DNA from: Candidatus Nanoarchaeia archaeon
Lineage (GTDB): Archaea; Nanobdellota; Nanobdellia; Pacearchaeales; GW2011-AR1
DNA: 64,000 nt
Assembly: GCA_041501125.1 (NCBI GenBank)
Contig: JBGQNO010000001.1
Span: 37,981-101,980, forward strand
Reading direction: 5' to 3'
Part shown: positions 1-64,000 of the stretch, piece after piece
Layout of the letters: every line of letters starts with the position of its first letter
Position numbering within the stretch: position 1 is the first letter of the stretch
The notes under the pieces: model-generated
The model's input: the letters and a program-made list of their open reading frames with translations, nothing else
Databases searched by the model: none
What the model was told of the DNA's origin: nothing
Made by a program: the position numbers and the translations under genes

Positions 1-298
1 AACCCGCATCAAGATGTTTTGATGGCATCTTTGCCAAGAAAGCAGTCATCTCCTCCGCAGTAAAGCCATTAAGTATTCCGCCTTTCTTCTCTACCTCGCT
101 TGCAAGTTGCTTGTTGCTCCTTGTTTTTGTGCCTTTGAAAACCATGTGCTCAATCACGTGATGGATTCCTTTTTCCTTTTCTGTTTCAAACTCGCTGCCA
201 GAATTAATATTCACTGAAAGTGAAATTACTGGAATATTTCGCTTTTCAAACAGCACAGTTACTCCATTTTTCAGCACTCTTTTGTAAAATTCGGTCAT
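1..298 (-). CDS. M16 family zinc peptidase (insulinase-like), N-terminal part; CDS continues beyond the window start
   Basis: Reverse-strand translation from ATG (complement of 296-298) reads MTEFYKRVLKNGVTVLFEKRNIPVISLSVNINSGSEFETEKEKGIHHVIEHMVFKGTKT. It contains the inverted zincin HxxEH motif (HVIEH) of M16 peptidases. The frame is open to the window edge. Confidence 0.7.
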   Translation of the reverse strand, partial: MTEFYKRVLKNGVTVLFEKRNIPVISLSVNINSGSEFETEKEKGIHHVIEHMVFKGTKTRSNKQLASEVEKKGGILNGFTAEEMTAFLAKMPSKHLDAG

Positions 299-990
299 AT
301 TATTCTTGTTATTTTTATGAAATGTCGGTATTTATCCTCACTGTATACATCAAACTCTATTTTTATTTCTTTGCTAAACTCTGGCATCCACAAAACCGCA
401 CTTTCTGCCTCTCCGCCTTCAAAGTCCAGCCTGAATTTGTATTTCTCAGACAATTTCTTCAGTTTGTCAAATTTCTTTTTAATTATAACTTTCCCGATGA
501 ATTCCTTAGGAATGCCTTCGCATGCAATTTTAGTTATTACAACTTCAAATTTCTCATCTAGCAACTCTCGCCAGAGCTGCTCAGCACTATAATTCCATAA
601 TGGCGCAAATACTCCTAACTCGAGCTCATTTGCAAGACTGTTTATTCTTGTTCCTTGATAACTGCTTGCAATTCCTCCAATTACAATTGTATCAAATTTA
701 TACTTCTTTTTTGCACCAGCCAGCAATGCCTTCATGTCATCTAACTCTTCTGACTCATTTCTTGCCCGTGTTTTTCTTGTCATTAACTCAATTCCAAGCA
801 TATCTGCCTGCTTTTTCAATAGTTTTTCATCTGGAGTATGAAACATCATGCTGTCCATGCTGTCTGGAATAATTGAAAGCAGCACGCTAATCTTCATTCC
901 ATTCTTTATTGCCTTGTGCAAAGCTAAGCACGAGTCCTTGCCCCCTGAAAATAAAACTCCATAATTTGCCATGTCAAAGAGAAGAAACAT
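295..990 (-). CDS. Diphthine-ammonia ligase-like PP-loop ATPase (Dph6/MJ0570 family)
   Basis: 231 aa. N-terminal SGGKDS PP-loop motif (FSGGKDSCLA). Size and motif are typical of the archaeal MJ0570/Dph6 N-type ATP pyrophosphatase family. Confidence 0.65.
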   Translation of the reverse strand: MFLLFDMANYGVLFSGGKDSCLALHKAIKNGMKISVLLSIIPDSMDSMMFHTPDEKLLKKQADMLGIELMTRKTRARNESEELDDMKALLAGAKKKYKFDTIVIGGIASSYQGTRINSLANELELGVFAPLWNYSAEQLWRELLDEKFEVVITKIACEGIPKEFIGKVIIKKKFDKLKKLSEKYKFRLDFEGGEAESAVLWMPEFSKEIKIEFDVYSEDKYRHFIKITRII

Positions 991-1022
991 AGCTTTTTAA
1001 AATTTAATAGCCTCAAAATTTT

Positions 1023-1934
1023 ATGGCAACCAACGCATCTTTAGAGTATACTCTTGCAGAAAAGCGCTATGATGCAGCCAAGACTGATGAGGAGAAGCTT
1101 GCAGCCTTAGAAGAGATGATAAGCCTGATGCCCAAGCATAAAAGCGCTGAGAATCTCAGAGCAAATCTGCGGCAAAGATACAAAAAATTCAAGGAGAATC
1201 TTGAAGTTAAAAAGAAAAAAGGCAAAAAGTCTGGCAAGCCTGGAATAAAGAAGCACGAGTTGCAGGCAGTCATTGTCGGCTTGACACAATCAGGCAAGTC
1301 CTCGCTTCTTGAAGCACTAACAAATTTCAAGCCTACGATTTCTCCTATTCCTTACACAACTAAAACAATAAATTTAGGCATGATGTTATATGAAGGCGTT
1401 CAAATACAAATAGTTGACCAGCCTGCAATTGATTCTGAAAACTTTGACCAGGGAGTTGCAAATGGTGCAGACGTTTTGCTGGTAACAATTACAACACCTG
1501 CGGAGATAAATGAGATTTCCTCATTTCTTAAGCGGGCAATGGGCGAAAGAATAATTGTCCTGAACAAAATCGATTTGCTTGATGAAAACGAAAAAAGAAA
1601 GCTTTCTGCATTCATGCAGTCAAAAAAGCATAATTTTGTTATGACATCTTGCAAGACAAATGAAGGGCTTGCAGAGCTGAAAGAAAAAATTTTCAAAAGC
1701 TTCGGCAAAATACGAATTTATACAAAAGAGCCAAGAAAGCCTTCAAGCAGCATGCCAATGATACTGCCCAGAAATGCAACTGTAAAGGACGTCGCTGAAA
1801 AAATCCATGCAGGTTTCTCAGAAAAAGTCAAAGAAACGCGAGTTACAGGGCCATCAAGCAAATTTCCAAACCAAAAAGTCGGACTAGAGCATGTTTTGAA
1901 AGACAAGGATATTATAGAATTTTATTTTGATTAA
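1023..1934 (+). CDS. DRG/Obg-family GTP-binding protein with C-terminal TGS domain
   Basis: 303 aa. P-loop GLTQSGKSS, NKxD motif (VLNKID), C-terminal TGS-like segment (IRIYTKEP...VTGPSS). The G3 motif is degenerate (DQPA). Confidence 0.55.
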   Translation: MATNASLEYTLAEKRYDAAKTDEEKLAALEEMISLMPKHKSAENLRANLRQRYKKFKENLEVKKKKGKKSGKPGIKKHELQAVIVGLTQSGKSSLLEALTNFKPTISPIPYTTKTINLGMMLYEGVQIQIVDQPAIDSENFDQGVANGADVLLVTITTPAEINEISSFLKRAMGERIIVLNKIDLLDENEKRKLSAFMQSKKHNFVMTSCKTNEGLAELKEKIFKSFGKIRIYTKEPRKPSSSMPMILPRNATVKDVAEKIHAGFSEKVKETRVTGPSSKFPNQKVGLEHVLKDKDIIEFYFD

Positions 1935-2223
1935 CATGCCAAAAAATAAATCTCTTAAGCTTTGTCTGGCAGCGTCGATATTTTTGACACTTCTTCTTTT
2001 CATTATCTTCAGGAACATTTCACCTGTTGAACTCAAATCAGTCTCTGAGCTGGACAAATTAAATGGCAAGTACATCAAAGTTGACGGAGAAATTAAGAAC
2101 TACCATCTTCTTTTTGGAAATTCAAGCATTGAGCTTTATGGATGGAATCTTCCAACAGGAAGGCTTACAGTTTACGGAATTTATGAAAACAGCAAGTTAG
2201 AAGTTTTCAGGATAGAAAAATGA
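1927..2223 (+). CDS. Hypothetical small secreted/membrane-anchored protein
   Basis: 98 aa ORF with N-terminal hydrophobic signal/TM segment (LCLAASIFLTLLLFIIF). Overlaps the preceding gene end by 8 nt. Confidence 0.35.
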   Translation: MINMPKNKSLKLCLAASIFLTLLLFIIFRNISPVELKSVSELDKLNGKYIKVDGEIKNYHLLFGNSSIELYGWNLPTGRLTVYGIYENSKLEVFRIEK

Positions 2224-2259
2224 ATCAAATATTTTATTACTTACTCTGCGTCTCAAAAG

Positions 2260-4896
2260 TTATCTGGAATAATGATGTCTTTCTTGTGATTTTTTCCTTA
2301 TAATCAAGACAACTACAATTGCGATTATTAAAACAGCAATTACAGCAATAATAATATATTTTGTCATGTTTGCTTTTGAGACTGCTTCTGGCGCGCCTGG
2401 CGTTGGCTGCGCTTCTGGCGCAGCAGACACAGGCACAGCCTGCATTCCTTTGATTGTGACATTTGCCTTGCTATTTGCTATTCCATTAAGCTTGATATAG
2501 ACATCATAGTAGTTGTCAGCATTAACATCAACTTTCCATTCATCTCCGATTGAAAGTGTCTTTTGTTGTGGAATACTTGAAACATTTATTGTAGCAGTCT
2601 TATTTGTCAGTTTGAATATGCCTACAGTATGCAATGTATTGTTTAGCTTGAATTCAAATCTCCATTTCTCTGCAAGCTCTTTTGTATATCCATCCTTGAA
2701 GCTTGCATCATTCGCAAAGAATGTTGCTATCCAGAATTCGCCACCGCCAGCAGCACCTCCACCTCCTCCAGCTCCACCTGTTGTTGTGCCTCCTGTAGAT
2801 GCTACAGATGTTGTGAAGTTATAAGTGCCATTAGTTGCGCAGTTTCCAGCCTGGTCGCATACAGTTGCATTGTAATAATAAAGAGTGCTTGCACTTAATC
2901 CGCTGATATCAACGCTTCCGCTGGGAGCGTAAGAGCTTGAAGTGGCAGATGAACCAAGCGAAGCTGATGTCCCGTAAGTTACATTAATGTTCACTGACTC
3001 ATTTGAAGTATATGAAATTGTTGCTCCGCTTGAAGACACTGATGAAATTACATTGGGCACAGCAGGAGCCTGTCTATCTACTGTAAAATTTGTTGTCACA
3101 CTGTTATTTAAGTTTCCAAGAGTATCATTGCAATAATATCTTGCGAGATAATTGCCTTCGGCTATAGAACTTGTGCAATTGAAATTATCGCCTAATTTAG
3201 TCATCGTGGCATTATTACTTCCATTGTTTAGAGTCATCCAGCATGCAGCAGAGTTTGCTACATCAGTAGAGTTTATATTAAACATTATGCTGACAGAATT
3301 TGTATAGGCTGACGATGGTGAAATTACAGTTACTTCCGGACCAACTGTATCAATAACAATGTCTGCCACTGATTGATTTGTATACTCGTTTCTGTTGTTT
3401 GAAGTGTCATAAGCTATAATCCACAAACCCGTCCCTTGCACTTGCCCCGCAGTTATGTAAGAAGAAACATCAATCAATCCATCCCACAATCCTGTTAAAT
3501 TATTATAAGACAGGTTAGAATAACAGTTACTTGGCTCGCAACTGCCATTGTTGATTCCATGTAAATCTGCCTGCACTAAACTTACATTTTGATCATCTGT
3601 AACATTTGCACTGATATTGATTACATTGTCAGAAAATGAAAAGAAGTTGTCTGGATTGTTTATTATTACATTATTTACAACCGGCAATTCATTGTCCACA
3701 TAAATATTCCATGACCTCATACTGCCCCACCAGTAATCATTAGCAGAAAAGGCAAATTGATAATTTCCAGAAGGCATATCTTGCGTCAAATTAACATTTC
3801 TCAAATCCCCTGGGTTATAAAGAGTTCTTGGTGTTAAATTATTCTGAGACCAGTTTCCTGTCTCAAAGTTAAAAGAATCTTTTTGTGGAACAAATTTACT
3901 TGCCCCAGAATGTATCAAACTAGTACTAATATTACATCCACTTTCATTGCACCAATCATCTCTTACTAAACCAAGCAGTCTTCCTGTCCAGATACTTCCT
4001 GTAAAGTTTGAAACATTATAAACAAGATGCCATCTCCATTCTCGGCATGATGGCATCATGCCTTCGCAAGTTTCATAACATGAATAATTACTTCCTGTTT
4101 CATTCTCATCAAAACATCCTGGAACAGAAACATAACTTGTTTTGTTATTTAAATTAAAATTGAAAACATAGTGCGCAGAAACATTTTCTCCATTAATGGA
4201 ATACTTCTCTGCATGCCATGTTTTATTAAACATCCCGCTTCTTGATTGATTGCAATTATCGCTGTCGTTTTCATTGCAGTGCTGTCCCCATTCTATAACT
4301 GTGTTATTGCCATTGTCCAGAACGTATACTCTAACATCTCGTAAATAAGTGTCTAAAATGTTTACTCTTGCATTCCATTGTTTCATAGAATAAAGACCGC
4401 CCATATTGCTTGTTTCTAAAGTTAATGTTGCATTCGGATTAATGAAAGGAGGAACATTATCAATCAAAATATTGCTAATATTGCTTTCATTGGAGTTGCC
4501 TGCTGTGTCATACGCAATTAATTGCAAAGAATAATTCCAGCATTCAGAATCAGGACAAGAGACATTAGTATCCCATGTACAAAGATAATCCTGATTAATA
4601 TTGTTTCCGCTGGCATCGAAACAAGCTGCATTCACAAATCCGCCAGTTTTATTATAAACATTAATGCTCCAATTTGCTAAGTTTCCTGCTGAAGCATTTA
4701 CAGTTCCGCCAATGTCAATAGTACTTCCGCCAACAACAGTCATGTTTGTTCCATTAATTTCATTTATCTTAACGTTGCCTTCTCCAATAACGACTTCAAA
4801 AGGAGTGGCTACTGCAAGAACAAAAGATATCACAATAAGAGACAAGAATATTAAGACTGCACCTAGAAATAAAACCGATTTTGCTTTTTTATTCAT
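2260..4896 (-). CDS. Large cell-surface glycoprotein (S-layer/adhesin-like). N-terminal signal/TM, dozens of N-x-S/T sequons, poly-Gly/Thr linker, C-terminal TM anchor with basic tail
   Basis: 878 aa ORF. N-terminal hydrophobic segment (VLFLGAVLIFLSLIVISFVLA). Extreme Asn/Ser/Thr richness with more than 50 N-x-S/T sequons. Internal GGTTTGGAGGGGGAAGGG linker. Pro/Ala/Glu-rich stalk (APEAQPTPGAPEA) followed by a C-terminal TM helix (YIIIAVIAVLIIAIVVVLII) and RKKSQERHH tail. Confidence 0.7.
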   Translation of the reverse strand: MNKKAKSVLFLGAVLIFLSLIVISFVLAVATPFEVVIGEGNVKINEINGTNMTVVGGSTIDIGGTVNASAGNLANWSINVYNKTGGFVNAACFDASGNNINQDYLCTWDTNVSCPDSECWNYSLQLIAYDTAGNSNESNISNILIDNVPPFINPNATLTLETSNMGGLYSMKQWNARVNILDTYLRDVRVYVLDNGNNTVIEWGQHCNENDSDNCNQSRSGMFNKTWHAEKYSINGENVSAHYVFNFNLNNKTSYVSVPGCFDENETGSNYSCYETCEGMMPSCREWRWHLVYNVSNFTGSIWTGRLLGLVRDDWCNESGCNISTSLIHSGASKFVPQKDSFNFETGNWSQNNLTPRTLYNPGDLRNVNLTQDMPSGNYQFAFSANDYWWGSMRSWNIYVDNELPVVNNVIINNPDNFFSFSDNVINISANVTDDQNVSLVQADLHGINNGSCEPSNCYSNLSYNNLTGLWDGLIDVSSYITAGQVQGTGLWIIAYDTSNNRNEYTNQSVADIVIDTVGPEVTVISPSSAYTNSVSIMFNINSTDVANSAACWMTLNNGSNNATMTKLGDNFNCTSSIAEGNYLARYYCNDTLGNLNNSVTTNFTVDRQAPAVPNVISSVSSSGATISYTSNESVNINVTYGTSASLGSSATSSSYAPSGSVDISGLSASTLYYYNATVCDQAGNCATNGTYNFTTSVASTGGTTTGGAGGGGGAAGGGEFWIATFFANDASFKDGYTKELAEKWRFEFKLNNTLHTVGIFKLTNKTATINVSSIPQQKTLSIGDEWKVDVNADNYYDVYIKLNGIANSKANVTIKGMQAVPVSAAPEAQPTPGAPEAVSKANMTKYIIIAVIAVLIIAIVVVLIIRKKSQERHHYSR

Positions 4897-4995
4897 CTCT
4901 TTTCTCGCACCTCATTTTACCCTGCTAATAGTAACAAAAAGCTGCTTATAAATATTACCAAAAACAATTTACCAAAGAAAAAAATATAAACAACT

Positions 4996-6189
4996 TTGCC
5001 AGATACTTGTATGCTGCTGGAAATAACACTCGCAATTCTTCTCGGCACTTTACTTGGAACTTTTACAGGCCTCACTCCCGGCATCCACATAAACCTTGTC
5101 TCAGTTTTGCTTGTCGCATTTATTCCGCAATTCTCAATATTTCTTATAGTAATGATTGTTGCAATGTCAATCACCCACACATTTCTTGATTTTATTCCTT
5201 CAATCTATTTGGGAAGTCCGGATGAAGATACTGGATTAAGCATCCTGCCTGGACATCGTCTTTTGCTCGACGGCAAAGGACACTCTGCAGTCATGCTCAC
5301 AGTTTATGGCGGAATACTTGGACTTGGAATTATTTTCCTGTTCGCGCCGTTTATAGTCCATGTTCTTCCGAACCTTTACCCTAAAATTGTTCCATACATG
5401 TTTTATATTTTGCTTGCTGCAGTTTTCCTCCTTGTCTGGAAAGAAGAGCATTCGCGCTGGTGGGCAATTCTTATTTTTGCCTTGACTGGAATTCTTGGTT
5501 TGATAACCTTGAATCTTCCATTAAAAGACCCTTTGTTTCCTCTGCTCACAGGCTTGTTTGGTGCATCTTCTCTTGTAACTTCAATAGCAAAGAAACAGAA
5601 AATTCCAAAACAAAAGTTTGCAGAAGAAAAAATTGAAAACAGGACTCTTGTCAAGACAGGCTTGCTGTCAGCAATTGCCTCTCCAATATGCAGTTTTCTT
5701 CCATCCCTCGGCTCTGGGCAGGCAGCTGTCCTCGGCTCAGGCATTAGAAAACTTGACACAAAAGAATTTCTTGTCCTGCTCGGCTCAATTAACACAGTTG
5801 TCATAGGACTTTCTTTTTATGCTGCATACTCAATCCACAAGGCACGGACAGGAGTTGCAGCAGCAGTCATGACTCAGGCTTTTCCACAAAACTATGTTTA
5901 TCTTATAACCCTTGCAATTCTGTTCTCAGGAATTATTGCAGCATTCCTTGCATCAAGAATTTCAAAACTTTTTGCCAGAAACATCAATAAAATAAATTAC
6001 AGCATACTCTCGGTGATAATCCTTGGATTTTTGACGCTTCTTGTTACAATTTTCTCAGGCTGGCTTGGATTTCTCGTTTACCTGGCAGCGACATTCACTG
6101 GACTTGTAACAATACTTTCAGGAATCCGCAGAACGCACATGATGGGCTCTTTGATGTTGCCCTCAATTCTTTTCTATCTGCCGATATAA
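4996..6189 (+). CDS. Polytopic membrane protein, TctA/DUF112-like family
   Basis: 397 aa, about 10 predicted TM helices. Duplicated G-rich motifs GLTPGIH and SLGSGQAAVLGSG resemble the two DUF112 repeats of TctA-family transporters. Confidence 0.45.
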   Translation: MPDTCMLLEITLAILLGTLLGTFTGLTPGIHINLVSVLLVAFIPQFSIFLIVMIVAMSITHTFLDFIPSIYLGSPDEDTGLSILPGHRLLLDGKGHSAVMLTVYGGILGLGIIFLFAPFIVHVLPNLYPKIVPYMFYILLAAVFLLVWKEEHSRWWAILIFALTGILGLITLNLPLKDPLFPLLTGLFGASSLVTSIAKKQKIPKQKFAEEKIENRTLVKTGLLSAIASPICSFLPSLGSGQAAVLGSGIRKLDTKEFLVLLGSINTVVIGLSFYAAYSIHKARTGVAAAVMTQAFPQNYVYLITLAILFSGIIAAFLASRISKLFARNINKINYSILSVIILGFLTLLVTIFSGWLGFLVYLAATFTGLVTILSGIRRTHMMGSLMLPSILFYLPI

Positions 6190-6214
6190 GTTTAAAATAA
6201 AAAAGAAAAAAGAT

Positions 6215-6412
6215 TTATTTTTTCTGCTGTTTCATCAGTTTTGAAACAATCCATATCCACAGATATGCCTGTGCAAGAATAACCACTGCGCTTAATAACA
6301 CGCTAGACATGCTTATAGCATAGTAATTCTTGATGGTCATATACAACGATGCCAGATATGCAAGCAGAAGAATGCCTAAAGAAACAATCGCAATCGTATT
6401 CCATGCTTTCAT
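6215..6412 (-). CDS. Small membrane protein (2 TM)
   Basis: 65 aa hydrophobic ORF, convergent with the upstream gene. No recognisable family. Confidence 0.3.
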   Translation of the reverse strand: MKAWNTIAIVSLGILLLAYLASLYMTIKNYYAISMSSVLLSAVVILAQAYLWIWIVSKLMKQQKK

Positions 6413-6456
6413 AAATATAAAAGAACAAAGCAGTATTTAAATTTATCAAAAAATGG

Positions 6457-9400
6457 TTAAAACCATTTTTTTAAGTCTTGCTGCTTTTCTTTCTCCTTGC
6501 CGAAAATGCTTTCAATATAGCTTTTTGTAAGTTCAAGGTTTTGCGTGAGATACTCAGTAACCTGGTATTTCTGCGCGAGCTGCAAAGCAGGCTCAAGATA
6601 TTTTACAATGCTTCCTTCTGAAATTGTAAATATTATGTTTCCTCCGCACTCAAGACACTTGCCCAAAAGCGGCGGCCTTCTGTATTTCTGGTTGCACTTG
6701 CTGCATCTGAATTCCTGCTGCGAGAATTTTCTCAAGTTTCCTCTTATGTCTCTGATAAAATGTCTGTCAATTACAAGTCTTGCCACATCATTTGCGTCTA
6801 CAGCTCTTAATTTCTCAGCAAGTTCCATTTGTTTCTGAACCTTGTCTCGCATTGTCACAAGCCTCTTGTAATTTGAACACAAAACTCCGTGATTAATATC
6901 ACTTGTTTCATACTCATACCATAAATTAGTAAATTCTTCTTTGCCAACTCTTGATTTTATCTGCTCAATAGAAATCTTTGACGGATGCTCTCCAGCTCTT
7001 GCCTTCTCATAAAGTTCTAGTGGCAGCTCTCGCACAATATCAACATCAAATATCATGTCATCAACTTCTCCTGCTCTTATTCTGGCATTTAATACAAGCG
7101 GCGCATCCTGCGTTCCACCACGATGCGCAGGCAAAAACTCCCTTGAAAAATTTAGCAGCATGTCAAGCAGCAGCATAAATCCTGCTTCATCACCGTCGCA
7201 ATCACGCCTCATTGCAGCATGCATATACGGACTTGCCACAAATGCCTGGCTCTTGCTGAATCCAATTATCCTGCCAACAACACTCGCGCAATTATGCGGT
7301 GCAATGCAGGAAATCAAATGTCCTATCAAGTCCTCCCTGCCTTTGACTCGGTAAAAAGGCTCCAGTCCGTACAATCTCACTAATAAAGAATCAACAAACC
7401 CTGCTATTCTCACAAACACATCATCCGCTTTCTCATCCCCAGAAACCGGGCATGCTGGTAAAATAACATCATGCGGAAAAATTTCAAGTATCTGCTCCTC
7501 ATTATCAAGTTCATTGCCATTGACGTCCTTTGTATAGCCCAGTTCCCTAAGCTTTGCAACACTCGCTGAAACTTCCTTTGGCTTAAAATGAGTCAGTGGA
7601 AGCTCTGTAGCATCAAATCTTATTGTGCCATCCTTGTTTACCTGCAGTTTGAACATTGTTCTCAAGATTCCCTTGGCAAGATTTTCCAAAGCATGATTTT
7701 TATTCGAAGTTCCGCGAACACCTTTAATCAAGCTTGGAATTTCTTCAGGTGTTAAGTCCAAGGACTTGATAGCAGAATTAAAATAATGCTTAATATCTAC
7801 TTTCTTAGACATGTAATTCTGTCCTTGATTATGTACATTGCATTTTTCACCAGCCATTGTGGTTCTGCATTCAGGACAGAAATATATTCTCCTGCATTCG
7901 CTCTTGCAACTCTCACATCTCTTGTAAACAGTTTCCTTTTTGCATGCTTCACAATAAAACAATGGAAAGTCTGCCTTAACAAAACCTTTTTCGCATGCTT
8001 CGTTCAGACTTCTCAGTCTTCCACCTTCTTCTCCGACAGGAAATAAGACATTAGGACTTCCAACAAGTTTTCTCAGCTTAGCTTTCTCAGGCCTTCCCAT
8101 CCTCGAGCCAATGAATGTTCCTGCCTTGTCTCTTATCTGAATGCCTGCAAGCTTATTAATAATTGACAATACCTTTTTGTCCTCTTCTGAATTTACAATT
8201 TTCATTATCCTGTCAATCTCCTGCTCTAAATTCTCGCTTTCAATTCCTAAGCTAAAAAGCAATGCCTGACTGCTTTCAATATCTGATAAAACATTCTCAG
8301 TAGTCACTTCATGTGGAACGCCAAGAATTTCCAAAGCTCTCTTGCCTTTGAGAAATCTCTCGCTTTCTGTTTTGTTGTATGGAAAAAGTATTTTCTTCTC
8401 AAAAATGTTTGAATGCGCAAGCCAGTCAAGCAAAGAAATCAAGTCGTCATATGAAATTTGCGTCCAGAAGAAAGTATGCTTTGGATGCAATGGTGTTCCT
8501 GTTTGCTTGCTCAGACTTTTAGCGACAGTAAATGGAACATCGTATATGCTTTCCAGCTCAGACATTGTCTCACCCTTTGCATTTTTCTTTAACTCCAGAA
8601 ACCATTCCTGTTCTGTATAACCCGCAGGCACTAACACATGATTTCTGTTTGCAAAATCTCCAAAAGGAACTAACAAGTCTCCTGTATAAAGAATTTGTTC
8701 AACATCATCATAAATATTTCTTGCAGTGTCAGCATCCTGTATTCTGCGCACAGAACCATTATATAATTTAACAATCGGTCCTTCAATACTGTCGCAAGAC
8801 ACAATAGCCGCACCCTTTGTTGGAAGCTCAATTTTTATCTGTGTGCCTATGCCAATAAATCCTCCAAGCATGTGCATTGTCGCAGGATGAACAGCCAGAC
8901 AGCTGTAACCAGTATTTCTTGCTCTTCCATATCTTAATCTGAATGCTCCTGCAGCAGACGGATGCCCTAAAACTGGCCTGCCAGCAACTAAATCTTTGAT
9001 AAATGTCGGACTTTCGTTTGCTTTTCCTTTTTCCCTCTTTTCATGAAGTTTATTATACTCTTCAAGGAAACTCCAGTCAGTAAGCTTAAACCCCTTCTCT
9101 CTTAATTTTTTAATCATTCTTTGTATTTTCGGTGCTTTCTGCGCAAGCCCTTCTGCAAAAACAAGGCAGAATCCTCCTCTGATCATGTTTGTTTCAATTC
9201 TTTGAACATCTTTGTAATTGCTGACTTCTCGCTGCTCGCTCGCATCTCCAGTAACCTGCACTGGAATATTTTTCGCAAGAAAAATTGCTTCTTCTTCTGT
9301 AGGCAGATATTGCAAATTATTGACTTTTTCGTGATAATCAAACATTTCAGTCACCATTCTTTTCACTTCTATTTCTGTTGGGTCATATTTTGCATATCCC

Positions 9401-9915
9401 AAAGTCTCTCGCAGATAATCTGCAATGACAAGTGAAAAAGCTGCGCCTGTTCCTCCCGCACTTCTTATCGGCCCAGAATAATAAATCATAAAATATTCTT
9501 TATTGTCCATTGTTTTGCCAAGTTTAAATTCTGTAAAACCCTCAATTGGCGACGACACAACTCCAAGAGTGATGTATGCCATTCCAACCCGTATTCCAGC
9601 ATCAATTCCTTCATGCAGGCTGCGGAATTTGCAGAATTTTTCTTTTGCAATCTCTTCTGCAATTATCAAGCAGATAGCAGGATCAAGATTTCCATACTGC
9701 TTTTCAAGTTCAAGAATCCTGTTCACAAGTTGCGGATTATTCAACTGCGGATAAACCGCAGATATAAGTCCGGCAACCCTTCCAGCAAGGCTTGTTGCCA
9801 GAGGTATTTCTACTTTATCAATAGGGTCAAGTCCTTTTTGCCTTGCAGCCTCGGCTACAACATAGCTTTTTTTAACCTGCTCTTCAAGCTCCTTGAAATA
9901 TTGGTCGATTTTCAT
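6457..9915 (-). CDS. polC: DNA polymerase D (PolD, DNA polymerase II) large catalytic subunit DP2
   Basis: 1152 aa. Cys4 zinc-finger clusters (CEACKKETVYKRCESCKSECRRIYFCPECR; CSKCNQKYRRPPLLGKCLECGG). Catalytic MRRDCDGDE-type motif. Adjacent to DP1 and orc1/cdc6. The length argues against an intein. Confidence 0.92.
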   Translation of the reverse strand: MKIDQYFKELEEQVKKSYVVAEAARQKGLDPIDKVEIPLATSLAGRVAGLISAVYPQLNNPQLVNRILELEKQYGNLDPAICLIIAEEIAKEKFCKFRSLHEGIDAGIRVGMAYITLGVVSSPIEGFTEFKLGKTMDNKEYFMIYYSGPIRSAGGTGAAFSLVIADYLRETLGYAKYDPTEIEVKRMVTEMFDYHEKVNNLQYLPTEEEAIFLAKNIPVQVTGDASEQREVSNYKDVQRIETNMIRGGFCLVFAEGLAQKAPKIQRMIKKLREKGFKLTDWSFLEEYNKLHEKREKGKANESPTFIKDLVAGRPVLGHPSAAGAFRLRYGRARNTGYSCLAVHPATMHMLGGFIGIGTQIKIELPTKGAAIVSCDSIEGPIVKLYNGSVRRIQDADTARNIYDDVEQILYTGDLLVPFGDFANRNHVLVPAGYTEQEWFLELKKNAKGETMSELESIYDVPFTVAKSLSKQTGTPLHPKHTFFWTQISYDDLISLLDWLAHSNIFEKKILFPYNKTESERFLKGKRALEILGVPHEVTTENVLSDIESSQALLFSLGIESENLEQEIDRIMKIVNSEEDKKVLSIINKLAGIQIRDKAGTFIGSRMGRPEKAKLRKLVGSPNVLFPVGEEGGRLRSLNEACEKGFVKADFPLFYCEACKKETVYKRCESCKSECRRIYFCPECRTTMAGEKCNVHNQGQNYMSKKVDIKHYFNSAIKSLDLTPEEIPSLIKGVRGTSNKNHALENLAKGILRTMFKLQVNKDGTIRFDATELPLTHFKPKEVSASVAKLRELGYTKDVNGNELDNEEQILEIFPHDVILPACPVSGDEKADDVFVRIAGFVDSLLVRLYGLEPFYRVKGREDLIGHLISCIAPHNCASVVGRIIGFSKSQAFVASPYMHAAMRRDCDGDEAGFMLLLDMLLNFSREFLPAHRGGTQDAPLVLNARIRAGEVDDMIFDVDIVRELPLELYEKARAGEHPSKISIEQIKSRVGKEEFTNLWYEYETSDINHGVLCSNYKRLVTMRDKVQKQMELAEKLRAVDANDVARLVIDRHFIRDIRGNLRKFSQQEFRCSKCNQKYRRPPLLGKCLECGGNIIFTISEGSIVKYLEPALQLAQKYQVTEYLTQNLELTKSYIESIFGKEKEKQQDLKKWF

Positions 9916-9916
9916 T

Positions 9917-11470
9917 TTAACTGAAATCCATAATCTTTATTTTCCCTGTTTTTAGGTTCATGATTGGCACCTTGCAAGGATCTGGCACATTTCCTACTTT
10001 TTCCTCAAACGGCGTTATTGATTGCCAGCAGCTCGAGCATACAATTGCAGTTCCATTATAAAAATCAACATCTGTCCTGTGGAAATCTGCAGTATTAATC
10101 ACATCAGGCACCTCTGATATTACAAGATAGTCCCTCTTTGTATTTGGAATATAAGTCACGAGAGAGTGCATAGAGCCAAGATGCCTTCTCTTTAAGATTT
10201 CCTTGACAACTTTGCTTGGATTCTGGTGAGCCTTGCTCAGTCTAAGGCTGTCAATTTCATTGACAAAATGAATCATGCTCGCTCCGTGGTACATCAAAAT
10301 CCTTACTCCACGCTTGCCAGGCGTGTTCTTGATTTCAATCAGTGCTGGATTGCTTACTAACAGAACATTCTCAAGCTCATAAAGCGGTGCAGCATAATCC
10401 TGCCCAACAGGCGGCTGGGGTTCAGCAACTCTCACGCAGTCGTGCTGTCCCGGGCACATTATTATCTGCACATCCTTTCTGATTGTTTTCAGATAGCTTG
10501 ATAGTTTCTTGTATTGCTCCCTGATATCCTTAATATTAAGAAGCTCTTCCTGGCCAGGGAATACTCCAACTCCATCAACAGTATCACCAGTGATTAAAAG
10601 ATACTTGACTTTTGCAGCTTCTTGTTTTTGCAGTTCACTATCAGACTCTCCATTCAGCCACCTGACAAATTTTGCAAAATTCTCCTCAAGAAAATTCGCA
10701 GAGCCTACATGCACATCAGAAATAAAGGCAACACTCTCGTCCCTGTCAAGCAAAGTTTTTTCCTGCAAAACCGAATCAGGATAAATTATGTCATTGGCAA
10801 AAATAATTTCCTGGTCGCCAAACCCTTTTACACCAATTATGTCATCTATCAGGACATTTTTTGCCTTGTCATATACTTCTTTCTTGTCCTTGTTAATCAA
10901 AACCGAGATTCTGCCAGTTATATCTTCAATATCCAGGAGAATATTCTTGCTCTTTGATACCCTCTTGCTGTAAACCATGCCAATCACCGATATGCTTTGT
11001 CTGTTGGTCGATAACTTGTTGACAGAAGTCAGATTCTCAAGATTCCTGTCCTTCAAAATATTCTTTATCTCATTATATCTTGCTCTGAAATGCTCTGTAA
11101 AATCCTTTGGTTCTATCTTCTTGCATGCAGCAGGCACAGACATCAATACCCGGACATTTCCAAGCCTGCTTTCCTTTTCTGCCTGTTCTTTCTCCTTGTC
11201 CATGACATACTGCTCTCGCGAAATCTCAAAGCTAAGCCCAAAATTTATCTTTATTTTCTCTACAACTTTCTTGTCTGACAATAAATTCTGAATCTTATCT
11301 ACGTTTTTGAATATTGAATTTCTATTTATGACTTTTTCTTTCAAAAGAATGAATTTGTCAATAATGTCTTTTGCTGTCGCTTCTTCAAATCCAGAAAGAA
11401 AATCAAAACTCTCTTTGTCAAGCAAGACACCTTTTTCAATGCAGAATTTTAATATGCCTGTCATGCACAC
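9917..11470 (-). CDS. polB: DNA polymerase D small subunit DP1 (3'-5' exonuclease, calcineurin-like phosphoesterase)
   Basis: 517 aa. Metallophosphoesterase motifs DVHVGS, ITGDTVDGVG, PGQHD. The 1-nt spacer to DP2 and to orc1 indicates an operon. Confidence 0.9.
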   Translation of the reverse strand: MCMTGILKFCIEKGVLLDKESFDFLSGFEEATAKDIIDKFILLKEKVINRNSIFKNVDKIQNLLSDKKVVEKIKINFGLSFEISREQYVMDKEKEQAEKESRLGNVRVLMSVPAACKKIEPKDFTEHFRARYNEIKNILKDRNLENLTSVNKLSTNRQSISVIGMVYSKRVSKSKNILLDIEDITGRISVLINKDKKEVYDKAKNVLIDDIIGVKGFGDQEIIFANDIIYPDSVLQEKTLLDRDESVAFISDVHVGSANFLEENFAKFVRWLNGESDSELQKQEAAKVKYLLITGDTVDGVGVFPGQEELLNIKDIREQYKKLSSYLKTIRKDVQIIMCPGQHDCVRVAEPQPPVGQDYAAPLYELENVLLVSNPALIEIKNTPGKRGVRILMYHGASMIHFVNEIDSLRLSKAHQNPSKVVKEILKRRHLGSMHSLVTYIPNTKRDYLVISEVPDVINTADFHRTDVDFYNGTAIVCSSCWQSITPFEEKVGNVPDPCKVPIMNLKTGKIKIMDFS

Positions 11471-11471
11471 C

Positions 11472-12677
11472 TCAAAGGCTTAATGTTTCCAGTAAAAGTG
11501 CCTTTACTTTCTTGACTTCCTGTTCAGGTATCGCAAGTTTTATCTCCCGTGTTCTTCCGTGTCTGCCTTTGCTGATTACCATTGCAGTGATTATCCCAAC
11601 CATGTCAAACTCAGCTATGATATCTGAGACTCTTCGTGGTGTCAAAGCCTCGACTTTTGACTTCATGCACAAATCACTGTAGACATTAAACACATCTCCT
11701 GTAAATATTTTCTCGTGTCCTTTCTCTACCAAGTCAATAACAGACAGCAACACAAGCTGAAATTGCTTTGGTGCTGTTTCAACAAAACTTTTTATTTTGT
11801 CCTTGTCAATCTTTTCATTTGCAGTGTCAACATGCTCTATTTTTACTTTCTCGCATCCCTCGCGCTCAGCAATATCTCCGGCAACTCTCAAAAGTTCAAG
11901 TGCCCTTCTCGCATCTCCGTGCTCTCTTGCAGCATAAGCAGCGCATTTTGAAATAACTCCATCCTCAACCACATTTTCCTTGAAAGAATCCATGGCTCTG
12001 CCCCTCAAAATCTCCTGAAGCTGCAAAGCATTGTATGGCGGGAATATAATCTCTTCTTCACCAAGAGAACTTCTTACTCTCGGATCAAGAGAATCAATAA
12101 ATTTTAAGTCATTGCTTATGCCAATAATACTTATCTGGCTCTTTGAAAGTTCAGAATTGATTCTTGTAAGATTATAAAGAAAACTGTCAGACATTTTGTT
12201 GACTGCCTGGTCAATTTCATCTAGTATGAGAATAACGTACTGTTTCTCACTTTCCACAATCTCTAAGAATTTATTATAAACCTGGTCTGTCGGAAGGCCT
12301 GTAGAAGGTACATTTCCACCAAGTTTTTTTATAATCTCTGCCAAAATCCTATATTCAGTATCAGAAACCTTTTTCAACTTACAGTTTATGTATTCCATCC
12401 TCAATGAAATGTTCTCTTTCTTTGCTCTCTTAAGCATTTCATTCCTTACATACAAGGTGCTGAGAGTTTTTCCAGTGCCTGTCTGTCCATAAATAAACAA
12501 ATTGCTTGCCCTCTCACCCCTCAAAGCAGGCGCAAGTATCGTAGCTACCTGTTCTATCTGTTTTTCCCTATGAGGAATATTTTCTGGAGTATATTGTGAC
12601 TGCAAAACCGACTTATCCTTAAACAAGCTTTTTTGCGAGAAAGAATCAAAAATTTTGTCTAATTGCATCACCATCAC
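11472..12677 (-). CDS. cdc6: Orc1/Cdc6 replication initiator (AAA+ ATPase with winged-helix C-terminus)
   Basis: 401 aa. Walker A GQTGTGKT, Walker B ILDEID. Classic position upstream of DP1/DP2 and next to an AT-rich origin-like region. Confidence 0.9.
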   Translation of the reverse strand: MMVMQLDKIFDSFSQKSLFKDKSVLQSQYTPENIPHREKQIEQVATILAPALRGERASNLFIYGQTGTGKTLSTLYVRNEMLKRAKKENISLRMEYINCKLKKVSDTEYRILAEIIKKLGGNVPSTGLPTDQVYNKFLEIVESEKQYVILILDEIDQAVNKMSDSFLYNLTRINSELSKSQISIIGISNDLKFIDSLDPRVRSSLGEEEIIFPPYNALQLQEILRGRAMDSFKENVVEDGVISKCAAYAAREHGDARRALELLRVAGDIAEREGCEKVKIEHVDTANEKIDKDKIKSFVETAPKQFQLVLLSVIDLVEKGHEKIFTGDVFNVYSDLCMKSKVEALTPRRVSDIIAEFDMVGIITAMVISKGRHGRTREIKLAIPEQEVKKVKALLLETLSL

Positions 12678-13180
12678 AATCTACCAGTTTTCCTTTTTAA
12701 AAACCTTTATATCATTTGAAGTATATCTCACACCCTCATTTCTCATGGAAACGTTTCCCGACGGTAAAATGAAATATTGTAACTCATAAGTAAAACATTC
12801 GCAAATCCACCTTCATTTCTTTTGGAGCATTATACTATTATATTATATATATTATATTATAGAAAAGCTTATAAATATATAATAAGAAAAATAAAATACA
12901 TTTCTTTATAAATCTTTTTACCTTTTCCACACGAAACCATGGGGAGAGGGTATTATTAGTCAAAACAGCGTTTAAAACAATGCGAACTTTTGAAAATCCC
13001 AGAATACTTGAAAATTTATGTTTATTCTACTTGATTCTGTTAGTTTGCTTATACACTTAATTCAAAATATTTACCAGGCCAACATTCATTAATTCTCACC
13101 TCTTTTTTTGCAATGTGCTAATAATAAAAATACATACTTTTTTATAGAAAAGTTTATAAACAAATTATCTCTACATCTCT
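12678..13180. promoter_or_regulatory. Putative chromosomal replication origin (oriC): ORB-like elements flanking an AT-rich unwinding element
   Basis: About 500 bp non-coding region directly upstream of orc1/cdc6. ORB-like element TCCACACGAAACCATGGGGAGAGGG at 12926-12950 (resembles the archaeal ORB core TCCA..GAAAC plus G-string). A second GAAAC-containing palindrome GGAAACGTTTCC at 12748-12759 in inverted context. Very AT-rich core 12830-12910. Confidence 0.55.
13141..13160 (+). promoter_or_regulatory. Archaeal BRE/TATA promoter for the PRC-barrel gene
   Basis: AAAAGTTTATAAA with TATA centred about 25 nt upstream of the ATG at 13182. A near-identical copy, TAGAAAAGCTTATAAATAT, lies at 12856-12878. 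Confidence 0.4.
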
Positions 13181-13181
13181 A

Positions 13182-13436
13182 ATGGACAAAAAACCATTCT
13201 CATCACTTCTCGGAAAGCTAATAGTAACAAAAGAAGGCAAAAGATTAGGTTACGTGAAGGATATCACATTCGAAACCAAGTCAGGAGAGCTTATACAGCT
13301 TGTTTTGAAGGACCCTTCAGCCTATACAAAGTCATTGAACCTTGAAAAAACACAAGAAAGCGAAACCTTGATACCATGCAATTCAATAATGGCTATTGGC
13401 GATTTCATCGTTGTTTCTGAAGAAGATATAATCTAA
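13182..13436 (+). CDS. PRC-barrel domain protein
   Basis: 84 aa. Pattern GKRLGYVKDITFETKSGELIQLVL...IMAIGDFIVV is typical of archaeal stand-alone PRC barrels. Confidence 0.5.
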   Translation: MDKKPFSSLLGKLIVTKEGKRLGYVKDITFETKSGELIQLVLKDPSAYTKSLNLEKTQESETLIPCNSIMAIGDFIVVSEEDII

Positions 13437-13437
13437 A

Positions 13438-13857
13438 ATGAAAATCATTGGATTTAACTTTACAAAAATTCTAGCTGAGAAAGAAGGGCCTGTAGAAGGC
13501 AAGGTCAATGTCACAATGGGCATTGATATATCACATATGGAAAAACAGAAGCTTTCTGCTATTGGCCAGGACGTAATCAAGGCAGATTTTAACTTCTCAA
13601 TTAAATATGAGAAGATGGCAAATCTCGATTTCAAGGGCGAGATATACTTTACAGCTGAAGAAGAAAAATTAAAGGAAGTCGTAAAGAAATGGAAGGACAA
13701 AAAAGTTCCAGACGATGTCCGGGTCCCGCTGTATAACTTGATTCTCACAAAATGCAATATTCGTGCTCTTGAGCTTGAAGATGAGTTTGGATTGCCAACA
13801 CACGTGCCTTTGCCAAAGGTTTCGAACAAGCAGCCAGAAACAAGTTACGTCAAATAA
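13438..13857 (+). CDS. Hypothetical protein
   Basis: 139 aa ORF starting 1 nt after the PRC-barrel gene (same operon). No recognisable motif. Confidence 0.35.
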   Translation: MKIIGFNFTKILAEKEGPVEGKVNVTMGIDISHMEKQKLSAIGQDVIKADFNFSIKYEKMANLDFKGEIYFTAEEEKLKEVVKKWKDKKVPDDVRVPLYNLILTKCNIRALELEDEFGLPTHVPLPKVSNKQPETSYVK

Positions 13858-13905
13858 GGTTCTTGACAACATAATTTAAATATAGTCTGTTATTTCTAAA
13901 AATAT

Positions 13906-14010
13906 GCTCCCGTCGCATAGCGGTATTGCGCCGGTCTCGAATTAAGCAAGTTCGCTTTCAAGCGAACCGGTTTCCGAAAGGATCTCCAGGTTCGACTCCT
14001 GGCGGGAGCG
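13906..14010 (+). tRNA. tRNA-Ser (anticodon CGA), type II with long variable arm, carrying a ~23-nt intron
   Basis: Acceptor GCTCCCG/CGGGAGC+G. 3-bp D stem. Anticodon stem CCGGT/ACCGG with loop CUCGAA-[intron]-A. Variable arm TCC-GAAA-GGA. T arm CCAGG-TTCGACT-CCTGG. No encoded CCA. Confidence 0.65.
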
Positions 14011-14220
14011 TGTCATATTGTTAGGCTCGCTGATGCTCGTCTTATTTTAAGAATTAATGTAATAAACGAGAAGAAGCTTGAGCAACCATTCTTTAGCTTG
14101 ATGAGGATTGCTGCTTAACCCAGAAGGGTAAAACGTGTTAACATTAATGAACAGCGAGCCATCAGGCGAGCTAAGAAATCAAATCAAAGATTTTATAAAT
14201 CCTCTAATTCTCGTTTTAAC

Positions 14221-14382
14221 ATGGCAGCAACAGCACCCGGACCACAAAAAAGAAAGCTAGACTATAATGTTGACAGGCAGGTTTACGACGAGTTTGTCAA
14301 AGCATGCACAAGGAAAGGTTATGCTCCAAATGTTATCATTGAGCAGATGATGAAGAAATATAATCAAACAGGCCAAATTTAA
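14221..14382 (+). CDS. Small ORF (53 aa), possible ribbon-helix-helix-like DNA-binding protein
   Basis: MAATAPGPQKRKLDYNVDRQVYDEFVKACTRKGYAPNVIIEQMMKKYNQTGQI. Below the ORF-track size cutoff. Basic N-terminus followed by a helix pattern reminiscent of RHH/CopG. Confidence 0.25.
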   Translation: MAATAPGPQKRKLDYNVDRQVYDEFVKACTRKGYAPNVIIEQMMKKYNQTGQI

Positions 14383-14432
14383 GAATAGTAAGAGGTGATT
14401 GCACCTCAGAAGCAGATTCTGAGAAAATTAAA

Positions 14433-15509
14433 ATGCCGATAGATCCAAGAGCAAGAAAACTTGCGCAGCTAGCAGTAAGATATTCTGTAGCTGTAAAGCC
14501 AGAGCAAAAAGTAATAATCTCTGGAGATACAGAAGCGATTCCTTTTTTAATCGAACTATATAAAGAAATAATTCTCCAGAAAGCGCACCCAATTGTCCGC
14601 ATACATTTGCCCGATGTTAACGACTTCTTCTACAAATATGCAACTAAAGAGCAGATAGAGTTTTTTCCAAAATACTGGTTTGACACAATAAAAAAAGCAG
14701 ACGCTTACATTGGTGTTGATACAGATGTCAATACTCGCGAACTGACTTCCTGCGACCCAGCAAAACAATCACAAAGGCAGAAAATAACAAGCCCGATTTC
14801 ACACTATATCTGCAATACAAGAGACAAAATCCGCAGGGTAACAATTGCATTCCCCTGCATTTCGCATGCACAGGACGCTGAGATGTCTTTGAATGAATGG
14901 GAGAATTTTGTTTACACATCATGCCTCATCGACTGGCATGTGTTTGGCAAGCAGCTTGACAAGATAAACAAAATCTTTGAGAAAGGAAAGCAAGTGCATT
15001 TGCTCGGCGAGAATGTTGACTTAAAATTTTCAATTGAGAACAAGAACTCAATAGCTGACAAAGGCGAGGAGAACATGCCTGGCGGAGAGATTTATATGGC
15101 TCCAGTAAGAACAAGCATGAACGGCTGGATTAAATTTGAATATCCTGCAATTTATGCAGGAAAAGAAGTTACAGACATCTCATTAAAATTCAAGGACGGA
15201 AAAGTTATCGAATACAATGCTTCAAAAAACAAGGAAATGCTTAAGTCTGCCCTTGAAACAGACAAGAACTCATGTTATGTAGGTGAATTTGGCATTGGCT
15301 GCAATCCGAATGTCAACAGATTTACCAAGAGCCTCTTGTTCGATGAGAAAATTTCAGGCACAATTCATCTTGCACTAGGCATGGCATACAAAGATAATGG
15401 CGGAGGCAATGACTCTGCAGTGCATTGGGACATTGTTAAGGACATGAGCAAGGCCAAAATCATTCTTGATGGTAATGTCGTTCAAGAAAATGGCAAGTGG
15501 AAAATCTAA
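14433..15509 (+). CDS. Aminopeptidase, M29 (AmpS/aminopeptidase T) family
   Basis: 358 aa. Overall pattern and C-terminal HLALG...HWD metal-binding region resemble thermophilic M29 aminopeptidases. Confidence 0.55.
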   Translation: MPIDPRARKLAQLAVRYSVAVKPEQKVIISGDTEAIPFLIELYKEIILQKAHPIVRIHLPDVNDFFYKYATKEQIEFFPKYWFDTIKKADAYIGVDTDVNTRELTSCDPAKQSQRQKITSPISHYICNTRDKIRRVTIAFPCISHAQDAEMSLNEWENFVYTSCLIDWHVFGKQLDKINKIFEKGKQVHLLGENVDLKFSIENKNSIADKGEENMPGGEIYMAPVRTSMNGWIKFEYPAIYAGKEVTDISLKFKDGKVIEYNASKNKEMLKSALETDKNSCYVGEFGIGCNPNVNRFTKSLLFDEKISGTIHLALGMAYKDNGGGNDSAVHWDIVKDMSKAKIILDGNVVQENGKWKI

Positions 15510-16225
15510 GAGATTCTTCCAACATCTTTCACTTTTCCTAAGTCATACACTTTGTTGCCAACAGCATAAACTTCAAAATTCTTCAAGTCAAGTTTTAAAG
15601 CAAGATTTGTATCTTCCACATAAACATCGCTTCCCTCTGTAAGCGGAAAGAAACTTGGCAGAATCACAATTTCTTTGTCTTTCCATTTTCCTTTAAGAAA
15701 ACATTTAAACGTTTCTCGCTTCGCGCCTCTTGAAATTGTTATTGCAGGATGCTTATGTCCCATGAAAATTCTTTTTACTTTTTTATCCAGCACTTCAGGA
15801 AACATCTTATGCCCGTGAATAAATGCATTTTCTCCTCTAACGTAAAAGTCAACCAGCTCAAGATTCTTTTTCCTCGCAATCGGCTCAAGGATTGTGTCAT
15901 GATTTCCTTTTACAAGCACAATCTTGTCGCAGTATTTGGCAAGAAACTCTAGGAAATCTGTTACTTCTTTCCATTCCTGCCCAGAAACCGAGCTAAACTC
16001 ATGTTTCAAATCTCCGAGTATGATAATTTCTTTAAGTTTTCCAGTTTCATGAAAAATTCTTTCGCAATCAGCAATTATTTTTTTATACTGCTCTCTGGGA
16101 AGCATGAACCCTGAGACATTCAATGCCTGCTCAAATCCTAAATGCAAGTCAGCTATCGCTGCAATTTTCTCTTTGGAAAAATAAACAGCCTTGTCAATAA
16201 ACTCAAAGTCTTTTGTTTGTCTCAT
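15506..16225 (-). CDS. Metallophosphoesterase (calcineurin-like)
   Basis: 239 aa. Motifs IADLHLG, ILGDLKHEF, KGNHD, and GHKHP. Confidence 0.7.
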   Translation of the reverse strand: MRQTKDFEFIDKAVYFSKEKIAAIADLHLGFEQALNVSGFMLPREQYKKIIADCERIFHETGKLKEIIILGDLKHEFSSVSGQEWKEVTDFLEFLAKYCDKIVLVKGNHDTILEPIARKKNLELVDFYVRGENAFIHGHKMFPEVLDKKVKRIFMGHKHPAITISRGAKRETFKCFLKGKWKDKEIVILPSFFPLTEGSDVYVEDTNLALKLDLKNFEVYAVGNKVYDLGKVKDVGRIS

Positions 16226-16443
16226 CCAAAACGGTTTGCCTCAAACCCTTTTAAATATTGCTGGCACGTGGGTTCATATAAGGGGCATTTCAGGCACGCT
16301 TCATTATCAATCCTTTCAGAGTCATAAAAGCAGCCTAAAGCCAGTTCTGGTTGTTTGCCTTTTCCGGTCTCGTCCCTTTCTTTGAGCCTTTTAAGAACTA
16401 TCTGTATAGCTACTCTCGAAATTTTATAAATATCTTTCTCCAT
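16222..16443 (-). CDS. Hypothetical small Cys-containing protein
   Basis: 73 aa ORF overlapping the downstream gene by 4 nt. No recognisable family. Confidence 0.3.
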   Translation of the reverse strand: MEKDIYKISRVAIQIVLKRLKERDETGKGKQPELALGCFYDSERIDNEACLKCPLYEPTCQQYLKGFEANRFG

Positions 16444-16455
16444 TCTAAAAACTCC

Positions 16456-17424
16456 TTACGCAAACAAGTCGCTTAAACTCTCGCCTTCATTAATCCTGTA
16501 AATTGCCTGCGCAAACAAAGGCGCAAAAGAAATCACTTCAACTCCCGTCTCTTTTAATTTTGGGTTTATAATAGTATCGCCGACTATAACAAAATCAAAG
16601 CATTTTCTGACCTTTTCAGAACCTTCAGTAAATAATGCATGCGTGCAATAAACCCCAACCCTCTTTGCCCCCGCTTCTTTTGCTGCACTGCCCGCCTTAA
16701 TCAATGTATTTCCAGAATCAACCATGTCATCAACAATAAGGACATTCTTGTCCTTTACATCGCCGGTAATTTTTAAGTTGCTTATCTCGCCTGCCTTTTG
16801 TCTTGTTTTATACCCAACCACAATGTCTGCATCAGAATTTATCCTTTTTGCAAATGCTTCTGCTCTCTTGCCGCCGCCAGCATCAGGACTCATTACAACA
16901 AGATTATTGATAAAATCCGGATGCTTTTCTTTCAGATAAGTTATTGCATTAGAAAAACTGTATAGATTATCAAAAGGAATATTATAAAATCCTTGGATTC
17001 TCGGGTCATGAACATCAAGTGTCAATGCCCTGTCAGCATACATTCCAATTACATCAGCAATAACCTTTGCACTTATCGGAACTCTTGACTCATCTTTCCT
17101 GTCCTGTCTGCTGAATCTTAAAAAAGGCAGCACAACAGTTATCTCCTGGCTGGACGAGTTTTTTAATGCCTCAAGTATCAATGCCATTTCAAGAAACCAC
17201 TCTTTTGGCTCTTTGCTGGAATCATGTATAAAAAAGCAGTTTTTTCTTCTTACATTTTTCTCTATTTTTGGCTTAATTTCGCCGTCTCTGAACTTTTGAA
17301 TTACAACTTTATTTAATTCAAACTTGTCAGGTGTTTTCATGCTTAACTCTTGATAAACCTTTTCTGCAAAATTCCATGCGCTTCCATTAGGATCAGCAAT
17401 TATCGAGCACTTGTACATAGTCAT
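16456..17424 (-). CDS. prs: Ribose-phosphate pyrophosphokinase (PRPP synthetase)
   Basis: 322 aa. PRPP-binding PRTase motif VLIVDDMVDSGNTL. Mg/ribose-5-P region VVMSPDAGGGKRAEAFA. Confidence 0.85.
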   Translation of the reverse strand: MTMYKCSIIADPNGSAWNFAEKVYQELSMKTPDKFELNKVVIQKFRDGEIKPKIEKNVRRKNCFFIHDSSKEPKEWFLEMALILEALKNSSSQEITVVLPFLRFSRQDRKDESRVPISAKVIADVIGMYADRALTLDVHDPRIQGFYNIPFDNLYSFSNAITYLKEKHPDFINNLVVMSPDAGGGKRAEAFAKRINSDADIVVGYKTRQKAGEISNLKITGDVKDKNVLIVDDMVDSGNTLIKAGSAAKEAGAKRVGVYCTHALFTEGSEKVRKCFDFVIVGDTIINPKLKETGVEVISFAPLFAQAIYRINEGESLSDLFA

Positions 17425-17483
17425 GCTTAAAACAAAGAATTAAGATTTAAAAACAAATCTGTTCTGCAAAATATAACTTTAAT

Positions 17484-17897
17484 CTATGCATACAATTTAA
17501 TCATGCGCTCATTAGTCTTTGTTATAAACACCTTAGCGCATTCCCTGAATACATCAAAATATTTATTTGGTAAAATATACTTAAAAACATACTTAAAATA
17601 TTCTTCAGAGCCCTCTTTATCAAGCTTAAATTTTACTCTTTCTCTGTTGCTAGTGTCTGTTTCAATAAGCCCGTACGCACAGTTTATTGAGAAGAATTCA
17701 TCTGAGTTCAATAATGAATTCTTTTCATGTGATTCCAGCAATATTCCATTTTCTTCTGCCTTGGCTATTGCTGCCTCAAGTCCTGCAATCACAGGATTGA
17801 TAACTGCTGTAAAATCAACAAGACCTTCAAATCGCAAAGCAGACGCAAGTCCTCTGACAAATTTTGTTTTATCAAGACAAACTTTAGTCGGTGGCAT
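17484..17897 (-). CDS. Hypothetical protein
   Basis: 137 aa ORF with no recognisable motif. Confidence 0.3.
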   Translation of the reverse strand: MPPTKVCLDKTKFVRGLASALRFEGLVDFTAVINPVIAGLEAAIAKAEENGILLESHEKNSLLNSDEFFSINCAYGLIETDTSNRERVKFKLDKEGSEEYFKYVFKYILPNKYFDVFRECAKVFITKTNERMIKLYA

Positions 17898-17945
17898 AAC
17901 TTCTATAAAAATGTATAATATTAAAACATTTGTATAGCAAAAGCA

Positions 17946-20543
17946 TTATTTTTCTCTTTTTTCCTTTATCTGCTTGTACACTCGCTTCAAAAACTCAATC
18001 TTGTCCTCCATTTTCAGCAAATCCATCCTGCCCTGCATTATAAGATTCAGGGAAAACGGCGAAGGAATGCCTGTCTGCACGAATTTAATCTTGATTCTTC
18101 CATCTTTAATCAAATCAACAATCTTTTTTGCATTTTCAATGTCCATTACATCTTCAAGAACTTCTCTTCTTGCTTCTTTTAGTATTGGAAATTCTCCGGA
18201 AATTCTTTTTATAGCATCAAGAATAAAGCCAGACTTGACCTGCTGCCTTCCGACAGAATTTGTTCTGCCCTTGTAATTCCTGAGAATCATCAATGCCCGT
18301 GTCGCGCAATGCCTGAACCTTCTTTTCAGTATTTCTGTCCTGTCAATTGCTTCCTTCAAAACCTCATCAAGATTCTCGCTTGCTAAAAATTTCAGTGCTT
18401 TCTCAATTTTCTGCCTGTCAACATTTTCCCCTGAAACAAAAAATCCATTGTCATTGATTCCAATTTCAATATCCCTGGAGCCAATCCTTGAAACAAGGAA
18501 TGCAAAAGCTCTTGACAGCGCGTCATTAACCCGCCTGCCATAGAGTGTATGGAAAATAAAATAATCCTTGTCTCCTTTGTAATTCTCAACAATAATCTCT
18601 TTCAGTGAAGGAATTCCAATATAATTTTGCTGCTCTTCAAAATACTCATAAATCTCCTTGACACTCTTGTCATGAACATAGCAATGTTGTTTAATAAACT
18701 CCTTGATTTCACATGGACTTAGTTTTTTATGAAATTTTTCTTTAACCAGCTCCCTGAATCTCAATATTTCCAAAGCAAGGTCAAAACTTAATGGCAGCAT
18801 CTCTGAAAACCAGCTCGGAATAGTCGGTGCTCGTTGCACACTTCCCCGGACATATGCATTCATGCCTCTAGTATAAAGAAACTCATACCTCTCGCCTCCA
18901 AGCACAAAAACATCCCGTGGTTTTAATTTCTCGGCAAATGCCTCATCTATCGCTCCAACTTTATGCCCTTTTCTTTCTCCACCAGCAATCACCACATTAA
19001 CAAAAGACTCATCCGGAATTGTTCCAATATTAGTCATATAAATGACTCTTGCAAGCTTTCCCCTCTTTCCAATCTGTTTTGTTTCAGAGTCATACCATAT
19101 CTTTGCATACACATTTTTAGCTTCAAGAGCATACTCTCCTGCAAGATAACTTATTACTCCAAGGAACTCTGCCTTGCTCAAATCCTTGTAAGAATAACAC
19201 CCTTTAATCAGTTCATAGAGCTTGTCAATGTCCCACACCTGATAGATTGCCATGCCAAAAATCTGCTGGCTCAAGACATCCAAGCAATTCTTTGGAATAA
19301 ACACCCGGTCAATCTTCCTTTCTATAATTGCTTTCTTTATTATGCAGCATTCTACAAGATCATCCTTGTCTAAAACAACAAATCTTCCTATTGCAGTATC
19401 ATGAAGTTTGTGCCCTGCTCTTCCTATTCTTTGCATTGCCCTTGAAACAGCCTTCGGACTTCCAAGCAGTATAACAAGGTCAATATATCCAATATCAATT
19501 CCAAGCTCTAAGCTGGTTGAGGTTACAACAACTTTAAGTTTTCCTTCACGCAATCTTTGTTCAATGTCAAACCTTGCATCCTTGCTTAAGGATGAATGAT
19601 GTGCACCTATGTTTGCAATATACTTTGCCGGAAACATCTCCTTTAGATGGTGGATAACTCTTTCAGTCGCGCTTCTTGTGTTTGTAAAAATAACAGTAGT
19701 CTTATGCTCCTGGACAAGTCTGTCAATCAAGCCATAAAGTGAACTGTGCATCTCCAAGCCAGTCGTGTCCAAAAGACTTTCCACAGGTGTAAGAACATCT
19801 AAATCAAGTTTCTTGTCAAATTTTGCATCAGCCACAAGGCACTCTTTTGTTGAGCCAACCAGGAACTTTGCCATCTCATCCAAAGGGGCAATAGTAGCAG
19901 ACAATCCAATCCTTACAGGAGTAATCTTGCTGATGTGCTGCAGCCACTCTAGACTAAGGCTTAAATGAACCCCTCGTTTGTTTGCAAGCGCATGTAGTTC
20001 ATCAACAATAACAAACTCAACACTCTCAAGTTTCTCAGCAAACTTCTTAGAGATAAGAATAATTCCAAGACTCTCAGGTGTAGTTACTAAAATATGAGGG
20101 GTATTCTTGGTCATTTTCTGCCTTTCAGAAGTGCTTGTGTCACCTGTTCTAAGCCCGACTCGTATCTTTTGAAGTTTTATTCCTTTTTTCTCAGCCAGTT
20201 CATTAATCTGTTTCAAAGGAGTTTCCAGATTAACATAAATATCATTGCTTAGGGCCTTCAAAGGCGAGATATACACTGCATAAACCTTGTCTTCAAGTTC
20301 TTGTCTCTCAGCCAAGCTGACAAGATAATTAATAATGCTTAAAAACGATGTAAGAGTTTTTGTTCCTCCTGTAGGAGCTGAAATCAGAATGTTCTTTCTT
20401 TCATGAACAGGCATTACACCATAGAGCTGTGGTATGCTGAACTTCTCAAATCTCGAAAAGAACCACTCATTCACAAGAGGGTGCATAATTCCAATTATCT
20501 CTTTTGGTTCCCTAAGCTTAGCTTCTCCAATTTTCCAATCCAT
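17946..20543 (-). CDS. lhr: Lhr-like ATP-dependent DEAD/DEAH-box helicase (Lhr-core)
   Basis: 865 aa. Walker A APTGGTKT, DELH box (VDELHALANKRG), helicase C-terminal motifs, plus a long Lhr-type C-terminal extension. Confidence 0.85.
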   Translation of the reverse strand: MDWKIGEAKLREPKEIIGIMHPLVNEWFFSRFEKFSIPQLYGVMPVHERKNILISAPTGGTKTLTSFLSIINYLVSLAERQELEDKVYAVYISPLKALSNDIYVNLETPLKQINELAEKKGIKLQKIRVGLRTGDTSTSERQKMTKNTPHILVTTPESLGIILISKKFAEKLESVEFVIVDELHALANKRGVHLSLSLEWLQHISKITPVRIGLSATIAPLDEMAKFLVGSTKECLVADAKFDKKLDLDVLTPVESLLDTTGLEMHSSLYGLIDRLVQEHKTTVIFTNTRSATERVIHHLKEMFPAKYIANIGAHHSSLSKDARFDIEQRLREGKLKVVVTSTSLELGIDIGYIDLVILLGSPKAVSRAMQRIGRAGHKLHDTAIGRFVVLDKDDLVECCIIKKAIIERKIDRVFIPKNCLDVLSQQIFGMAIYQVWDIDKLYELIKGCYSYKDLSKAEFLGVISYLAGEYALEAKNVYAKIWYDSETKQIGKRGKLARVIYMTNIGTIPDESFVNVVIAGGERKGHKVGAIDEAFAEKLKPRDVFVLGGERYEFLYTRGMNAYVRGSVQRAPTIPSWFSEMLPLSFDLALEILRFRELVKEKFHKKLSPCEIKEFIKQHCYVHDKSVKEIYEYFEEQQNYIGIPSLKEIIVENYKGDKDYFIFHTLYGRRVNDALSRAFAFLVSRIGSRDIEIGINDNGFFVSGENVDRQKIEKALKFLASENLDEVLKEAIDRTEILKRRFRHCATRALMILRNYKGRTNSVGRQQVKSGFILDAIKRISGEFPILKEARREVLEDVMDIENAKKIVDLIKDGRIKIKFVQTGIPSPFSLNLIMQGRMDLLKMEDKIEFLKRVYKQIKEKREK

Positions 20544-20595
20544 TTTAACAAAGAATCCTTTCGCATCTTATTAGCCTTTTGTGTTGCTTATAAAG

Positions 20596-21087
20596 TTAAT
20601 GATATACCCTTTTGCAATCAAATCTTGTCAATTTTTCTTTAGAATACTGCAATATAACTTCAAATACCCCTTCCTGCTGCCCTATTAAATCAAAGATTTT
20701 CCTGTCTCCCTCGTACATTCTTATTTTTGAAATTTCAGAATTTGTAACCCAAACAAGTTTGTCTTCAGGCCTTTCTTCTTTCAATCTCCCGTTAAAGGCA
20801 CTAGCATCATAAAATTCTACTCTCCAGTCTTCAGGATTTTCTTTTCCATTCAAAACCCTGCCCCTGTTAAAGAACGTTGCAATCACCCTAAGCCGAGGAT
20901 CCATCAGCCTTAAGCCAGTCTCTTCTTTAATCTCTCGGATTATGCAATCAATACTCCTTTCACCTTCTTCCAATGTCCCGCCAGGAGCAACATAATACCC
21001 TTGGTGAATGTCCTCTTTATCCCGATTTCTATAAAGGAAAAGTGTTATTCCCCCGCTTGTCAAGAAGCACGCTGTCCCATTTTTCAT
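20596..21087 (-). CDS. NUDIX hydrolase
   Basis: 163 aa. Nudix box GGTLEEGERSIDCIIREIKEETGL. Confidence 0.8.
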   Translation of the reverse strand: MKNGTACFLTSGGITLFLYRNRDKEDIHQGYYVAPGGTLEEGERSIDCIIREIKEETGLRLMDPRLRVIATFFNRGRVLNGKENPEDWRVEFYDASAFNGRLKEERPEDKLVWVTNSEISKIRMYEGDRKIFDLIGQQEGVFEVILQYSKEKLTRFDCKRVYH

Positions 21088-21169
21088 AACTACTGCAAAA
21101 TCTCAGAGTTTTTAATTTTTTATGTGTTTTTACACATATATTTAAAAAGATATTCGGTATTAATTTTCT

Positions 21170-21433
21170 ATGAAGCTCAGCCAAGTAAAAAAAGACAAGA
21201 TTTCAGAGCAGATTCTATCGCATCTTTATCACATCTATCCACAATCTAGGTTTACTGCTGAGATTGCAAGAGAGCTTGCCCGCGATGAAGAATTCATTAA
21301 AGCCCTTATGTTAGAGTTGCAGAAGAAAAGCCTGGTCACAGCAATCAAGAAAAACCCTGCAGGAATAGATTATGAAAGAAGAATCAAATGGAGACTGTCA
21401 AATAATAGTTATTCTGCATATAAATCTTTATAA
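21170..21433 (+). CDS. Small winged-helix DNA-binding protein (putative transcriptional regulator)
   Basis: 87 aa. Helix-turn-helix-like segment FTAEIARELARDEEFIKALMLELQKKSLV. Confidence 0.4.
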   Translation: MKLSQVKKDKISEQILSHLYHIYPQSRFTAEIARELARDEEFIKALMLELQKKSLVTAIKKNPAGIDYERRIKWRLSNNSYSAYKSL

Positions 21434-21455
21434 AAAACACTTCAAGTAAGATTAG

Positions 21456-22121
21456 ATGAACGAGCTAAGAGAAGCTTTTAAGAAAGTAAAGGAGGACATT
21501 CTTCTGCTGAATGACGAAGTCAGCACATTAAAAGACGCTTTCTCAGACATTGGTGTTAAGCTGGATGAAATATCCAGAAAGACAGATATTCTGCAGACTA
21601 AACCAACATACACTCCAACACATCCTTCTTATGAAACAGCAACTCCGACACATACTCCAACAGTTCCACAGGCAACAGGGGGGTTAAAACCCCAGTTTAC
21701 CAGTATCTCCATAGGAAATGAAGGGGTTCCAACAGACAGACAGGCAAACCAACAGACAGGCATCCAACAGATAATTAAACAAGAAAACGCCCTGGAAAGA
21801 GCCCATGAAATACTAGACTCTTTAGACAGTCTTAAGAAAGAAGTTCGCATTAAATTCAAGAGACTTACTGAGCAGGAGATTAAGATATTCTCCTTAATCT
21901 ACCAGCTCGACGCTGACGGAGAAATGGTTGATTATAAGCTGCTCTCCCAAAGGACCGGACTTTCAGAATCTTCAATCCGGGATTATGCCCATAAAATCAT
22001 TCAAAAAGGAATCCCGATTTTCAAGGAAAAACTTAATAATAAGCAGATAATATTACATGTATCCCAGGATCTCAGAAAAATTGCATCCCTTGACACGATT
22101 TTGAAGCTCCGCGAAATCTAG
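21456..22121 (+). CDS. Coiled-coil / Thr-Pro-rich linker / C-terminal winged-HTH regulator (paralog of 22457-23071)
   Basis: 221 aa. N-terminal heptad-like segment (LLLNDEVSTLKDAFSDIGVKLDEISRK). TYTPTHPSYETATPTHTPTVPQATGG linker. C-terminal HTH (LTEQEIKIFSLIYQLDADGEMVDYKLLSQRTGLSESSIRDYAHKIIQKG). Confidence 0.5.
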   Translation: MNELREAFKKVKEDILLLNDEVSTLKDAFSDIGVKLDEISRKTDILQTKPTYTPTHPSYETATPTHTPTVPQATGGLKPQFTSISIGNEGVPTDRQANQQTGIQQIIKQENALERAHEILDSLDSLKKEVRIKFKRLTEQEIKIFSLIYQLDADGEMVDYKLLSQRTGLSESSIRDYAHKIIQKGIPIFKEKLNNKQIILHVSQDLRKIASLDTILKLREI

Positions 22122-22456
22122 TATTTTACCGTCGATAAAACACCTTTTTCCAGCATCAAAGACAAAAATTTAGAATAAGACATTCGTTTAAACGAAAATC
22201 TATTTACTTCTGCCTCTTCTTCAATTCCCACATCGTTTTATGCATTTCCCACGATGTTTGACATTCTTTTTCAAGCAAATTTTTATGCTTATTCTGCATT
22301 TAAAACGAACCTTTGTAACCTCACAAGTTCACCTTAATTTTAACTCTCTCTTCTGGAATCTTTCAACCGCAGCACTCTTTTAGTATGTCTTTTGCCTTCA
22401 TGTCTCTCATATTTCTGCACTCACTTCTTTTTCTTGATGGTTTTACCCTCGTCTTC

Positions 22457-23071
22457 CTAATCTTTCCTGTCTTTTTTACCATTCCTAACTCTCACTTTTA
22501 CACTTTTTAGCATTCTTTCTTTAACATCATCAGGCACAAATACCCTCTTTTTACCGTTTTTCTCTATTATTTCCTCAATCATGCCCTCACTTTTCTGTTT
22601 GATAGCATTTACCTGCCCCCTAATCGTAGCTCTGCTTTTTCCTAGCATCACAGCAAGGTCATCGTAACTCAACTTTAGATCAGAGTTTAACATGATGGCA
22701 AACAACGCGCGCTCCATCATTGAAAAACTATCTAAAACACCTGTTTGAACAGGTGTTTGAACAGGTATTTGAACAGCTTCAACAGCCCGCTGTTGCTTCA
22801 AAACAGCCCTGGGTGTTTTAAACAGCTGTTTAACCACCCTCTCGTCAGCCATAGACATCACATCTTTTAGGCTTTCCAGTTCGCGTTTTATCGTCGACAA
22901 ATCATCTTTGACGCTGTTTATATCTTCCTGATGGCCCTGGTCCTGTTTATGCAGGTGTTTTATCCAGCTGCCAATCTTATCAATGTCATCTTTGACTAAA
23001 GAAAAACTATTCTGAACATCCTCTTCAAGCTTCTCAACACTCTTTTTCTTTCCAAACAACCAATCAAACAT
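22457..23071 (-). CDS. Coiled-coil / Gln-Pro-Val-Thr repeat linker / C-terminal HTH regulator (paralog of 21456-22121)
   Basis: 204 aa. N-terminal coiled coil. IPVQTPVQTGV repeat linker encoded by a tandem DNA repeat. C-terminal HTH (LSYDDLAVMLGKSRATIRGQVNAIKQK). Confidence 0.5.
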   Translation of the reverse strand: MFDWLFGKKKSVEKLEEDVQNSFSLVKDDIDKIGSWIKHLHKQDQGHQEDINSVKDDLSTIKRELESLKDVMSMADERVVKQLFKTPRAVLKQQRAVEAVQIPVQTPVQTGVLDSFSMMERALFAIMLNSDLKLSYDDLAVMLGKSRATIRGQVNAIKQKSEGMIEEIIEKNGKKRVFVPDDVKERMLKSVKVRVRNGKKDRKD

Positions 23072-23170
23072 GTAATCTAATCAGATTTAATCTTTATAAA
23101 CATTACGTCTCCGACGTCACTACTCAATATTTCGACGCTAAAATAAGCATAGATTCGGCATCGGAAATAA

Positions 23171-23252
23171 GGGTGTTTAACCAGTCTTTTCCAAAACAAA
23201 CACCTGTTTAAACCAGTCATTTTTAAAACAAACACCTGTTTAAACAGCCCTA
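23171..23252. promoter_or_regulatory. Operator-like direct repeats upstream of the 22457-23071 regulator gene
   Basis: Two copies of AAAACAAACACCTGTTTAAAC (23193-23214, 23225-23246) plus a partial GGGTGTTTAACC (23171-23182). The same CACCTGTTT(G/A)AAC half-site is tandemly repeated inside the regulator's own coding sequence (22738-22775). Confidence 0.35.
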
Positions 23253-23449
23253 AACAGCGTTTATCGACGCTGACACCAAAAATACCCCATCTCCAACACT
23301 CCTAAACACCCCCAATAGAGCACCTTCCCGTCGCTATTTTTCAGGATTTTCCTCAATTATTTTTCTCAATTTGCAAGGAGAAAGGTTTTTAAACATCTCC
23401 GTCGTAGAGTAATCAATATATAATTAAATTAAAAAGGAGGATAAATAAA

Positions 23450-23617
23450 ATGGCAAAATTGACTGCATGGCTTGTAACCATTATCGGTGTTTTGTTACTG
23501 TTACCTTTGATCGGCGTAACTGCATTAGCTGGAATGAATGACTGGCTTATTGCAATAGCTGTAGTGGTAATCGGTATCGGCAAGCTCATGAGGAACTATA
23601 GCGCAAAAAGGAGATAA
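23450..23617 (+). CDS. Small membrane protein (55 aa, 2 TM)
   Basis: ATG preceded by AAAAGGAGG (Shine-Dalgarno-like) 8 nt upstream. MAKLTAWLVTIIGVLLLLPLIGVTALAGMNDWLIAIAVVVIGIGKLMRNYSAKRR. Below the ORF-track cutoff. Confidence 0.4.
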   Translation: MAKLTAWLVTIIGVLLLLPLIGVTALAGMNDWLIAIAVVVIGIGKLMRNYSAKRR

Positions 23618-23665
23618 TTTTATTATTTCTTTTTTCTTTTTTTTATTATTTTTTGTCATTTTATC
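23618..23665 (+). terminator. Oligo-T tract (archaeal intrinsic terminator-like)
   Basis: TTTTATTATTTCTTTTTTCTTTTTTTTATTATTTTTTG immediately after the small membrane protein gene. Confidence 0.35.
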
Positions 23666-23763
23666 ATGTCATTATAAGCTAAAACATCTAAGCGCTGATT
23701 AAAACTTTCAGCATGAATAAAAATCCAAAAAAGGTCATTTAAACCATTAAAAATTCATTAAAA

Positions 23764-23991
23764 ATGCTATCAAAATTCAGGACAGAATTCAAAAAACAGA
23801 CTCGTTTGGCAATAGCAGCTGCAATCGGATTCATAATTGCATTCGCCTGGAAAGATTATATAACAGCCACAGCCCAAAACTGGCTTTCAGGTTTCTCAGC
23901 ATTCTCAGGCCATATTCTTTTATCATCTGCAGTTCTTTTGACCTTGATTGGCACGATTCTGATTCTAATTGCCTCCTGGGCATTAGAGTAG
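23764..23991 (+). CDS. Small membrane protein (2 TM)
   Basis: 75 aa hydrophobic ORF (LAIAAAIGFIIAFAW...LLSSAVLLTLIGTILILIASWALE). Confidence 0.35.
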   Translation: MLSKFRTEFKKQTRLAIAAAIGFIIAFAWKDYITATAQNWLSGFSAFSGHILLSSAVLLTLIGTILILIASWALE

Positions 23992-24108
23992 TCATTAGAA
24001 TAATAAGCTCGCTAAAACTTCCAGTCATCAGCAGAAAGTTTCAGCATGAGAAAAATTTCAAAAAATGCTTGTTTTCCAGCATAGAAATCATTAAAAACTT
24101 CAGAAAAG

Positions 24109-24486
24109 ATGAGAAATTTTATGAGAACGGGATATCTGGTGTTAGCATTAATGTTATTATACTTCTTAGCAGTATCCTACTTTTGGAATGCATATATTGC
24201 AGCATCTTTGATCTTGTTATTAGGCATTTCAAGTTTTATGATATCACATCCACATCCAATTAGTAAATTAGGTTTAGGCATAGGAATAGGAATATTTGCA
24301 GGATGGATAATTGCCCTTTATCAACATGTATCTTCTAAAGGGTATTCTTTCAATGGACCAGAAGTTGGCTTTTTCTTTGCAACATTTGTTGTGGCCATTA
24401 CATTAATTGCTTTTGATGCTAGGTCATATTCTAGGCAAAATTATCAAGTTAAAACCTTCAATCACCGCTTAAACCTTCCTGCATGA
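24109..24486 (+). CDS. Membrane protein (3-4 TM)
   Basis: 125 aa hydrophobic ORF. No recognisable family. Confidence 0.35.
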   Translation: MRNFMRTGYLVLALMLLYFLAVSYFWNAYIAASLILLLGISSFMISHPHPISKLGLGIGIGIFAGWIIALYQHVSSKGYSFNGPEVGFFFATFVVAITLIAFDARSYSRQNYQVKTFNHRLNLPA

Positions 24487-24599
24487 GTATAAACCTCATC
24501 AAAAACCCAAAGTTTTAGGCTAAAACTTCGCACAACATATATTGTGACTACCCTTGAATTTAACTAAAAATATATAAAGATGTTCGCACAATTTATCAT

Positions 24600-25442
24600 A
24601 TGGACAAAGAGGAGTTTCTTAAAAAGATTGAAGTAGAGCTGAAGATTTCTAAAAACTCAGTCTACACACTCAGAAACTATCTTGCTGCTAATACCCTGCT
24701 TCTTGACTATGTCAAAAAGAATCCAGATGAAATAACCTCTGATGATATCAAGCAGTACATGGCTGACAAGCTTTCTGACAAAGCCGCAGTTTCAGTTATT
24801 ATGTTTCTTGCAGCCATAAGATATGCCTATACAAACCTGCTGGAAAAAGACCCGACCTTAAATATTAAAAGGCCAAAAAAAGAAAAGAAACTGCCAGTTG
24901 TTCTTACCAAAGATGAAGTAAAACGATTGATGGCTGCAATCCAAAGTAAAAAAAGCAGGTTAATGGTAAGCCTGATGTATGCCTGTGGTTTAAGGGTGTC
25001 TGAGTTGCTTAGCCTTAAGCTACAGGACATTGACTTTAATGATAAAGTAGGATATACAAGGCAGTCAAAAGGCAAAAAAGACAGGGCTTTTAATATTCCA
25101 GAATTCATTTTTAAAGAACTCGAAGAGCAGTCAAAATCACAACAGGCAGAAGCAAAAGAATTTTTGTTTACAGGCCCAAAAGGCAGGCTTTCCTCAAGAA
25201 ATCTGCAAAAAATAGTCAGAAAAGCAGCAAAAAATGCAGGAATAAACAAGCCGGTTCATTGCCACACACTCCGGCATAGTTTTGCAACGCATTTGCTCGA
25301 GTCTGGCACAGATATAAGGTTAATCCAGGAGTTGCTTGGACACGAAGATCTTTCAACAACCCAGATTTACACCCATGTTTCTCGGGAAGAACTAAAGAAA
25401 GTCAAGTCTCCATTAGACAATTTAATGGCTGATGTAAAATGA
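24600..25442 (+). CDS. xerA: Tyrosine recombinase, XerA/XerC-like integrase
   Basis: 280 aa. Catalytic R...HxLRH...Y signature (HCHTLRHSFATHLLESGTDIRLIQELLGHEDLSTTQIYTHV). N-terminal SAM-like core-binding domain. Confidence 0.85.
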   Translation: MDKEEFLKKIEVELKISKNSVYTLRNYLAANTLLLDYVKKNPDEITSDDIKQYMADKLSDKAAVSVIMFLAAIRYAYTNLLEKDPTLNIKRPKKEKKLPVVLTKDEVKRLMAAIQSKKSRLMVSLMYACGLRVSELLSLKLQDIDFNDKVGYTRQSKGKKDRAFNIPEFIFKELEEQSKSQQAEAKEFLFTGPKGRLSSRNLQKIVRKAAKNAGINKPVHCHTLRHSFATHLLESGTDIRLIQELLGHEDLSTTQIYTHVSREELKKVKSPLDNLMADVK

Positions 25443-26008
25443 GCATGCAGCAAAACAGCCTGTCTGAAAATTATAGATTTGTGGAAAAAGTTTTGGTTCA
25501 AGGTGATTCAAGATATCTTAATCCTTATCTTACGAAGATTCTTGCTTATTTTATTACAAAGAAAGCGGTGTCTATCAACGAGCGAGAAATTCAAAAAATT
25601 CAAGAGCCAAAAGAAAACGATTTGCATGAACTAACCAATCCTCAAAAATTAGCGAAATATATAGCAAAAACTCTTTTAATCAGCGAGGGCTTTTTAGATT
25701 CCGAAATATTTTTTGAAAGAAATTTTGGAGACAGCAGGCCAGACGTCTCTGCTTTAAATTCAAACAGGGAGATATTTGTTGAATGTTTTTCGTGCAGGAT
25801 TAACAAAGTAATAGATTATCTTTCTCAAGATAGAGAGGTGTGGGTTTTAACATCAGGTTCATACCCCTGGGATAAAAGTCCTCTTACTGAAAAAATTAAA
25901 CTCATTGAATTTAAAAAAGGACAAAACTGGGATTTAATATTTGATGAATACAAAGCAAAACAGAACAAAATGTTAGGTGATATAAAAAATCCTCTTGACA
26001 ATCTGTAG
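25439..26008 (+). CDS. Hypothetical protein co-transcribed with the integrase (possible PD-(D/E)xK-like nuclease fold; C-terminus mimics an integrase C-terminus)
   Basis: 189 aa, 4-nt overlap with the integrase stop. RPDVSAL...EIFVECFSCRINK is loosely PD-(D/E)xK-like. The C-terminal IKNPLDNL matches the XerA-like C-termini SPLDNL and NPLDGL. Confidence 0.3.
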   Translation: MSMQQNSLSENYRFVEKVLVQGDSRYLNPYLTKILAYFITKKAVSINEREIQKIQEPKENDLHELTNPQKLAKYIAKTLLISEGFLDSEIFFERNFGDSRPDVSALNSNREIFVECFSCRINKVIDYLSQDREVWVLTSGSYPWDKSPLTEKIKLIEFKKGQNWDLIFDEYKAKQNKMLGDIKNPLDNL

Positions 26009-26070
26009 TTTTATTTGTCTAATCACGCATTTCCAGACCTTCTGGCATAAGATTCCATATCTTTCCAAGA

Positions 26071-26682
26071 TCATGTCCCAGCAGCTGATGCTGCTTTTCC
26101 GGGTTCTTGTTTTGAAGACTCTGGCTGAATTGACAGAGCTGGCATAGGTGTAGGTGTTGATGAAACATGTTCAGCTTTACTGGATTCTGGTTTTGCAGAT
26201 TCTGCATCTGTTTGTTTTATGTAAGCTTTCAAAATCTGAGTGCTTATAGGGCTGTTAGGGTTTTCTTGTAAAATTTGAGGATATGGTCCAACATAATACT
26301 GTGCGCATAAACCCATGATATATTCGCGGACAACAATATGAGTTTTTGACTCAATCACGCTTCCTGTAACAGTGCTGTCTTTGTCAAGTCCATACCTCAG
26401 AGCCTCGCCAAGATAATGCCTAATCCATCTCTCTTTCCTTTCTATACGATGTTTGTATAACTCTATGTCCAAAACATTATCTTTTTGCTCCGTGACTTTT
26501 TCGCCTTCTTCCGGCTTTTTCTCAACAGGTTCTAAACTTGTTCTTAATATGTTAACATCCCTAATCAATCGTTCTAATGTTCCTACAAGCCATTTTTTTC
26601 TTTCTAATCCGTGCACTAATTCATTAACATTCTGAGCGCTGGTTTTTTCTTCAACTCCCATATCCTGAAAACACATTTTCAA
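26071..26682 (-). CDS. Hypothetical protein with low-complexity Ser/Pro/Lys-rich C-terminus
   Basis: 203 aa ORF. C-terminal AESAKPESSKAEHVSSTPTPMPALSIQPESSKQEPGKAASAAGT. Confidence 0.35.
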   Translation of the reverse strand: MKMCFQDMGVEEKTSAQNVNELVHGLERKKWLVGTLERLIRDVNILRTSLEPVEKKPEEGEKVTEQKDNVLDIELYKHRIERKERWIRHYLGEALRYGLDKDSTVTGSVIESKTHIVVREYIMGLCAQYYVGPYPQILQENPNSPISTQILKAYIKQTDAESAKPESSKAEHVSSTPTPMPALSIQPESSKQEPGKAASAAGT

Positions 26683-26744
26683 TTTATAAGAATTCGTATG
26701 TTTTACCCTAAGCTTTATAAACCATCTTTATATCCATAAGTCTT

Positions 26745-27182
26745 ATGTCAAATAATTTAGGTTCAAGAAGTTCAGACAATGAGCACTCAATTGATGGAAT
26801 TGTAATTCCAGATACACTGAAAGAAGGTTATTCATTAGAAAATATGCAAAATGTTATAGAAATACTCAGAGAGTCAGTTTCTAATCTTCAAGAGCTCACA
26901 AGAGAGCATATAATGCCTGCCAGTGAAGCAGCTAACATTGCACATGCCCTTTATGACAGGACCGAAATTATTGGCTGGCATCTTTTGCATAAAGATAAAG
27001 AGTTTAAAAAGAATGATGAAAGAAAGTACGGCAAGATGATAGACTGTGTTACAGATATCCATACAAATCTTTGCAAATTAATGATTGCTAAGGTTGTATA
27101 CTCGCCTAGCGAACTTGCAGAAAAAACAAGAGAGGAATATTTCCAATTGCATCCAGACCAATACAAAGAAGATGCAGCTTAA
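26745..27182 (+). CDS. Hypothetical protein
   Basis: 145 aa ORF with no recognisable motif. Confidence 0.3.
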   Translation: MSNNLGSRSSDNEHSIDGIVIPDTLKEGYSLENMQNVIEILRESVSNLQELTREHIMPASEAANIAHALYDRTEIIGWHLLHKDKEFKKNDERKYGKMIDCVTDIHTNLCKLMIAKVVYSPSELAEKTREEYFQLHPDQYKEDAA

Positions 27183-27193
27183 TTCTATTTAAA

Positions 27194-27445
27194 ATGAATG
27201 CCACTCAGGAACAGCCATCCACTCTTGTTGAAAGAATAAATTTTCTCAGAGAAGAGATGCGCAACAGAAGAAGACGCGGAGAATACTGCACAGCCCAGGG
27301 CATATTAAAAGACGGCAGTGATAATAAACACATAATTTGTAATTTTCCATACATTGAAAAATATTGTTGGCACAAATGTAATCAAATTCGTGGAGTTCGC
27401 TCAATGCACGATCTTTGCAATTATCGTCCGACACCTTTTGATTAA
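27194..27445 (+). CDS. Hypothetical Cys/His-rich small protein (possible Zn-binding)
   Basis: 83 aa. C..C..H..C....H..C pattern (EYCTAQG...HIICNFPYIEKYCWHKCNQIRGVRSMHDLCNY). Confidence 0.3.
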   Translation: MNATQEQPSTLVERINFLREEMRNRRRRGEYCTAQGILKDGSDNKHIICNFPYIEKYCWHKCNQIRGVRSMHDLCNYRPTPFD

Positions 27446-27494
27446 TATATTTCTTTGCAAGTAAGTTTATAAATTAAAGTTCGCTTTAATATGA

Positions 27495-28055
27495 ATGAGA
27501 AAAGAGGTGGAGAAAGTTTACATAGGTGTAGACGAATCTAATCATGGCAAATATCCAGAATATTTTGCAGCAGTCTTCTCGCCATTTGAATCAGATGTTA
27601 CAGCCAGAAAAATGAAAAAACAAAGAGAAAAATGCAAACATCAAAATCTTCTGTCAATGCTTGCGCGGGAAAGAGATTATTCTTTTTTAAGATTAGAAAA
27701 GCCCGATGATGAAAAATTAGGAAAAGATAAACTTGGAATTGTTATAGCTAGTTTAATCTCTGATTGTGTAGAAGATTATGAAATCAGAGGAAATTATACT
27801 GAATATGCAATTTTTGTCGATGGAATCATAGACAATAAATCAATCGGTCGAGCAAGAAGTATAGTCTCAGATTTGACAGAAATTGAGAAGCAATTTTTAA
27901 TAATCAAACCAAGCAGCGATGAAAGAATTCCAATTGTGAATTACGCTGATGAGCTTGCGCATTTCTTTTTTAGGCATACAACATCTCATGATCAAAATAC
28001 AAAATATTTGTCACACCACAAGGCATTGCTGAGGACAGGAGAAATAGCAGCATGA
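27495..28055 (+). CDS. Hypothetical protein co-transcribed with the second integrase (N-terminal YIGVDES motif, RNase H-like/DUF3800-like)
   Basis: 186 aa, 4-nt overlap with the downstream integrase start. The N-terminal VYIGVDESNHG resembles the first catalytic motif of RNase H-fold/DUF3800 proteins. Confidence 0.3.
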   Translation: MRKEVEKVYIGVDESNHGKYPEYFAAVFSPFESDVTARKMKKQREKCKHQNLLSMLARERDYSFLRLEKPDDEKLGKDKLGIVIASLISDCVEDYEIRGNYTEYAIFVDGIIDNKSIGRARSIVSDLTEIEKQFLIIKPSSDERIPIVNYADELAHFFFRHTTSHDQNTKYLSHHKALLRTGEIAA

Positions 28056-28885
28056 TAAACTACCTTGAAAAAATCTCGATAGAATTGAAGCTGAAAGGCT
28101 TTAGCGAGAAGACTGTAAAAATATATTCCTACTTTGTAAAAAAATATCTTGATAAGCTAGCTTTGGAAAACAAACAGCCTGAGAATGTAATCATTGATGA
28201 TATCAAGAGTTTTTTAGCAAGCTTGATTGACACCTACAGCAATAAATCAAGAGCATTGGCAACATCATCGCTTAGATTCTTCTACAAATCAGTAATGAAC
28301 AAGCCAGAAATTATGATTGGAATAGAAATTCCAAAGTCCGAGCAGTATCTTCCAAGTGTATTGACAAAAGAAGAAATTAAGAAACTTATCGATGCTGCTT
28401 TCACTGAAAAATCAAGATTAATCATGTCTCTTTTGTATTCTTCAGGCATCAGAGTCTCTGAACTTGTAAATATAAAAGTAAATGACATTGATTTTGAAAA
28501 TAAGCGCGGGGTTGTCCATGGAAAAGGAAACAAATCACGTCAGATTTTCCTGAGCGAAAATCTTTGCAAAGACTTAAAGGCATTTTTAGAGAAGAATCCC
28601 AATCAGAAATTCTTGTTCACAAGCAAGGAAGAAGCCCTGACAACAAGAAACATACAAAAAATAATCAAAAAAGCAAAAGAAAAAGCAGGCATAACAAAAA
28701 AAGTCACTCCGCACACTTTTCGCCATTCTTTTGCAACGCATTTGCTTGAAGCCGGCGTCGATATAAGAAAAATCCAGGTTTTACTTGGACATAGCAGGAT
28801 TGACACAACACAAATTTACACAAGAGTTTCTGGAAAAGAGCTTGAAAATATCAAGAATCCGCTTGATGGTTTGGAAAATGTGTGA
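28052..28885 (+). CDS. Tyrosine recombinase, XerA/XerC-like integrase (paralog of 24600-25442)
   Basis: 277 aa. HTFRHSFATHLLEAGVDIRKIQVLLGHSRIDTTQIYTRV. Roughly 40% identical to the first integrase by eye. Confidence 0.85.
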   Translation: MINYLEKISIELKLKGFSEKTVKIYSYFVKKYLDKLALENKQPENVIIDDIKSFLASLIDTYSNKSRALATSSLRFFYKSVMNKPEIMIGIEIPKSEQYLPSVLTKEEIKKLIDAAFTEKSRLIMSLLYSSGIRVSELVNIKVNDIDFENKRGVVHGKGNKSRQIFLSENLCKDLKAFLEKNPNQKFLFTSKEEALTTRNIQKIIKKAKEKAGITKKVTPHTFRHSFATHLLEAGVDIRKIQVLLGHSRIDTTQIYTRVSGKELENIKNPLDGLENV

Positions 28886-28886
28886 T

Positions 28887-29204
28887 TTATTCAATAATTA
28901 ATTCAAGAGTGTCTTTCAATATGATTTGATGCCCCTTAGATTTTTTAACTTCTTTTTTTAATTTCCAATACATATCTTTTGATAAAGTGATATCTGCTGT
29001 TTCAGAATCAGGCGTTAAATATGTGGTTATGTCATTGTCTTGTTTTAATCCAGTAAACTCAAGATGTAATTTCAGCAAATATCTTTTGCTTCGCGGTCTG
29101 TATATCAAATCTCGTTCACGAGCATATCCTGCAACTTTAATTTTCATTCCACGCTTACAATTGCTGCTTTTAAATCCTTTATTGCGCTTAAGAATATACA
29201 ACAA
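28887..29204 (-). CDS. Hypothetical protein
   Basis: 105 aa ORF lying between the second integrase and rps9. Confidence 0.3.
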   Translation of the reverse strand: MLYILKRNKGFKSSNCKRGMKIKVAGYARERDLIYRPRSKRYLLKLHLEFTGLKQDNDITTYLTPDSETADITLSKDMYWKLKKEVKKSKGHQIILKDTLELIIE

Positions 29205-29215
29205 AAGCTAAGAAT

Positions 29216-29626
29216 TTATCTGTATGATTTCTGCATGCTTGCTCGTGCCTTACTGTCATTAGGTTTCCTGTCTTCCTTTCTTCTTGTGTCTGCAATAAGC
29301 AGATTTTTGTCATAAGCAGAGAATGCTTTCTTCAAGTCATTTGACCGTGTTGCCTTGATAAGAGCTCTTGCAATAGCAAGTCTTGCAGCTTCAATGCCTG
29401 CCTCTTGTCCGCCGCCATTCAATCTTATTGAAATATCATAATTCACATTTCCAAGAATGTTCTTGGCAATCCTCAAAGGCTCATCTATCATTAATTTTCT
29501 GAACATCGGTTGCAACTCATATGGCTTATTGTTGATGGTTACTTTGCCAGTTCCTTCTATGATTGTTGCCCTGGCTACACTCGCTTTTCTCTTTCCTGTA
29601 ACTACTATTTTGCTTTTGGTTTCCAT
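29216..29626 (-). CDS. rps9: 30S ribosomal protein S9 (uS9)
   Basis: 136 aa. C-terminal ...KARASMQKSYR is characteristic of uS9. Confidence 0.85.
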   Translation of the reverse strand: METKSKIVVTGKRKASVARATIIEGTGKVTINNKPYELQPMFRKLMIDEPLRIAKNILGNVNYDISIRLNGGGQEAGIEAARLAIARALIKATRSNDLKKAFSAYDKNLLIADTRRKEDRKPNDSKARASMQKSYR

Positions 29627-29627
29627 A

Positions 29628-30044
29628 CTATTTTCCGCCTCTCAGGAATTTTGAAAGTTCTGCAAGCGCAATTCCTTTTACTTCTTCATTTCTTTTGCAG
29701 ATTATTTCCTTCTTGATATTCATGTAAGTTCCAGGCACGCCAGAATAACATTTGATTATTTTGAATGCTATCTTTCCTCGTCCTTCATTGTATTTCAGCA
29801 TTCCTCTTACAGTCCTTTTCATTATCTTCTCTGGCAAAGTCGGGAACAATGGCCCTTTCATCTTCATGTGCTTGCCCTTTTGTCTCATTATAATATATTT
29901 TTCAAAGATGCTATGCCTGTTTCCAGTTATAAATATTTTTTCACAATTCACAATAACAACTTCATTTCCCTGCAAAGCCTGCTTGGCAGCATAGCTAGCA
30001 ATTCTTCCCATAATGCATCCGTCAGCATCAATTACAATTGTCAT
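29628..30044 (-). CDS. rpl13: 50S ribosomal protein L13 (uL13)
   Basis: 138 aa. N-terminal VIDADGCIMGRIASYAAKQALQGNEVVIVNCEK is a typical uL13 motif. Confidence 0.85.
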   Translation of the reverse strand: MTIVIDADGCIMGRIASYAAKQALQGNEVVIVNCEKIFITGNRHSIFEKYIIMRQKGKHMKMKGPLFPTLPEKIMKRTVRGMLKYNEGRGKIAFKIIKCYSGVPGTYMNIKKEIICKRNEEVKGIALAELSKFLRGGK

Positions 30045-30100
30045 TTTATTTCATGAAGCTTGTCCTCCACAAGCGAATGATTGAAAATTATTTATAATTT

Positions 30101-30469
30101 TCATTTTTTGAATATATTAAATTTAGTTCTTTGATTTCTATCAATTTCATCTTTTATCTTTCCAAAATCAATCTTGCTTTTCTTTAATTTATCTTCAGCA
30201 GATTTTGAAAATGAAAAAGCTATCAACCTGACCTTCTTGTTTAAGGCCCCTGTGCCTAAAACCTTTCCAGCAACCACAACAACATCTCCATCCTTGGCTT
30301 TCTTGTCAATCTCGTCCAAGTTTGCATCTATCATCCTTCTTGCTGGACACGAGAGCATTCCTGCAACCTCAACCCACATTCCATTCTTTTTTGCTTTCAG
30401 AATAGTTTCAACTAGTTCAGGATTAACCTTTCTTTGCATTTGTTTATCGATTAGTGTTTTTGATTTCAT
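30101..30469 (-). CDS. rpl18e: 50S ribosomal protein L18e (eL18)
   Basis: 122 aa. Conserved position between rpoD and rpl13. L18e-like N-terminal KTLIDKQMQRK. Confidence 0.75.
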   Translation of the reverse strand: MKSKTLIDKQMQRKVNPELVETILKAKKNGMWVEVAGMLSCPARRMIDANLDEIDKKAKDGDVVVVAGKVLGTGALNKKVRLIAFSFSKSAEDKLKKSKIDFGKIKDEIDRNQRTKFNIFKK

Positions 30470-30665
30470 TGTAAACTTGACAGAAGTCTTGATATCGACT
30501 CCTGCTCAGCGCGATTAACTCGCAGGTTGAAACTTGAATTGGAGTATGCTTTATAAAACTTTCCAAATAATGTTTGATTCACTCTTGCTGCGGCGAACAA
30601 AACAAATGTTTGACATTGCTTACTGCGGACGCCTGATGGCGTTCCTCGTTATCGCAATGCGAACA

Positions 30666-30749
30666 TGCGGGGAGAAGGAATCGAACCCTCGCAGGCACTA
30701 AGCCACTTGGTCCTTAGCCAAGCCCGTTTGACCGCTCCGGCATCCCCGC
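30666..30749 (-). tRNA. tRNA-Leu, type II. Apparent anticodon AAG (anticodon loop CUAAGGA)
   Basis: Reverse-strand cloverleaf: acceptor GCGGGGA/TCCCCGC+A. D arm CCG-GAGCGGTCAAA-CGG. Anticodon stem CTTGG/CCAAG. Variable arm GGC-TTAGT-GCC. T arm GAGGG-TTCGATT-CCTTC. Confidence 0.6.
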
Positions 30750-30795
30750 TTGTATGCAATTTTACAACTCTAAGAAATCAACTGGTTTTAAAACT

Positions 30796-31515
30796 TTACT
30801 CTAGCTCTTTCAAATTCTCTTTCAAAGCCTTTACAGCTTCAAACAGAATTTCCTTGGCAGGCATCTGTCCCCAGGATTCTATGCAGAACACGAGTTCCTT
30901 GCCTGGAGCAATCCTGAAATCAAGATTTTTGTCAGTATCATAAAAATCAGTCTTGTACTTATCAATCAACTTAATCTCTCCGTCTTTGAACTCAAGAATT
31001 CCCTTTGGATATCTTTCAATTATCTTGCTGTCTTTCTTGTTTCCTTCAAGTTCAGCAACATTTCGATAGTAAGCCAATCCAGGCGAATATTTTGTATGCT
31101 CAGTTCCTTTTCCAAGCCTTGCAAATGCAACAAGTTCAAGCTCCTGTCCTTCATTCAAGTACACTAAAGGTACATCGGAATAAACAGGCTTTGCGCTTCC
31201 TTTTAATTCCTTAGAATAAACAAATCCAGGCTCTTTAGCCCCAAGTTTCAATTGTATCGTGCACTTCGAGCAACCCTTGCCCTTGCAAGTGCACTGGTCT
31301 GGCATCTTCATGTCCTTGTCCATCTTCAATGGAAGAAGTCCAAGTCTTAATGCAAGAACTTCATCATAGAGAACAGAATCATTTTTAACAAACTCAACTT
31401 CATCAATTGCAAGAACCGGAATTTCAAGCACACTTCTCCTTATCGCATTCGCCAAGCTTTCTGACATTTCTGCTGCAAAGCAGATTTCTTCATTAGTGTT
31501 TTTTATTATTTTCAT
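30796..31515 (-). CDS. rpoD: DNA-directed RNA polymerase subunit D (Rpo3) with Cys cluster insertion
   Basis: 239 aa. Conserved archaeal position after rps11. Cys cluster CTCKGKGCSKCT typical of Rpo3 domain 3. Confidence 0.85.
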   Translation of the reverse strand: MKIIKNTNEEICFAAEMSESLANAIRRSVLEIPVLAIDEVEFVKNDSVLYDEVLALRLGLLPLKMDKDMKMPDQCTCKGKGCSKCTIQLKLGAKEPGFVYSKELKGSAKPVYSDVPLVYLNEGQELELVAFARLGKGTEHTKYSPGLAYYRNVAELEGNKKDSKIIERYPKGILEFKDGEIKLIDKYKTDFYDTDKNLDFRIAPGKELVFCIESWGQMPAKEILFEAVKALKENLKELE

Positions 31516-31856
31516 TTTTTAACCTCATTCCAGTCTATTTTCTCTCGCTTAGCATTACCTATTGTGAAGCCATTAGGATATCGTTTTTTGAGTTTTTCAA
31601 TATTTTCATTTAATACGTCCTCAAGTTTCCAGCCGAAGAAATTGCAAATCATTGCTATATACCATAAAGTATCTCCCAAGTTTTCTTTTATTCCGGGCTT
31701 TACATCGTTGTCATGGGCAAATGTTTTCTTTATGCAGCCAGCCACATCCCCTGCTTCTCCCGCCATTCCTAAGCCCCATGTAAATATTTCTGCCTGCTCA
31801 CTATCAAATTTCTTTGCAGTTATCTTGCACGCTTCCTGATACTCATTAAGGTTCAT
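31512..31856 (-). CDS. MazG-like nucleoside triphosphate pyrophosphohydrolase
   Basis: 114 aa. Helix pair GMAGEAGDVAGCIKK ... LGDTLWYIAMICNFFGW fits the all-alpha MazG/NTP-PPase fold. Inserted between rps11 and rpoD. Confidence 0.55.
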   Translation of the reverse strand: MNLNEYQEACKITAKKFDSEQAEIFTWGLGMAGEAGDVAGCIKKTFAHDNDVKPGIKENLGDTLWYIAMICNFFGWKLEDVLNENIEKLKKRYPNGFTIGNAKREKIDWNEVKK

Positions 31857-32236
31857 TATACTCTCCTTCCTCTTTTTCCGCCCTTCTTCTTTGGACCGCC
31901 GCGAGGAACGCAGCTTATTTCAACAATATTTAATATTTTTAATCCTTCTTTTGCAAGAGCCTTTACAGCAGAATGTGCTCCAGGTCCTGGACCCGGACTG
32001 TTTGTCTGTGCCTTAACTCGAACATACAGCGATGTAATTCCAAAATCCTTTGCCTGTTCAGCTGCTTTCTTGGCAACAAACATTGCAATTGTTGGATTTG
32101 CCTTTAATCTGTCATGCTTTGTTATCTGTCCGCCAGAAACCCGGCTGATTGTTCTTCCAGCCAGGTCAGTGATATGCACAATAGTGTTATTGAATGAAGT
32201 GTAGATATGAGCAATTCCAGCTATTTCATTTGTCAT
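31856..32236 (-). CDS. rps11: 30S ribosomal protein S11 (uS11)
   Basis: 126 aa. GIAHIYTSFNNTIVHITD...NSPGPGPGAHSAVKALA is the uS11 signature. Confidence 0.9.
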   Translation of the reverse strand: MTNEIAGIAHIYTSFNNTIVHITDLAGRTISRVSGGQITKHDRLKANPTIAMFVAKKAAEQAKDFGITSLYVRVKAQTNSPGPGPGAHSAVKALAKEGLKILNIVEISCVPRGGPKKKGGKRGRRV

Positions 32237-32724
32237 TGCATTTCTCCCTTCTTAGCTGCAACTTCTTTCAGAGGCTTTGCGAGAACTTCTATCTTGTGTT
32301 CCTCAGCAACATCTATAACATAGCTCGGAATATTAACAACTTTTTTATCAACCATAACATGCCTATGAGTTATCAGTTGTCTGGCTTGCTTTGGTGTTTT
32401 AGCCAGGCCTTTTGTGAATACAATTGTCTGCAGTCTTCTGTCAAGCCAGTCTTCTTTCTTCAATGCAAGAATATCAGCTATTTTTTCTACCTTCAGCCCA
32501 ATTTTCTTCAACTTTGTTATAAGAACATTTTTCTCTTCTTCTCCTCCAGTGATAAGCGCCTTTGCAATGTTCCTAAACTCTCGTATTCTGGCTTCTGCTT
32601 TCCAGATCTCTCTCTTCTTTTCAAGTCCGTATTTCTTGACTATTCCCGCTTCTACTTCGAATCGTGCCTTATCAAAAGGCTTTCTTGGCTTGCTGTATGT
32701 TTTTTTCTTTCTAATCCATGACAT
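32233..32724 (-). CDS. rps4: 30S ribosomal protein S4 (uS4)
   Basis: 163 aa. Archaeal uS4 pattern with S4 RNA-binding domain (RRLQTIVFTKGLAKT). Confidence 0.85.
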   Translation of the reverse strand: MSWIRKKKTYSKPRKPFDKARFEVEAGIVKKYGLEKKREIWKAEARIREFRNIAKALITGGEEEKNVLITKLKKIGLKVEKIADILALKKEDWLDRRLQTIVFTKGLAKTPKQARQLITHRHVMVDKKVVNIPSYVIDVAEEHKIEVLAKPLKEVAAKKGEMQ

Positions 32725-32725
32725 T

Positions 32726-33274
32726 TTATTTCTTTATAGAGCTTTTAGTTACCCCAACTGTTTTGTTTTTCCTGAAGTGTGATCTTGTTCTCTGGCCCCT
32801 CACTGGCTGTCCCATGATATGCCTGATACCCTTGTAGCATCTTATCTTTTTCATTCGTTTAATATCAAATTCTTTTTGCAAATCCAAATCACTTCCAATC
32901 AGATGTTTGTTCTCGCCTGTGTCAAAATCTTTTTTCCTGTTCAAAAGGAAAGCAGGCAAATTTGGTTTTGCAATGAATTCAGAAATCTTTGTAATTTCAT
33001 CTTTGCTTAATTGTTCAATCTTCTTTGTCTTGTCAAGCCCAAGCTTATTGAGAACTGCATTTGAAAATGTCCATGAAACTCCTTTAATTCTTGTCAATCC
33101 AGCCAGAACTCTCTTGCTTCCTGGAATATCTGTTGCCAGAATCCTGATTAATGCTTCTGTTTCTTCGGCAATAGGCTCTGGTCTGCCCTTTTTCATTTCT
33201 TCAGGCTTTCCTTTCCTTGCTTCCTGATGCCTTTGCCTGCTTTCTTCTTGTCTTTTGTTTTGCTCTTCAGCCAT
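32726..33274 (-). CDS. rps13: 30S ribosomal protein S13 (uS13) with Lys/Glu/Arg-rich N-terminal extension
   Basis: RILATDIPGSKRV...GQRTRSHFRK core. The start is trimmed to MAEEQNK to avoid overlap with the upstream gene. The track ORF extends to 33304. Confidence 0.8.
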   Translation of the reverse strand: MAEEQNKRQEESRQRHQEARKGKPEEMKKGRPEPIAEETEALIRILATDIPGSKRVLAGLTRIKGVSWTFSNAVLNKLGLDKTKKIEQLSKDEITKISEFIAKPNLPAFLLNRKKDFDTGENKHLIGSDLDLQKEFDIKRMKKIRCYKGIRHIMGQPVRGQRTRSHFRKNKTVGVTKSSIKK

Positions 33275-33275
33275 T

Positions 33276-33815
33276 TTATTTCGTGAACATCCTGTGTCTT
33301 TCATCCGGAGTTGTTAATTCAACCCAGATTCTTTTTTCAACTGCTTTTCGCGGATCAGGAATGTTTTGAATCCTGTTTTTGATATCCTCAAAGCTTTCGA
33401 ACGGCTTTTTCTCCCGCTCATTGATTATGTCCAAGGTATGTTTCTTGCCAAACCCTGGAAGCAGCTCAAGTTGATGCAATCTTGTATTTACTGCTTCTGC
33501 TTTGTTGAAAAAATCAACAAATTCCTTCTCTTTTTCTGTAATCACTGCCTTAATAAAGTCTTCTAATGTTAATTTTGCAGTCTGTGTAAGTTTTTCTGAG
33601 GGCAGTCTGCCAAGGATGTAGGATATCTGGTCTCTCTTGCCTGCACCGATATAAACTTTTTCATTCGGCTTGAGAGAAATTCCCCGCCTTGGAACAAGCT
33701 GTAATAGAGTAAGATTTTTAGTTCCTATAGCCTGGGCTACGGGAAGTGTTTTCCCTTCCAGAGGATATCCGTAAGGAAGGAAGTCTAAGACAATCGCATA
33801 TTCTTCTTTTTCCAT
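33276..33815 (-). CDS. DUF655-family archaeal nucleic-acid-binding protein (HhH-containing)
   Basis: 179 aa. Conserved archaeal neighbourhood (rpl21e-rpoF-DUF655). GKKHTLDIINER HhH-like segment. Confidence 0.55.
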   Translation of the reverse strand: MEKEEYAIVLDFLPYGYPLEGKTLPVAQAIGTKNLTLLQLVPRRGISLKPNEKVYIGAGKRDQISYILGRLPSEKLTQTAKLTLEDFIKAVITEKEKEFVDFFNKAEAVNTRLHQLELLPGFGKKHTLDIINEREKKPFESFEDIKNRIQNIPDPRKAVEKRIWVELTTPDERHRMFTK

Positions 33816-33820
33816 TTTCG

Positions 33821-34117
33821 CTATTTGTATTTCTTAACAACCTCAAGTATTTTATTGATTTCATCCTCGTTCAAACTAACATCAACAAAGATCTTATTCA
33901 AGTCTGATGCGTCTTCAGGCATCAAATCAATGACTTTGACTGCTGTATCTGGTTTCATCTTGATAATTTCAAGTTTGTCAAGCTCGTCTCGCATTTTCTT
34001 TGCCTCGTCAGGTTTCATCTTGCAGAATGTTTTTACAAATTTCTCTACTTCAGGCTTGTCCTCACTGACCATGCTCTTGACTTCTGCCAGACTCAATGGT
34101 TCTTGTTTTAATATCAT
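33821..34117 (-). CDS. rpoF: DNA-directed RNA polymerase subunit F (Rpo4)
   Basis: 98 aa acidic protein. Conserved position downstream of rpl21e. Confidence 0.55.
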   Translation of the reverse strand: MILKQEPLSLAEVKSMVSEDKPEVEKFVKTFCKMKPDEAKKMRDELDKLEIIKMKPDTAVKVIDLMPEDASDLNKIFVDVSLNEDEINKILEVVKKYK

Positions 34118-34118
34118 T

Positions 34119-34373
34119 TTACTTTAATTTCACCAAGTGTATTGGTTTAATTATGTATCTCTTCTCCATTCCTAAGTCTTTAATCTTTATCATGTATGCC
34201 CTGCCGACCTTTTTCTCAACTACACCCGTATTTCCCTGTATCCTTGCTGGGAAACTTCCAGTTTCCGAGAGTTCTCGGAATACAGTAACCCTGTCTCCAG
34301 GCTCCAGTTTCTGAAACATGCGACTAAGTTTGATTTTTCCTTTTTCTCTTGTTCCTTTATGCTTCTTTTTCAT
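34119..34373 (-). CDS. rpl21e: 50S ribosomal protein L21e (eL21)
   Basis: 84 aa. KHKGTREKGK...GDRVTV...GNTGVV pattern is typical of L21e. Confidence 0.75.
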   Translation of the reverse strand: MKKKHKGTREKGKIKLSRMFQKLEPGDRVTVFRELSETGSFPARIQGNTGVVEKKVGRAYMIKIKDLGMEKRYIIKPIHLVKLK

Positions 34374-34376
34374 TTT

Positions 34377-34682
34377 TTATCGTTTTCTGAACATATGCTC
34401 AATCTCTGCAAGGATTTTCTCGAAAACCCCTGCCAGAGCAACATATAGATTATAATCTGTTTCCTTTGAACTGATAATATTTCCTTTCATTATCAAGTCG
34501 CCTTCAATCTCGTGAAGGAAACTCTTTCCATGCATTGACTTTTTCAGTCTCAGTTTTAACTCATCATAGGTCTTTACACGATCTTCTATCTTTCCAAGGT
34601 ACTTTTCCAGTACTTCATTAACCTTCTCCTTTTCAGAGGCATCGAGATTAAATCCTGACAACGACAGCTTTTTATCTTGCAT
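34377..34682 (-). CDS. Hypothetical protein
   Basis: 101 aa ORF in the ribosomal/RNAP neighbourhood. No recognisable motif. Confidence 0.3.
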   Translation of the reverse strand: MQDKKLSLSGFNLDASEKEKVNEVLEKYLGKIEDRVKTYDELKLRLKKSMHGKSFLHEIEGDLIMKGNIISSKETDYNLYVALAGVFEKILAEIEHMFRKR

Positions 34683-34707
34683 TTTTTACACTTTTAAGTG
34701 GTATTTT

Positions 34708-34938
34708 TCATTTAAAAGCTTTTTTATAACTTTCCTTTTCGATTTCCCGCAGGTCTTTATTCTCCAATTGTGAGCCCACAAATCCCTGGTTCAAATCGCC
34801 CTTATCCTTGGCTCTTTCCATGCCGTCTTTTATCGCCTTAAGCATTTTTTCTCCCCATACACCTCTTCCGCATACTTCGCAAAAGTCAATGACACTTTCT
34901 TCTGCTATCTGCTTCTTGCAATAAATACATTTTTTCAT
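34708..34938 (-). CDS. Small zinc-ribbon protein
   Basis: 76 aa. CIYC...CEVC pair. Confidence 0.4.
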   Translation of the reverse strand: MKKCIYCKKQIAEESVIDFCEVCGRGVWGEKMLKAIKDGMERAKDKGDLNQGFVGSQLENKDLREIEKESYKKAFK

Positions 34939-35023
34939 TTCAGAAATAGCTTTAAGCAGTTTTTAAATTTAATCTATATTCATTAATAGTAACCTTTTTA
35001 AATCGTCCCTAATTCAAACAAAC

Positions 35024-35221
35024 ATGATTATTCCAATAAGGTGCTTTTCCTGTGGAAAACCAGTAGCGCAATTGTATGCTGAATACAAGAAACGTGTTGC
35101 CCTTGGCGAAGAACCCGGAAAAGTTCTTGATGAACTTGGCTTGAAGAGATATTGCTGCAGAACAATGTTCCTCGGACAGGCAGATTTGATAGAAGAAATC
35201 AGCCGCTTTAAAAAAGCCTGA
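35024..35221 (+). CDS. rpoN: DNA-directed RNA polymerase subunit N (Rpo10)
   Basis: 65 aa. MIIPIRCFSCGK...RYCCRTM is the Rpb10/RpoN zinc-bundle signature. The overlapping minus-strand ORF 35009-35245 is rejected. Confidence 0.85.
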   Translation: MIIPIRCFSCGKPVAQLYAEYKKRVALGEEPGKVLDELGLKRYCCRTMFLGQADLIEEISRFKKA

Positions 35222-35279
35222 TGTTCTTCGGCTTTTTAAAGCCACAAAAATTCTTAAAATTTTTGATGTTTAAGAAGGC

Positions 35280-35606
35280 TTAAACTTTCCACTTCATCAA
35301 ATTTCTGCATTCTTGGCATTCTACATTCTTTATGCCTTTTTTGATTCCTTTTACTTTCAAATTCGGACTTAAACATTTTTTACAGAATCTTTTTCTCAGA
35401 TCTCCAAGGCGAATATTAAACTTCATCGCCATCTTTTTTATTTTCTTGATGTCAGAAATGTGGTTAAAACCACACCCTTTACGGTGCTGCATTTCTGAGC
35501 ATCCAAAACTCAAGGAGTTTTCGATATCGCTGGCAGATTTTCCATCAAGATTTTTGAAGAAATCATTAATCTTTTCCTGAACCTCTTTTCTTGTTAGCTC
35601 TGCCAT
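35280..35606 (-). CDS. RNase P protein component 4 (Rpp21/Rpr2-like zinc-ribbon protein)
   Basis: About 109 aa from MAELTRKEV. C-terminal zinc ribbon FCKKCLSPNL...VECQECRNLM. Basic composition. Confidence 0.45.
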   Translation of the reverse strand: MAELTRKEVQEKINDFFKNLDGKSASDIENSLSFGCSEMQHRKGCGFNHISDIKKIKKMAMKFNIRLGDLRKRFCKKCLSPNLKVKGIKKGIKNVECQECRNLMKWKV

Positions 35607-35770
35607 AAAATAAAAAAAGCAAGACAGCTTTTTGGTTTCGCCTCTTGTGAAGACTACACCCAAAAACGTAACCAGCTTAACTTCTGTGTTCGGAAAGGGA
35701 ACAGGTGTTTCCTGGTTACTATGGCCGTCTTAACTTTAATCAATATGACTCGCTTTTAAAGTTTTCTATA

Positions 35771-35845
35771 CGCTCCCGATAGGATTTGAACCTACGATCT
35801 TCAGGTTAGGAACCTGCTGCTCTATCCAGGCTGAGCTACAGGAGC
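35771..35845 (-). tRNA. tRNA-Arg (anticodon CCU)
   Basis: Reverse-strand cloverleaf: acceptor GCTCCTG/CGGGAGC+G. D arm GCTC-AGCCTGGATA-GAGC. Anticodon loop UUCCUAA. T arm GTAGG-TTCAAAT-CCTAT. Confidence 0.7.
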
Positions 35846-35884
35846 ATAATGATATGCAGAATCTGAATTTAAAAAATGTATCCT

Positions 35885-36394
35885 TTAATGCTTCCAGAAC
35901 CAGAACCCTTTTTTCTTCTTTTCTTTTGGTCTTATGTAAACTACCTGCAAATCATAAGCTTGGGCTGATTTTGCCTGTACAAGATCTGATGTTATTAATG
36001 CAGATTTTGTTTTCATTGCAATCTCTCTTATCAGCGCATCAATTTCTCCTGATTTCGCAAATTTGATTTGCTGTTCAGTTGGTCTTAACCCATAAAAGTA
36101 AATGTCAATTTGGTATTTTTTCTTCAACTTATGCAGCTCAGCAATCTCATCCAAGCCCCGAAATCCTTCTTCTCTGCCTTTATTTGCTAGGTTTTCCAGT
36201 TCTGCCATCACCGCATTTGGAACTACAATTTTTCCTCGCAATCCCTTTGAAATCAATCTTGGCAGAAATTTGTTTATAACCGCAGAAGTGTCAACAACAT
36301 AGCTTCTTTTCTCTTTAGAAAACTGAGAACTGAGCGTTCTTCTGGCATGTGTCTTTACCTGCTGGCTTACTGATTTTTTTTTGAAAATAAACAT
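35885..36394 (-). CDS. PIN-domain protein (putative RNA-processing nuclease)
   Basis: About 170 aa from MFIFKKK. PIN-like YVVDTSAVI and LITSDLVQA acidic-residue segments. The track ORF start (36541) runs through the adjacent tRNA and is rejected. Confidence 0.5.
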   Translation of the reverse strand: MFIFKKKSVSQQVKTHARRTLSSQFSKEKRSYVVDTSAVINKFLPRLISKGLRGKIVVPNAVMAELENLANKGREEGFRGLDEIAELHKLKKKYQIDIYFYGLRPTEQQIKFAKSGEIDALIREIAMKTKSALITSDLVQAKSAQAYDLQVVYIRPKEKKKKGFWFWKH

Positions 36395-36402
36395 TTTTTC
36401 CA

Positions 36403-36486
36403 TGCGGGAGATAGGATTCGAACCTACGAAGGCACTAAGCCGCAGGATCTTGAGTCCTGCCCGTTTGACCGCTCCGGAACCCCCGC
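36403..36486 (-). tRNA. tRNA-Leu (anticodon CAA), type II
   Basis: Acceptor GCGGGGG/CTCCCGC+A. D arm CCG-GAGCGGTCAAA-CGG. Anticodon stem CAGGA/TCCTG with loop CUCAAGA. Variable arm GGC-TTAGT-GCC. T arm GTAGG-TTCGAAT-CCTAT. Confidence 0.75.
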
Positions 36487-36575
36487 ATGAATATCGAACT
36501 TTAAGGCTATTTATAAATATTTCACAGAATGCTATACACAAAACTTTAAAATGCGATTATTTTAATAGTATATAA

Positions 36576-36660
36576 GCGCCGCTAGTTTACCGGTAGAATT
36601 ACTGCCTTCCATTAGTAAAGAAGTTAGCAGTGGAACTGGGTTCAATTCCCAGGTGGCGCA
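36576..36660 (+). tRNA. tRNA-Gly (anticodon UCC) with a ~14-nt intron
   Basis: Acceptor GCGCCGC/GTGGCGC+A. Anticodon stem ACTGC/GCAGT, loop CUUCCA-[intron TTAGTAAAGAAGTT]-A. T arm CTGGG-TTCAATT-CCCAG. 85 nt in total. Confidence 0.6.
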
Positions 36661-36679
36661 TTTTTAAAAAAGACACAAA

Positions 36680-37597
36680 ATGGAACAACAGCACGCAAAA
36701 CAGCACGAACAGCATCCCGTAGCAATACCTGAAAAGTCATGGTATGACCGATATTATAAAATCCTGATGTTCATTCCAGTTTTGATTGTAATCGCTTCAT
36801 TAGTCTATCTTGGCGTTTTCTACTCCCAGCATGGAGATATCATGCTCAAGGACTCTAGTTTGTCAGGCGGAACAACAATAACTATCTCAGGAGATGTTGA
36901 TGCATCCAAGTTAGATTCATTAAAACAGGATTTTCCAGACTTGATTGTAAGAAAGCTTTCTGATGTAAGGACAGGAAAATCAATTGCTTCTATAATTGAA
37001 AGCTCGTCTCCTCCAGAAACTCTTAAGCCTGCACTAGAAAAAACTTTGGGTTATAATTTGACAGCAGATAACTCAAGTGTAGAATTTTCAGGTCCGACAT
37101 TGAGCAAAGGATTCTATAATCAGCTTATTACAGCATTAATCATCGCATTTGTCCTTATGTCGTTCGTTATATTTATAATGTTCCGGACAGCTGTACCAAG
37201 CATTGCAGTCATCTTTGCAGCTCTTTCAGACATTATTATACCTCTTGTTATTATTGATTATCTTGGAATAAAACTATCTGCAGCAGGAATTGCAGCATTC
37301 CTAATGCTTATTGGTTATTCTGTCGATACAGATATTCTTCTTACAACCAGAGCCATAAAAAACAAAGAAGGTTTTGTAAATGAAAGAATTTTCAGAGCAT
37401 TCAAGACAGGTATACTCATGACACTGACAGCAATCGCAGCTGTTCTTCCTGCGTTTTTCATTGTCACAGGATTGCCAGATTCGTTCAGGCAAATTTTCCT
37501 TATTCTCGCTTTAGGATTATTTGCAGACATAGCAAATACATGGCTTACAAATGCAGGCATAATTAAATGGTATTGCAAAGCGAAAGGCATACAATGA
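36680..37597 (+). CDS. secF: Protein-export membrane protein SecF
   Basis: 305 aa. N-terminal TM, periplasmic domain and C-terminal 5-TM bundle. Immediately precedes SecD. Confidence 0.8.
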   Translation: MEQQHAKQHEQHPVAIPEKSWYDRYYKILMFIPVLIVIASLVYLGVFYSQHGDIMLKDSSLSGGTTITISGDVDASKLDSLKQDFPDLIVRKLSDVRTGKSIASIIESSSPPETLKPALEKTLGYNLTADNSSVEFSGPTLSKGFYNQLITALIIAFVLMSFVIFIMFRTAVPSIAVIFAALSDIIIPLVIIDYLGIKLSAAGIAAFLMLIGYSVDTDILLTTRAIKNKEGFVNERIFRAFKTGILMTLTAIAAVLPAFFIVTGLPDSFRQIFLILALGLFADIANTWLTNAGIIKWYCKAKGIQ

Positions 37598-37718
37598 AAA
37601 ATCAAAGACTTCAAAATTCAAAGAATTTTGATAGCACTCAAAAATTTACATTTTTGATGTTTTTCAAGCATACAAATTTCCAAGATTTCCAAAAAAATGT
37701 GGAGGAAATTTTCATACA

Positions 37719-39248
37719 ATGAAAATAACACTAAGAATATGGATACTAATTATTGTACTGCTATTCGCATTCATAAGCATTGTAAATCTTAATGCATTCC
37801 AGCCAGGAGTACTGGTAAAGTCTGTTGACAAGAACTCTACTGCTTTTAATGAGGGTTTGCGAACAGGAATGATTATAACAGAAATAAATTCAGAAGCGAT
37901 AAAGAATTTAAATGATTACAGTAATGTAGTTCATAATCTTTTCTTAAATTTAAGTAACTCATCTGAAAAAATAAGACTGGACATTAAAACCGATCAAGGA
38001 GAATTTATTTTTTACACTAAAAATACGCCAGAAATTTCAGTCGTCGACATTCCAAAAACTAAAATAAAAACAGGCATGGACCTGCAGGGTGGTTCAAGGG
38101 CACTGGTAAAGCCAGAGAAATCTCTCACAGCAAATGAAATGAGTGATTTGATTGCTGTAACAAGCAACAGGCTTAATGTCTTTGGCATTTCAGATGTAAC
38201 AGTAAGGCCTGTCACTGACCTTAGTGGAAACAGCTTTATGCTGGTTGAGGTTGCAGGAGCAAGTGCAGCAGACATTAGGGAATTAGTTTCAAAGCAAGGC
38301 AAGTTTGAAGCAAAAATAGGAAATGATACTGTATTTGTTGGAGGCAAAAAAGATATTACTGATGTCTGCAGGACTGATGCTTCTTGTTCAAGGATAGAAG
38401 CATGCTACCCTGATCAGAACGGCGGTGAATACTGCAGATTCAGCTTTGTTGTATATCTAAGCGAGGCAGCTGCGCAGAGACATGCAGACATTACAAGCAA
38501 ACTTGGAATAAATATGACAGAATCCGGCAGATATCTTGACAAGAAGCTTGATTTATATCTTGATGATAATCTCGTTGATTCACTTTTCATAAGCGAAGAC
38601 CTGAAAGGACAGGTTACAACACAGATACAAGTGCAAGGTTCCGGTTCAGGTAAAACCCATGATGAAGCATTAAATGATGCGAAAGATAATATGCACAAGC
38701 TTCAGACTCTTTTGATAACTGGTAGCTTGCCTTACAAGCTTGAAATTGTAAAGCTTGATACAATCTCTCCTGCATTGGGAAAAGAATTTGCAATGAATAT
38801 AGCTTATCTGGCAATAGTTGTATTTATTATAATTTCAGCAATACTTTTTGTAAAATATAGAAAAATCAAGATAACATTATCAGTTATACTCACAATGTTT
38901 TCAGAGGCATTCATAACTCTGGGAATTGCAGCATTGATTAGATGGAATCTGGATGCACCAAGCATTGCAGGCATTATTGCAGGAATGGGCACAGGTGTAA
39001 ATGATCAGATAGTAATAGTTGATGAGTCTGTGTCAAATGTGCAACTTGGCTTAAAAGAAAGAATCAAACGCGCATTCTTCATAATCATAGGAGCATTCTT
39101 CACAATCATTGCAGCAATGCTTCCTTTATTTTGGGCTGGCGCAGGAATGCTGAGAGGATTTGCATTAACAACGATAATAGGCGTAAGTGTAGGAATAATT
39201 ATAACCAGGCCAGCATTTGCAGATATAATAAAACAAATACAGGAATAA
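37719..39248 (+). CDS. secD: Protein-export membrane protein SecD
   Basis: 509 aa. N-terminal TM, large periplasmic domain and C-terminal 5-TM bundle (SAILFVKYRK...IAGMGTGVNDQIVIVDE). Archaeal SecDF arrangement. Confidence 0.8.
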   Translation: MKITLRIWILIIVLLFAFISIVNLNAFQPGVLVKSVDKNSTAFNEGLRTGMIITEINSEAIKNLNDYSNVVHNLFLNLSNSSEKIRLDIKTDQGEFIFYTKNTPEISVVDIPKTKIKTGMDLQGGSRALVKPEKSLTANEMSDLIAVTSNRLNVFGISDVTVRPVTDLSGNSFMLVEVAGASAADIRELVSKQGKFEAKIGNDTVFVGGKKDITDVCRTDASCSRIEACYPDQNGGEYCRFSFVVYLSEAAAQRHADITSKLGINMTESGRYLDKKLDLYLDDNLVDSLFISEDLKGQVTTQIQVQGSGSGKTHDEALNDAKDNMHKLQTLLITGSLPYKLEIVKLDTISPALGKEFAMNIAYLAIVVFIIISAILFVKYRKIKITLSVILTMFSEAFITLGIAALIRWNLDAPSIAGIIAGMGTGVNDQIVIVDESVSNVQLGLKERIKRAFFIIIGAFFTIIAAMLPLFWAGAGMLRGFALTTIIGVSVGIIITRPAFADIIKQIQE

Positions 39249-39258
39249 ACAAACAAAA

Positions 39259-39549
39259 ATGATAATCAAAATACTCGGATTTTTTGACATTGTCGCAGGA
39301 ATTCTTTTGTTTCTTACACCGTTTGTTTCAATTTCAAAAACTATTCTTTTAATGTTTGCATTGTACTTTGTGGTAAAAGGCGCATTCTTCCTGATAACAG
39401 GAGGAATTGGAATGTTTGCGCTAACTAACATAGGAGATATTTTTGCCGGACTGATGTTCTATCTTGCTGTTCCATTCGCTTTACCGAAAATTTTACTTGC
39501 CTTAGTCTCGCTGTTCCTGGTGCAAAAAGGAATCTTTAGTTATTTCTAA
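39259..39549 (+). CDS. Small membrane protein (3 TM)
   Basis: 96 aa hydrophobic ORF. Confidence 0.35.
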   Translation: MIIKILGFFDIVAGILLFLTPFVSISKTILLMFALYFVVKGAFFLITGGIGMFALTNIGDIFAGLMFYLAVPFALPKILLALVSLFLVQKGIFSYF

Positions 39550-39550
39550 A

Positions 39551-40033
39551 ATGCTTCCGAAATATCACATTTTGATAGGATTTATTGTATCATCAGCAAT
39601 ATTGCTAATCTGGCCAGACATTGGCTTGTTCAACATTGGAATAATTTTCTTTGTATCATTCTTTGTAGATTTTGACCATTACATTTACTTTATTTGGACT
39701 AAAAATGATTTTTCTCTCTCGCATGCATACAGATGGTTTGTTGCGATGGGCAAATTTATCAGAGGTCTTCCCCAAAACAAAAGAGAAACGTATAAGCATA
39801 CTGTATTGCTATTCCATGGCATTGAATTCTGGCTCTTTCTTTTATTGCTGTCTTTGTTCAATAAAATGATTATTTGGGTGCTTGCAGGAATTGCAATTCA
39901 TATGGTTTTTGACTTTGTCGAACTTGTAGTTCATAAAAACCCATTGTACACAAAGATATCTCAGATTTATGTTCTGATTACCAATAAAAACAAGAAACTC
40001 CTGCCTTCTACATTTAACAAGGTAATTTTATAA
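39551..40033 (+). CDS. Membrane protein, possible YdjM-like membrane-bound metal-dependent hydrolase
   Basis: 160 aa, 4 TM. FDHYIYFIW and LLFHGIEFWLF His-containing segments. Confidence 0.3.
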   Translation: MLPKYHILIGFIVSSAILLIWPDIGLFNIGIIFFVSFFVDFDHYIYFIWTKNDFSLSHAYRWFVAMGKFIRGLPQNKRETYKHTVLLFHGIEFWLFLLLLSLFNKMIIWVLAGIAIHMVFDFVELVVHKNPLYTKISQIYVLITNKNKKLLPSTFNKVIL

Positions 40034-40055
40034 ATTAGTGTTTGCTTGACAAAAT

Positions 40056-41843
40056 ATGGCTGAAAATGAAAAGAGTTTAACTGACAGAATTGTTGATGCC
40101 TGGTTCTCAAAAGACAAAACTTTTGTTTATCTTACAATACTTCTTGTTCTTGGTCTGGTATTAAGAATTATTGCAGCTATGAACCTTGATGTTGCTGCAG
40201 ATGACATGCATTTTGCTCCTGGTGCTATCAATTTTCTTTCGTCAGGCAAGCTTGAATATTGGGACCAGTCAGCCGGACTTTGGTTTGCAGTTACTGATAT
40301 ATCCTATAAAATCCTTGGTGTGACACAACTTGCCTCGAGATTTGCACCAGTCTTGTTCGGCACGCTGCTTATATTTGTAGTATTCCTGCTTGCGAAAGAA
40401 CTATTCAAGGATAATAAAACTGCATTGATTGCATCGTTGCTTGTTGCTATCTCACCTTTCCATATAAAGAGCATGATGGCAGAGATGGATGTGATGGCAA
40501 TGTTCTTTGTTTTCCTTTCATTGTTCTTATTTTTAAGAGCATTGAACAACAATACCGATAAGAGGCTCTTGGCTCTGAGTGCGATTGCCCTTGGCCTTGC
40601 GATTTATACAAAAGTTTATCCTTTATTGTTTATTCCAGGCATGGTAATCTTCTGGTTTTATAAAAATCACAAAGAAAAAATTCAGGAAAGAGGAAGTTTC
40701 TACAAAACTCTTATTTTGTTTCTGGCAGTAATCTTTATTTTCTGTCTGCCAACTTTGACTCATAATTATCTACTTTACAAAGAAAAAGGCATAATGGACG
40801 TAAGATTTTCAGAGATACTTGGAATCAATAAAAGCTTAGATATGTACTCATGGGCAGCAGGTAGTGGAGCCAAGCCAGATTTTGCAGGATTTTTCTTAGG
40901 CAGGTCAGGAGCATATAATGGAATGCCAACTTCCCTGCTTGCTTTGTACTGGGTTTTTAATGCAGACCCGCTTGTCTTTATCCTAGGTATACTTGGTCTG
41001 ATTCTGCTCTGGAAGCGAAAAGATTTGTTGCTATTAATGGGTTTAATGTTTATATTTCCATTTGCATATCTTGCATCTCTTGTATTGCTAATTAAGCATT
41101 ATCTGTTTGTCTCACTTATTTTAACAATTCCAGCAGCAGCAACACTTGCAAGAATTTCAAAATTTGTGAGGCTAAGATACATTGCAGTAATTATAATAAT
41201 ATTCTCCTTAGTTTACTTGAGTTTTCCTAACCAGACAAATGCTCATTCGATTTACGAAAAGAGTACTATTGCCAAATTGATGGACTTTAAACAAAACATG
41301 AACCCAGAAGCTATAGTCCTGGTAGACAGCAGAGTATACAGAGGAGAGATGACATGGGCATTCAGTGATAGGCATTACCTTGAGGCCAGCTATATAAATG
41401 AATTTTTCAAAATGCAGGAAAACCAGACCAAAGTTTCAACACCTGTCTATTATATTGAGTGTGCAAGAGATGACTGTGGCTGGGGAACAGTTTACAACCA
41501 GCCAGAATTTAATGCAACAATGGAAAATATGTCAGCATACTTCAGAAGCATATCAAACAAAGTTGGAGCAATTAGTGATGCACAAGGAGAATACTTTGAT
41601 GTTTACAAAACTGAAATGAATCTTGTTCCGCAATCTGCGTCAATTGTAGATTTGACACATAATTGGTGGCTTTATCCTCTGGGCTACAATAAGCAGATTT
41701 CAACAATCTTTGATGAGTATACACCAAAGTCATTTTCAGGAATCTTGCTTAATAACATAGCCCATGCAATACTTTATTTTTCAATAGCAGCATTCCTTTC
41801 AATACTGGTTGTATTATACCTGCTAATTAAAGAATTATCCTGA
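40056..41843 (+). CDS. GT-C membrane glycosyltransferase (GT39/GT83, PMT/ArnT-like)
   Basis: 595 aa. About 11 N-terminal TM helices with an acidic DD motif in the first extracytoplasmic loop (DVAADDMHF). Large C-terminal soluble domain and a final TM. Confidence 0.55.
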   Translation: MAENEKSLTDRIVDAWFSKDKTFVYLTILLVLGLVLRIIAAMNLDVAADDMHFAPGAINFLSSGKLEYWDQSAGLWFAVTDISYKILGVTQLASRFAPVLFGTLLIFVVFLLAKELFKDNKTALIASLLVAISPFHIKSMMAEMDVMAMFFVFLSLFLFLRALNNNTDKRLLALSAIALGLAIYTKVYPLLFIPGMVIFWFYKNHKEKIQERGSFYKTLILFLAVIFIFCLPTLTHNYLLYKEKGIMDVRFSEILGINKSLDMYSWAAGSGAKPDFAGFFLGRSGAYNGMPTSLLALYWVFNADPLVFILGILGLILLWKRKDLLLLMGLMFIFPFAYLASLVLLIKHYLFVSLILTIPAAATLARISKFVRLRYIAVIIIIFSLVYLSFPNQTNAHSIYEKSTIAKLMDFKQNMNPEAIVLVDSRVYRGEMTWAFSDRHYLEASYINEFFKMQENQTKVSTPVYYIECARDDCGWGTVYNQPEFNATMENMSAYFRSISNKVGAISDAQGEYFDVYKTEMNLVPQSASIVDLTHNWWLYPLGYNKQISTIFDEYTPKSFSGILLNNIAHAILYFSIAAFLSILVVLYLLIKELS

Positions 41844-41852
41844 ATTTGAAAA

Positions 41853-42308
41853 ATGAACAATCAGCCACGATACTCGCTCAAGAATATAACAGACAAAAAA
41901 AACAAGAATGCTTTTGTTCAACTTATTAAATACTTTTTTACAGGCGGCATTGCAGCAGTAATTGACATAGGGTCTTTTTTATTATTCTCAATAAGTTTGC
42001 ATATTGATTACAGAATTTCAATAGTTCTTAGCTTTACCTTGGGCACATTAACTAACTTTTTCATATGCAATGCTTTTGTTTTTGAACGGAAAAGCCTGTC
42101 ACTATTCGCAGCAGCATACAGGCATTACCTATCGAGCCTTGGCGGACTGGTAACCAATGAGATAGTTATGATGTTTCTTATTGAACTTTTGAATTTCAGC
42201 AATCTGCTTATCGCAAAATTAATAGCTACTGCAGCAGCATTCATGGTTAATTTTTTGTTGATTAAATTTTATGCATTTAACAGCAAGATTAAAATACTCC
42301 AAAACTAG
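41853..42308 (+). CDS. GtrA-family polysaccharide-synthesis membrane protein
   Basis: 151 aa, 4 TM. KYFFTGGIAAVIDIGSFLLFS is a GtrA signature. Confidence 0.6.
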   Translation: MNNQPRYSLKNITDKKNKNAFVQLIKYFFTGGIAAVIDIGSFLLFSISLHIDYRISIVLSFTLGTLTNFFICNAFVFERKSLSLFAAAYRHYLSSLGGLVTNEIVMMFLIELLNFSNLLIAKLIATAAAFMVNFLLIKFYAFNSKIKILQN

Positions 42309-42317
42309 CGTTTTCCC

Positions 42318-43355
42318 ATGGAAAAAGTTCTGGTTACCGGCGGAGCCGGATTTTTTGGAGAGCTGCTGAAAAAAGAATTGCTTGAGAAAGGATTCTTTGT
42401 AGTAAGCATCGACTTGGAGAAAGACAGTTGCAAACATAAAAAACTTGTTGCAGTGCAAGGAGATATAAGAGACAAACAGCAACTAGAAAATCTATTCTCA
42501 AGGTATAAATTCAATGCCATTTTTCATATTGCAGCAATTCTTGCCCACTCTGTAAAAGATATTAATTTTTTATGGACTTCTAATGTGGATGGAACAAGAA
42601 ACATTGCCGAGTTTGCCAGGAAATATAAGGTTCCAAAAGTTGTTTTTACATCTTCTAATTGTTTATGGGCTAAGAATTTTCACAGGCCTGTAAAAGAAGA
42701 GGACATTCCAGAGCCAGTAGAAATTTATGGTAAGTCAAAGCTCGAAGGTGAAAAAATACTTCTTAGCTATAAAAAATATTTTAATGCAGTTATAATAAGA
42801 TGCCCTACAATAATTGATGAAGGCAGACTGGGTTTGCTCGCAATTCTTTTTGATTTTATAGATGAAGGCAGGAAAGTCTGGATTGTTGGCAAGGGAGACA
42901 ACAAGTACCAGTTTATTTATGCAAAAGACTTAATTGATGCCTGCATAAGAGCATTAAGGTATAACAAGTCTGATATTTTTAACATCGGCTCTGATAATGT
43001 TAAAACTTTTAAGGAAGTTTATGAGCATGTTATAAAAAAGGCAGATACAGGCGCAAGAACATTTCCATTGCCAAAAGGGTTGGTGATATTTTTAATGAAG
43101 CTTGCACATAAATTAAAAATCTCTCCGCTTGGCCCGTATCATTACAAGATGATTGCAGAGGATTTTGTTTTTGATACTAGTAAAATAAAAAACAAGCTTG
43201 GATGGAAACCAACACTAACAAATGAAGAAATGTTGTGGAAAGCATATCAGTATTATCACCAAAATAAAGCCGAGATACTCGCAAGAAAAGATGTTTCTGC
43301 TCATAAAAAAGCAGCAAGTATGGGTGTCATTAAGCTGGTAAAGTGGCTTTCTTAA
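42318..43355 (+). CDS. NAD-dependent nucleotide-sugar epimerase/dehydratase (SDR)
   Basis: 345 aa. VTGGAGFFG Rossmann motif and catalytic YGKSK. Confidence 0.8.
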   Translation: MEKVLVTGGAGFFGELLKKELLEKGFFVVSIDLEKDSCKHKKLVAVQGDIRDKQQLENLFSRYKFNAIFHIAAILAHSVKDINFLWTSNVDGTRNIAEFARKYKVPKVVFTSSNCLWAKNFHRPVKEEDIPEPVEIYGKSKLEGEKILLSYKKYFNAVIIRCPTIIDEGRLGLLAILFDFIDEGRKVWIVGKGDNKYQFIYAKDLIDACIRALRYNKSDIFNIGSDNVKTFKEVYEHVIKKADTGARTFPLPKGLVIFLMKLAHKLKISPLGPYHYKMIAEDFVFDTSKIKNKLGWKPTLTNEEMLWKAYQYYHQNKAEILARKDVSAHKKAASMGVIKLVKWLS

Positions 43356-44779
43356 CTCTTTTTTTCCTCGTGATACTCAGCATCAGTATTAACCTGCCAT
43401 TGGTCATATTTTCCTTCGCCAAGGATATTTTTTACAGCCAAAAGCGCAGTCATCATTGAGTGATCCGAGTTATTGTATCTGTGCAAGCCCCCTCTTCCAA
43501 TCGGCTGAAGAGAATTATCTTTAAAATTATTTTGCAGGTATGCTTTAATTATATTTACCTTCTCTTCATATCCTACAAGGTAAACTGGATAAACCTCTTT
43601 CAACCTGATAACCTCTGCATCAAAAACTTTTTCCACGCTTGCGAAGCTGAGTCTTTTCAAGTCTTGTTTTGCCTGTTCAATTAATTGCTCTTTAGACATA
43701 TTCCATAATTCATCTCCTTCATTGCAGGCATATTCAAATCCTATGCAGGATTTGCTTGCATCAGGCACCATGAAAGGACTCCAGTTCTTAAAAATTTGCG
43801 CTCGAATCGGCTTCATGCCTTCATCATGAGTATAAACCCAAGTGTCTGGCACAGTTTTGGGCTGGTCAATCATCAAAGCGACAGTTATGAAATCCCTAAA
43901 TCTCAAAAATTTAGCAGCATCAAGTATTTCCTGGAAAGGTTTGGGTTCTAATGAAAAAATTAGTTCTCTCAAAGGCATTGTAGACAGTACATAATCTGCC
44001 CTGAATTTTTTATTCTTCTTGCTGTTCTGTGCAGTCACTGAAACAATTTTGCCATTTTTGTGTTTTATCTTCACGACCTTCCATCCTTTCAGCACCTTGC
44101 CTTTCTTTGCCTCAATCAACCTGGTTACATGTTCCCACATCATGCCAGGCCCGTATTTAGGATATTTGAACTGCTCAATCAGGGACTTTATGTTATTGTC
44201 CTTGACGCCAAGAGATTTCTTTAAAGCATCTTTCAACGCGCTCATGAATGAAATTCCTTTGATTCTCTGACTGGTAAAATCCTTGCTTAAATACTTTGGA
44301 TGCACACCCCAAAGCTTAAAATTGTAGTCAATGAAAAATGGCTTTGCAAGATAATGCCCAAAATTATTAATGCACCAGTCAGCAACACTAATCTCAGGAA
44401 CTATAGGTTTGAGTTTTGCCTTTGCATAGCTCAATGCTATTTTCATTGAGTCAACCAGTCCAAAGACTCCAAGCAGTTCAAGGGGCTTTATTGGATAGTC
44501 AAAAAACTTCTTCCTGTAGTACCACCTTGATAATCTGGGTCTTGTCAAGAAATCTTCGTGCAAAATATTTTCCCACCATGCCTCAATTTCCCTGTTTTTA
44601 GTAAAAAATCGATGCCCTCCAATATCAAATCTGAAACCTTTGTAATTTATGGTTCTGGAAATGCCGCCGACAATGTTGTCTCTTTCCAGCACAGTCACCT
44701 TAAATCCCTTTTTAACAAGTTCATAGCCGGCAGTCAATCCTGCAGGTCCAGCACCGATTATTAAGACTGTTTTAGGCAT
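43352..44779 (-). CDS. FAD-dependent oxidoreductase (amine-oxidase/UDP-galactopyranose-mutase-like fold)
   Basis: 475 aa. N-terminal dinucleotide-binding motif LIIGAGPAGLTAGYEL. Confidence 0.6.
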   Translation of the reverse strand: MPKTVLIIGAGPAGLTAGYELVKKGFKVTVLERDNIVGGISRTINYKGFRFDIGGHRFFTKNREIEAWWENILHEDFLTRPRLSRWYYRKKFFDYPIKPLELLGVFGLVDSMKIALSYAKAKLKPIVPEISVADWCINNFGHYLAKPFFIDYNFKLWGVHPKYLSKDFTSQRIKGISFMSALKDALKKSLGVKDNNIKSLIEQFKYPKYGPGMMWEHVTRLIEAKKGKVLKGWKVVKIKHKNGKIVSVTAQNSKKNKKFRADYVLSTMPLRELIFSLEPKPFQEILDAAKFLRFRDFITVALMIDQPKTVPDTWVYTHDEGMKPIRAQIFKNWSPFMVPDASKSCIGFEYACNEGDELWNMSKEQLIEQAKQDLKRLSFASVEKVFDAEVIRLKEVYPVYLVGYEEKVNIIKAYLQNNFKDNSLQPIGRGGLHRYNNSDHSMMTALLAVKNILGEGKYDQWQVNTDAEYHEEKKS

Positions 44780-44837
44780 TTTGAGGTAATATTAACCTAT
44801 ATAGAAGGTTTAAAAATTTCATTATACTGAAGTTATA

Positions 44838-46343
44838 ATGGAACGTGGCTTGAAGGAGCAAGTTGTTAAGAATTCATTCTGGGCTTTCGCATCTTCTTTG
44901 ATAAACAGGCTTGGAGCATTAATTTTCACAATCATACTTGCACGATTCCTGCTTCCAGAAGGTTTTGGATTATATTCAATTGTCCTATCAACAGCAATGA
45001 TATTCTACACATTTGCAGACCTTGGAATAAACTCAACAATGATAAGGTATGTCTCGCATGCCCTCGCAAATAATAAAAAGAAAGTCTATGCATATCACCG
45101 TTATTTGCTCAAGGTAAAGTTTTTCCTGACACTGGCAGTGTCAGTTGTGTTGCTTGCCCTGTCCTATCCTCTGGCACTTTATGTTTTTAAGAACTCTGCA
45201 TTATTTGTTCCATTCATAACGTCTGCATTTTACATTTTTGTGCTTTCATTTGACACCTTTTATACATCATTTTTCTATACAATTGAAAAAGTGCAGTATG
45301 TCAGCTTTAAGGAGTCATTAAGCCAGATTCTCAGAATTGTTTTTGCACTTGTGGTGTTCTATGTTCTGGCATCTTCATATTATGTTGCAGGAATATTTGT
45401 ATCCTTGGCATTAATTTCATTATTCCTTGTTATTTTTATGTTGTATTACTTGAAAAAGTTGATTCCAGAGATATTCCTGCATCCTGGAAAAGAAATTGGG
45501 ATTGACAAAGCAAGAGTTTTGAAATTTGCAGGTTTCCTGACAATTGCAAGCATCTCTACAATATTCTTTTCTTATGTAGACTCAATTATGCTTGGAATGT
45601 TTTTGAAGCCAGAGTTTGTTGGTTTCTATCGTGCGGCATTCTCGCTTGTTTCAGGAGTTTCAGCCATTATTCTTGCACCAGCAGTTATTTTGTTGCCAAT
45701 GTTCACAAAACTTAAAAAATCCAAAACTGAAAATGCATTAAACCAGATTTTCAAGTATCTTACAATCTTTGCAGTTCCAGCAGCATTCGGCTTGCTTATT
45801 CTTGGAAAATATTTTGTAAGATTTTTCTATGACTATTCATACATTCCAGCAGCCCTGCCTCTTTATTTTCTTTCATTTTTAATAATTCCAGTAGTTTACG
45901 TGTCTGTTTTCCTTCCGCTTTTTTCAGCACGGGAAAAACCGCAGATTTTTGCAAAAATAATTGTGGCAGCAAGCATACTCAACATAATACTAAACTACAT
46001 TTTAATCAAGGCACTTCTTCCAGTATCGTCAATCTGGGCAACTGCCGGAGCCAGCATAGCTACTTTGACAAGCTGGATTTTCTATCTTATTGCAGTTGTT
46101 TATGTCTCTAAAAAAGAACTTGGCATTGCAGTTTCATTTAAGCATTTAATCAGGCCATTTATTGCAGGCATTATTATGTCCGGAGCTGTGCTTTATACAA
46201 TGACCTTCTTCAAGGACATGACTTTTATCTCAGGCACATTAGAGATATTGCTGGGCATACTAGTTTATTTCGGCGCATTGTTCTTGATAGGCGGGATAAA
46301 ACGCGAAGATTTTGAACTTATCAAGTTATTAAGAAGATTATAG
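44838..46343 (+). CDS. Wzx-like oligosaccharide flippase (MOP superfamily polysaccharide transporter)
   Basis: 501 aa, about 14 TM helices. N-terminal polysaccharide biosynthesis protein pattern. Confidence 0.6.
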   Translation: MERGLKEQVVKNSFWAFASSLINRLGALIFTIILARFLLPEGFGLYSIVLSTAMIFYTFADLGINSTMIRYVSHALANNKKKVYAYHRYLLKVKFFLTLAVSVVLLALSYPLALYVFKNSALFVPFITSAFYIFVLSFDTFYTSFFYTIEKVQYVSFKESLSQILRIVFALVVFYVLASSYYVAGIFVSLALISLFLVIFMLYYLKKLIPEIFLHPGKEIGIDKARVLKFAGFLTIASISTIFFSYVDSIMLGMFLKPEFVGFYRAAFSLVSGVSAIILAPAVILLPMFTKLKKSKTENALNQIFKYLTIFAVPAAFGLLILGKYFVRFFYDYSYIPAALPLYFLSFLIIPVVYVSVFLPLFSAREKPQIFAKIIVAASILNIILNYILIKALLPVSSIWATAGASIATLTSWIFYLIAVVYVSKKELGIAVSFKHLIRPFIAGIIMSGAVLYTMTFFKDMTFISGTLEILLGILVYFGALFLIGGIKREDFELIKLLRRL

Positions 46344-46389
46344 CTTCTGTTACATAATCATTTATAAACCGCTTCTTTCAAATAAAGGA

Positions 46390-47745
46390 ATGGCAAAAGT
46401 TCTTTTGATACAGCCAAATTATGATATCAGCACACCGTATAGATGGCAGTCAGAAGCATGGATGCCGCTTGCCCTTGTCTCACTGGCAACTTATGTCAGA
46501 GACAAGAAAGGTCATGAAGTCAAAATTTATGACAGAAACTTGGACTATAACAATAACGGTTTTATTAGCATTTTAAGAAAATTTAATCCAGACATTGTTG
46601 GTTTAACATGTTATACATCACCTGCAATAAAGGATGTTATGCAGGTTTCTAAAATTACAAAGGAAAATTCCAAGGCAATAGTTCTTGTAGGTGGTCCGCA
46701 TGCCACGCTTGAGCCAAAGTCATTGCTTGATTATCAATACATTGATTATGTTGTTCGTGGCGAGGGCGAGCAGCCTCTTCTAGAAATCTGCGACCTTGTT
46801 GACAAGAAAAAAGCTGCAAAAAATAACATCTCAAAATTGAAAAACGTAAACTATAATGAAATGAGGCCCTTCATTAATCTTAACGATGTTCCTATAATGG
46901 ATTACGACCTGATTGATGTCAAAAGATACACAGTAACTACCTTTGCAACCAGCAGGGGCTGTCCGGGAAGATGCAGATTCTGCTACAACCAGGGAAGAAA
47001 GTTAAGATTCTATGATACTGCAAACACAATTGAGATGATGTCAAGAGTGATAAAAAAATACAGGATAAAAGAGTTTACAATAGCAGACGATAATTTTGCA
47101 AACATGAGCAAGAGAACTACGGACATATGCAATGCCTTGGCAAAATATAATTGCTCATTTTTCTGCTTTCTAAGAACTGACCAAGTCTATGACAAGGTAA
47201 TGTCTGAGTTAAAGAAAGCAGGTTGTCTTACAATTCAGTTTGGTTTTGAATCAGGCAGCCAAAGAATTCTTGATTTTATACGCAAAGACAATACAGTTGA
47301 GCAGAATGCAAAAGCTGTTGAGCAATGCAGGAAATACGGGATTTTTGTAGAAGGAAGCTTTATGATTGGACTGCCGACTGAAACAACCCAGGAACTTCAG
47401 CAAACAATCAGCTTCATAGAAAAAAATAAGCTCGATAATGTATTTACAAAAGTCTACAAGCCATATCCATCAACCGAACTTTATGATTATTGCATACAAA
47501 ACAAGCTGATGAAAAAGCCGGAAACACTTGAGCAGTGGATTGAATTCTCAAATCTTTCAGAAGGCAACATAAACGTGAGTGACATTCCCACACAGGTTTT
47601 GCTTAAGGCATTGCAAAGAACCAATAAACACGACGTATTAATGTACATTAAGAAAGGTTTGATAATGGTAAAAAGAGGAAACATCAGCTACGCATTATTG
47701 AGAGCCAAGCAACTGATAACTCAGCAACTTAAGAAATTCATTTAA
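46390..47745 (+). CDS. B12-binding (class B) radical SAM enzyme
   Basis: 451 aa. N-terminal cobalamin-binding-like domain. CxxxCxxC radical SAM cluster motif SRGCPGRCRFC. Confidence 0.8.
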   Translation: MAKVLLIQPNYDISTPYRWQSEAWMPLALVSLATYVRDKKGHEVKIYDRNLDYNNNGFISILRKFNPDIVGLTCYTSPAIKDVMQVSKITKENSKAIVLVGGPHATLEPKSLLDYQYIDYVVRGEGEQPLLEICDLVDKKKAAKNNISKLKNVNYNEMRPFINLNDVPIMDYDLIDVKRYTVTTFATSRGCPGRCRFCYNQGRKLRFYDTANTIEMMSRVIKKYRIKEFTIADDNFANMSKRTTDICNALAKYNCSFFCFLRTDQVYDKVMSELKKAGCLTIQFGFESGSQRILDFIRKDNTVEQNAKAVEQCRKYGIFVEGSFMIGLPTETTQELQQTISFIEKNKLDNVFTKVYKPYPSTELYDYCIQNKLMKKPETLEQWIEFSNLSEGNINVSDIPTQVLLKALQRTNKHDVLMYIKKGLIMVKRGNISYALLRAKQLITQQLKKFI

Positions 47746-48421
47746 ACTTTCTGGCTTTAATGACAAAGAATGAAGAGAAAATATTTGGACTAAGATTTGC
47801 CATCATCAGCCTAAGTCTATAGGGCAGCAAAAGATTTCCTGTCTTTGAAACCAGTCTTCTGGCAAATTCTTTTAGATTTCCAGTGTTGAGCGGCTCATTC
47901 CCATTAAATTTAGGCGAGTAATATGCATACACTATTTCAAACCCTTGACACTCAATCAGTCCTAATAGTTTTTCTTTTCTAAACCACTGCTTGTGGTGCG
48001 AGCCATCAGGCTTTACATTCGGCACGCTTATTATCACTTCACCGCCGATTTTCAAAATGCGTTTTATTTCACTGACAGTAAACTCAGGCCTGTCAAGATG
48101 CTCAAGGACCTCGCAACAATATACAGTATCAAATGAGCCATCCTTAAAAGGAAATTTCTTTTCGACATCACCTTTAACAACATCAAAATTAAATCTTTTC
48201 TTCGCGAATTCCAGTCCAGAATCTGAAATGTCAAACACTATTGCATTCTTGACACCAAGATACGCAAGCATTTGCCCATTCCCTCCACCAACATCAAGAA
48301 TCTTTTTCTTTTCTTTTGGCATTATTGACGTCCTGATTTTGTCATACGCCTTTTCATAATATCTTGTTCTTTTGCGTTCTTCAAACTGGTTTTGCCAATA
48401 GTCAGAGTAATCATATTTCAT
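47738..48421 (-). CDS. Class I SAM-dependent methyltransferase
   Basis: 227 aa. Motif I ILDVGGGNGQM, plus CCEVLEHL. Confidence 0.75.
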   Translation of the reverse strand: MKYDYSDYWQNQFEERKRTRYYEKAYDKIRTSIMPKEKKKILDVGGGNGQMLAYLGVKNAIVFDISDSGLEFAKKRFNFDVVKGDVEKKFPFKDGSFDTVYCCEVLEHLDRPEFTVSEIKRILKIGGEVIISVPNVKPDGSHHKQWFRKEKLLGLIECQGFEIVYAYYSPKFNGNEPLNTGNLKEFARRLVSKTGNLLLPYRLRLMMANLSPNIFSSFFVIKARKFK

Positions 48422-49364
48422 GTTTCAAAATCCTCTTGTAAAGGTCAAGATGCTTTCTGGCGACTTCTTCCCATGTTAATGTAATTTCTTTGCTTAATCT
48501 TGCTGCTCCTTTTCCTATCTCATTCCTCAACTTTTTGTCCTTAACAAGCTCTTTGATTCCTTTTGCAAGGTCATTGGTAAGATATGCAGTTTCCCTATGA
48601 GTCAAGAGATAACCAGGCCTGCCTTGAAAAGCAAGTATTGGTCGTCCAGCCCTTATGTACTCAAAGAATTTGAAGCTGCTGTCCTGGTCAGCTGGATTTA
48701 TCAGAATATCTGCTTGCTTCAAAACAGATGGAATTTCATCTGCAGGAATAAAACCCATGAAGTGAACATTTTTTCCAGCAGTCTTCTGGAATTCAGGATT
48801 CGGTTTTCCGAATAAGTATAGCTCACAATCCAAGCCCTGAACAGCATCTATCATCTTGTCCGTCTGCTTGTATCTTGACTGGTCACCAATGTAAACAACT
48901 TTAACTTTTCCTTTAAGTCTTATTTCAGTTAGCTTGACATTTGGCTGAACTCCATGTGGAATAAACTCTACTTTCTTGCCAAGAATCCCAGCCTTTACTT
49001 GATTATATTTGCTCATTGTCGTTATGTAGTCAGAATTAAGAATTGCAAACATCTCAAGATAGCTAGGCAAAGCTCCCCATTTCTTACCCATCTGCTCCGC
49101 ATAATAATCATCCCACATATGCACAATCGGCGTTCTTAGCAAGCCAATTTTCTTGAAGAATGATGGAATAAAGCCAGCAATTCCTGTAGCTACAACAATA
49201 TCTGGCTTAAATCTAAGATACTCAATATAAAACTTCCAGAAACTTCTTTTTGTTATCACGCGAACTTCATTGCCAAATTTTCTGAAAAAATACACGTCAG
49301 ATGTCAAACCCCATGGAACCTTGTCATATGTGTCCAGGTCAACTGCTACGAATAGGATTTTCAT
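48411..49364 (-). CDS. Glycosyltransferase (GT-B fold, GT1/GT4-like)
   Basis: 317 aa. C-terminal donor-binding region FMGFIP...ADILINPA...FEYIRAGRPILA. Confidence 0.5.
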   Translation of the reverse strand: MKILFVAVDLDTYDKVPWGLTSDVYFFRKFGNEVRVITKRSFWKFYIEYLRFKPDIVVATGIAGFIPSFFKKIGLLRTPIVHMWDDYYAEQMGKKWGALPSYLEMFAILNSDYITTMSKYNQVKAGILGKKVEFIPHGVQPNVKLTEIRLKGKVKVVYIGDQSRYKQTDKMIDAVQGLDCELYLFGKPNPEFQKTAGKNVHFMGFIPADEIPSVLKQADILINPADQDSSFKFFEYIRAGRPILAFQGRPGYLLTHRETAYLTNDLAKGIKELVKDKKLRNEIGKGAARLSKEITLTWEEVARKHLDLYKRILKHEI

Positions 49365-49400
49365 GTTTTGATTTACTTCTAGTGATATATAAAATTTTGT

Positions 49401-50015
49401 TTACTTGATTTTCTTGGCGACAATGTGGAAACTCCAGTAAGCATCCCGGCTTGGATTAAACTCTAATATTTTCATTCCATTTTCATTCAAAAATTTGTTG
49501 ACAACTTCATACGTAGGAATCCATTTGTGATTGTCGCTTACCCACGGGCCATTTGCATTCCACAGTTTCATAGATTTATGAGGAATGTAAAGGAATAATA
49601 TCCCGCCAGTTTTAAGTTTGCTTATCCACAGTTCAAGCGCTTCTTGCCACCTGTCAAGATGCTCAAGGCAATGGGAACTGAACACATAGTCTAAACTTCC
49701 ATCTTTGAAGTTGTCAAGCTTGTAGGCATTTTGTCTAGGTTCATTCTCAATTGGAACTGCTCCAGGAAACGGGAATCTTCCAGCACCAACATCAATTCCT
49801 TTTCCCTTGCAGAAATCTTTTGCCCTATTAAGTATAAATGCCATTGCATTGCTTTTGTTTAAATATTCTGGATATAGTTCGCCCTGATATTTGTAAAAAA
49901 CCTTTCCATTTATCTCAATTCGCTTGATTTGGCGCCTTCTCCACGCATTTAACAAGAAATAAAATACCTTTTTTGGGCTTGCTATGAAGCTTTTGAGTTT
50001 TGATGACAGTTCCAT
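49401..50015 (-). CDS. SAM-dependent methyltransferase
   Basis: 204 aa. GIDVGAGRFPF motif I, plus FSSHCLEHL. Confidence 0.6.
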   Translation of the reverse strand: MELSSKLKSFIASPKKVFYFLLNAWRRRQIKRIEINGKVFYKYQGELYPEYLNKSNAMAFILNRAKDFCKGKGIDVGAGRFPFPGAVPIENEPRQNAYKLDNFKDGSLDYVFSSHCLEHLDRWQEALELWISKLKTGGILFLYIPHKSMKLWNANGPWVSDNHKWIPTYEVVNKFLNENGMKILEFNPSRDAYWSFHIVAKKIK

Positions 50016-50096
50016 TTTAGTGTTTTCTTATAACGCCTGAACTCTTAAAAACCTTTCTGAAATAAACTTTTTAAACAACTTCATACTGTCTAGCCT

Positions 50097-51161
50097 ATGG
50101 CATTTAGCAGCATCAAAAACATATTCACTTCGCATCAGAAGGAAGCAGTCAAAAATATATTGAGAGATTTTGTTTATTACACCTGGAAGTTCCTTAGCCC
50201 CTACAAACAAATACTTGATTCTAAAGACATTAAACATGTGCTTGTGGTAAACAAAGGTGTAATCGGTGACTTGCTTGTTATAACACCGATGATAAAAGCG
50301 CTTGCTAAAAAATACCAGAAAGTAGACATTCTTATGCGGCAGGACATGGCAGAGATATTATCTGGAAATTCCAACATAAACAAACTCATGTTCTACACTA
50401 ATTTTGATGACGTGCTTAAGCAGATTAAAGGCAAATATCAGCTGGCTATACTCTTTAATCCGCCAACCTATGAGATGAAGAATCTATGCAGGCAAGCAGG
50501 CATAAAATACATTGTAGGAAACAGTTTTTCATACTCCTTGTCTGATTTTCTCTTAACAGCCAGAACACGAGAAAATTCCAATGAACATTTTGTCCAGAAA
50601 GCACTGGACCAAGCAAGGCTTGCTAATGCAGACATCAAAAACCCAAAAACAGAATTCTTTTTCTCAAAAAAAGATGAGGCATACGTTGAAGATATGCTGA
50701 AATCAAATAAGATTAAAGACTTTGTAGCTGTTCATGCAGGCAAGCGCGGCAATATTAAAGACCCAAATACAAAAAGATTCTTCTGGCCTTCAGAGAGATT
50801 TGCCCAGGTTATTGATTACATTGTCCAAAAATATAAACTTCCAGTTATTCTTACAGGCTCAAGCATGGAAAAAGAAAGAAACGAAGAAATAATGTCTCTT
50901 GTAAAATCAAAAAATGTTTTTAATTTCTGTGAAAAAACAACTCTTAAACAATGGGCGTGTTTGCTGAAGAAAGCCAAGCTTCTTGTAAGCCTGAATACAG
51001 GTGCAACACATATCGCAGCCGCTATGAACACTAAAACAATTGTAATAAATGAAGAATTTCCAGAACTCTGGCATCCATGGCTTCCAGAATCAAGATATAG
51101 AACTTTGCCTTATCCATCAATTGAGCAAGCCAAGGAAGCAATTGATGAGATGTTAGATTAA
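50097..51161 (+). CDS. Glycosyltransferase family 9 (heptosyltransferase-family)
   Basis: 354 aa. GDLLVITPMIKALAKKY N-terminal pattern and C-terminal LVSLNTGATHIAAAMNTKTIVI GT9 signature. Confidence 0.7.
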   Translation: MAFSSIKNIFTSHQKEAVKNILRDFVYYTWKFLSPYKQILDSKDIKHVLVVNKGVIGDLLVITPMIKALAKKYQKVDILMRQDMAEILSGNSNINKLMFYTNFDDVLKQIKGKYQLAILFNPPTYEMKNLCRQAGIKYIVGNSFSYSLSDFLLTARTRENSNEHFVQKALDQARLANADIKNPKTEFFFSKKDEAYVEDMLKSNKIKDFVAVHAGKRGNIKDPNTKRFFWPSERFAQVIDYIVQKYKLPVILTGSSMEKERNEEIMSLVKSKNVFNFCEKTTLKQWACLLKKAKLLVSLNTGATHIAAAMNTKTIVINEEFPELWHPWLPESRYRTLPYPSIEQAKEAIDEMLD

Positions 51162-51165
51162 CATC

Positions 51166-52274
51166 TTAAATGAAATCTAAGCCACAATAACAATTCTTGC
51201 ATACAGGCAACATCTTGTCTATAAAAGCATTTTTTCTAAATTCTTTAAATTTCTTAGAGTTCCATATGTTATCAATATTATCAGTTAGAATATTTCCCAT
51301 ATTCATTCTAATAAAACCACATGGAATTATGTCACCATTATAGTCCAAAAAAAGCATGTTTCTTGCCGTGCAGATTAGTCTCTTTGACCTTAAACTGAAT
51401 ACATTGTAATTAGACGATTCTTTTAAAATAGGGTTAATCTCAATCCGGGCATCAATATTTTTCATTCTTTTGTATGTTTCAAAAAACTCTTTTATACTAA
51501 TATTATCACTTTGCATACAAGTCGATATCATCCCCCCCCCCCGTCAATAATTTTTAATGTATCTTCAATTTGCCCACTTTTCATATTTTGAATAGGATAA
51601 GTTAACCCAAATGATTTTGTCCCTAGGTCCTTGCACAATTTAATAACTTTTTCTGCATCATGAATGTTCTCTTTTTGCAAAACAAAATTAATACCCACAT
51701 CAAAATTTTTAGTCAAAATTTTTATAGTCTTTACTGTTTTGTTAAAAGCCCCGATTCTTCCACGGATTTTGTCGTGAGACTCTTGTAGTCCATCTAAGGA
51801 TATTGAGACGCCGGTAATCGGATAGTTCTTTAATTTCTCTGCAATATTTTCATTGATAAGAGTACCATTGGTTCCAAATTCTATGTTCATTTGATTGTCT
51901 TTTATACAGTCAAGAATTTGAAACAAATCATCTCTCAGAAGGATTTCACCACCAGTTAAACAAATCTTTTTGATGCCAAACTTCTTTAAAGAGAATATAG
52001 CCTTCTCAATCTCTTTTGAAGACAACTCATCTGCATGCAGTTTATTCAGATTTTTAGCTCTGAACTCTTTTTGATGGCACATCTGGCAATTTAGATTACA
52101 TCTCATAGTAAGAAAAATTAGAGCATTTTTTGGCTTAGGAAAGTCTGCCATATTCTTAATCCTTGAATAATCTACTCTTTTCTTTAATTTTGAATATGCT
52201 CTTATTATATACTCGCCAAAGATGTTACTATCTAATGATTTTATAAGTTTTTCTTTCAAAAGTTTAAAGTTCAT
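51166..52274 (-). pseudogene. Radical SAM enzyme with C-terminal SPASM domain, split by a frameshift inside an 11-nt poly-G/C tract
   Basis: Upstream part 51528-52274: CNLNCQMC radical SAM motif, ends ...IIDGGGG then TGA. Downstream part 51166-51531: SPASM Cys motifs CTARNM...CGF...CKNCYCG. A +1 G (12 G) would fuse the frames. Confidence 0.75.
51532..51542. repeat. Homopolymeric C(11) tract (G(11) on the coding strand) at the frameshift site
   Basis: Read directly: tccccccccccccg spanning 51532-51542. Confidence 0.9.
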
Positions 52275-53089
52275 TTTGTAATCTCTATCCTCTTTGCGTA
52301 AAGAACATTCAGCCCGTTATTTCCAGGATACAGCATCCTGACATCAAACCCGTTTTTCTCAAGAAAGTTTTTCATTGTCTGCACATCTCTTTTCTCGTCA
52401 AGAGCATGAACTTCCATGCTTATCTTGTCAATCCTTTTAAGAAGTTCTGGAGCAGAGAAAAGAATTTCATATTCTGCTCCTTCGCAGTCGCATTTAAGAA
52501 AATTTATCCTGTCTATTTTGTTCATCGCAAAAACATCCTTCAATGAAATTGTCTTTATCGAAAATTTCTGCCTGTTCTCGCCGCCTGTTATGTAAAATGA
52601 ATGCCCTCCGGTGTTTATGCCAGAAACCATTATGTCTTTGTTGCCAGTCTTGTCAGAAACACCAGCATTATATGCAACAACATTCTTCAAATTATTCAGT
52701 TTTGCATTATCCTTAAGCCTGTCAAAATTCTCCTTTACAGGCTCAAATGCATAAACTTTTCCTTCAGAAGCTTTTGATGCAGCATAAACAGTAAAAACTC
52801 CAACATTTGCGCCTATATCCATGATAATGTCATTTTTGTTGATTTCAAATCCCTCTGGATTATACTCTTCATATACCCAAATTTCATTTATCATATTCCT
52901 CTCAAAACTGTCAGACTTTATCAGCAACTGAATGCCATTCCTGAACTTATAGACTAAGTTTGTATCTTTGTATTTGCCAAGAAAATCTTTGAAATATGTG
53001 GGCCAATTTTTTATTAGCTTGATAATCTTGAATCCAGCAGCTATCTGCTTGAGTCCTATTTTAGTGTCGCGATTCCTGCTTAATTTCAT
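52271..53089 (-). CDS. FkbM-family SAM-dependent methyltransferase
   Basis: 272 aa. MDIGANVGVFTVYAAS motif typical of Methyltransf_21/FkbM. Confidence 0.65.
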   Translation of the reverse strand: MKLSRNRDTKIGLKQIAAGFKIIKLIKNWPTYFKDFLGKYKDTNLVYKFRNGIQLLIKSDSFERNMINEIWVYEEYNPEGFEINKNDIIMDIGANVGVFTVYAASKASEGKVYAFEPVKENFDRLKDNAKLNNLKNVVAYNAGVSDKTGNKDIMVSGINTGGHSFYITGGENRQKFSIKTISLKDVFAMNKIDRINFLKCDCEGAEYEILFSAPELLKRIDKISMEVHALDEKRDVQTMKNFLEKNGFDVRMLYPGNNGLNVLYAKRIEITK

Positions 53090-54174
53090 TTTTCACTCAA
53101 ATTAGCGTCTTTTATTAACTTTTCCAATTTAGGCAGAAGAATCTTCCAGTCAAACCTTTTGACATTTTTTCTTGCTTCTTTGCCCATTTTTATTGCAAGT
53201 TTCTTGTTGTCAGCCAAGAAATCAATAGTCTCAGCTATGCTCTCAGGCCTGACTCCATCCAGAAGAAAACCTGTTTTTCCATTTATTACGCTCTCGCGTA
53301 ATCCACCCTCGTTTTCACCGATTATAACTTTTCCAGAAGCTCCTGCTTCCAGAGGCACAAGCCCCCAGTCTTCATTAATGCATATGCTTATCACTCCAAG
53401 GCAATTTGCATACAATCTGGCAAGTTCCTTGTCAGACACGTTTCCAAGAAATTTAACATTGGAATAATTTTTGCACAACTCAACTATTTTGTCCTTGTCA
53501 GGCCCATCACCTACAACATAAAGCTCAATGTCTTTGTTCTTTACAAGCCCCATGCTTTTGATTGCAATATCCACTCGTTTGGCAGGAACAAATCTTCCAA
53601 CAGACAGGATATAATTTTGATAGCTTTTTGGCTTGTAGTCATTATAATTTATTCCATGATAGACTACTTGTGCATCTCGTCCATAATACTTTTTCACTCT
53701 CTCACGTACATTTATGCTGTTAGTTGCTATTGTCTTTATGTTCTGGGCAGCCAGTTTGTCAAGTCCCTGAAAAAGAAGCTTTTTCAGCACCAAGGATATT
53801 TTTCCCAGGAAGCTGGCATTATTCCAGTAATATCTTCGCAAATCATAAAAATCTCTTTTTGGAGAATAACAAACCCAGAATACATTGTCATTTCTTAAAC
53901 TTGCAAAATTTGTCGGCCAGTCATTTGCAATAACAACATCAAATCCATCAAATTTCTTGAACCAAAACACAAATGGCGAGAAGATTTTTGACTTTAGCCC
54001 AAGAAGATTTATCTTCAGTTTCTTGAAACCAGGATATGCTGTTTCGGAATTGTATCTCTGGGTAAAGATTTCAACTTCATGCCCTCTTTTCTGCAGGTAA
54101 AGTGCGTAGGTTTCTATAACTCTCTGGGCACCGCCAATTCCCTCAATATAAGGCTGGAGTATTGCTATCTTCAT
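53086..54174 (-). CDS. Glycosyltransferase family 4 (GT-B)
   Basis: 362 aa. E-x7-E motif region GENEGGLRESVINGKTGFL. Confidence 0.75.
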   Translation of the reverse strand: MKIAILQPYIEGIGGAQRVIETYALYLQKRGHEVEIFTQRYNSETAYPGFKKLKINLLGLKSKIFSPFVFWFKKFDGFDVVIANDWPTNFASLRNDNVFWVCYSPKRDFYDLRRYYWNNASFLGKISLVLKKLLFQGLDKLAAQNIKTIATNSINVRERVKKYYGRDAQVVYHGINYNDYKPKSYQNYILSVGRFVPAKRVDIAIKSMGLVKNKDIELYVVGDGPDKDKIVELCKNYSNVKFLGNVSDKELARLYANCLGVISICINEDWGLVPLEAGASGKVIIGENEGGLRESVINGKTGFLLDGVRPESIAETIDFLADNKKLAIKMGKEARKNVKRFDWKILLPKLEKLIKDANLSEK

Positions 54175-54232
54175 ACATTTTTTAGAATGGTTATATATTT
54201 AAATTCGTTTCTTTATCATAAAATGCCTGAAA

Positions 54233-55369
54233 ATGGAAAGTTTTGCAACGAATTTAGCGACATTGTTTAGAAGACTTGGTGTAATGGCAGATTATATAGC
54301 CTGGCTTCTGCTTGACCCAAGCAAATTTACTATAATAAAAAAAGAAAAAATCAAAAAAGTCTTGGTTATTCATCTGGGTGCTATTGGAGAAGTCATTATC
54401 TCAACCCCGATTATTCCTGCTTTGAAAAAATCATTGAAAGCACAAATAGTATACATGGTTTCCCCTGGCAAGGAAGTTCTTTTTGAAAATAATCCTTATA
54501 TAGACAAGGTTTTGACTTATCAGGACAATTTCTGGAAAAATATTGATGCCTTGAAAAAAGAAAAATTTGACATTGTGTTTATTATTTATCCAAGCTCCCA
54601 GAAACTGGCTCTTGAATGTCTTTTAGCTGGAATAAAATACAGGATTGGAGGATTTAAGGCAGTAAAATCTCCACTTAACCTGCTTCTGACAAGAAAAATG
54701 CTTGACTTCAGGAAAAAACACGCTGTTCACTGCAATCTTGATGTTATAAGAACTATAGGCATTGACAACAAAAATCCAGAGCTTGAACTGCATATTCCAG
54801 ACATTTACAACAGGAAAATCAATAATCTGCTGAAACAGCTTAAGATAAAAGAATTTGTAATTATCCATCAGGGTTCAAGTTTCCTGGGCAAATTGAAATA
54901 TCCGTCAAGGCTTTGGCCATTGGACAGATATGCAAAAGTTGCAGACTTTATTTCTAAAAATTATAATGTCAAAATCCTGATTACAGGCGCTCCTGGAGAA
55001 ACGCCATTTACAAACGAATTAATAAAGCAAATAAAAGATAAAAGAAATGTCATTAACCTTTCAGAGAAGCTGAATCTTGGAGATATGATGGCTCTTGTTT
55101 CCAGGGCAAAACTATTGATTGCACCAAGCACAGGCATTGCTCATATTGCAGCAGCCTTAGGAACTCCGATGGTTCATTTGTCAGGTCCGGACGGTTATCA
55201 CTGGCAGCCATGGGCCAAGAAAGGCAAGTGCATTGCAATACAGCACCTTGAAGTATGCACAGGATGCAACACTATAATCTGCAGAAAGAAAAATACAGAA
55301 TGTTTAAAAGCCATAACTGTCAGCGATGTAACCCAGGCAGCAAAGCATTTCCTGGGGAAAATTAAGTAA
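54233..55369 (+). CDS. Glycosyltransferase family 9 (heptosyltransferase-family), second copy
   Basis: 378 aa. LIAPSTGIAHIAAALGTPMVHLSGP GT9 signature. KKVLVIHLGAIGEVIISTP N-terminus. Confidence 0.75.
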   Translation: MESFATNLATLFRRLGVMADYIAWLLLDPSKFTIIKKEKIKKVLVIHLGAIGEVIISTPIIPALKKSLKAQIVYMVSPGKEVLFENNPYIDKVLTYQDNFWKNIDALKKEKFDIVFIIYPSSQKLALECLLAGIKYRIGGFKAVKSPLNLLLTRKMLDFRKKHAVHCNLDVIRTIGIDNKNPELELHIPDIYNRKINNLLKQLKIKEFVIIHQGSSFLGKLKYPSRLWPLDRYAKVADFISKNYNVKILITGAPGETPFTNELIKQIKDKRNVINLSEKLNLGDMMALVSRAKLLIAPSTGIAHIAAALGTPMVHLSGPDGYHWQPWAKKGKCIAIQHLEVCTGCNTIICRKKNTECLKAITVSDVTQAAKHFLGKIK

Positions 55370-55415
55370 TTCTTGATTACAATAATCTTTATAAATTTCC
55401 AGCGTAAGCTAGAGT

Positions 55416-56906
55416 ATGGCTAAGAAAATTCTTTTGGGCGCAGAATATTCAGTTTTAGAGCCCCTGGCATTGTTCTATCTTTCAGCAGTCGCCAAATCTG
55501 AAGGAGTTGAGTCTAAAATTGTTTTTGGCAGAGGCCCTCAATATCCAGAATGGAGAGAAGCTTTAAGCACATTCCAGCCTGATTTTCTAGGACTAAGTGT
55601 CTATACCGGACACCATGCTGCAATCAAAAAATTCTTAAAAGACGTCGTCAAGCCAAAATATCCAACTCTTGAAGTAATTGTTGGAGGCCCTCATGCAACC
55701 TTCTTTCCAAGACAGGTTTTAGATTTTGCAGATTACGTTGTTGTAGGAGAGGGATTTGGTTCATTAAGAAAAATTTTGAAAGGTGAAGCTCCAAAAGGGA
55801 TACTTCTCCCACTGGATAAGGAACAGTTTCCAAAGTCTGACAGGGATGATTTTTACAAAGAATACCCGGAGCATCTTAAAAATAGAATCAAGAATGTTAT
55901 AGCTGGAACAGGCTGCCCATACATGTGTTCATATTGTTATAATAGTGCAAATTTTGACGAAAATCCTGACTTTGATGAATCACAGAAAAAACTTTTGCTT
56001 GAAAAATATCCTCATAAAAGGTTCTTTCCCTTGGAGCAAAGGCCTGTTCAGGATTTTGTTGATGAAATTTCAGATGTCCTCAGATTATCTCCTGAGACAG
56101 AATTTTTTTATTTCCAGGATGATGTTTTTGGCAGTAACCTGGACTGGCTGAAAGAATTTGTTTCCAAAGCTTCTATAATGGACATATCTTTCCATGCAAA
56201 TACACGATTTGAACATATTGACCCAAGAAAGGATTCTGGAAAAGAAAGAATTGACTTGCTGAAAAAAGCAGGCTGTACAGGGTTTTCAATAGCTATAGAA
56301 TCAGCAGACCCTATTATTTGCAGGGAAGTTTTGTCAAGAAATCTCGACCATGATTTAGTATTTGCTTCAATGAATTATCTTCATGAGCACGGATTCAAAG
56401 TCAGAACCAATAATATGCTTGGACTGCCGCTTGGAGCAACTATGAATCCGACAAAAGTCAATCTTGAAGCAGACCTGGAAACTCTTGAGCTGAATGTCAA
56501 GTTATACAAAGAATTTGGCATTCCAACTTTCGCATGGGCTTCTACACTTGCACCTTATCCAGGAACGCATATTGACAGATACTGCAAAGAGCATGGTTTC
56601 TATGAGAATGTCTTTACAGATTTAACAGGAGAAGAAACCTACAGGATTAAAAGTGTTCTAAGGCATCCAAGAAAATGGGTTGGCTCGGAATTATCATCAA
56701 AAACACCTGAGGTATGGCTGTCCAATTATGAAGAGGAAATGTACAGGAATCAGATTAATACTTTAATGAACTTATTTCCGACTTTTGCGAAAATTCCTGA
56801 TGGGCATAAACTTGCCCGGGAATTTTTAGAACACGATAATCTTAATTTTGAAGTTCTTAATAAAGCATTCAGAACGCATGTATACAATAAAGAACTCTTT
56901 TTATAA
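55416..56906 (+). CDS. B12-binding (class B) radical SAM enzyme
   Basis: 496 aa. N-terminal B12-binding-like fold. Cluster motif GTGCPYMCSYCYN. Confidence 0.75.
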   Translation: MAKKILLGAEYSVLEPLALFYLSAVAKSEGVESKIVFGRGPQYPEWREALSTFQPDFLGLSVYTGHHAAIKKFLKDVVKPKYPTLEVIVGGPHATFFPRQVLDFADYVVVGEGFGSLRKILKGEAPKGILLPLDKEQFPKSDRDDFYKEYPEHLKNRIKNVIAGTGCPYMCSYCYNSANFDENPDFDESQKKLLLEKYPHKRFFPLEQRPVQDFVDEISDVLRLSPETEFFYFQDDVFGSNLDWLKEFVSKASIMDISFHANTRFEHIDPRKDSGKERIDLLKKAGCTGFSIAIESADPIICREVLSRNLDHDLVFASMNYLHEHGFKVRTNNMLGLPLGATMNPTKVNLEADLETLELNVKLYKEFGIPTFAWASTLAPYPGTHIDRYCKEHGFYENVFTDLTGEETYRIKSVLRHPRKWVGSELSSKTPEVWLSNYEEEMYRNQINTLMNLFPTFAKIPDGHKLAREFLEHDNLNFEVLNKAFRTHVYNKELFL

Positions 56907-56943
56907 AATAAGGCTTATAAAGTCAAAAGTAACTTCTTAACTA

Positions 56944-58305
56944 ATGAAAATCAACCTTATCGTTCTTCCATTTGAAGAAAATGTCAAGTCACCGCCGATT
57001 TGTCTCGGTTATATAGCCTCGCTTTTAAAGAAAGACAGTAATGATATCAAAATCATAGACTTAAACTTTGAAACTCAGATTTCTCAGGCAGATTTGAATA
57101 TTGTAACTACAACAACAGTCGATTACTATAACTGCCCTTTATTGAATATGGATGTTATTGACAAATGGCTCTCTGTTATTTCCAAGATAAAAACACCCCT
57201 TGCAGTCATAGGTCCGCATGTTACAACAATGCCTGAATATTTTGAAAAATATGCCCAGTATCTTGTTGTAGGCGAGCCAGAACTCACAATAAAAGAACTG
57301 GTTGTTTCATTAACAGAAGGTAAGTCACTAAAAAATATAAAAGGACTTTATTATAAGCAAGGCAGGAAATTTATCAAGAATAAGTCCCGTGAATTGCTTC
57401 AAAATCTCGATAGTTTGCCTTTTCCAGACAGAAGTTTGATTGATAATTCTCGCTATGTTAATCCAGTATGCAAAAATCATCCTTACACGATGGTCATTTC
57501 AAGTAGAGGATGTCCATACCACTGCACATACTGTTATATGGATGTCTACGGGCATTTTTGGAGAGCAAGAAGCGCTAAAAATGTAGTTCAAGAATTAATA
57601 GAAATCAGAAGAAAGTATAATATAAAAGAAATTGTCTTTCGCGATGATTTATTCTCGCTTGACAAAAAGCGCGTTATAGAAATCTGCAATGGTATTGTAA
57701 AGAATAATCTTGATTTGACATGGACCTGCCAGACCCGGGTTGATTCTGTAGACGAAGAAATAATAAGCAAGATGAAAGAAGCCGGCTGTTACTCTATATC
57801 CTTTGGCATAGAAGCCGGCTTGCAAGAGATGATGAACCGGTTGAAAAAAGGAATTAAAGTCGAGCAGGTCAAGAAAGCAATCTTTCTCTGCAAGAAATAT
57901 GATGTAAGAACAAGAGGATATTTTATAATTGGCTGTCCAGGCGAGACAAAAGAATCAATTCAGCAGACACTTGAACTTGCCAAAGAGCTTGACTTGGACT
58001 ATTTTATGCTTAGTATACTAACACCATATCCTCAGACAGAAATTTATGAAGATGCTTTTAAGAAGCGAATTATTAAAAAACGAAGTTGGGATGAAGCGCT
58101 GAGATGCGCAGGCATTATTGAAACGCCTTTTACATTCAATGAACTTGTGAAAATGAAGCGTGATTTATATTTAAGATATTATTTCAGGCCAGGATACATA
58201 CTGCCAAGATTAGCGCCTGGAAAAATAGACATGCTTTACCATGGCTTCATGCCGTTTGTCAAAAACATGATGATAAGAAAATTCAGAGGCAAAAAACTGG
58301 ATTAA
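56944..58305 (+). CDS. B12-binding (class B) radical SAM enzyme
   Basis: 453 aa. Cluster motif SSRGCPYHCTYCYM. N-terminal B12-like domain. Confidence 0.75.
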   Translation: MKINLIVLPFEENVKSPPICLGYIASLLKKDSNDIKIIDLNFETQISQADLNIVTTTTVDYYNCPLLNMDVIDKWLSVISKIKTPLAVIGPHVTTMPEYFEKYAQYLVVGEPELTIKELVVSLTEGKSLKNIKGLYYKQGRKFIKNKSRELLQNLDSLPFPDRSLIDNSRYVNPVCKNHPYTMVISSRGCPYHCTYCYMDVYGHFWRARSAKNVVQELIEIRRKYNIKEIVFRDDLFSLDKKRVIEICNGIVKNNLDLTWTCQTRVDSVDEEIISKMKEAGCYSISFGIEAGLQEMMNRLKKGIKVEQVKKAIFLCKKYDVRTRGYFIIGCPGETKESIQQTLELAKELDLDYFMLSILTPYPQTEIYEDAFKKRIIKKRSWDEALRCAGIIETPFTFNELVKMKRDLYLRYYFRPGYILPRLAPGKIDMLYHGFMPFVKNMMIRKFRGKKLD

Positions 58306-59498
58306 TTCTTGACAAGTTTTCTGTACATGCTAAAAGTTTCCTTGGCAATCTCTCTCCACGAGAATTTCTTTTCTGCTGTTTTCCTTGCAATCTTGCCAAG
58401 TAAATCTCTTTTCTTTTCATTTCCCAGAAGACTCGTAAGCTGTTTTGCCAGTTCATCAGATTTAATTGGGTTAAAATACAGAATTTCTTTATTCTTGCCG
58501 AGTTCCATGTTTGGTGCAATGTTTGATGATATTATTGCAAGCCCAGACGCCATTGCTTCAAGCAGGACAAGAGGCAACCCTTCTGCAAAACTCGGAAGAA
58601 CAAAAATATCAGCAGCCCGGTAATATTCAGGCATTTTGATATTCTCAACACTTCCAATAAATTTGACATATTGCTGAAGATTGTTTTCATTGACAAAATT
58701 CATAATCTCCTCAAAATATTTTTTATCATCAATTTGCCCGATAAAAATGAATTTTACATTCTTGTCCTTGGACAAAACTTTTGGAATAGCTTTGATTATT
58801 GCCATCTGGTTCTTGATTCTTGAAATCCTTGCAACGCACAATACTATCTTTTCATCAGTCTTGGCAAGCATTTTCCTCACACCAGACTTGCCTGGATAAA
58901 ATTTGATTAAATCAACACCATTTGAAATATGAATAACTTTTTTGGAATCAACACCTGCGCGTTTTTCTATTGATTTTTTTAAGGTTTCAGACACTGCAAC
59001 GACCTCATCAGCATTTTTGAAGCATAGTCTTTCTACTGAAGTTTTCAGCCAGAATGTCTTTGGCAGCATCTCATTGGACAAAGTCCAGAATGGTGTGTGC
59101 AAAGTATAAACAAATTTGCTTTTGTAAAATAATCTGTTCATTAACGAGAGTGCAAAGCCAGTGTACTGGTTATGGCAGTGTATTATGTCAAATTTCTCCT
59201 TACACATCAAAGGAATGAAATTAACCAGTGTCTTGATTGTGTATAACATTCTTCTTGCCACATGTCTTAATGTGCCAGGTGTTGTGTATACATCAGGCCC
59301 CCATGCTTTTGGCATGTCAATATTATGGTAGATAACCCCGGATAATTTATCTCGGTTATTATCCTTAAAATCAAGGATATGAACCTCACAAAGCTTGCTA
59401 AGTTCCTTTGACAGGTTGTATGCTACAGATTCTGTTGCTGTAGCACTCTTGGCAGAAATTGAGGACATTCCAGTCCCGACTTGCAAGACTTTCATGAC
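58302..59498 (-). CDS. Glycosyltransferase family 4 (GT-B)
   Basis: Start trimmed to MKVLQVGTGMSSIS. The track ORF extends to 59786 through low-complexity sequence. FAEGLPLVLLEAMASGLAIIS motif. Confidence 0.7.
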   Translation of the reverse strand, partial: VMKVLQVGTGMSSISAKSATATESVAYNLSKELSKLCEVHILDFKDNNRDKLSGVIYHNIDMPKAWGPDVYTTPGTLRHVARRMLYTIKTLVNFIPLMCKEKFDIIHCHNQYTGFALSLMNRLFYKSKFVYTLHTPFWTLSNEMLPKTFWLKTSVERLCFKNADEVVAVSETLKKSIEKRAGVDSKKVIHISNGVDLIKFYPGKSGVRKMLAKTDEKIVLCVARISRIKNQMAIIKAIPKVLSKDKNVKFIFIGQIDDKKYFEEIMNFVNENNLQQYVKFIGSVENIKMPEYYRAADIFVLPSFAEGLPLVLLEAMASGLAIISSNIAPNMELGKNKEILYFNPIKSDELAKQLTSLLGNEKKRDLLGKIARKTAEKKFSWREIAKETFSMYRKLVKN

Positions 59499-59547
59499 AT
59501 ACAGAAAAGAAAATAATTTATAAAGGTTGCCTGTTTGTCCGATTGCA

Positions 59548-60423
59548 ATGATAAGCGTAATCATAACATCATACAAAGAACCTGGAACCATAGGAAGAGC
59601 TATAGAATCAATTGCTGAACAGAAGCTTCTAGATACTGAAATTATAGTTGTAGCTCCAGATATGGAGACGCTGGCAGAAGCAGGCAAACTCCGGCAGAAG
59701 TATAAGAATTTGCGATTAATACAAGATGAGGGCAAAGGAAAGTCATCTGCACTCAACTTGGCAGTTTCAAAAGCAAAAGGAGACATTCTTGTGCTGACTG
59801 ATGGCGATGTTTACGTTGGCAATGACTCTATACTTCCACTTTTAACACCTTTTACTGACGGCAAGATAGGTGCTGTCTCTGGAAATCCAGTCTCATTAAA
59901 TCCCAAGGATAATAAATTTGGTTTCTGGGCGTATGTTCTGACGAAAGTAGCAGATGAAAGAAGAATTTATGCCTCTGAGCATAATCTCAGATTTTTCTGT
60001 TCAGGATATCTGTTTGCAATCAGAAAAAAACTTTTTCCAAATCTTCCAGAAGACTTGCTTTCAGAAGACGGATATATCTCGCATAAAGTCTATAAAGAAG
60101 GATTCGAAATCGCATATTCTTCAGAATCTAAGGTATTTGTGAAGTATCCTGATAACTTTGATGGTTGGATAAAGCAGAAGAAAAGAAGCGCCGGCGGTTA
60201 CAATCAGATTAAAAAAATGATAGGTGTGGAAATTCGTTCATTTAAAAAAGAATATTCGGGCGCGATTTCATTCTTCAAGTATTTTAAAGGTTTGAAAGAG
60301 CTGTTGTGGCTTTTTGAACTGTTCGCAGCCAGAGTTTATCTATGGATTATTATCTATCGGGATATAGATGTCAAAAATCAAAGCCATCATAAAATCTGGC
60401 AAAGAGTAGAAAGCACAAAATAA
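59548..60423 (+). CDS. Glycosyltransferase family 2 (GT-A)
   Basis: Start trimmed to MISVIITSYKEP. SALNLAVSKAKGDILVLTDGDV DXD region. Confidence 0.7.
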   Translation: MISVIITSYKEPGTIGRAIESIAEQKLLDTEIIVVAPDMETLAEAGKLRQKYKNLRLIQDEGKGKSSALNLAVSKAKGDILVLTDGDVYVGNDSILPLLTPFTDGKIGAVSGNPVSLNPKDNKFGFWAYVLTKVADERRIYASEHNLRFFCSGYLFAIRKKLFPNLPEDLLSEDGYISHKVYKEGFEIAYSSESKVFVKYPDNFDGWIKQKKRSAGGYNQIKKMIGVEIRSFKKEYSGAISFFKYFKGLKELLWLFELFAARVYLWIIIYRDIDVKNQSHHKIWQRVESTK

Positions 60424-60464
60424 AGTATAGAAAAATCTTTATACCTCTCGATTGTCGTTTCGGC

Positions 60465-61856
60465 ATGAAGCACCAGAAAATTTTGTCTAAAGAAAAGCTT
60501 AAGCAGATTATTCGCAAGTATAAATCTAAGGGCAAGAAAGTTGTCTGGACAAACGGATGCTTTGACCTGATACACTCAGGACACGTAAGATACCTTAACT
60601 CAGCAAAAAAACTTGGTGATATCCTGATTGTTGGTTTGAATTCTGACAAATCTGTCAGACAATTAAAAGGTCCAGACAGACCGATTCAGCCGCAGGATCA
60701 AAGAGCAGAAGTTCTTGCAGCTTTGGATTCTGTAGATTATGTTACAATATTTAATGATACTAGAGTTACTAAAATTCTCAATTATCTTAAACCAGACGTT
60801 TTTGTAAAAGGCGGCGACTATACGCTCGAGAAAATGGATCAGAATGAGAGAAAAGTATTGGAAAGCTATGGAGCAAAGATAAGATTCATCCCAGTTGAAA
60901 TAAATACATCAACATCAAAGATGCTTGACAAAATTACCAGCTCAGAAACTAAAAAAGGAGTTAAAGAATTCCTGTCCAACCTTCCTGTCAAAATGCACTA
61001 TGACTACAAGGATTACAACGAGCAAAAATACGAGACTGGTTTCTGGAACATCAACCGCTCAAAATACAAATGGTTCCAGAATTATACAAAACTAAAGATT
61101 TTCAGCAAATGGATAAAGGCTTCTAAAGGCAAGTCAGTGTTCTTGGATGCAGGCGGCGGTGTTGGAAACTGGACATTTTATTTTCTTAAAGATTTCAAGA
61201 AGTGCATAGTTCTTGATATTTCAGAAAACGCTTTAGCGCAGATTCCAGAAAAAGAAATTGTTAAGCTGCACGGCTCAATTCTCAAAATCCCCTTGCCCGA
61301 TAATTCAGTAGACTGCATACTACTTGCAGATGTCTTTGAGCATATTTTTTTGAATGACCTGCCAAAGATGCTTCAGGAACTTGCAAGAATCCTGACAAAA
61401 GATGGCAGAATCATAATTTTTACATCAGAAAATGGATATGGCATTGATTTGATTTTTGATAACTTGTTTGGACAGATGCGCGGAGGATTGACACTGGCAG
61501 ATATAGAGTGCGGGCATGTTAATCGTTTGACACTGGATGAAAAAAGAAAACTCTTCGCACAAGCAGGCTTGAAGCTGGCAGATTATTATAACTACAGTAT
61601 CTTTTTTCAGCAGCTTACTGACTTTGTTAAAGACAGTTCAGCCAAAATCATAGGCAAGCTGTTTGCAAGAAACAAGAGTGAAGAATCCGGCCAGTTTTTG
61701 AAAGACAGGTTCAAAACCCAGAAAGAGCCAAGCATTGTCACAAGAGCATTATTTTCTATTCCAACATTAATTTCATATCTGGATATTTATCTTGGAAGAT
61801 TTATCCGAGGCTCATACATTTTTTTGCTCCTCGAAAAAAGCAATAAAAAGGAATAA
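60465..61856 (+). CDS. Bifunctional protein: N-terminal RfaE-domain-II-like heptose-1-phosphate nucleotidyltransferase (cytidylyltransferase fold) fused to a C-terminal class I SAM methyltransferase
   Basis: 463 aa. N-terminus WTNGCFDLIHSGHVRYL...LNSDKSVRQLKGPDRP closely matches HldE/RfaE domain II. C-terminal half has methyltransferase motif I FLDAGGGVGNW and DVFEHI. Confidence 0.7.
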   Translation: MKHQKILSKEKLKQIIRKYKSKGKKVVWTNGCFDLIHSGHVRYLNSAKKLGDILIVGLNSDKSVRQLKGPDRPIQPQDQRAEVLAALDSVDYVTIFNDTRVTKILNYLKPDVFVKGGDYTLEKMDQNERKVLESYGAKIRFIPVEINTSTSKMLDKITSSETKKGVKEFLSNLPVKMHYDYKDYNEQKYETGFWNINRSKYKWFQNYTKLKIFSKWIKASKGKSVFLDAGGGVGNWTFYFLKDFKKCIVLDISENALAQIPEKEIVKLHGSILKIPLPDNSVDCILLADVFEHIFLNDLPKMLQELARILTKDGRIIIFTSENGYGIDLIFDNLFGQMRGGLTLADIECGHVNRLTLDEKRKLFAQAGLKLADYYNYSIFFQQLTDFVKDSSAKIIGKLFARNKSEESGQFLKDRFKTQKEPSIVTRALFSIPTLISYLDIYLGRFIRGSYIFLLLEKSNKKE

Positions 61857-61880
61857 AAACATCCATTTCTAGAAATAACC

Positions 61881-63476
61881 ATGCCAGAATCAGAGAAACT
61901 TGAAGATAAAAAGAAACAAAGATTGAAAGAATGGCTGTCTGACAGAAGCAATCTTGCACTTATTGGAATCATGATTTTTGCCTTTATAGTAAGGCTGTAT
62001 TATTATTTCTTGACAAAAAATCAGCCCATGTGGTGGGATGAATCAGGTTACATGGCAGCTGCCAAAAGTTATGCAGGCATCGGACACTACCAGCTCGAAA
62101 ACATCAGGCTTCCAGGATTTCCACTTCTAGCCTCAATATTTTTTAGGATAGGATTAACAAGCGAACCATTAATGAGGTTTGTTCTGTTGTTCATTCCATC
62201 AATAATCTTGATTTTCCTTACATACAAGATGATTAAAGAAATGTATCCTGACAAAAGAATAGCATTAATTTCAACGGCAATCATAACAGTCTTATGGGAG
62301 AATCTATTTTACAGCAACCGCTTCCAGACAGAGAATCTGGCAATTGTATTTGAATTCCTCGCAATATTTATTCTGTTCAAATCATATATTAAAAAAGAGA
62401 ATTCTTGGTTTATCTCGCCAAAATACTCTTTAGTATGGGTCACGTTACTTGCTTTTGTTTCAATACTTTTCAGGCCAGGAAACGTAATGTTCGTGCCGGC
62501 AGTCTTCCTTTTTGTAATTATACTGAATAAATCCATAATATTCAGTAAAAAAGGTTTAATTGCCTCAGCAATTTTAGTAGTTGCGGCAATCTTAGCAGTA
62601 ATTTTTATTCCTAAGATTGCCGGTGCGCTCATTAGCTATTACTACCATCCTGAAAGACCCCTGGCACTAAATGTCTTGTCAGTATTTTACGGATTTTATC
62701 AGTCATCAATATCCTGGCTTCCATCATTGTTCTTCTGGGCATTCCTTTTCGGTATATTCTTGTTAATCCTGGACTTTTCTATAAGCTTTGATAAATTCAA
62801 ACAGATTGCAGTTAATGGAGAAAATCTTGACTTTAAGTCAGATGTATTTAATATACTGCTTATTATCTCAATCCTTTTCATTTTTATATTCCTAATGAGA
62901 ACATATGACGGATTTGAGTACAGGTGGTTTTTCCCTCTTCTACCAGGCATGCTTGCATTTACAAGCAAAGGAGTTATAAGCTTCTCACAATATCTTGCCG
63001 GAGCATTTAAAAATAAGAAATTTGCAACCGCTCTGATAGTTATTATTGTTCTGCTTGGAGTTTGCACTCAACTAGTTCATGCTGATAACATCATTCGAGC
63101 AAAACTTGATTCATACTTGCAGGTTAAACAATCTGGCTTGTGGCTAAAAGAAAATTCAAATCCTAATGACATAATAGTCAGCGCATCTGTGCCGCAGCAT
63201 GCATATTATTCTGAACGGCAAATTGAAAATTTCTATGTTAACAATTCTAATGAGAATGAAACTGCATTTGACCAGAAACTTCTAGCACTTAAGCCGAAGT
63301 ATCTTGTTATCTCAGTCTTTGAGCCGGGTTTCCAGCCAGATTGGGCGCTTGCATGGCCTTCAGAACATAATCAAACAGCAACTCTGGTTCAGGCATATTA
63401 TCTGGATTCTGCAAAACAGCAGCTTGCGTTGATAATTTATGAACTGAAATATGGTCAAAACAATAGATTATTATGA
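61881..63476 (+). CDS. GT-C membrane glycosyltransferase (PMT/ArnT/GT39-like), second copy
   Basis: 531 aa, about 11 TM helices. DE motif in the first loop (PMWWDESGY). C-terminal soluble domain. Confidence 0.45.
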   Translation: MPESEKLEDKKKQRLKEWLSDRSNLALIGIMIFAFIVRLYYYFLTKNQPMWWDESGYMAAAKSYAGIGHYQLENIRLPGFPLLASIFFRIGLTSEPLMRFVLLFIPSIILIFLTYKMIKEMYPDKRIALISTAIITVLWENLFYSNRFQTENLAIVFEFLAIFILFKSYIKKENSWFISPKYSLVWVTLLAFVSILFRPGNVMFVPAVFLFVIILNKSIIFSKKGLIASAILVVAAILAVIFIPKIAGALISYYYHPERPLALNVLSVFYGFYQSSISWLPSLFFWAFLFGIFLLILDFSISFDKFKQIAVNGENLDFKSDVFNILLIISILFIFIFLMRTYDGFEYRWFFPLLPGMLAFTSKGVISFSQYLAGAFKNKKFATALIVIIVLLGVCTQLVHADNIIRAKLDSYLQVKQSGLWLKENSNPNDIIVSASVPQHAYYSERQIENFYVNNSNENETAFDQKLLALKPKYLVISVFEPGFQPDWALAWPSEHNQTATLVQAYYLDSAKQQLALIIYELKYGQNNRLL

Positions 63477-64000
63477 ACATTGGAACAAAGTTAGACAGAA
63501 AAGAAATTTTCTTCTAGACAGAGAAAAAGTTGCTTTGAAATTTATTTCTTCTATTTTAAAGCATGACAGTGTTTTATTGGATGCTGGTTGCGGCAGCGGC
63601 ATATTCATGGAGTTTCTCTCTAAAAAATTTCAAGATTTAAAACTTCAGGGTATTGACTTCTCAAAAACCGAAGTAAATGAAGCAAAACAAAAAGGATTTG
63701 ATGTAAAACAAGGAGACTTTGAAAAAGGCATTGCATTTAAGGACAAAGTTTTTGATATTGTGTATGCAGGCGAAATTATTGAGCATCTTTATAATCCGGA
63801 TTGTTTCCTTGCTGAACTAAACAGGATTTTGAAAAATCAAGGCTATCTTGTTCTCTCAACACCAAATTTATGTGTTTGGTATAACCGGATTTTAATGCTT
63901 CTAGGCATACAGCCGCTTTTCTTGGAGCCTTCAACAAAGTCAAAGTTAGTCGGCGCCGGGTTCTTGAAAAGATTCAAGAAAGAAAGCCAGCCTGTAGGAC
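63476..64000 (+). CDS. Class I SAM-dependent methyltransferase (5' part; continues past the window end)
   Basis: Motif I LLDAGCGSGIF. IEHLYNP post-II region. Reading frame is open to the window edge. Confidence 0.65.

Follow-up and report, generated by a model that had tools for sequence, protein, structure and literature searches.

A predicted membrane-anchored surface glycoprotein of the Woese-/Pacearchaeota type with a Cys-rich head and a conserved membrane-proximal foot domain

The 64-kb window, i.e., the whole stretch of DNA that was analysed, carries the gene of a predicted surface glycoprotein at positions 2260-4896 of the minus strand, and all features described below are given on this strand. 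The sequence-only reading, an earlier note on this DNA, had claimed an 878-aa open reading frame here. In the ORF listing the frame is complete from ATG to stop (878 aa plus stop), and it is a real gene; the identical protein is annotated on the NCBI and JGI contigs. Upstream lies a divergent intergenic region of 99 bp (4897-4995), which is common to the glycoprotein gene and a TctA gene. Read from the sequence, it contains an SD-like GAGGTG at 4908-4913, 11 nt before the glycoprotein ATG, and an A/T-rich, TATA-like ATATTTATAA at about 4946-4955, which is a putative promoter element. The mature protein has a computed mass of 92 kDa and a pI of 4.6, and the ectodomain of about 815 aa is acidic (pI 4.4). 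There are 19 cysteines in the protein, and Cys and Met together make up 3.8% of its composition. An enzymatic function was ruled out, since neither Pfam, NCBIfam nor the fold search shows a catalytic domain.

Kyte-Doolittle hydropathy over the whole protein gives two hydrophobic segments, at aa ~8-30 and aa 846-868. These correspond to the signal/TM segment and to the C-terminal TM helix with a basic tail that had been proposed before, and both proposals hold. The N-terminal 30 residues (4807-4896) are predicted to be a signal peptide of the Sec type, or might stay uncleaved as a signal anchor. They comprise an MNKKAK n-region, a hydrophobic core of 21-23 aa and A28-V29-A30|T31, in agreement with the -3/-1 rule of signal peptidase I. 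The N-termini of homologues are similar, being basic, then hydrophobic, then rich in small residues. A class III (prepilin-type) signal was ruled out by eye because a [KR][GA] with hydrophobic residues after it is missing, and a lipobox was ruled out because the signal peptide has no Cys. The C-terminal TM helix, aa 846-868 (2293-2361), reaches a hydropathy of 3.9 and lies within a helix of the AlphaFold2 (AF2) model at aa 842-875. It is followed by a basic tail, aa 869-878 (2263-2292), predicted to be cytoplasmic, which together with R867 and K868 at the helix end reads RKKSQERHHYSR; K/R-rich tails are found in all aligned homologues. Because of this basic tail and the positive-inside rule, the ectodomain is placed outside the cell. 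The residues directly N-terminal to the helix are ...PTPGAPEAVSKANMTK-TM, lacking a PGF tripeptide, and no NCBIfam/TIGR sorting-signal model of the PGF-CTERM/archaeosortase type gives a match at E<=1. Overall, the predicted localisation draws on the hydropathy profile, the AxA motif and a tail that obeys the positive-inside rule, and further on the conservation of cysteines and sequons and on more than 50 homologues with the same layout.

Between the two hydrophobic segments the AF2 models are all-beta, and the C-terminal helix follows. The Ig-like-looking segments noted earlier are borne out by a Pfam Big_13 domain (aa 523-607), a weak FN3-like match (aa 619-696), and the beta-sandwich Foldseek matches of the all-beta model. 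The N-terminal head begins with D1, aa 31-148 (4453-4806), a beta-sandwich in the AF2 model, which has four cysteines that are invariant in alignment A4 (92, 106, 114 and 119) and 9 sequons. D2, aa 149-401 (3694-4452), is a large, all-beta, Cys-rich module in the AF2 model with 8 Cys and 16 sequons. D1 plus D2 is a unit of about 350 aa that can be repeated, with tandem copies in giant homologues, and the head (aa 35-400) has no Pfam match. It is followed by an Ig-like domain, D3, aa 402-517 (3346-3693), with AF2 beta strands and a weak DUF4625-like match (E 0.014, below the Pfam cutoff); D3 falls inside a 68%-identical block in common with the protein P0002. The region aa 31-522 is modelled as all-beta (AF2 pLDDT 81.8, pTM 0.73). 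Its Foldseek neighbours are tandem beta-sandwich arrays, i.e., the MG domains of complement and A2M, Bap, the MpIBP adhesin and the Ig-like domains of PrgB, with TM-scores below 0.3 and identities of 7-12%, which is a generic-fold likeness. An S-layer structure, Deinococcus HPI, appears at rank 24 of these fold matches. Searches of PDB sequences gave nothing significant with the head profile, the foot profile or the full protein.

D4, aa 518-610 (3067-3345), is a Big_13 bacterial Ig-like domain (Pfam PF19077, E 1.6e-6, 29 bits versus a gathering cutoff of 27). D5, aa 611-698 (2803-3066), is an FN3-like domain weakly matched by Pfam Pur_ac_phosph_N. In homologues it mostly runs on into the foot cassette without a break, and many representatives align over aa ~600-870 in one stretch. 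Next comes a Gly/Thr/Ala hinge, aa 699-719 (2740-2802), with low AF2 pLDDT. The internal hinge that had been described, GGTTTGGAGGGGGAAGGG, is indeed present in it at aa 702-719, and Gly-rich linkers occur at the equivalent place in four retrieved proteins (P0003, P0004, P0005 and P0011). Likewise, the PTPGAPEA string reported as a stalk was found within a short Pro/Ala/Glu stalk, SAAPEAQPTPGAPEAVSKANMTK, at aa 823-845 (2362-2430). At this place the spacers of homologues are acidic or Pro/Thr-rich and of variable length.

Between the hinge and the stalk lies a domain of about 100 aa that we call the foot (C-module), aa 720-822 (2431-2739), defined by alignments A1-A3, the AF2 model and an HMM. 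Its core motif is ATINVSS-PQQ-TL-IG-E-K-DV--D-YYDL-VKLNSI---KANIT, and it is modelled with a pLDDT of ~96 as 9 strands followed by the TM helix. The foot HMM matches the protein under study once (E 1.5e-50), leaving 54 aa after the domain. No relative of the foot was found in Pfam, NCBIfam or the PDB, and no Foldseek match of the foot model in the PDB had an E-value under 0.09. When viral models were searched, just two matches reached E<=1e-3, both unnamed, one of them a 96-aa protein with a TMt of 0.73; His1 virus ORF23 matched more weakly. We treat these as generic small beta-sandwiches, and a search of IMG/VR found no foot domain encoded by a virus. An autoproteolytic, SEA/GPS-like foot was considered in view of its conserved His, Ser and Asp, but it has no support and we do not claim it.

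The foot occurs in 88 of the 170 retrieved proteins, in one copy each and 40-90 aa before the C-terminus, and in almost all homologues it stands just before the C-terminal TM. In two N-anchored proteins (L061 and L063) it is found directly C-terminal to the N-terminal TM instead. The foot is thus adjacent to the membrane in both anchor polarities, and this is more in keeping with a pedestal than with a C-terminal sorting signal. From this position and its conservation, the foot probably serves as a membrane-proximal pedestal.

The sequon count of the protein is exceptional in the window. The sequence-only reading had given more than 50 N-x-S/T sequons; the enrichment stands, and the number was slightly overstated. 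The formal count is 49, none with Pro at x (5.6 per 100 aa), and all other credible genes in the 64-kb window have at most 1.5 per 100 aa. In 2000 composition-preserving shuffles the expectation was 19.7 +/- 3.8 with a maximum of 31, so that the observed number is 2.5 times the expected one. Of two related motifs, the protein has 24 copies of the reversed [ST]-x-N and 21 of the offset N-x-x-[ST]. Eight head sequons (N67, N75, N82, N121, N224, N294, N353 and N369) are retained in 14-20 of 20 homologous head segments, where the identity is ~35% and about 1.3 would be expected by chance. Since these positions are conserved at such a low identity, the sequons are under selection. In addition, 12 head cysteines are retained in 16-21 of 21 sequences (alignment A4). 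Given the conservation of sequons and cysteines, an extracellular location and N-glycosylation of the protein are almost certain. Among the retrieved proteins, the observed/expected ratio of sequons is ~2-3 in those with a foot or head and ~1 in those that match by the FN3-like domain only.

The family is large and is visible only by exhaustive search, which found 6915 representative homologues at E<=1e-3. A word-indexed homology search found 4 relatives with the full protein and 1 with the foot alone. In a genome scan with alignment A3, 59 foot-bearing loci were found, and the titles of 53 name Woese-, Pace- or Nanoarchaeota (or Nanoarchaeia), 5 say "archaeon" only and 1 says 'Acidobacteriota', though the scan used narrow patterns and this taxonomic picture is biased towards close relatives. 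The 'Acidobacteriota' contig is probably mis-binned. The organism had been described as DPANN-like, and this is supported by the lineage of the foot loci, by PolD and Orc1/Cdc6 as neighbours, and by a local gene order that matches Pace-/Woesearchaeota MAGs. Foot-bearing genes occur several per genome, some of them in tandem, and their proteins are very variable in size. The Cys-rich head is patchy in occurrence. It is a second unannotated module, sometimes tandem, in giant proteins of 1100-3500 aa.

Syntenic counterparts of the gene in other MAGs are found beside DRG GTPase/M16/arginase genes (L046) or after PolD DP2 (L028), and they have only the foot in common with the protein under study, at 40-44% identity. 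Heads are swapped at one syntenic position while the foot is kept. A conserved partner gene was looked for and rejected: each neighbour gene in the window recurs in at most one other foot locus, and the commonest neighbour family among the other foot loci is in only 11.

We suggest, with a probability of about 0.6, that the protein is a type-I anchored, heavily N-glycosylated surface display protein of the Woese-/Pacearchaeota type, whose exchangeable head is most likely there to bind a ligand or the surface of another cell. The protein would be exported via the Sec system (SecD/SecF are encoded in the window), and the signal peptide would be removed, probably after A30. The ~815-aa ectodomain would then fold extracellularly as a chain of some seven beta-sandwich domains, with as many as six conserved disulfides to stabilise it. 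AglB, presumed to be elsewhere in the genome, would glycosylate many of the 49 sequons, and the C-terminal TM helix would tether the protein with the basic tail in the cytoplasm. The resulting molecule would have two tiers. The lower tier would be a conserved cassette of the FN3-like domain, Gly hinge, ~100-aa foot, stalk and TM, forming a pedestal with a flexible joint; this cassette is common to hundreds of otherwise different proteins of the lineage. The upper tier would be the lineage-specific Cys-rich head (aa 35-520), as the exchangeable functional part. By analogy with its structural neighbours, the head could act in adhesion or recognition, possibly of a host cell.

The glycan may come from the same window. 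Its 40-64 kb region had been taken for a glycan-synthesis island, and this is confirmed; among the island's enzymes are those for methylated sugars, a heptose-type GT9 and a GT-C PMT_2. Apart from the protein under study, the 64-kb window encodes no sequon-rich exported protein, nor does it encode AglB/STT3. It is plausible that the protein is an acceptor of the island's glycan, as had been proposed, the sole link being the proximity of gene and island at a distance of ~35 kb. The further proposal of a host-attachment protein is pure speculation; the structural neighbours of the modelled head are generic beta-sandwich proteins (adhesin-like or MG-like).

Could the protein instead be the main S-layer lattice subunit, with the Ig-like domains tiling the surface and the TM helix anchoring the lattice directly? 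Its traits are those of archaeal S-layer glycoproteins in general, being secreted, acidic, sequon-rich, Ig-like and C-terminally anchored, and its 92 kDa, pI of 4.6, predicted signal peptide and 49 sequons lie within the general S-layer profile (40-200 kDa, pI 4-6, exported, glycosylated). Multiple Ig-like domains are likewise found in candidate S-layer proteins of DPANN archaea (bioRxiv 10.1101/2023.10.27.564410), and HPI is among the fold matches of the head. However, there was no match to S-layer families in Pfam (E<=1), NCBIfam (E<=1) or the PDB sequences of solved S-layer proteins, where S_layer_N/C, DUF1608, TIGR01564, TIGR01567, halobacterial csg, SlaA/SlaB and the solved S-layer structures were covered. 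The 19 Cys and the 3.8% Cys+Met are also atypical, as S-layer proteins are classically almost devoid of sulphur-containing residues according to a review as cited in bioRxiv 10.1101/2021.04.28.441871. Moreover, the patchy head with its tandem copies in giant proteins, the several foot-bearing genes per genome and the unrelated heads on syntenic counterparts all speak against a lattice subunit, which we regard as improbable. Lattice formation is less likely than a binding role of the head. Thus, from the S-layer/surface glycoprotein architecture put forward by the sequence-only reading, we retain the membrane-anchored surface glycoprotein and find the S-layer role, in the form proposed, unsupported, given the lack of a family match, the sulphur content, the multiple copies and the variable size.

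Alternatively, the protein could form a non-specific glycocalyx or shield, whose glycans protect the cell or vary the surface that viruses see and whose head has no specific ligand. The sequon density is extreme and under selection, and the swapping of heads between lineages at one locus is expected for surface variation under virus or host pressure; raised non-synonymous diversity has been reported in Nanoarchaeota surface proteins (PMC6142677). Yet conservation at ~35% identity extends to the head fold, the 12 cysteines and many residues outside the sequons, and the head is duplicated as a unit. This argues for a defined structure and function rather than a mere glycan carrier, and we give a purely protective role little credence, although shielding and binding display are not mutually exclusive. 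The N-terminus allows another topology, in which the hydrophobic segment stays uncleaved, both ends of the protein are anchored in the membrane and the ectodomain forms an external loop. The core of 21-23 residues has the length of a TM helix, and the same ambiguity has been reported for the Micrarchaeum S-layer protein (bioRxiv 10.1101/2021.04.28.441871), but the A-x-A motif directly after the core and comparable small-residue motifs in homologues make this very unlikely. A string of about seven rigid domains fixed at both ends would also be sterically awkward.

Woese-/Pacearchaeota are abundant and uncultivated and are believed to live in attachment to other cells, and how they do so can be approached only through their envelope proteins. 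The protein described here is a fairly ordinary representative of a known surface-protein type. What is new are two reusable, unannotated families: the membrane-proximal foot, which marks displayed proteins across the lineage, and the Cys-rich head with its conserved glycosylation sites. These can be used to list surface proteins, to choose targets for glycoproteomics and cryo-ET, and to follow head swapping at conserved loci. Tentatively, and although we consider it rather unlikely, the foot might be a previously undescribed Woese-/Pacearchaeota-specific module that docks many surface proteins into a common membrane-proximal assembly. If so, such an assembly might consist of a basal lattice shared by these proteins, or of a partner or processing factor common to them. 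Interchangeable heads would then be plugged into a fixed scaffold and swapped at conserved loci, a cassette system that varies the surface contacting host and virus.

Several known systems resemble the favored surface display protein in part. Big_13 (PF19077) proteins match it above threshold at aa 523-607, but this domain accounts for only ~10% of its length. The head model has its best Foldseek matches in the Bap BSP domain (7c7u), MpIBP (4p99/5irb), PrgB (8beg), complement C4/C5 and A2M, all of them tandem beta-sandwich arrays for surface display and binding; they differ in their anchoring (RTX/T1SS, LPXTG) and are not N-glycosylated. The csg of Haloferax volcanii has six Ig-like domains, is N- and O-glycosylated, and carries a PGF-CTERM that is processed by the archaeosortase ArtA to yield a lipid-anchored protein. 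Our protein likewise has an acidic, sequon-bearing Ig-like string, a Pro/Thr-type stalk and a hydrophobic segment at the C-terminus with a basic tail. Unlike csg, it is Cys-rich, has no sequence similarity to a PDB chain and gives no PGF-CTERM/archaeosortase signal in NCBIfam. SlaB of the Sulfolobales is a membrane-anchored S-layer stalk with beta-sandwich domains and a C-terminal TM. It shares with our protein the type-I topology and the sequon-bearing beta-sandwich domains on a C-terminal TM anchor, whereas the coiled-coil stalk, an adjoining SlaA-like partner gene and any sequence relationship are missing here. Some Nanobdella surface proteins have thermopsin, lectin or pectin-lyase folds, none of which was found in the protein under study. 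As described, the Nanobdella surface proteins have a signal peptide or N-terminal TM, 13-49 sequons, 4-7 folds predicted as Ig-like, plus a C-terminal TM (bioRxiv 10.1101/2023.10.27.564410). Compared with this description, our protein is alike in having a predicted N-terminal signal/TM segment, many sequons, several Ig-like folds and a single C-terminal TM, in a DPANN genome and with no informative annotation.

We read the 878-aa product of 2260-4896 (-) as a Sec-exported, type-I anchored and N-glycosylated surface protein. This is the best-supported reading, as is its placement in a large Woese-/Pacearchaeota family whose members join a conserved membrane-proximal cassette to exchangeable heads. 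The gene is an unbroken ORF from ATG to stop in the ORF listing, and NCBI (GCA_041480385.1) and JGI contigs both carry a gene call for the identical protein. Hydropathy gives two hydrophobic segments. The first (aa ~8-30) comes after MNKKAK and ends at A28-V29-A30, directly before T31; the second (aa 846-868) is followed by RKKSQERHHYSR. Segment borders were set from recurrent "xxID-xx-P" junctions and structure predictions. From the N-terminus, these give a signal peptide (aa 1-30), D1 (aa 31-148), the large, Cys-rich D2 (aa 149-401), D3 (aa 402-517), D4 (Big_13; aa 518-610), the FN3-like D5 (aa 611-698), a Gly hinge (aa 699-719, with GGTTTGGAGGGGGAAGGG at aa 702-719), a foot domain (aa 720-822), a 23-aa stalk holding PTPGAPEA (aa 823-845), the TM helix (aa 846-868) and a basic tail (aa 869-878). 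The signal/TM segment, hinge, stalk and C-terminal anchor with its basic tail are each found where the sequence-only reading placed them. The mature protein (92 kDa, pI 4.6) has 19 cysteines, all in the ectodomain. It would be exported through Sec, anchored as a type-I membrane protein and N-glycosylated at the cell surface.

Of the 49 N-x-S/T sequons in the protein, none has Pro at x; 2000 shuffles of the same residues lead one to expect 19.7 +/- 3.8, and the highest count among them is 31. Reversed and offset control motifs occur 24 and 21 times, respectively, and the sequon density is 5.6 per 100 aa against <=1.5 for all other credible genes in the window. The enrichment beyond residue composition is therefore real, though the count of more than 50 proposed earlier is slightly too high. 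A word-indexed search finds few relatives, the main one being 1472 aa long and 68% identical over aa 35-519; an exhaustive HMMER search yields 6915 representatives at E<=1e-3, of which 242 reach E<=1e-30. We sorted the HMMER matches into head, C-terminal cassette and FN3-like-only classes. The head class (~17 of the 150 best matches) shares aa ~45-400/520, the Cys-rich outer part of the protein; its members are mostly giant (1100-3500 aa), and several have the D1+D2 unit in two tandem copies. Twelve cysteines are kept in 16-21 sequences of a 21-sequence head alignment. At sequons N67, 75, 82, 121, 224, 294, 353 and 369, 14-20 of 20 homologous segments likewise have a sequon in that column, against ~1.3 expected by chance, although head identity is only ~35%. 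No other computational evidence obtained here speaks as strongly for sequon use as this conservation of position. Since the head sequons are kept in place, the sites are presumably used, which would make the protein extracellular. The cassette class (66 of the 150 best matches) shares the foot domain, and in most members the highest-scoring match spans the whole segment between FN3-like domain and TM helix, both included, with hinge, foot and stalk in between. The remaining matches are FN3-like only and do not have the foot domain. Their observed/expected sequon ratio is ~1, compared with 2-3 in the head and cassette classes, and they are an internal control: sequon enrichment tracks the archaeal family, not the fold.

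The foot domain keeps 28-58% identity among proteins whose other ectodomain parts differ, with the core motif ATINVSS-PQQ-TL-IG-E-K-DV--D-YYDL-VKLNSI---KANIT. Hardly any variation occurs at one His, one Ser, one Gly and a Tyr-Asp pair, and among 128 distinct copies slightly more than half keep sequons N771 and N812. In the AlphaFold2 prediction the foot is a compact beta domain of nine strands (pLDDT ~96), and the disordered stalk and the TM helix come after it. The domain has no Pfam model, no relative among PDB sequences and no match to PDB folds better than E 0.09. Only two predicted viral structures match at E<=1e-3, one being a 96-aa unnamed protein, and we regard these as uninformative. 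A foot HMM matches 88 of 170 retrieved proteins, with one copy per protein, and the domain lies 40-90 residues from the C-terminus in nearly all complete homologues. Two loci in other MAGs have the type-II orientation: in L061 (1596-3773) and L063 (5746-6867) the foot comes directly after an N-terminal TM anchor and the remaining ectodomain is C-terminal. Beyond the foot, the L063 protein has a Cys-rich region. The foot is therefore membrane-proximal at either anchored end, and because of this we favour a pedestal or docking element rather than a C-terminal sorting signal. Under a further proposal, which we consider rather unlikely, the foot would let many different proteins dock onto one shared scaffold near the membrane, and the surface would be varied by a cassette system. 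In a Nanoarchaeota MAG (L029, 1823-6684), three tandem foot-bearing genes have an extra ~110-aa domain separating the foot from the C-terminal TM, and their sequon density is lower (0.7-3.5 per 100 aa).

When one genome for each GTDB species is scanned by pattern, the foot domain is found at 59 genome loci; the patterns are narrow and the real occurrence may be wider. Going by record titles, 53 of the 59 belong to MAGs of Woesearchaeota, Pacearchaeota, Nanoarchaeota or Nanoarchaeia, and another five to genomes named "archaeon" only. The locus L027 (CAVTZX010000014.1), binned as 'Acidobacteriota bacterium', has a foot with 56% identity to the query; rather than a homologue from a bacterium, it is most likely a DPANN contig placed in the wrong bin. 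Foot-bearing genes number two or three in several genomes; those of L016, L029 and L050 lie in tandem, and two separate foot loci occur in each of four MAGs. The window's organism has only one such gene within the ~74 kb covered.

The neighbours of the surface gene are archaeal housekeeping genes (Orc1/Cdc6, PolD DP1 and DP2, a DRG-type GTPase and a diphthamide-synthesis gene) and a TctA-family permease gene. No neighbour is common to foot-bearing loci in general. In a Pacearchaeota MAG (L046), the foot-bearing gene is followed by GTPase, M16 peptidase and arginase genes in the same order as in the window, and in a Woesearchaeota MAG (L028) it comes directly after PolD DP2. These two counterparts share only the foot with the surface protein (40-44% identity); therefore, heads have been exchanged at a conserved locus. 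The N-terminal domain common to L028 and L046 is unlike that of the surface protein. A second head type, with a conserved 'F-E/Q-F-N-G-T-V' motif directly after the signal peptide, is more widely spread than the Cys-rich head (L010, L011, L015, L017, L022, L028, L033, L037, L039, L041, L046 and L048) and fills the locus that carries the Cys-rich head in the window's organism; over its first 280 aa, L028 and L046 are 47% identical. Two predicted small membrane proteins lie near the surface gene: one of 98 aa (1927-2223, +) with one N-terminal TM, ~40 bp away and convergent with the gene's 3' end, and one of 65 aa (6215-6412, -) with two hydrophobic stretches, ~1.3 kb away past TctA. Neither has a Pfam family or recurs beside the foot-bearing genes of other MAGs. 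Upstream of the Orc1/Cdc6-PolD DP1-DP2 cluster, 12678-14432 is mostly non-coding and A/T-rich, with a 39-nt direct repeat (12845-12883 and 13130-13168, 79% identical); this stretch is a possible origin of replication carrying ORB-like elements.

The 40-64 kb region is, as proposed, a glycan-synthesis island on its gene content. Positions 40056-64000 encode GT4, GT2 and GT9 glycosyltransferases (two GT9 heptosyltransferase-like genes), two PMT_2-type GT-C enzymes (40056-41843, 61881-63476), GtrA, a Wzx-type flippase, an epimerase/dehydratase, a cytidylyltransferase-methyltransferase fusion and at least six methyltransferases. There are also three B12-binding radical-SAM proteins (46390-47745, 55416-56906, 56944-58305) and a further radical-SAM protein without the B12-binding domain (51528-52274). 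The island is unusually rich in modifying enzymes. As listed, the GT4 (58302-59786, -) and GT2 (59527-60423, +) ORFs overlap by ~260 bp on opposite strands; the GT2 gene probably begins downstream of its listed TTG start. The 64-kb window has no STT3/AglB gene, and no unannotated multi-TM ORF fits either. SecD and SecF are encoded at 36.7-39.2 kb. A 5S rRNA gene (35619-35732, -), unlinked from the large rRNA genes with neither 16S nor 23S nearby, lies 39 nt from a tRNA (35771-35845); another tRNA (36403-36486) falls within the mechanically listed ORF 35885-36541. The case for the surface protein as acceptor of the island's glycan is circumstantial; it is a candidate and the obvious choice within the window, but other acceptors are probably encoded elsewhere in the genome.

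The sequence-only reading saw an archaeal S-layer or surface glycoprotein. The anatomy and conserved sequons uphold an anchored, sequon-rich surface protein, but the S-layer role is weakened: Pfam, NCBIfam and PDB searches relate the protein to none of the S-layer families or structures, its cysteine content is high, and its family shows paralogy and head swapping. NCBIfam gives nothing meaningful; neither an S-layer family nor a PGF-CTERM-type sorting signal is among its matches. In Pfam, only the Ig-like Big_13 (aa 523-607) is above threshold, with weak DUF4625-like and FN3-like matches. AlphaFold2 models aa 31-522 as all-beta (21-sequence alignment, pLDDT 81.8, pTM 0.73); together with the Pfam matches, this bears out the Ig-like segments noticed earlier. 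The head and the foot are two unannotated domain families obtained as by-products of this analysis.

We prefer an anchored surface glycoprotein with an exchangeable head. The Foldseek PDB neighbours of the aa 31-522 model are tandem beta-sandwich arrays, including complement and alpha-2-macroglobulin MG domains, Bap, the MpIBP ice adhesin and PrgB, with the Deinococcus HPI S-layer at rank 24. Since TM-scores are <0.3, this similarity is generic. By analogy with adhesin-like beta-sandwich arrays, and because some giant relatives have heads in tandem, binding of some kind is the most likely role of the head; the fold matches point to no ligand site. Host attachment is a reasonable speculation as the putative role of such a DPANN surface protein. 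Surface proteins of Nanoarchaeota evolve fast (PMC6142677).

Follow-up and report, generated by a model that had tools for sequence, protein, structure and literature searches.

The segment of about 8 kb treated here, part of a 64-kb stretch of DNA that was analysed as a whole (the window), is probably the chromosomal XerA neighbourhood of a DPANN archaeon (Nanoarchaeota, Pacearchaeota/Woesearchaeota-like) and not an integrated plasmid or virus. The same gene neighbourhood is common to many tiny DPANN archaea. An earlier note on this DNA had proposed one or two integrated plasmid- or virus-like elements, a proposal that found no support: att-like repeats, a tRNA target, a GC anomaly and viral or defence homologues are all lacking, and the arrangement is syntenic in relatives. 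The search for att sites that the note had suggested returned no direct repeats of at least 14 nt flanking the segment or either recombinase, and neither a tRNA gene nor a tRNA fragment was found at the borders of the segment. The GC content of the region (0.34-0.38) lies inside the range of the 64-kb window, PHROG and PADLOC searches gave no meaningful match for any ORF of the region, and a check of viral sequences, likewise suggested, found IMG/VR to be without close relatives of Xer2, w189, w186, w203 and w145.

Gene content and strain variation beside the S9 gene

Related loci were compared over at most 10 kb of sequence per side, with the ribosomal protein S9 gene (29216-29626, minus strand; PF00380 in all related loci) as the anchor of the neighbourhood. 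The block comprised of w221, w204, the small membrane proteins, the recombinase operon and the S9 operon is conserved across the lineage. Locus L004, with about 79% DNA identity (Lhr 88%, S9 86%), retains eight genes in order (w87, w221, w204, w55, w75, Xer1, w189 and Xer2), with protein identities of 67-92% (Xer1 92%, Xer2 87%, w189 70%). Distant Nanoarchaeota, at an S9 identity of only about 50-55%, show the layout again, with w221/w204 upstream and a recombinase accompanied by w189 or by a PF07508 protein adjoining S9; either an xerA gene or a recombinase together with w189 is found within 0-3 kb of S9 in L007, L011, L091-L093, L117, L121 and L143. Between the conserved genes, several short stretches are replaced or deleted among strains. 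The NUDIX gene, w125, the w203-w186 block and w105 are each exchanged in L004 for non-homologous sequence of differing length, and in strain L105 (92-95% nucleotide identity) positions 24492-26022, which hold Xer1-w189, are swapped for 673 bp of unrelated sequence. Because this near-identical strain is without Xer1-w189 and also without w186, the region is in part dispensable or mobile. The suggestion of a recombination hotspot, in place of core chromosome, thus agrees with the small indels and replacements among strains (L105, L004) but not with the synteny of most genes, and comparison with relatives found synteny without att repeats for most of the segment, not for all of it.

The ORFs lie where they had originally been placed. 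Their description as mostly unrecognisable orphans holds in part: w203, w145, w83 and w105 recur only in the near-identical L105, and w125 in no compared relative, but w87, w221, w204, w55, w75, w189 and w186 have related or distant Nanoarchaeota homologues. The product of w87 (21170-21433, plus strand) is a small winged-HTH-like protein whose weak HTH_69 match (E 9e-4) does not reach the curated cutoff; it has an orthologue of 91% identity in L004. Both w221 (21456-22121, plus strand) and w204 (22457-23071, minus strand) display a weak C-terminal HTH match and, according to the earlier note, an N-terminal coiled-coil. The former is a conserved syntenic gene, with orthologues at 81% identity in L004, 95% in L105 and 41-49% (tblastn) in the distant L121 and L120. 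Homologues of w204 (43-54%) are found 2-3 kb upstream of a recombinase gene in L117, L119, L120, L121, L132, L135, L136, L138 and L143, loci in which S9 lies downstream of the recombinase; an additional match of 46% occurs in L011, and ParB-HTH and phrog_36 hints for w204 are weak. These two proteins had been described as paralogous regulators. They share a common architecture, but a BLASTP E-value of 0.056 and a profile-profile probability of merely 15%, over 50 columns of HTH, leave their paralogy unsupported. A repeat search located, upstream of w204 (23176-23247), a pair of 32-nt direct repeats that include AAACACCTGTTTAAAC, and the same 18-mer family also occurs within the w204 coding sequence (22735-22776).

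The three small membrane proteins noted earlier are present as hydrophobic ORFs of 55, 75 and 125 aa. The sequence of w55 (23450-23617, plus strand) shows two hydrophobic segments and is 67% identical to that of its L004 orthologue; w75 (23764-23991, plus strand) is a DUF5654 protein (PF18898, E 7e-6, above cutoff) with 89% identity in L004; and the strain-variable w125 (24109-24486, plus strand) has unrelated ORFs in its place in L004 and L105. Further along, the orphan ORFs w203 (26071-26682, minus strand) and w145 (26745-27182, plus strand) have no family or viral match and are absent in L004; the ends alone of w203 align with a 293-aa ORF of L105, where w145 is found at 95% nucleotide identity. 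The Cys-rich orphan of the first reading is likewise present as w83 (27194-27445, plus strand; 83 aa, 5 Cys), occurring in L105 and absent in L004. A last strain-variable orphan, w105 (28887-29204, minus strand), lies between Xer2 and S9; it is present in L105, has an unrelated 120-aa ORF in its stead in L004, and is absent in L108, where 6 bp separate the Xer2 stop from the S9 stop.

The two XerA recombinases and their flanking sites

The two XerA-like tyrosine recombinases are present, as first noted, and are intact. Xer1 (24600-25442, plus strand, 280 aa) belongs to XerA subfamily A and Xer2 (28052-28885, plus strand, 277 aa) to subfamily B, with Pfam Phage_integrase E-values of 1e-50 and 6e-49 and NCBIfam XerA_Arch scores of 236 and 259.5 bits, respectively, against a cutoff of 220. 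The catalytic set of Arg, Lys, His-x-x-Arg, His and Tyr (R132, K157, H222, R225, H248 and Y257 in Xer1) is invariant in a six-sequence alignment. Each gene overlaps its partner by 4 nt, again as described, the Xer1 stop (25442) with the w189 start (25439) and the w186 stop (28055) with the Xer2 start (28052).

The two proteins are 43% identical (E 4e-64) and represent two old, anciently diverged XerA subfamilies, either of which can occupy the locus. An NJ tree splits the subfamilies, with Xer1 inside a tight clade and Xer2 grouped with the S9-abutting XerA of L011 and the Xer genes of L120, L143, L137B and L144. Subfamily A is very tightly conserved, and subfamily B is the S9-abutting copy: Xer2 adjoins the S9 cluster in the window, L004, L105 and L108. 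An XerA also adjoins S9 in L007, L011 and L091-L093, and the order type A, w189, type B recurs in L137. Xer1 shares 63-70% identity with more than 100 Nanoarchaeota proteins, and in distant lineages it is 60-67% identical versus 39-65% for ribosomal proteins, a degree of conservation that could reflect horizontal spread rather than constraint. Both enzymes would function as chromosomal site-specific recombinases of the XerA/dif type, in dimer resolution, and would be at least partly redundant because the near-identical strain has only Xer2 at the locus.

A common box of the form TATA-RTTCG-N4-AAT, a putative promoter element, precedes both xerA operons. The pattern TWTAWA-N2-7-RTTCG-N3-5-AWT matched three times in the 64 kb versus about 0.39 expected, a count reached by 2 of 300 simulated sequences. 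The box before Xer1 (TATATAAAGATGTTCGCACAATT; 24571-24597, plus strand) also occurs upstream of xerA in L004, L007, L011, L091, L092 and L093, that before w186-Xer2 (TTTATAAATTAAAGTTCGCTTTAAT; 27466-27490, plus strand) lies directly upstream of Xer2 in L004, L105 and L108, and a promoter-type box upstream of w87 (TTTAAAAAGATATTCGGTATTAAT; 21141-21169, plus strand) is found before the w87 orthologue in L105 as well. In 8 other loci, all ten xerA genes that were examined have the box upstream, in variants that follow the subfamilies (TTCGCACAA for A, TTCGYTTTAA for B).

Between variable genes lies a conserved junction block of 44 nt (24448-24491), which matches L105 7511-7554 (89%) and L004 8225-8300 (84%) despite differing upstream genes and in which folding revealed no significant hairpin (z -0.3 to -0.45). 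The imperfect palindrome ACTTCGCACAA-CATATA-TTGTGACTACC (24524-24551) is, with low confidence, a candidate dif-like site. Its CACAA-N6-TTGTG pattern occurs once in the window, and at least once in 16 of 100 shuffles as well; L004 and L007 have related sites, and that of L105 is cleaner. As a class, the dif-like pattern is not above chance (41 matches versus 32 expected), and the dif search among candidate palindromes gave no convincing site.

The partner proteins w189 and w186

The recombinase-associated protein w189 (25439-26008, plus strand) carries an XerA-like C-terminal tail, IKNPLDNL. It matched nothing in the annotated family libraries searched and belongs to a so far unannotated family, for which an exhaustive HMMER search returned 82 cluster representatives, including fusions to Phage_integrase, Resolvase/Recombinase and HNH-Recombinase domains. 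Residues Q69, K73, E93, D102, E115 and K123 are invariant. A recombinase gene is directly upstream of w189 or fused to it in 34 of the 35 loci having upstream sequence; eight of these recombinases are XerA, and the remainder are Resolvase + PF07508 genes, including four single-ORF fusions.

Most family members terminate in ELKKIKSPLDxL (consensus end LKxIKSPLDxL), the same motif that forms the C-terminal alphaN segment of XerA. The pattern K[SN]P[LIF]D occurs within the last 16 residues of 36 of the 673 ORFs of at least 80 aa, namely 16 XerA, 19 members of the w189 family and one HTH-DUF559 protein whose gene closely follows xerA, and at the codon level the tails show synonymous differences. 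In P. abyssi XerA, alphaN is the helix made up of the last 13 residues; it binds a groove in cis or in trans, and both recombination and higher-order assembly depend on it (PMC3646895). We propose that w189 is an accessory subunit, translationally coupled to Xer1, with a core that may be nuclease-like (PD-(D/E)xK-like, by sequence pattern only) or DNA-binding and a C-terminal peptide that would copy alphaN, dock in the alphaN acceptor groove of an XerA protomer, and so tether or regulate the recombinase. The tail is at least equally well kept when the upstream gene encodes a serine recombinase, and therefore its receptor may be an XerA encoded elsewhere, or a third protein. The predicted structure of w189 is unreliable, with a pLDDT of 36.

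The gene ahead of Xer2, w186 (27495-28055, plus strand), encodes a divergent RNase HII-like protein as suggested by predicted structure and profile match. The AlphaFold2 model (pLDDT 85, pTM 0.85) has as its top Foldseek matches in the PDB the archaeal RNase HII structures 1eke, 3p83 and 2dfe (E 1e-5, TM 0.59), and 1eke was the sole PDB sequence retrieved by the family profile (E 6.5e-4). The invariant residues D13, E14, D109 and D142 make up a complete DEDD tetrad, with D109 and D142 aligning to the 1eke segments IYIDA and KAD; by eye, DESNHG at the N-terminus is similar to the GIDEAGRG of RNase HII. Homologues adjoin S9 in L007 and, weakly, in L091, and w186 is absent in L004 and L105. The protein is likely an RNase HII-like enzyme and merely an operon companion of Xer2 in this strain.

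Alternative readings and comparison with known systems

It is unlikely that, as a reduced version of the earlier proposal would have it, Xer1-w189, perhaps with w186 or small cassettes, constitutes a minimal mobile or selfish recombinase module placed beside a resident xerA (Xer2) and S9 in an otherwise chromosomal region. The replacement of Xer1-w189 by 673 bp of unrelated sequence in L105, at 92-95% nucleotide identity, would fit such a module, as would the unusual uniformity of subfamily A across lineages, the coupling or fusion of the w189 family to serine recombinases and HNH domains, both typical of mobile DNA, and the neighbours of xerA, namely an HNH gene immediately upstream in L004 and L143 and, in L007, a DUF559 gene on the downstream side. 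In the window, L004 and L105 the variable stretch does have a dif-like site at one of its edges, but the other edge is without repeats or a second half-site. The position is, moreover, identical in the window and L004 at about 80% nucleotide identity, a subfamily A xerA is also S9-proximal in distant lineages, the promoter box is the same as that of Xer2, and the viral contigs searched held no copies.

A further idea, quite unlikely in our estimation, is that Xer1 and Xer2 act jointly as heteromers on an asymmetric dif, a two-recombinase archaeal counterpart of XerC/XerD with w189 as accessory factor. Both enzymes are intact members of the XerA family in a tandem A, w189, B arrangement seen in the window, L004 and the distant L137, they share a promoter box with subfamily-specific variants, and the candidate site at 24524-24551 has unequal arms. 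Only Xer2 is present at the L105 locus, however, and where sequence is available type B stands alone in L011, L120 and L143 and type A alone in L007, L091-L093 and L135; no site combining an A-type arm with a B-type arm was found, and P. abyssi XerA works alone in vitro (PMC2958812). A chromosomal integron, in which an IntI-like integrase would serve an array of small cassettes bounded by attC, is highly improbable and already contradicted, since the two recombinases score 218 and 213 against TIGR02249 (cutoff 265), the IntI-specific domain is short by about 40 residues (Xer1 178-198 corresponds to IntI4 181-243), and the repeat search gave no repeated attC-like element. The label 'tyrosine recombinase/integron integrase' that NCBIfam gives to the XerA family, VchIntI4 as the top-scoring PDB sequence, the strain-variable small ORFs beside the recombinase genes and the integrons reported in Nanoarchaeota (PMC9668308) speak for it, but ORF orientations are mixed and the junction block is unfolded at the z scores given above.

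As a probable chromosomal XerA neighbourhood, the segment resembles the XerA/dif system of P. abyssi in that both Xer1 and Xer2 pass the XerA_Arch equivalog cutoff with a full catalytic set and have a C-terminal segment at the alphaN position (PMC2958812, PMC3646895). It differs in having two diverged neighbouring copies rather than a single one. In vitro, P. abyssi XerA works without a partner, whereas Xer1 is translationally coupled to the accessory-type w189, and the dif of Thermococcales is not adjacent to xerA (PMC2958812), whereas the candidate dif sites here, none confidently identified, adjoin the gene. The predicted fold of w186 is that of M. jannaschii RNase HII (1EKE), with an invariant acidic tetrad and a significant profile match, although the protein is shorter (186 aa) and too divergent for the Pfam and NCBIfam RNase HII models.

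The presence of two paralogous Xer-type recombinases recalls bacterial XerC/XerD, but Xer1/Xer2 heteromers are without support and one strain has Xer2 only. Known activators of Xer recombinases include FtsK-gamma and XafT of the TLC phage. Like these, the small partner encoded with the recombinase could control activity via the C-terminal region, although w189 is unrelated to them in sequence and the proposed alphaN-like tail contact would be of a different kind. With IMEX and integrons the segment shares small variable genes adjoining Xer-type recombinase genes and a dif-like palindrome, but it has no duplicated dif or att, attC, IntI-specific domain, or replication or structural genes. A search of the 64-kb window found no resolvase or PF07508 gene, yet a likeness to large serine recombinases is seen in relatives, whose w189 domain follows Resolvase + PF07508 in the same polypeptide or the next gene. 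The position of w189 in these relatives is that of the C-terminal DNA-binding domain of large serine recombinases (Resolvase - PF07508 - zinc-ribbon), whereas the w189 of the window is a separate protein encoded behind a tyrosine recombinase.

The recombinase neighbourhood and its mobile-element readings

The region is bordered on the left by a NUDIX gene (20596-21087, minus strand) and on the right by the gene for ribosomal protein S9 (29216-29626, minus strand). Between them lie the unannotated ORFs w87 (21170-21433, +), w221 (21456-22121, +), w204 (22457-23071, -), w55 (23450-23617, +), w75 (23764-23991, +; a DUF5654 membrane protein) and w125 (24109-24486, +), each named by its length in amino acids, followed by the recombinase gene Xer1 (24600-25442, +), w189 (25439-26008, +), w203 (26071-26682, -), w145 (26745-27182, +), w83 (27194-27445, +), w186 (27495-28055, +), the second recombinase gene Xer2 (28052-28885, +) and w105 (28887-29204, -). 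Both tyrosine recombinase genes are real, their products being 43% identical and each bearing Phage_integrase and SAM-like N-terminal domains, and both 4-nt overlaps (Xer1 with w189, and w186 with Xer2) are likewise real. Because the gene, overlap and family checks agree, what the earlier note observed is confirmed save for a paralogy of w221 and w204, which is unsupported (BLASTP E 0.056; hhalign probability 15%, covering the HTH only); the two proteins have a common layout of coiled coil and HTH.

Several smaller features accompany these genes. The 335 bp between the convergent w221 and w204 (22122-22456) contain no convincing gene, the gene callers placing a 39-aa ORF there, and have no Rfam match; a tRNA-Leu was the sole Rfam match in 20500-31000. 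An 18-nt near-palindromic unit, AAACACCTGTTTRAACAG, is present as three tandem copies within the w204 coding sequence (22735-22776), where it encodes PVQT repeats, and as two further copies in two 32-nt direct repeats (23176-23247) upstream of w204. The arms of the internal and upstream copies are 95% complementary across 469 nt, and the repeats could represent an operator or the coincidence of a repetitive linker. Beyond the region, a MazG-type nucleotide pyrophosphohydrolase gene (PF03819, E 1e-9) is found at 31512-31856, between rpoD and S11 inside the ribosomal/RNA-polymerase cluster, and occupies the same place in three related loci (L004, L105 and L108).

The proposal that 21170-29210 represents one or more integrated mobile elements is largely refuted, given the lack of a GC anomaly, att-type repeats, a tRNA target or viral and defence relatives, and the synteny of most of the genes. 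The GC content of the region is 0.34-0.38 within a window spread of 0.32-0.42, and no direct repeats of at least 14 nt bracket the region or either recombinase (20000-31500). The only nearby tRNA (Leu, 30666-30749) resides within the ribosomal cluster, with no duplicated fragment. PHROG and PADLOC provided no meaningful family match for the orphan ORFs and no replication, capsid or conjugation family, while IMG/VR held no close viral relatives of Xer2, the w189 and w186 families, w203 or w145, the best match of Xer2 being 31%.

The arrangement of the window's contig is present in at least three samples, and the region is not absent as a unit from its relatives. L004, a relative with approximately 79% DNA identity to the window (protein identity of 88% for Lhr and 86% for S9), and L105, a near-identical strain (DNA identity 92-95%; S9 99%), keep most of the genes. 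In L004, the same order is displayed by w87 (91%), w221 (81%), w204 (84%), w55 (67%), w75 (89%), Xer1 (92%), w189 (70%) and Xer2 (87%), and unrelated sequence takes the place of four stretches, namely NUDIX, w125, the block w203-w145-w83-w186, and w105. In L105, w145, w83, Xer2 and w105 are retained, as is w203 in an altered form. Xer1-w189 is missing there, 673 bp with two small ORFs standing in place of window 24492-26022, and so is w186 (window 27509-28056). A further locus, L108, is close to L004 and has only 6 bp between the stop codons of Xer2 and S9. The sub-segments that differ in L004, L105 or both are Xer1-w189, w186, w125, w105 and NUDIX. Since the signs of a mobile element are missing and gene order is kept in close and distant loci, we conclude that this stretch did not arrive as one island but is a neighbourhood of the chromosome that has been conserved, with several spots prone to indels.

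The fallback reading of the earlier note, a recombination hotspot, holds in that several sub-segments are replaced or missing in L004 and L105, but not for the region at large, where most genes are kept in order. A reduced mobile-element reading is also possible, with Xer1-w189 as a small selfish module inserted beside a resident xerA. The polymorphic presence of this pair between strains and the linkage of the w189 family to serine recombinases and HNH domains would suit such a module, but no repeats surround Xer1-w189, its position is conserved, and a promoter box is common to Xer1 and Xer2. An integron is excluded by the absence of the IntI-specific domain, of folded attC sites and of a same-orientation array. 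The integron integrase model TIGR02249 matched the window recombinases below its cutoff and in two pieces, and compared with VchIntI4 they lack approximately 40 residues of the additional domain (around patch III) that is specific to IntI. The conserved junction block at 24448-24491 has no hairpin, the region holds no repeated element of the attC kind, and its ORF orientations are mixed.

Two XerA subfamilies and their associated sites

Xer1 and Xer2 both pass the equivalog cutoff of 220 bits for NCBIfam NF040815 (XerA_Arch), at 236.0 and 259.5 bits, respectively. The tyrosine-recombinase catalytic residues R132, K157, H222, R225, H248 and Y257 are invariant (alignment A1), and the N-terminal SAM-like core-binding domain is evident from Phage_int_SAM_4 and SAM_1 matches above their cutoffs. 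More than 100 proteins with 63-70% identity to Xer1 came from a profile search, those few with source names being labelled Nanoarchaeota, Nanobdellota, Pacearchaeota or 'archaeon'; the Xer2 orthologues (88-99% identity) were from close relatives only. A scan of genome contigs with Xer1 recovered mostly bacterial XerC/D-like matches via one generic peptide pattern, with a single locus (L011) of use.

A neighbour-joining tree separates the recombinases into two groups: a tight clade A of Xer1, L007, L091-L093, L135 and L137A, and a looser group B of Xer2, L011, L120, L143, L137B, L144 and L114. The window's order of an A-type gene, w189 and a B-type gene is repeated in L137. Two old XerA subfamilies share one locus in DPANN archaea. 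Between distant lineages, clade A proteins are 60-67% identical, compared to 39-65% for the adjacent ribosomal proteins and RpoD (29216-32724), and the divergence of group B is close to that of the ribosomal proteins; the high conservation of Xer1 (subfamily A) points either to constraint of unusual strength or to horizontal spread. It is possible that Xer1 and Xer2 form a heteromer in the manner of XerC/D, a reading weakened by strains and lineages showing one subfamily only, since either subfamily alone is seen at the locus in some lineages (flanks of up to 10 kb). The XerA of P. abyssi recombined dif in vitro alone, with no partner (PMC2958812).

Each xerA operon examined is preceded by a promoter-type box. 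The pattern TWTAWA-N2-7-RTTCG-N3-5-AWT has three sites in the 64-kb window (21141, 24571 and 27466, directly upstream of w87, Xer1 and w186-Xer2, respectively) against approximately 0.39 expected, with 2 of 300 simulations reaching three, a statistic that is indicative only, as inspection of the data preceded the definition of the pattern. Independent of this count, all xerA genes examined in eight further loci have the box upstream: L004 (9135 and 11088), L105 (4141 and 9976), L108 (832), L007 (5128), L011 (9972), L091 (9934), L092 (9956) and L093 (9947). The box, in which RTTCG-N4-AAT follows a TATA box, can be read as a putative conserved promoter or operator element of xerA. The form tends to TTCGCACAA or TTCGTAYAA in subfamily A and to TTCGYTT(T)AA in subfamily B, and such subfamily-specific variants suggest recognition by a regulator or a XerA half-site. 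The box is similar to GGTGCGCATAA, the XerC arm of dif in E. coli, and on this likeness it could be a half-site through which XerA regulates its own expression.

XerA was considered as acting at a single chromosomal dif site, an 11-6-11 imperfect palindrome. A candidate of this form, ACTTCGCACAA-CATATA-TTGTGACTACC, is located at 24524-24551, 50 bp upstream of Xer1, with a related site in L004. A cleaner palindrome, ACTTCGCTTAA-TACTGA-TTATACGAACC, is present at 8183-8210 of L105 (and the same in L106 and L107), exactly where the window has Xer1-w189; nearly the same arms recur at 8305 of L138, and in L120 a palindrome at 3116 lies 56 bp upstream of a Xer gene. In L105, L138 and L120 the 11-6-11 palindromes are clean, their arms having the form TTCG...TAA / TTA...CGAA. 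The pattern TTCGNNTAA-N6-TTANNCGAA had no match in the region, a relaxed palindrome scan of 47 archaeal sequences gave 41 matches against approximately 32 expected, and a stricter 10-6-10 scan revealed no recurrent site. These dif-like sites are reported as candidates only, because the class is not above chance and nothing is recurrent. In two lineages, an HNH endonuclease gene separates the dif-like palindrome from the xerA promoter (L004 8647-9114; L143 2195-2614); the window has no such gene.

Partner genes in the window and in distant lineages

The association of xerA with S9 extends to distant lineages. L011 has a single XerA adjoining S9, and in L091, L092 and L093 a XerA 64-67% identical to Xer1 lies 1-2 kb from S9, its gene overlapping by 4 nt the gene for a small PF07508 'Recombinase'-domain protein. 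These stand-alone proteins (L091 10831-11280, L092 10834-11235, L093 10831-11250 and L007 8228-8641) are 133-149 aa in length and consist of a domain known from large serine recombinases; a copy 68-72% identical is found just upstream of S9 in L117, L121, L124 and L143, and the window has no counterpart. Beside S9 in L007 are genes for XerA, an HTH-DUF559 protein, the PF07508 protein and a w186 homologue. Homologues of w204 (43-54%) occur 2-3 kb upstream of the recombinase gene in nine loci (L117, L119, L120, L121, L132, L135, L136, L138 and L143), and among the longer metagenomic loci L117-L143, S9 lies downstream of the recombinase wherever the contig extends so far. In L121 (3236-4558), the slot of XerA is occupied by a 254-aa serine recombinase coupled to a w189-family gene, an arrangement also seen, with w204 upstream and S9 downstream, in L117, L119, L132, L136 and L138. 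The presence of a serine recombinase in the syntenic slot of XerA looks like non-orthologous replacement.

The partner of Xer2, w186, had no Pfam match (E up to 0.1; PF01351 included) and no NCBIfam match (E up to 0.01). Its family comprised eight members in a first search, one named Pacearchaeota archaeon, with D13, E14, D109 and D142 invariant. The AlphaFold2 model (pLDDT 85, pTM 0.85) found its best PDB matches in the archaeal RNase HII structures 1eke, 3p83 and 2dfe (E 1e-5, TM 0.59), and 1EKE was the sole match of the family profile against PDB sequences (E 6.5e-4). In the alignment to 1EKE, D109 falls at IYIDA and D142 at KAD; the N-terminal DESNHG resembles GIDEAGRG, and D13-E14 is equated with the DE pair of RNase HII by this motif resemblance only. 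These invariant acidic residues, the model's PDB matches and the profile match identify w186 as an RNase HII-like protein, though a divergent one. Only in the window strain is it coupled to Xer2: Xer2 occurs without w186 in L004 and L105, and a w186 homologue without an adjacent Xer gene in L007 and L091.

The w189 family and its XerA-like tail

Together with the two XerA subfamilies, the most interesting content of the region is the family typified by w189, which is conserved and associated with recombinases, lacks annotation and has a tail like that of XerA. This protein had no match in Pfam, NCBIfam, PHROG or PADLOC, and a word-based search found four proteins only; an exhaustive HMMER search from the alignment of those four yielded 82 representatives of 50%-identity clusters. 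Residues Q69, K73, E93, D102, E115 and K123 are invariant in the family and C116 and C119 nearly so, and this pattern, along with a predicted order of secondary structure that fits alpha-beta-beta-beta-alpha-beta, suggests a putative PD-(D/E)xK-like core, whose characteristic residues are of the type E/D...D...E-x-K. The AlphaFold2 model, made with four close homologues, has a pLDDT of 36, and the sole PDB hint is SfsA (E 0.98).

A metagenome scan with a closer 8-sequence alignment, the 39-sequence alignment being too diverse, located 38 w189-family loci, 35 of which include upstream sequence. A recombinase-related gene lies immediately upstream on the same strand in all but one (34/35). This gene encodes XerA in eight loci, and the others encode small serine recombinases (Resolvase plus PF07508) or are contig-cut genes with the PF07508 part alone detected. 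In L111-L114 one ORF encodes both the serine recombinase and the w189 domain, and family representatives include fusions of the w189 domain with Phage_integrase (P0191, P0205 and P0165), with Resolvase/Recombinase (P0170 and P0188) and with HNH-Recombinase (P0134). The sequence ...ELKK[IV]KSPLDxL, with which most full-length members terminate, is also the C-terminal motif of XerA in this lineage. The window and 46 archaeal loci together supply 673 ORFs of 80 aa or longer; in 36 of these, K[SN]P[LIF]D occurs within the last 16 residues, and the 36 comprise 16 XerA proteins, 19 w189-family members and the HTH-DUF559 protein encoded just after the L007 xerA. The latter, a 330-aa protein with an HTH and a DUF559 (Vsr-like endonuclease) domain encoded 35 bp after xerA (6017-7009), ends in EELKKIKSPIDSLIEK, the XerA tail, and is unrelated to the w189 family, with no HMM match to it. 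Gene position, fusions and tail thus tie the w189 family to recombinases.

At the DNA level the tails of Xer1, Xer2 and w189 show synonymous differences, and so it is the peptide that is conserved and not a DNA site. The same differences make it unlikely that the w189 tail is the leftover 3' end of a xerA into which the gene had inserted, as does the retention of the tail among members only 26-45% identical to w189, behind serine recombinases and in fusions. The tail of Xer1 can be aligned with VchIntI4 at the very C-terminus of the latter. The helix alphaN of P. abyssi XerA, made up of the last 13 residues, docks in a surface groove in cis, and its deletion abolishes recombination and reduces higher-order complexes while leaving cleavage intact (PMC3646895). 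The w189 tail may likewise occupy the alphaN groove of a XerA protomer; docking would then hold the w189 core on the recombinase or change how active the recombinase is. As the tail is kept at least as well where the upstream partner is a serine recombinase, its receptor may be a third protein or a XerA whose gene lies at another place in the locus (as in L114, L137 and L144).

The w189 family is a testable candidate regulator of archaeal XerA, being encoded almost always directly behind a recombinase and bearing the peptide by which XerA exerts control from protomer to protomer. The locus further demonstrates that two old XerA subfamilies can be retained in one place by DPANN archaea of very small genome size, and the serine recombinase in the equivalent syntenic slot of relatives would be an unusual non-orthologous exchange. 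For annotation, a pair of integrase-like genes with a series of orphan ORFs beside a ribosomal operon does not necessarily indicate a mobile element. In Cre and IntIA, the corresponding groove accepts alphaN in trans (PMC3646895), and FtsK is absent from archaea (PMC2958812). A more speculative and rather improbable scheme is that the w189 family constitutes an undescribed DPANN class of recombinase accessory proteins, with an alphaN-like tail that would plug the XerA groove. Such plugging would activate or inactivate XerA, or bring it to DNA sites to which the w189 core and the associated recombinase, of the serine or tyrosine type, are bound. The two XerA subfamilies may also act as a pair akin to XerC/D, and the family would then be an archaeal functional counterpart of FtsK-gamma or XafT.

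Follow-up and report, generated by a model that had tools for sequence, protein, structure and literature searches.

The closest described systems resemble the locus studied here in different parts. GT2, GT4, Wzx and SAM methyltransferases are customary in the Agl systems of Haloferax and Methanococcus, and in the AglD-AglR-AglS logic a GT-C enzyme works at the outer side of the membrane with a sugar carried on lipid phosphate. The bacterial LPS inner core relies on HldE/HldC and the GT9 enzymes WaaC/WaaF/WaaQ, mycobacterial arabinogalactan on Rv3789 (GtrA), DprE1/E2, the GT-C AftA and the UDP-galactopyranose mutase (UGM) Glf, and the capsule/LOS of Campylobacter jejuni on contingency genes. 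Among sugar-modifying radical SAM enzymes, aminoglycoside clusters encode the C-methyltransferases GenK and GenD1 as well as AprD4, a sugar 1,2-diol dehydratase that does not bind cobalamin (PMC12931638), and HpnJ is a putative sugar ring-contraction enzyme that, like Cds, has lipid-linked sugars as substrates (PMC13459092).

Pfam and NCBIfam scans of the window (the whole 64,000-nucleotide stretch analysed) identify positions 40056-64000 as a single glycan-gene block. The first-pass annotation had proposed a contiguous island for making and modifying a glycan, with a high density of radical SAM enzymes and methyltransferases, and this was borne out, nearly all gene calls being confirmed where they had been placed (two GT-C, GtrA, an SDR epimerase, Wzx, three GT4, two GT9, one GT2 and an RfaE-II/methyltransferase fusion). 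The left border is sharp, with secF/secD and housekeeping genes upstream. On the source contig (L003) the island extends past base 64000 with the remainder of a methyltransferase gene, an SDR, a GT8, a third PMT_2 GT-C and a GT2. The window also encodes PolD, Cdc6 and SecDF, and the closest named relatives of DP2 belong to Nanoarchaeota (68%), Pacearchaeota (67%) and Woesearchaeota (63%); the host is an uncultured DPANN archaeon of the Nanoarchaeota, Pace-/Woesearchaeales-like, and so of a tiny, symbiotic-type kind. The exact gene set is confined to a handful of close relatives. We consider it likely that this uncharacterised island encodes a strain-variable surface-glycoconjugate pathway with a probable heptose and radical-based sugar tailoring.

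The first part of the island (40056-46343) would provide precursor and outer-face functions. On the plus strand lie genes encoding a PMT_2/ArnT-like GT-C membrane glycosyltransferase (GT-C 1, 40056..41843; PF13231 61.6 bits, cutoff 26.1; PF02366 49.4 bits), a GtrA-family small membrane protein associated with polyprenyl-phosphate-sugar flipping (41853..42308; PF04138 60 bits), an SDR NDP-sugar epimerase/dehydratase (42318..43355; PF01370 138 bits) whose best match is GalE-like (TIGR01179 108.7 bits, below cutoff), and a Wzx/MOP-family flippase (44838..46343; PF01943 112.6 bits). The minus-strand gene at 43352..44779, first described as an FAD oxidoreductase, encodes a PRK07208-family, UGM-like flavoenzyme (NF005548 585.5 bits, cutoff 389). 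Its top PDB sequence matches are eukaryote-type UGMs (3UKA, 3UTE and 4DSG; 70-78 bits, near full length), and it is probably an NDP-sugar pyranose/furanose mutase. Adjacent GtrA, GT-C, SDR and UGM-like genes recall mycobacterial arabinogalactan synthesis and suggest that a donor linked to lipid phosphate, possibly a furanose, serves outside the membrane, although this comparison is at the family level and the flavoenzyme is UGM-like rather than a DprE1. The GalE-like SDR and the flavoenzyme may supply the furanose sugar, GtrA and Wzx would shift lipid-linked sugars across the membrane, and the GT-C would transfer extracellularly from polyprenyl-phosphate sugars, as in AglD-AglR-AglS.

A second module, of GT4, GT2 and GT9 enzymes, would carry out cytoplasmic assembly. 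Three minus-strand genes encode GT4-type glycosyltransferases: a (GT-B; 48411..49364; PF13692 44.8 bits, PF00534 35.6 bits), b (53086..54174; PF00534 117.1 bits) and c (58302..~59564; PF00534 116.6 bits). For c the start is that of the 420-aa source-contig call; its longer ORF of 494 aa would run into the GT2 gene. That GT2 gene (~59548..60423, plus strand; PF00535 76.2 bits) is part of the conserved core and is fused to GT9 in two related loci (L093 and L113). Both GT9 (heptosyltransferase family) genes are on the plus strand, GT9 a at 50097..51161 (PF01075 64.6 bits) and GT9 b at 54233..55369 (PF01075 80.1 bits; PDB 3TOV, a GT9, 73 bits). A second GT-C, also core and plus-strand (GT-C 2, 61881..63476), matches PF13231 marginally (28.3 bits, cutoff 26.1), and in L004, L092 and L093 its orthologues (150-164 bits) have radical SAM B and GT9 as neighbours, those in L092 and L093 matching PMT/PMT_2. 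Input to the assembly module would come from a fusion protein that joins a heptose-1-phosphate nucleotidyltransferase (RfaE domain II/HldC-like) with a Methyltransf_11 domain (60465..61856, plus strand; TIGR02199 185.6 bits, cutoff 181.5; PDB 5X9Q, HldC, 109 bits). Besides this fusion, five more methyltransferases had been counted; we find four stand-alone genes in the window, encoding two Methyltransf_11 proteins (47738..48421, minus strand, Pfam; and 63451..64000, plus strand, cut by the window end and 247 aa on the source contig), a weak Methyltransf_11 match (49401..50015, minus strand; 30.6 bits, cutoff 21.2) and an FkbM-family enzyme (52271..53089, minus strand; PF05050 78.5 bits; TIGR01444 124.9 bits, cutoff 37.7).

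A nucleotidyltransferase that passes TIGR02199, together with two GT9 genes, resembles the LPS inner core pathway, and in the related L093 the GT9-GT2 fusion and radical SAM B are followed by RfaE-II-like (162.7 bits) and RfaE-I-like kinase (244.5 bits) genes. Unlike that pathway, the island belongs to an archaeon that lacks a lipid A/Kdo acceptor, its nucleotidyltransferase is fused to a methyltransferase, and one GT9 has a B12-type radical SAM enzyme as its partner. Since this fusion would feed the assembly module, the glycan probably contains (methyl-)heptose. We infer this heptose content from sequence, because Pfam/NCBIfam scans of the 64 kb window detected no GmhA, heptose kinase or GmhB, in contrast to the LPS system, and both GT9s score below every NCBIfam heptosyltransferase equivalog cutoff (RfaQ and heptosyltransferase III for GT9 a). 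NDP-heptose enzymes have previously been reported in archaea, where their role is unknown (PMC11461863). The island links such heptose-type sugar enzymes with unusual radical enzymes, which is part of its importance.

Agl clusters such as those of Haloferax volcanii (AglB/D/J/P/R/S) and Sulfolobus (Agl16) share with the island GT2/GT4 and GT-C enzymes as well as SAM methylation and a flippase of the Wzx-like type. These common parts would fit an N-glycan pathway in which a lipid-linked oligosaccharide, heavily methylated and C-methylated by the three B12 radical SAM enzymes, is transferred to Asn sequons by an AglB encoded elsewhere. One candidate acceptor is the surface protein at 2260-4896, which combines a signal or TM segment at its N terminus with a C-terminal TM anchor and 49 NxS/T sequons, compared with 19.7 +/- 3.8 in shuffles (0 of 2000 shuffles reach 49). 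We regard this reading as possible, on balance doubtful. AglB/STT3 was not found in profile scans of the 64 kb window, and all Agl models scored below cutoff (AglJ 29.7/325, Agl16 113/575, Agl23 48.6/126 for GT-C 1, archaeo_STT3 25/450), which agrees with the earlier view that the island matches no characterised Agl locus. To our knowledge, GT9, a heptose nucleotidyltransferase, a UGM-like enzyme and four radical SAM enzymes occur in no characterised Agl pathway. Furthermore, PMT_2-type GT-C enzymes are equally suggestive of O-glycosylation or of lipid or glycan acceptors, and the sequon-rich protein sits 35 kb from the island with housekeeping genes between; no link between the two was seen in the window, and the proposal that the island decorates this protein is unproven.

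In the favoured surface-glycoconjugate pathway, the tailoring layer acting on sugars would consist of the SAM methyltransferases together with the four radical SAM enzymes. CxxxCxxC is present in all four radical SAM genes. Three had been annotated as B12-binding, and two of these pass both domain models: radical SAM A (46390..47745, plus strand; PF02310 76.1 bits, PF04055 81 bits; CPGRCRFC at residue 191), with class-B architecture, and radical SAM B (55416..56906, plus strand; PF02310 61.5 bits, PF04055 58 bits). Radical SAM C (56944..58305, plus strand; PF04055 82.5 bits) fails PF02310 (19.0 bits, cutoff 32.1), and its AlphaFold2 model (pLDDT 89.7) has a Rossmann-like N-terminal domain, a degenerate B12-type one; its closest fold is AprD4 (6FD2, TM 0.76). 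Radical SAM B, modelled at pLDDT 90.5 with top PDB TM-scores of 0.59-0.64, is the most divergent of the island. For A, B and C alike the closest enzyme of solved structure is AprD4, at sequence identities of 12-22% to solved structures and with an NCBIfam AprD4 score of 148/500, below cutoff. Candidate chemistries are GenK-type C-methylation, AprD4-type deoxygenation and HpnJ/Cds-type ring contraction. A C-methylated glycan, as first proposed, is plausible from the domain architecture but unproven; bona fide B12 domains in two of the enzymes favour it, and with it the N-glycan proposal, whereas the closest characterised relatives are non-methylases. Because DPANN genomes are reduced, the host would probably have to scavenge cobalamin if these enzymes need it.

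A glycolipid or lipoglycan product, in which the radical SAM and glycosyltransferase enzymes both construct and modify the sugar head group of membrane lipids that may have been scavenged from a host, seems unlikely to us. Its models are HpnJ (hopanoid cyclitol ether) and Cds (hexose ring contraction on GDGT), which likewise remodel membrane-lipid-attached sugars, and the product would be lipid-anchored rather than a glycoprotein. HpnJ is the top NCBIfam match of both C (233.3/577.6) and A (160.9/577.6, no equivalog being reached), and further matches include 'lipid biosynthesis B12-binding/radical SAM protein'. GT4 c matches glycolipid synthases at low score, and CDP-OH_P_transf and LPG_synthase_TM genes occur in related loci. 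However, all such matches fall far below family cutoffs, so that A and C are not HpnJ orthologues; there are no lipid-biosynthesis genes in the window and no hopanoid or GDGT genes near the island, and Wzx with several GT-C enzymes suits oligosaccharide export and extracytoplasmic transfer. Much less probable still, to the point of being very improbable, is a diffusible secondary metabolite (aminoglycoside-like or a glycosylated RiPP). AprD4-, GenK-type and SPASM radical SAM enzymes are characteristic of aminoglycoside and RiPP clusters, the aminoglycoside enzymes sharing with those of the island a carbohydrate context and a two-domain build of Rossmann-like N-terminal domain plus radical SAM barrel, and bacterial members of the radical SAM C family are often in tandem with SPASM enzymes. 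Against this, neither an aminocyclitol synthase nor a precursor peptide, protease or transporter belonging to such systems was found, the block encodes Wzx, GtrA and two to three GT-C enzymes plus GT2, GT4 and GT9, and it is a primary cell-surface rather than an antibiotic locus, chromosomal and beside secDF, with a core conserved along the lineage.

Returning to the surface-glycan pathway, the radical SAM B family is small (97 representatives at E<=1e-30 among 1.84 billion; 258 clusters at 90% identity, the named ones from Nanoarchaeota/Woesearchaeota), and its genes tend to lie next to GT9, as with GT9 b here. Of 26 non-redundant radical SAM B loci, 14 have GT9 no more than 500 bp away and 18 no more than 3 kb away, compared with none of 76 radical SAM C control loci at the 500 bp distance. 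The pairing is not universal, GT9 being absent within about 5-6 kb in six of the 26. In L096 the pair stands isolated amid housekeeping genes. A core of GT2, GT9, radical SAM B, GT-C and GT4, with or without a heptose enzyme (L004, L092, L093, L094), recurs across Nanoarchaeota. Radical SAM B most likely partners the adjoining GT9, on a sugar that GT9 installs or uses.

Two relatives, L089 and L090, are collinear with the island at 85-97% nucleotide identity except for cassette swaps at 51157-52292, 47711-48395 and 53044-53110. Methyltransferase and SPASM-radical-SAM slots are thus exchanged among close strains, an exchange of sugar-decorating genes that is one reason the island matters. The methyltransferase at 47738..48421 lacks a counterpart in L090, and 51157-52292 is the sole stretch lacking in both relatives, which have a methyltransferase in its place. 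This stretch holds the strain-specific twitch-like radical SAM/SPASM gene (51166..52274, minus strand; Radical_SAM 93.8 bits, SPASM 55.3 bits), annotated earlier as a SPASM radical SAM; it is present, though not intact, as two ORFs (52274-51528, 248 aa; 51531-51166, 121 aa) separated by a frameshift at a G11 homopolymer on the coding strand (51532..51542; C11 on the plus strand). The tract is the sole G/C run of at least 8 in the 64 kb window, and G12 or G9 would give a single 368-369-aa ORF. The reading frame across it is identical in four of four assemblies, the shortened 248-aa product is called on four contigs, and an independent Logan contig terminates within it. The gene may be a simple pseudogene; phase variation is possibly at work. 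Given the slot exchange and this out-of-frame tract in one slot, glycan decoration would differ by strain, possibly by phase. The DPANN host, UGM-like flavoenzyme, frameshifted poly-G, cassette swaps and GT9/radical SAM B pairing are additions to the first-pass annotation. A poly-G in a tailoring gene, methyltransferase and tailoring gene sets that differ by strain, and the putative heptose glycan recall Campylobacter jejuni capsule/LOS, although here the four assemblies share one frame across the tract, and the island is archaeal, with Wzx and GT-C in place of Kps ABC export.

The host is an uncultured DPANN archaeon. The window encodes archaeal PolD subunits, Cdc6 and SecDF, and the closest named proteins to its DP2 subunit come from metagenome-assembled genomes (MAGs) of Nanoarchaeota (68%), Pacearchaeota (67%) and Woesearchaeota (63%). 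The sequence itself lies within JGI metagenome contig Ga0534157_0000056 (98 kb) and also occurs in NCBI MAG GCA_041480385.1 and in a Logan assembly.

From position 40056 to the window end, the ORF listing and profile searches identify carbohydrate genes without interruption. A GT-C/PMT_2 gene (40056, +) is followed by GtrA (41853, +), an SDR epimerase (42318, +), a PRK07208-family flavoenzyme (43352, -), Wzx (44838, +) and the B12-binding radical SAM A (46390-47745, +). Next are a Methyltransf_11 gene (47738, -), a GT4 (48411, -), a second, weak Methyltransf_11 match (49401, -), the first GT9 (GT9 a; 50097-51161, +), a radical SAM/SPASM gene (52274-51166, -), an FkbM methyltransferase (52271, -) and a further GT4 (53086, -). 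The second GT9 (GT9 b; 54233-55369, +) adjoins the B12-binding radical SAM B (55416-56906, +), which is followed by radical SAM C (56944-58305, +), a third GT4 (58302, -), a GT2 (~59548, +), an RfaE-II/Methyltransf_11 fusion (60465-61856, +), a second PMT_2 GT-C (61881, +) and a Methyltransf_11 gene cut by the window end (63451, +). The left border is sharp, because secF/secD, tRNAs, ribosomal and RNA polymerase genes, Lhr helicase, Cdc6 and PolD sit upstream. Beyond base 64000 the island goes on with an SDR, a GT8, a third PMT_2 GT-C and a GT2, as seen in the source contig and the NCBI MAG contig.

Thus, the glycan block reported by the first-pass annotation is real, and most gene calls hold above HMM thresholds in profile searches of each ORF. 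Its methyltransferases are present, but as four stand-alone genes and the fusion, one stand-alone gene fewer than first counted. Overall, this is an uncharacterised glycan island with many radical SAM and methyltransferase genes, and the earlier interpretation is partly supported; its C-methylated glycan and the decoration of the sequon-rich protein at 2260-4896 are conjecture. secF/secD directly precede a glycan island in the window (36680-40056) and in two distant relatives (L005, 4320-9917; L006, 180-5777), which suggests that this position is a conserved chromosomal site for an island of variable gene content in this lineage.

Radical SAM A, B and C carry the CxxxCxxC cluster motif (CPGRCRFC at 191, CPYMCSYC at 167 and CPYHCTYC at 190, respectively) and score above threshold on PF04055 (81, 58 and 82.5 bits). 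All three had been described as B12-binding. The domain call holds for A and B, whose PF02310 matches (76.1 and 61.5 bits) exceed the gathering score of 32.1, but C stays below it at 19.0 bits. The AlphaFold model of C has a Rossmann-like N-terminal domain, and PF02310 is present in many of its 38%-identical relatives. Pairwise identity among A, B and C is just 23-32%; they are three distinct enzymes, not recent duplicates.

None of the three reaches an NCBIfam equivalog cutoff, including those of HpnJ, BchE, AprD4, PhpK, MgmA, HpnR and the GenK-like KedN5. HpnJ is the top match of both C (233.3 bits, cutoff 577.6) and A (161 bits), followed by BchE, AprD4, PhpK and the MCR glutamine methylase. 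For C, the scores are 165.3 against a cutoff of 481 for BchE, 148.1 against 500 for AprD4 and 126.3 against 360 for the MgmA-type model; A and B score lower. With every score far under its cutoff, we rejected assignment of any of these radical SAMs to a characterised equivalog. For all three, the solved structures closest in sequence are AprD4 (6FD2), then MgmA, OxsB and TokK. Structure prediction and PDB fold search, which covered B and C, recover a class-B two-domain architecture in both AlphaFold models. The model of C (pLDDT 89.7) has AprD4 as its top fold match (TM 0.76), and that of B (pLDDT 90.5) reaches a best TM of only 0.59-0.64 (AprD4, TsrM, MgmA, OxsB); these matches confirm the architecture and cannot separate a methylase from a non-methylase. 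AprD4 has a class-B-type architecture, yet binds no cobalamin (PMC12931638), and for HpnJ and archaeal calditol synthase a sugar-ring contraction on lipids is proposed (PMC13459092). Class-B architecture alone thus does not establish C-methylation, which for the island enzymes is a conjecture from sequence. If they really need cobalamin, this would reveal a cofactor dependence in organisms with reduced genomes.

The distribution of the radical SAM families sets B apart from C. Radical SAM C belongs to a very large family, with a tight clade of ~16 clusters at >=51% identity and then a drop to ~38-40%, where the hosts include Patescibacteria, many DPANN lineages, Methanobacterium, Bathyarchaeia, Omnitrophota and Chloroflexota. 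Across 83 loci, its members often stand in tandem, as many as nine paralogues to an array, alongside SPASM radical SAMs, and they co-occur with glycan genes mainly in DPANN loci. We rejected this family as a glycan marker, since most of these loci are arrays of tandem radical SAM paralogues spread over many bacterial and archaeal phyla. In bacterial and Bathyarchaeia contigs (L021, L035, L079 and others), five to nine paralogues of B12-type radical SAM genes are arranged in tandem, frequently accompanied by small methyltransferases and SPASM radical SAMs; these arrays are apparently unrelated to glycan genes.

The radical SAM B family is much rarer, with 258 clusters at 90% identity and just 97 representatives among 1.84 billion reaching E<=1e-30. 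Named clusters are nearly all from Nanoarchaeota or Woesearchaeota, with one labelled Deltaproteobacteria. The core of its neighbourhood consists of GT4, GT2, a b-type GT9, a PMT_2 GT-C, a C-like radical SAM and an SDR. In a Woesearchaeota MAG contig (L096), the GT9 and radical SAM B pair has only housekeeping genes around it, and in two loci (L093 and L113) the GT9 is fused to a GT2. The first seven loci (the window lineage and L092-L096) were all paired, suggesting that the two genes are always adjacent. This claim was dropped because, among 26 non-redundant radical SAM B loci with enough flank from public metagenomes, a GT9 is immediately adjacent (<=500 bp) in 14 (54%), within 3 kb in 18 (69%) and absent from the nearest ~5-6 kb in six. 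By comparison, the control radical SAM C family has a GT9 within 500 bp in 0 of 76 loci and farther off in four. The association of GT9 with radical SAM B is strong and specific, and not obligatory. Literature searches on DPANN, Woesearchaeota or Nanoarchaeota with radical SAM, glycosyltransferase and heptosyltransferase found no description of this pairing or of the island.

We tentatively propose, as a possibility that we consider rather doubtful, that GT9 b and radical SAM B form an undescribed two-enzyme unit, a heptosyltransferase-type enzyme paired with a cobalamin-type radical SAM, making a C-modified (C-methylated, deoxygenated or ring-contracted) sugar on an archaeal cell-surface glycoconjugate. 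If so, radical SAM B would provide the first demonstrated case of a class-B-type radical SAM in the primary assembly of a cell-surface glycan, instead of in a pathway to antibiotics, cofactors, lipids or peptides. The radical SAM B family, small, well delimited and with a conserved glycosyltransferase as partner, is also a good entry point to new radical carbohydrate chemistry.

GT9 a and GT9 b score 64.6 and 80.1 bits on PF01075 (cutoff 22), and the PDB GT9 structure 3TOV matches GT9 b at 73 bits. Against the heptosyltransferase equivalogs (I, II, III and RfaQ), the best scores of the GT9 genes are 70.9-89.2 bits, all below the cutoffs of 134.6-467. The RfaE-II domain of the fusion passes TIGR02199 (185.6 bits, cutoff 181.5) and is matched by the HldC structure 5X9Q at 109 bits. 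Its motif is VEINTSTS, versus FEHDRSTT in HldC, and it is missing Arg5, a residue that has been linked to CDP/UDP-heptose synthesis (PMC11461863). GmhA isomerase, heptose kinase and GmhB phosphatase were not found among the ORFs scanned in the 64-kb window. In L093, a Nanoarchaeota contig (ERZ27248688 k141_153464), the genes that come after GT9-GT2 and radical SAM B resemble RfaE-II (162.7 bits) and the heptose kinase RfaE-I (244.5 bits, cutoff 345). NDP-heptose enzymes have been reported outside bacteria, including in archaea, without an assigned function (PMC11461863). A GT9 b/radical SAM B unit, if real, would give NDP-heptose a concrete role in archaea, and the GT9, radical SAM B and the nucleotidyltransferase-methyltransferase fusion are a heterologously expressible set for testing such a role.

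In L093 (585-4781), the GT4/GT9-GT2/radical SAM B core is adjoined by four more genes encoding a Fom1-like cytidylyltransferase and PEP-mutase fusion, a TPP-dependent decarboxylase, an Fe-alcohol dehydrogenase and a CDP-alcohol phosphatidyltransferase, a combination characteristic of glycans decorated with phosphonate (hydroxyethyl- or aminoethyl-phosphonate). Sulfatase/phosphodiesterase-type, PAPS reductase and carbamoyltransferase genes occur in other relatives.

The flavoenzyme at 43352 had been called an FAD oxidoreductase. It is not a generic one; it passes NCBIfam PRK07208 NF005548 (585.5 bits, cutoff 389) and is UGM-like. It falls below the cutoff of the UDP-galactopyranose mutase model TIGR00031 (30 against 303.75), and its closest solved relatives are eukaryote-type UDP-galactopyranose mutases (70-78 bits, near full length), for which reason a DprE1-like oxidase was rejected. 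Together with the adjacent GalE-like SDR, its sequence suggests that a furanose sugar may be made.

Close strains show which genes vary. L089 (512 kb) and L090, both contigs of other metagenomes, align collinearly to window positions 45161-63459 at 85-97% nucleotide identity, and the breaks are only gene-sized. Both lack 51157-52292, exactly the radical SAM/SPASM gene, and L089 carries a 233-aa Methyltransf_11 gene in its place. L090 has no counterpart of the methyltransferase at 47738-48421 and carries two additional genes, an FkbM gene located after Wzx and before radical SAM A, and a methyltransferase gene that separates the FkbM gene at 52271 from the GT4 at 53086. Across these strains, a stable backbone is made up of the glycosyltransferases, the three B12-type radical SAMs, the RfaE-II fusion and the GT-C. 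SAM methyltransferases and the SPASM radical SAM occupy cassettes exchangeable between strains.

In the window, the radical SAM/SPASM gene (51166-52274, -) is broken into 248-aa and 121-aa ORFs at a coding-strand G11 tract (51532-51542), the sole G/C homopolymer of >=8 in the 64 kb (~36% G+C). A tract of G12 or G9 would restore a single ORF of 368-369 aa encoding a normal radical SAM/SPASM(twitch)-type protein. The frameshift is no one-off assembly slip, because the identical 248-aa truncated product is called on four contigs or assemblies; one independent Logan contig stops inside the tract. A gapped-DNA-pattern scan for G-tract variants in public metagenomes returned 0 matches, in a collection that does not include the source contig itself. 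The tract may mark either a phase-variable gene or a pseudogene.

Cassette exchange of this kind is known from bacterial O-antigen and capsule loci, and the island parallels their diversification. This points to diversifying selection on the surface glycans of archaea, possibly from viruses or host recognition. The DPANN lifestyle is believed to involve attachment to other cells, and to our knowledge the surface chemistry of these archaea is essentially unknown. If the proposed role of GT9 b and radical SAM B is true, cassette swaps, and perhaps slippage at the poly-G tract, would adjust the surface with which these episymbionts meet hosts and viruses.

The island encodes membrane and export parts (GtrA, Wzx, GT-C), a heptose-type nucleotidyltransferase, a conserved core and strain cassettes. 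In the inferred scheme, cytoplasmic GT4, GT2 and GT9 enzymes would build an oligosaccharide on a lipid carrier, with NDP-heptose made by the RfaE-II domain as one donor among others; the methyltransferase fused to this domain may methylate the NDP-heptose sugar. Wzx and GtrA would carry lipid-linked intermediates across the membrane, outside which GT-C enzymes would add sugars or transfer the product to its final acceptor. SAM methyltransferases and radical SAMs would tailor the sugars, with radical SAM B acting on the residue handled by its partner GT9.

The predicted acceptor of the first-pass annotation was the protein encoded at 2260-4896 (-). In this 878-aa protein, a signal/TM segment at the N-terminus and a TM anchor at the C-terminus accompany a Big_13 domain and a linker rich in Gly and Thr. 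The protein contains 49 NxS/T sequons versus 19.7 +/- 3.8 in shuffles, a density of 5.6 per 100 residues compared with 0-1.3 in other window proteins, and by these features is a convincing glycoprotein candidate. Its specific tie to the island is conjecture. The window has no STT3/AglB (NCBIfam; archaeo_STT3 25.3 against 450). The final acceptor may be Asn, if an AglB is encoded elsewhere, Ser/Thr, reached through PMT_2-type enzymes, or a lipid.

As first noted from the sequence, the locus matches no characterised Agl locus: besides STT3, the Agl-specific models all stay below cutoff in the window (AglJ 29.7 against 325, Agl16 113 against 575, Agl23 48.6 against 126), although the island shares GT2/GT4, a flippase, a methyltransferase and GT-C with Agl pathways. 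It shares RfaE-II and GT9 with LPS core heptosylation, but heptosyltransferase equivalog models are below cutoff. Radical SAM equivalog models are below cutoff as well; the island has AprD4/GenK-type radical SAMs in common with aminoglycoside tailoring, and it shares parts with hopanoid and calditol head-group chemistry. Putative heptose, variable tailoring genes and poly-G are shared with Campylobacter capsule loci, and GtrA/GT-C/UGM with a mycobacterial neighbourhood. The island belongs to none of these six systems.

Elsewhere in the window, two paralogous tyrosine recombinase (Phage_integrase) genes (24600-25442 and 28052-28885) lie in direct orientation 3.45 kb apart, with DNA segments that are 76-80% identical. 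They flank four ORFs (25439-28055) without a Pfam match, with a slight G+C dip, and the bracketed segment (24600-28885) may represent an element that has integrated or a cassette under recombinase control. The PolD DP2 gene (6457-9915) encodes 1152 aa without an intein, whereas many related Nanoarchaeota and Pacearchaeota DP2 proteins are ~1600 aa long with intein/LAGLIDADG-type domains (PF14528, PF14890). A 218-aa PIN-domain ORF (35885-36541, -, TTG start) overlaps a same-strand tRNA-Leu (36402-36487); the true start of the ORF probably lies beyond the tRNA, because the PIN domain begins at residue 81.
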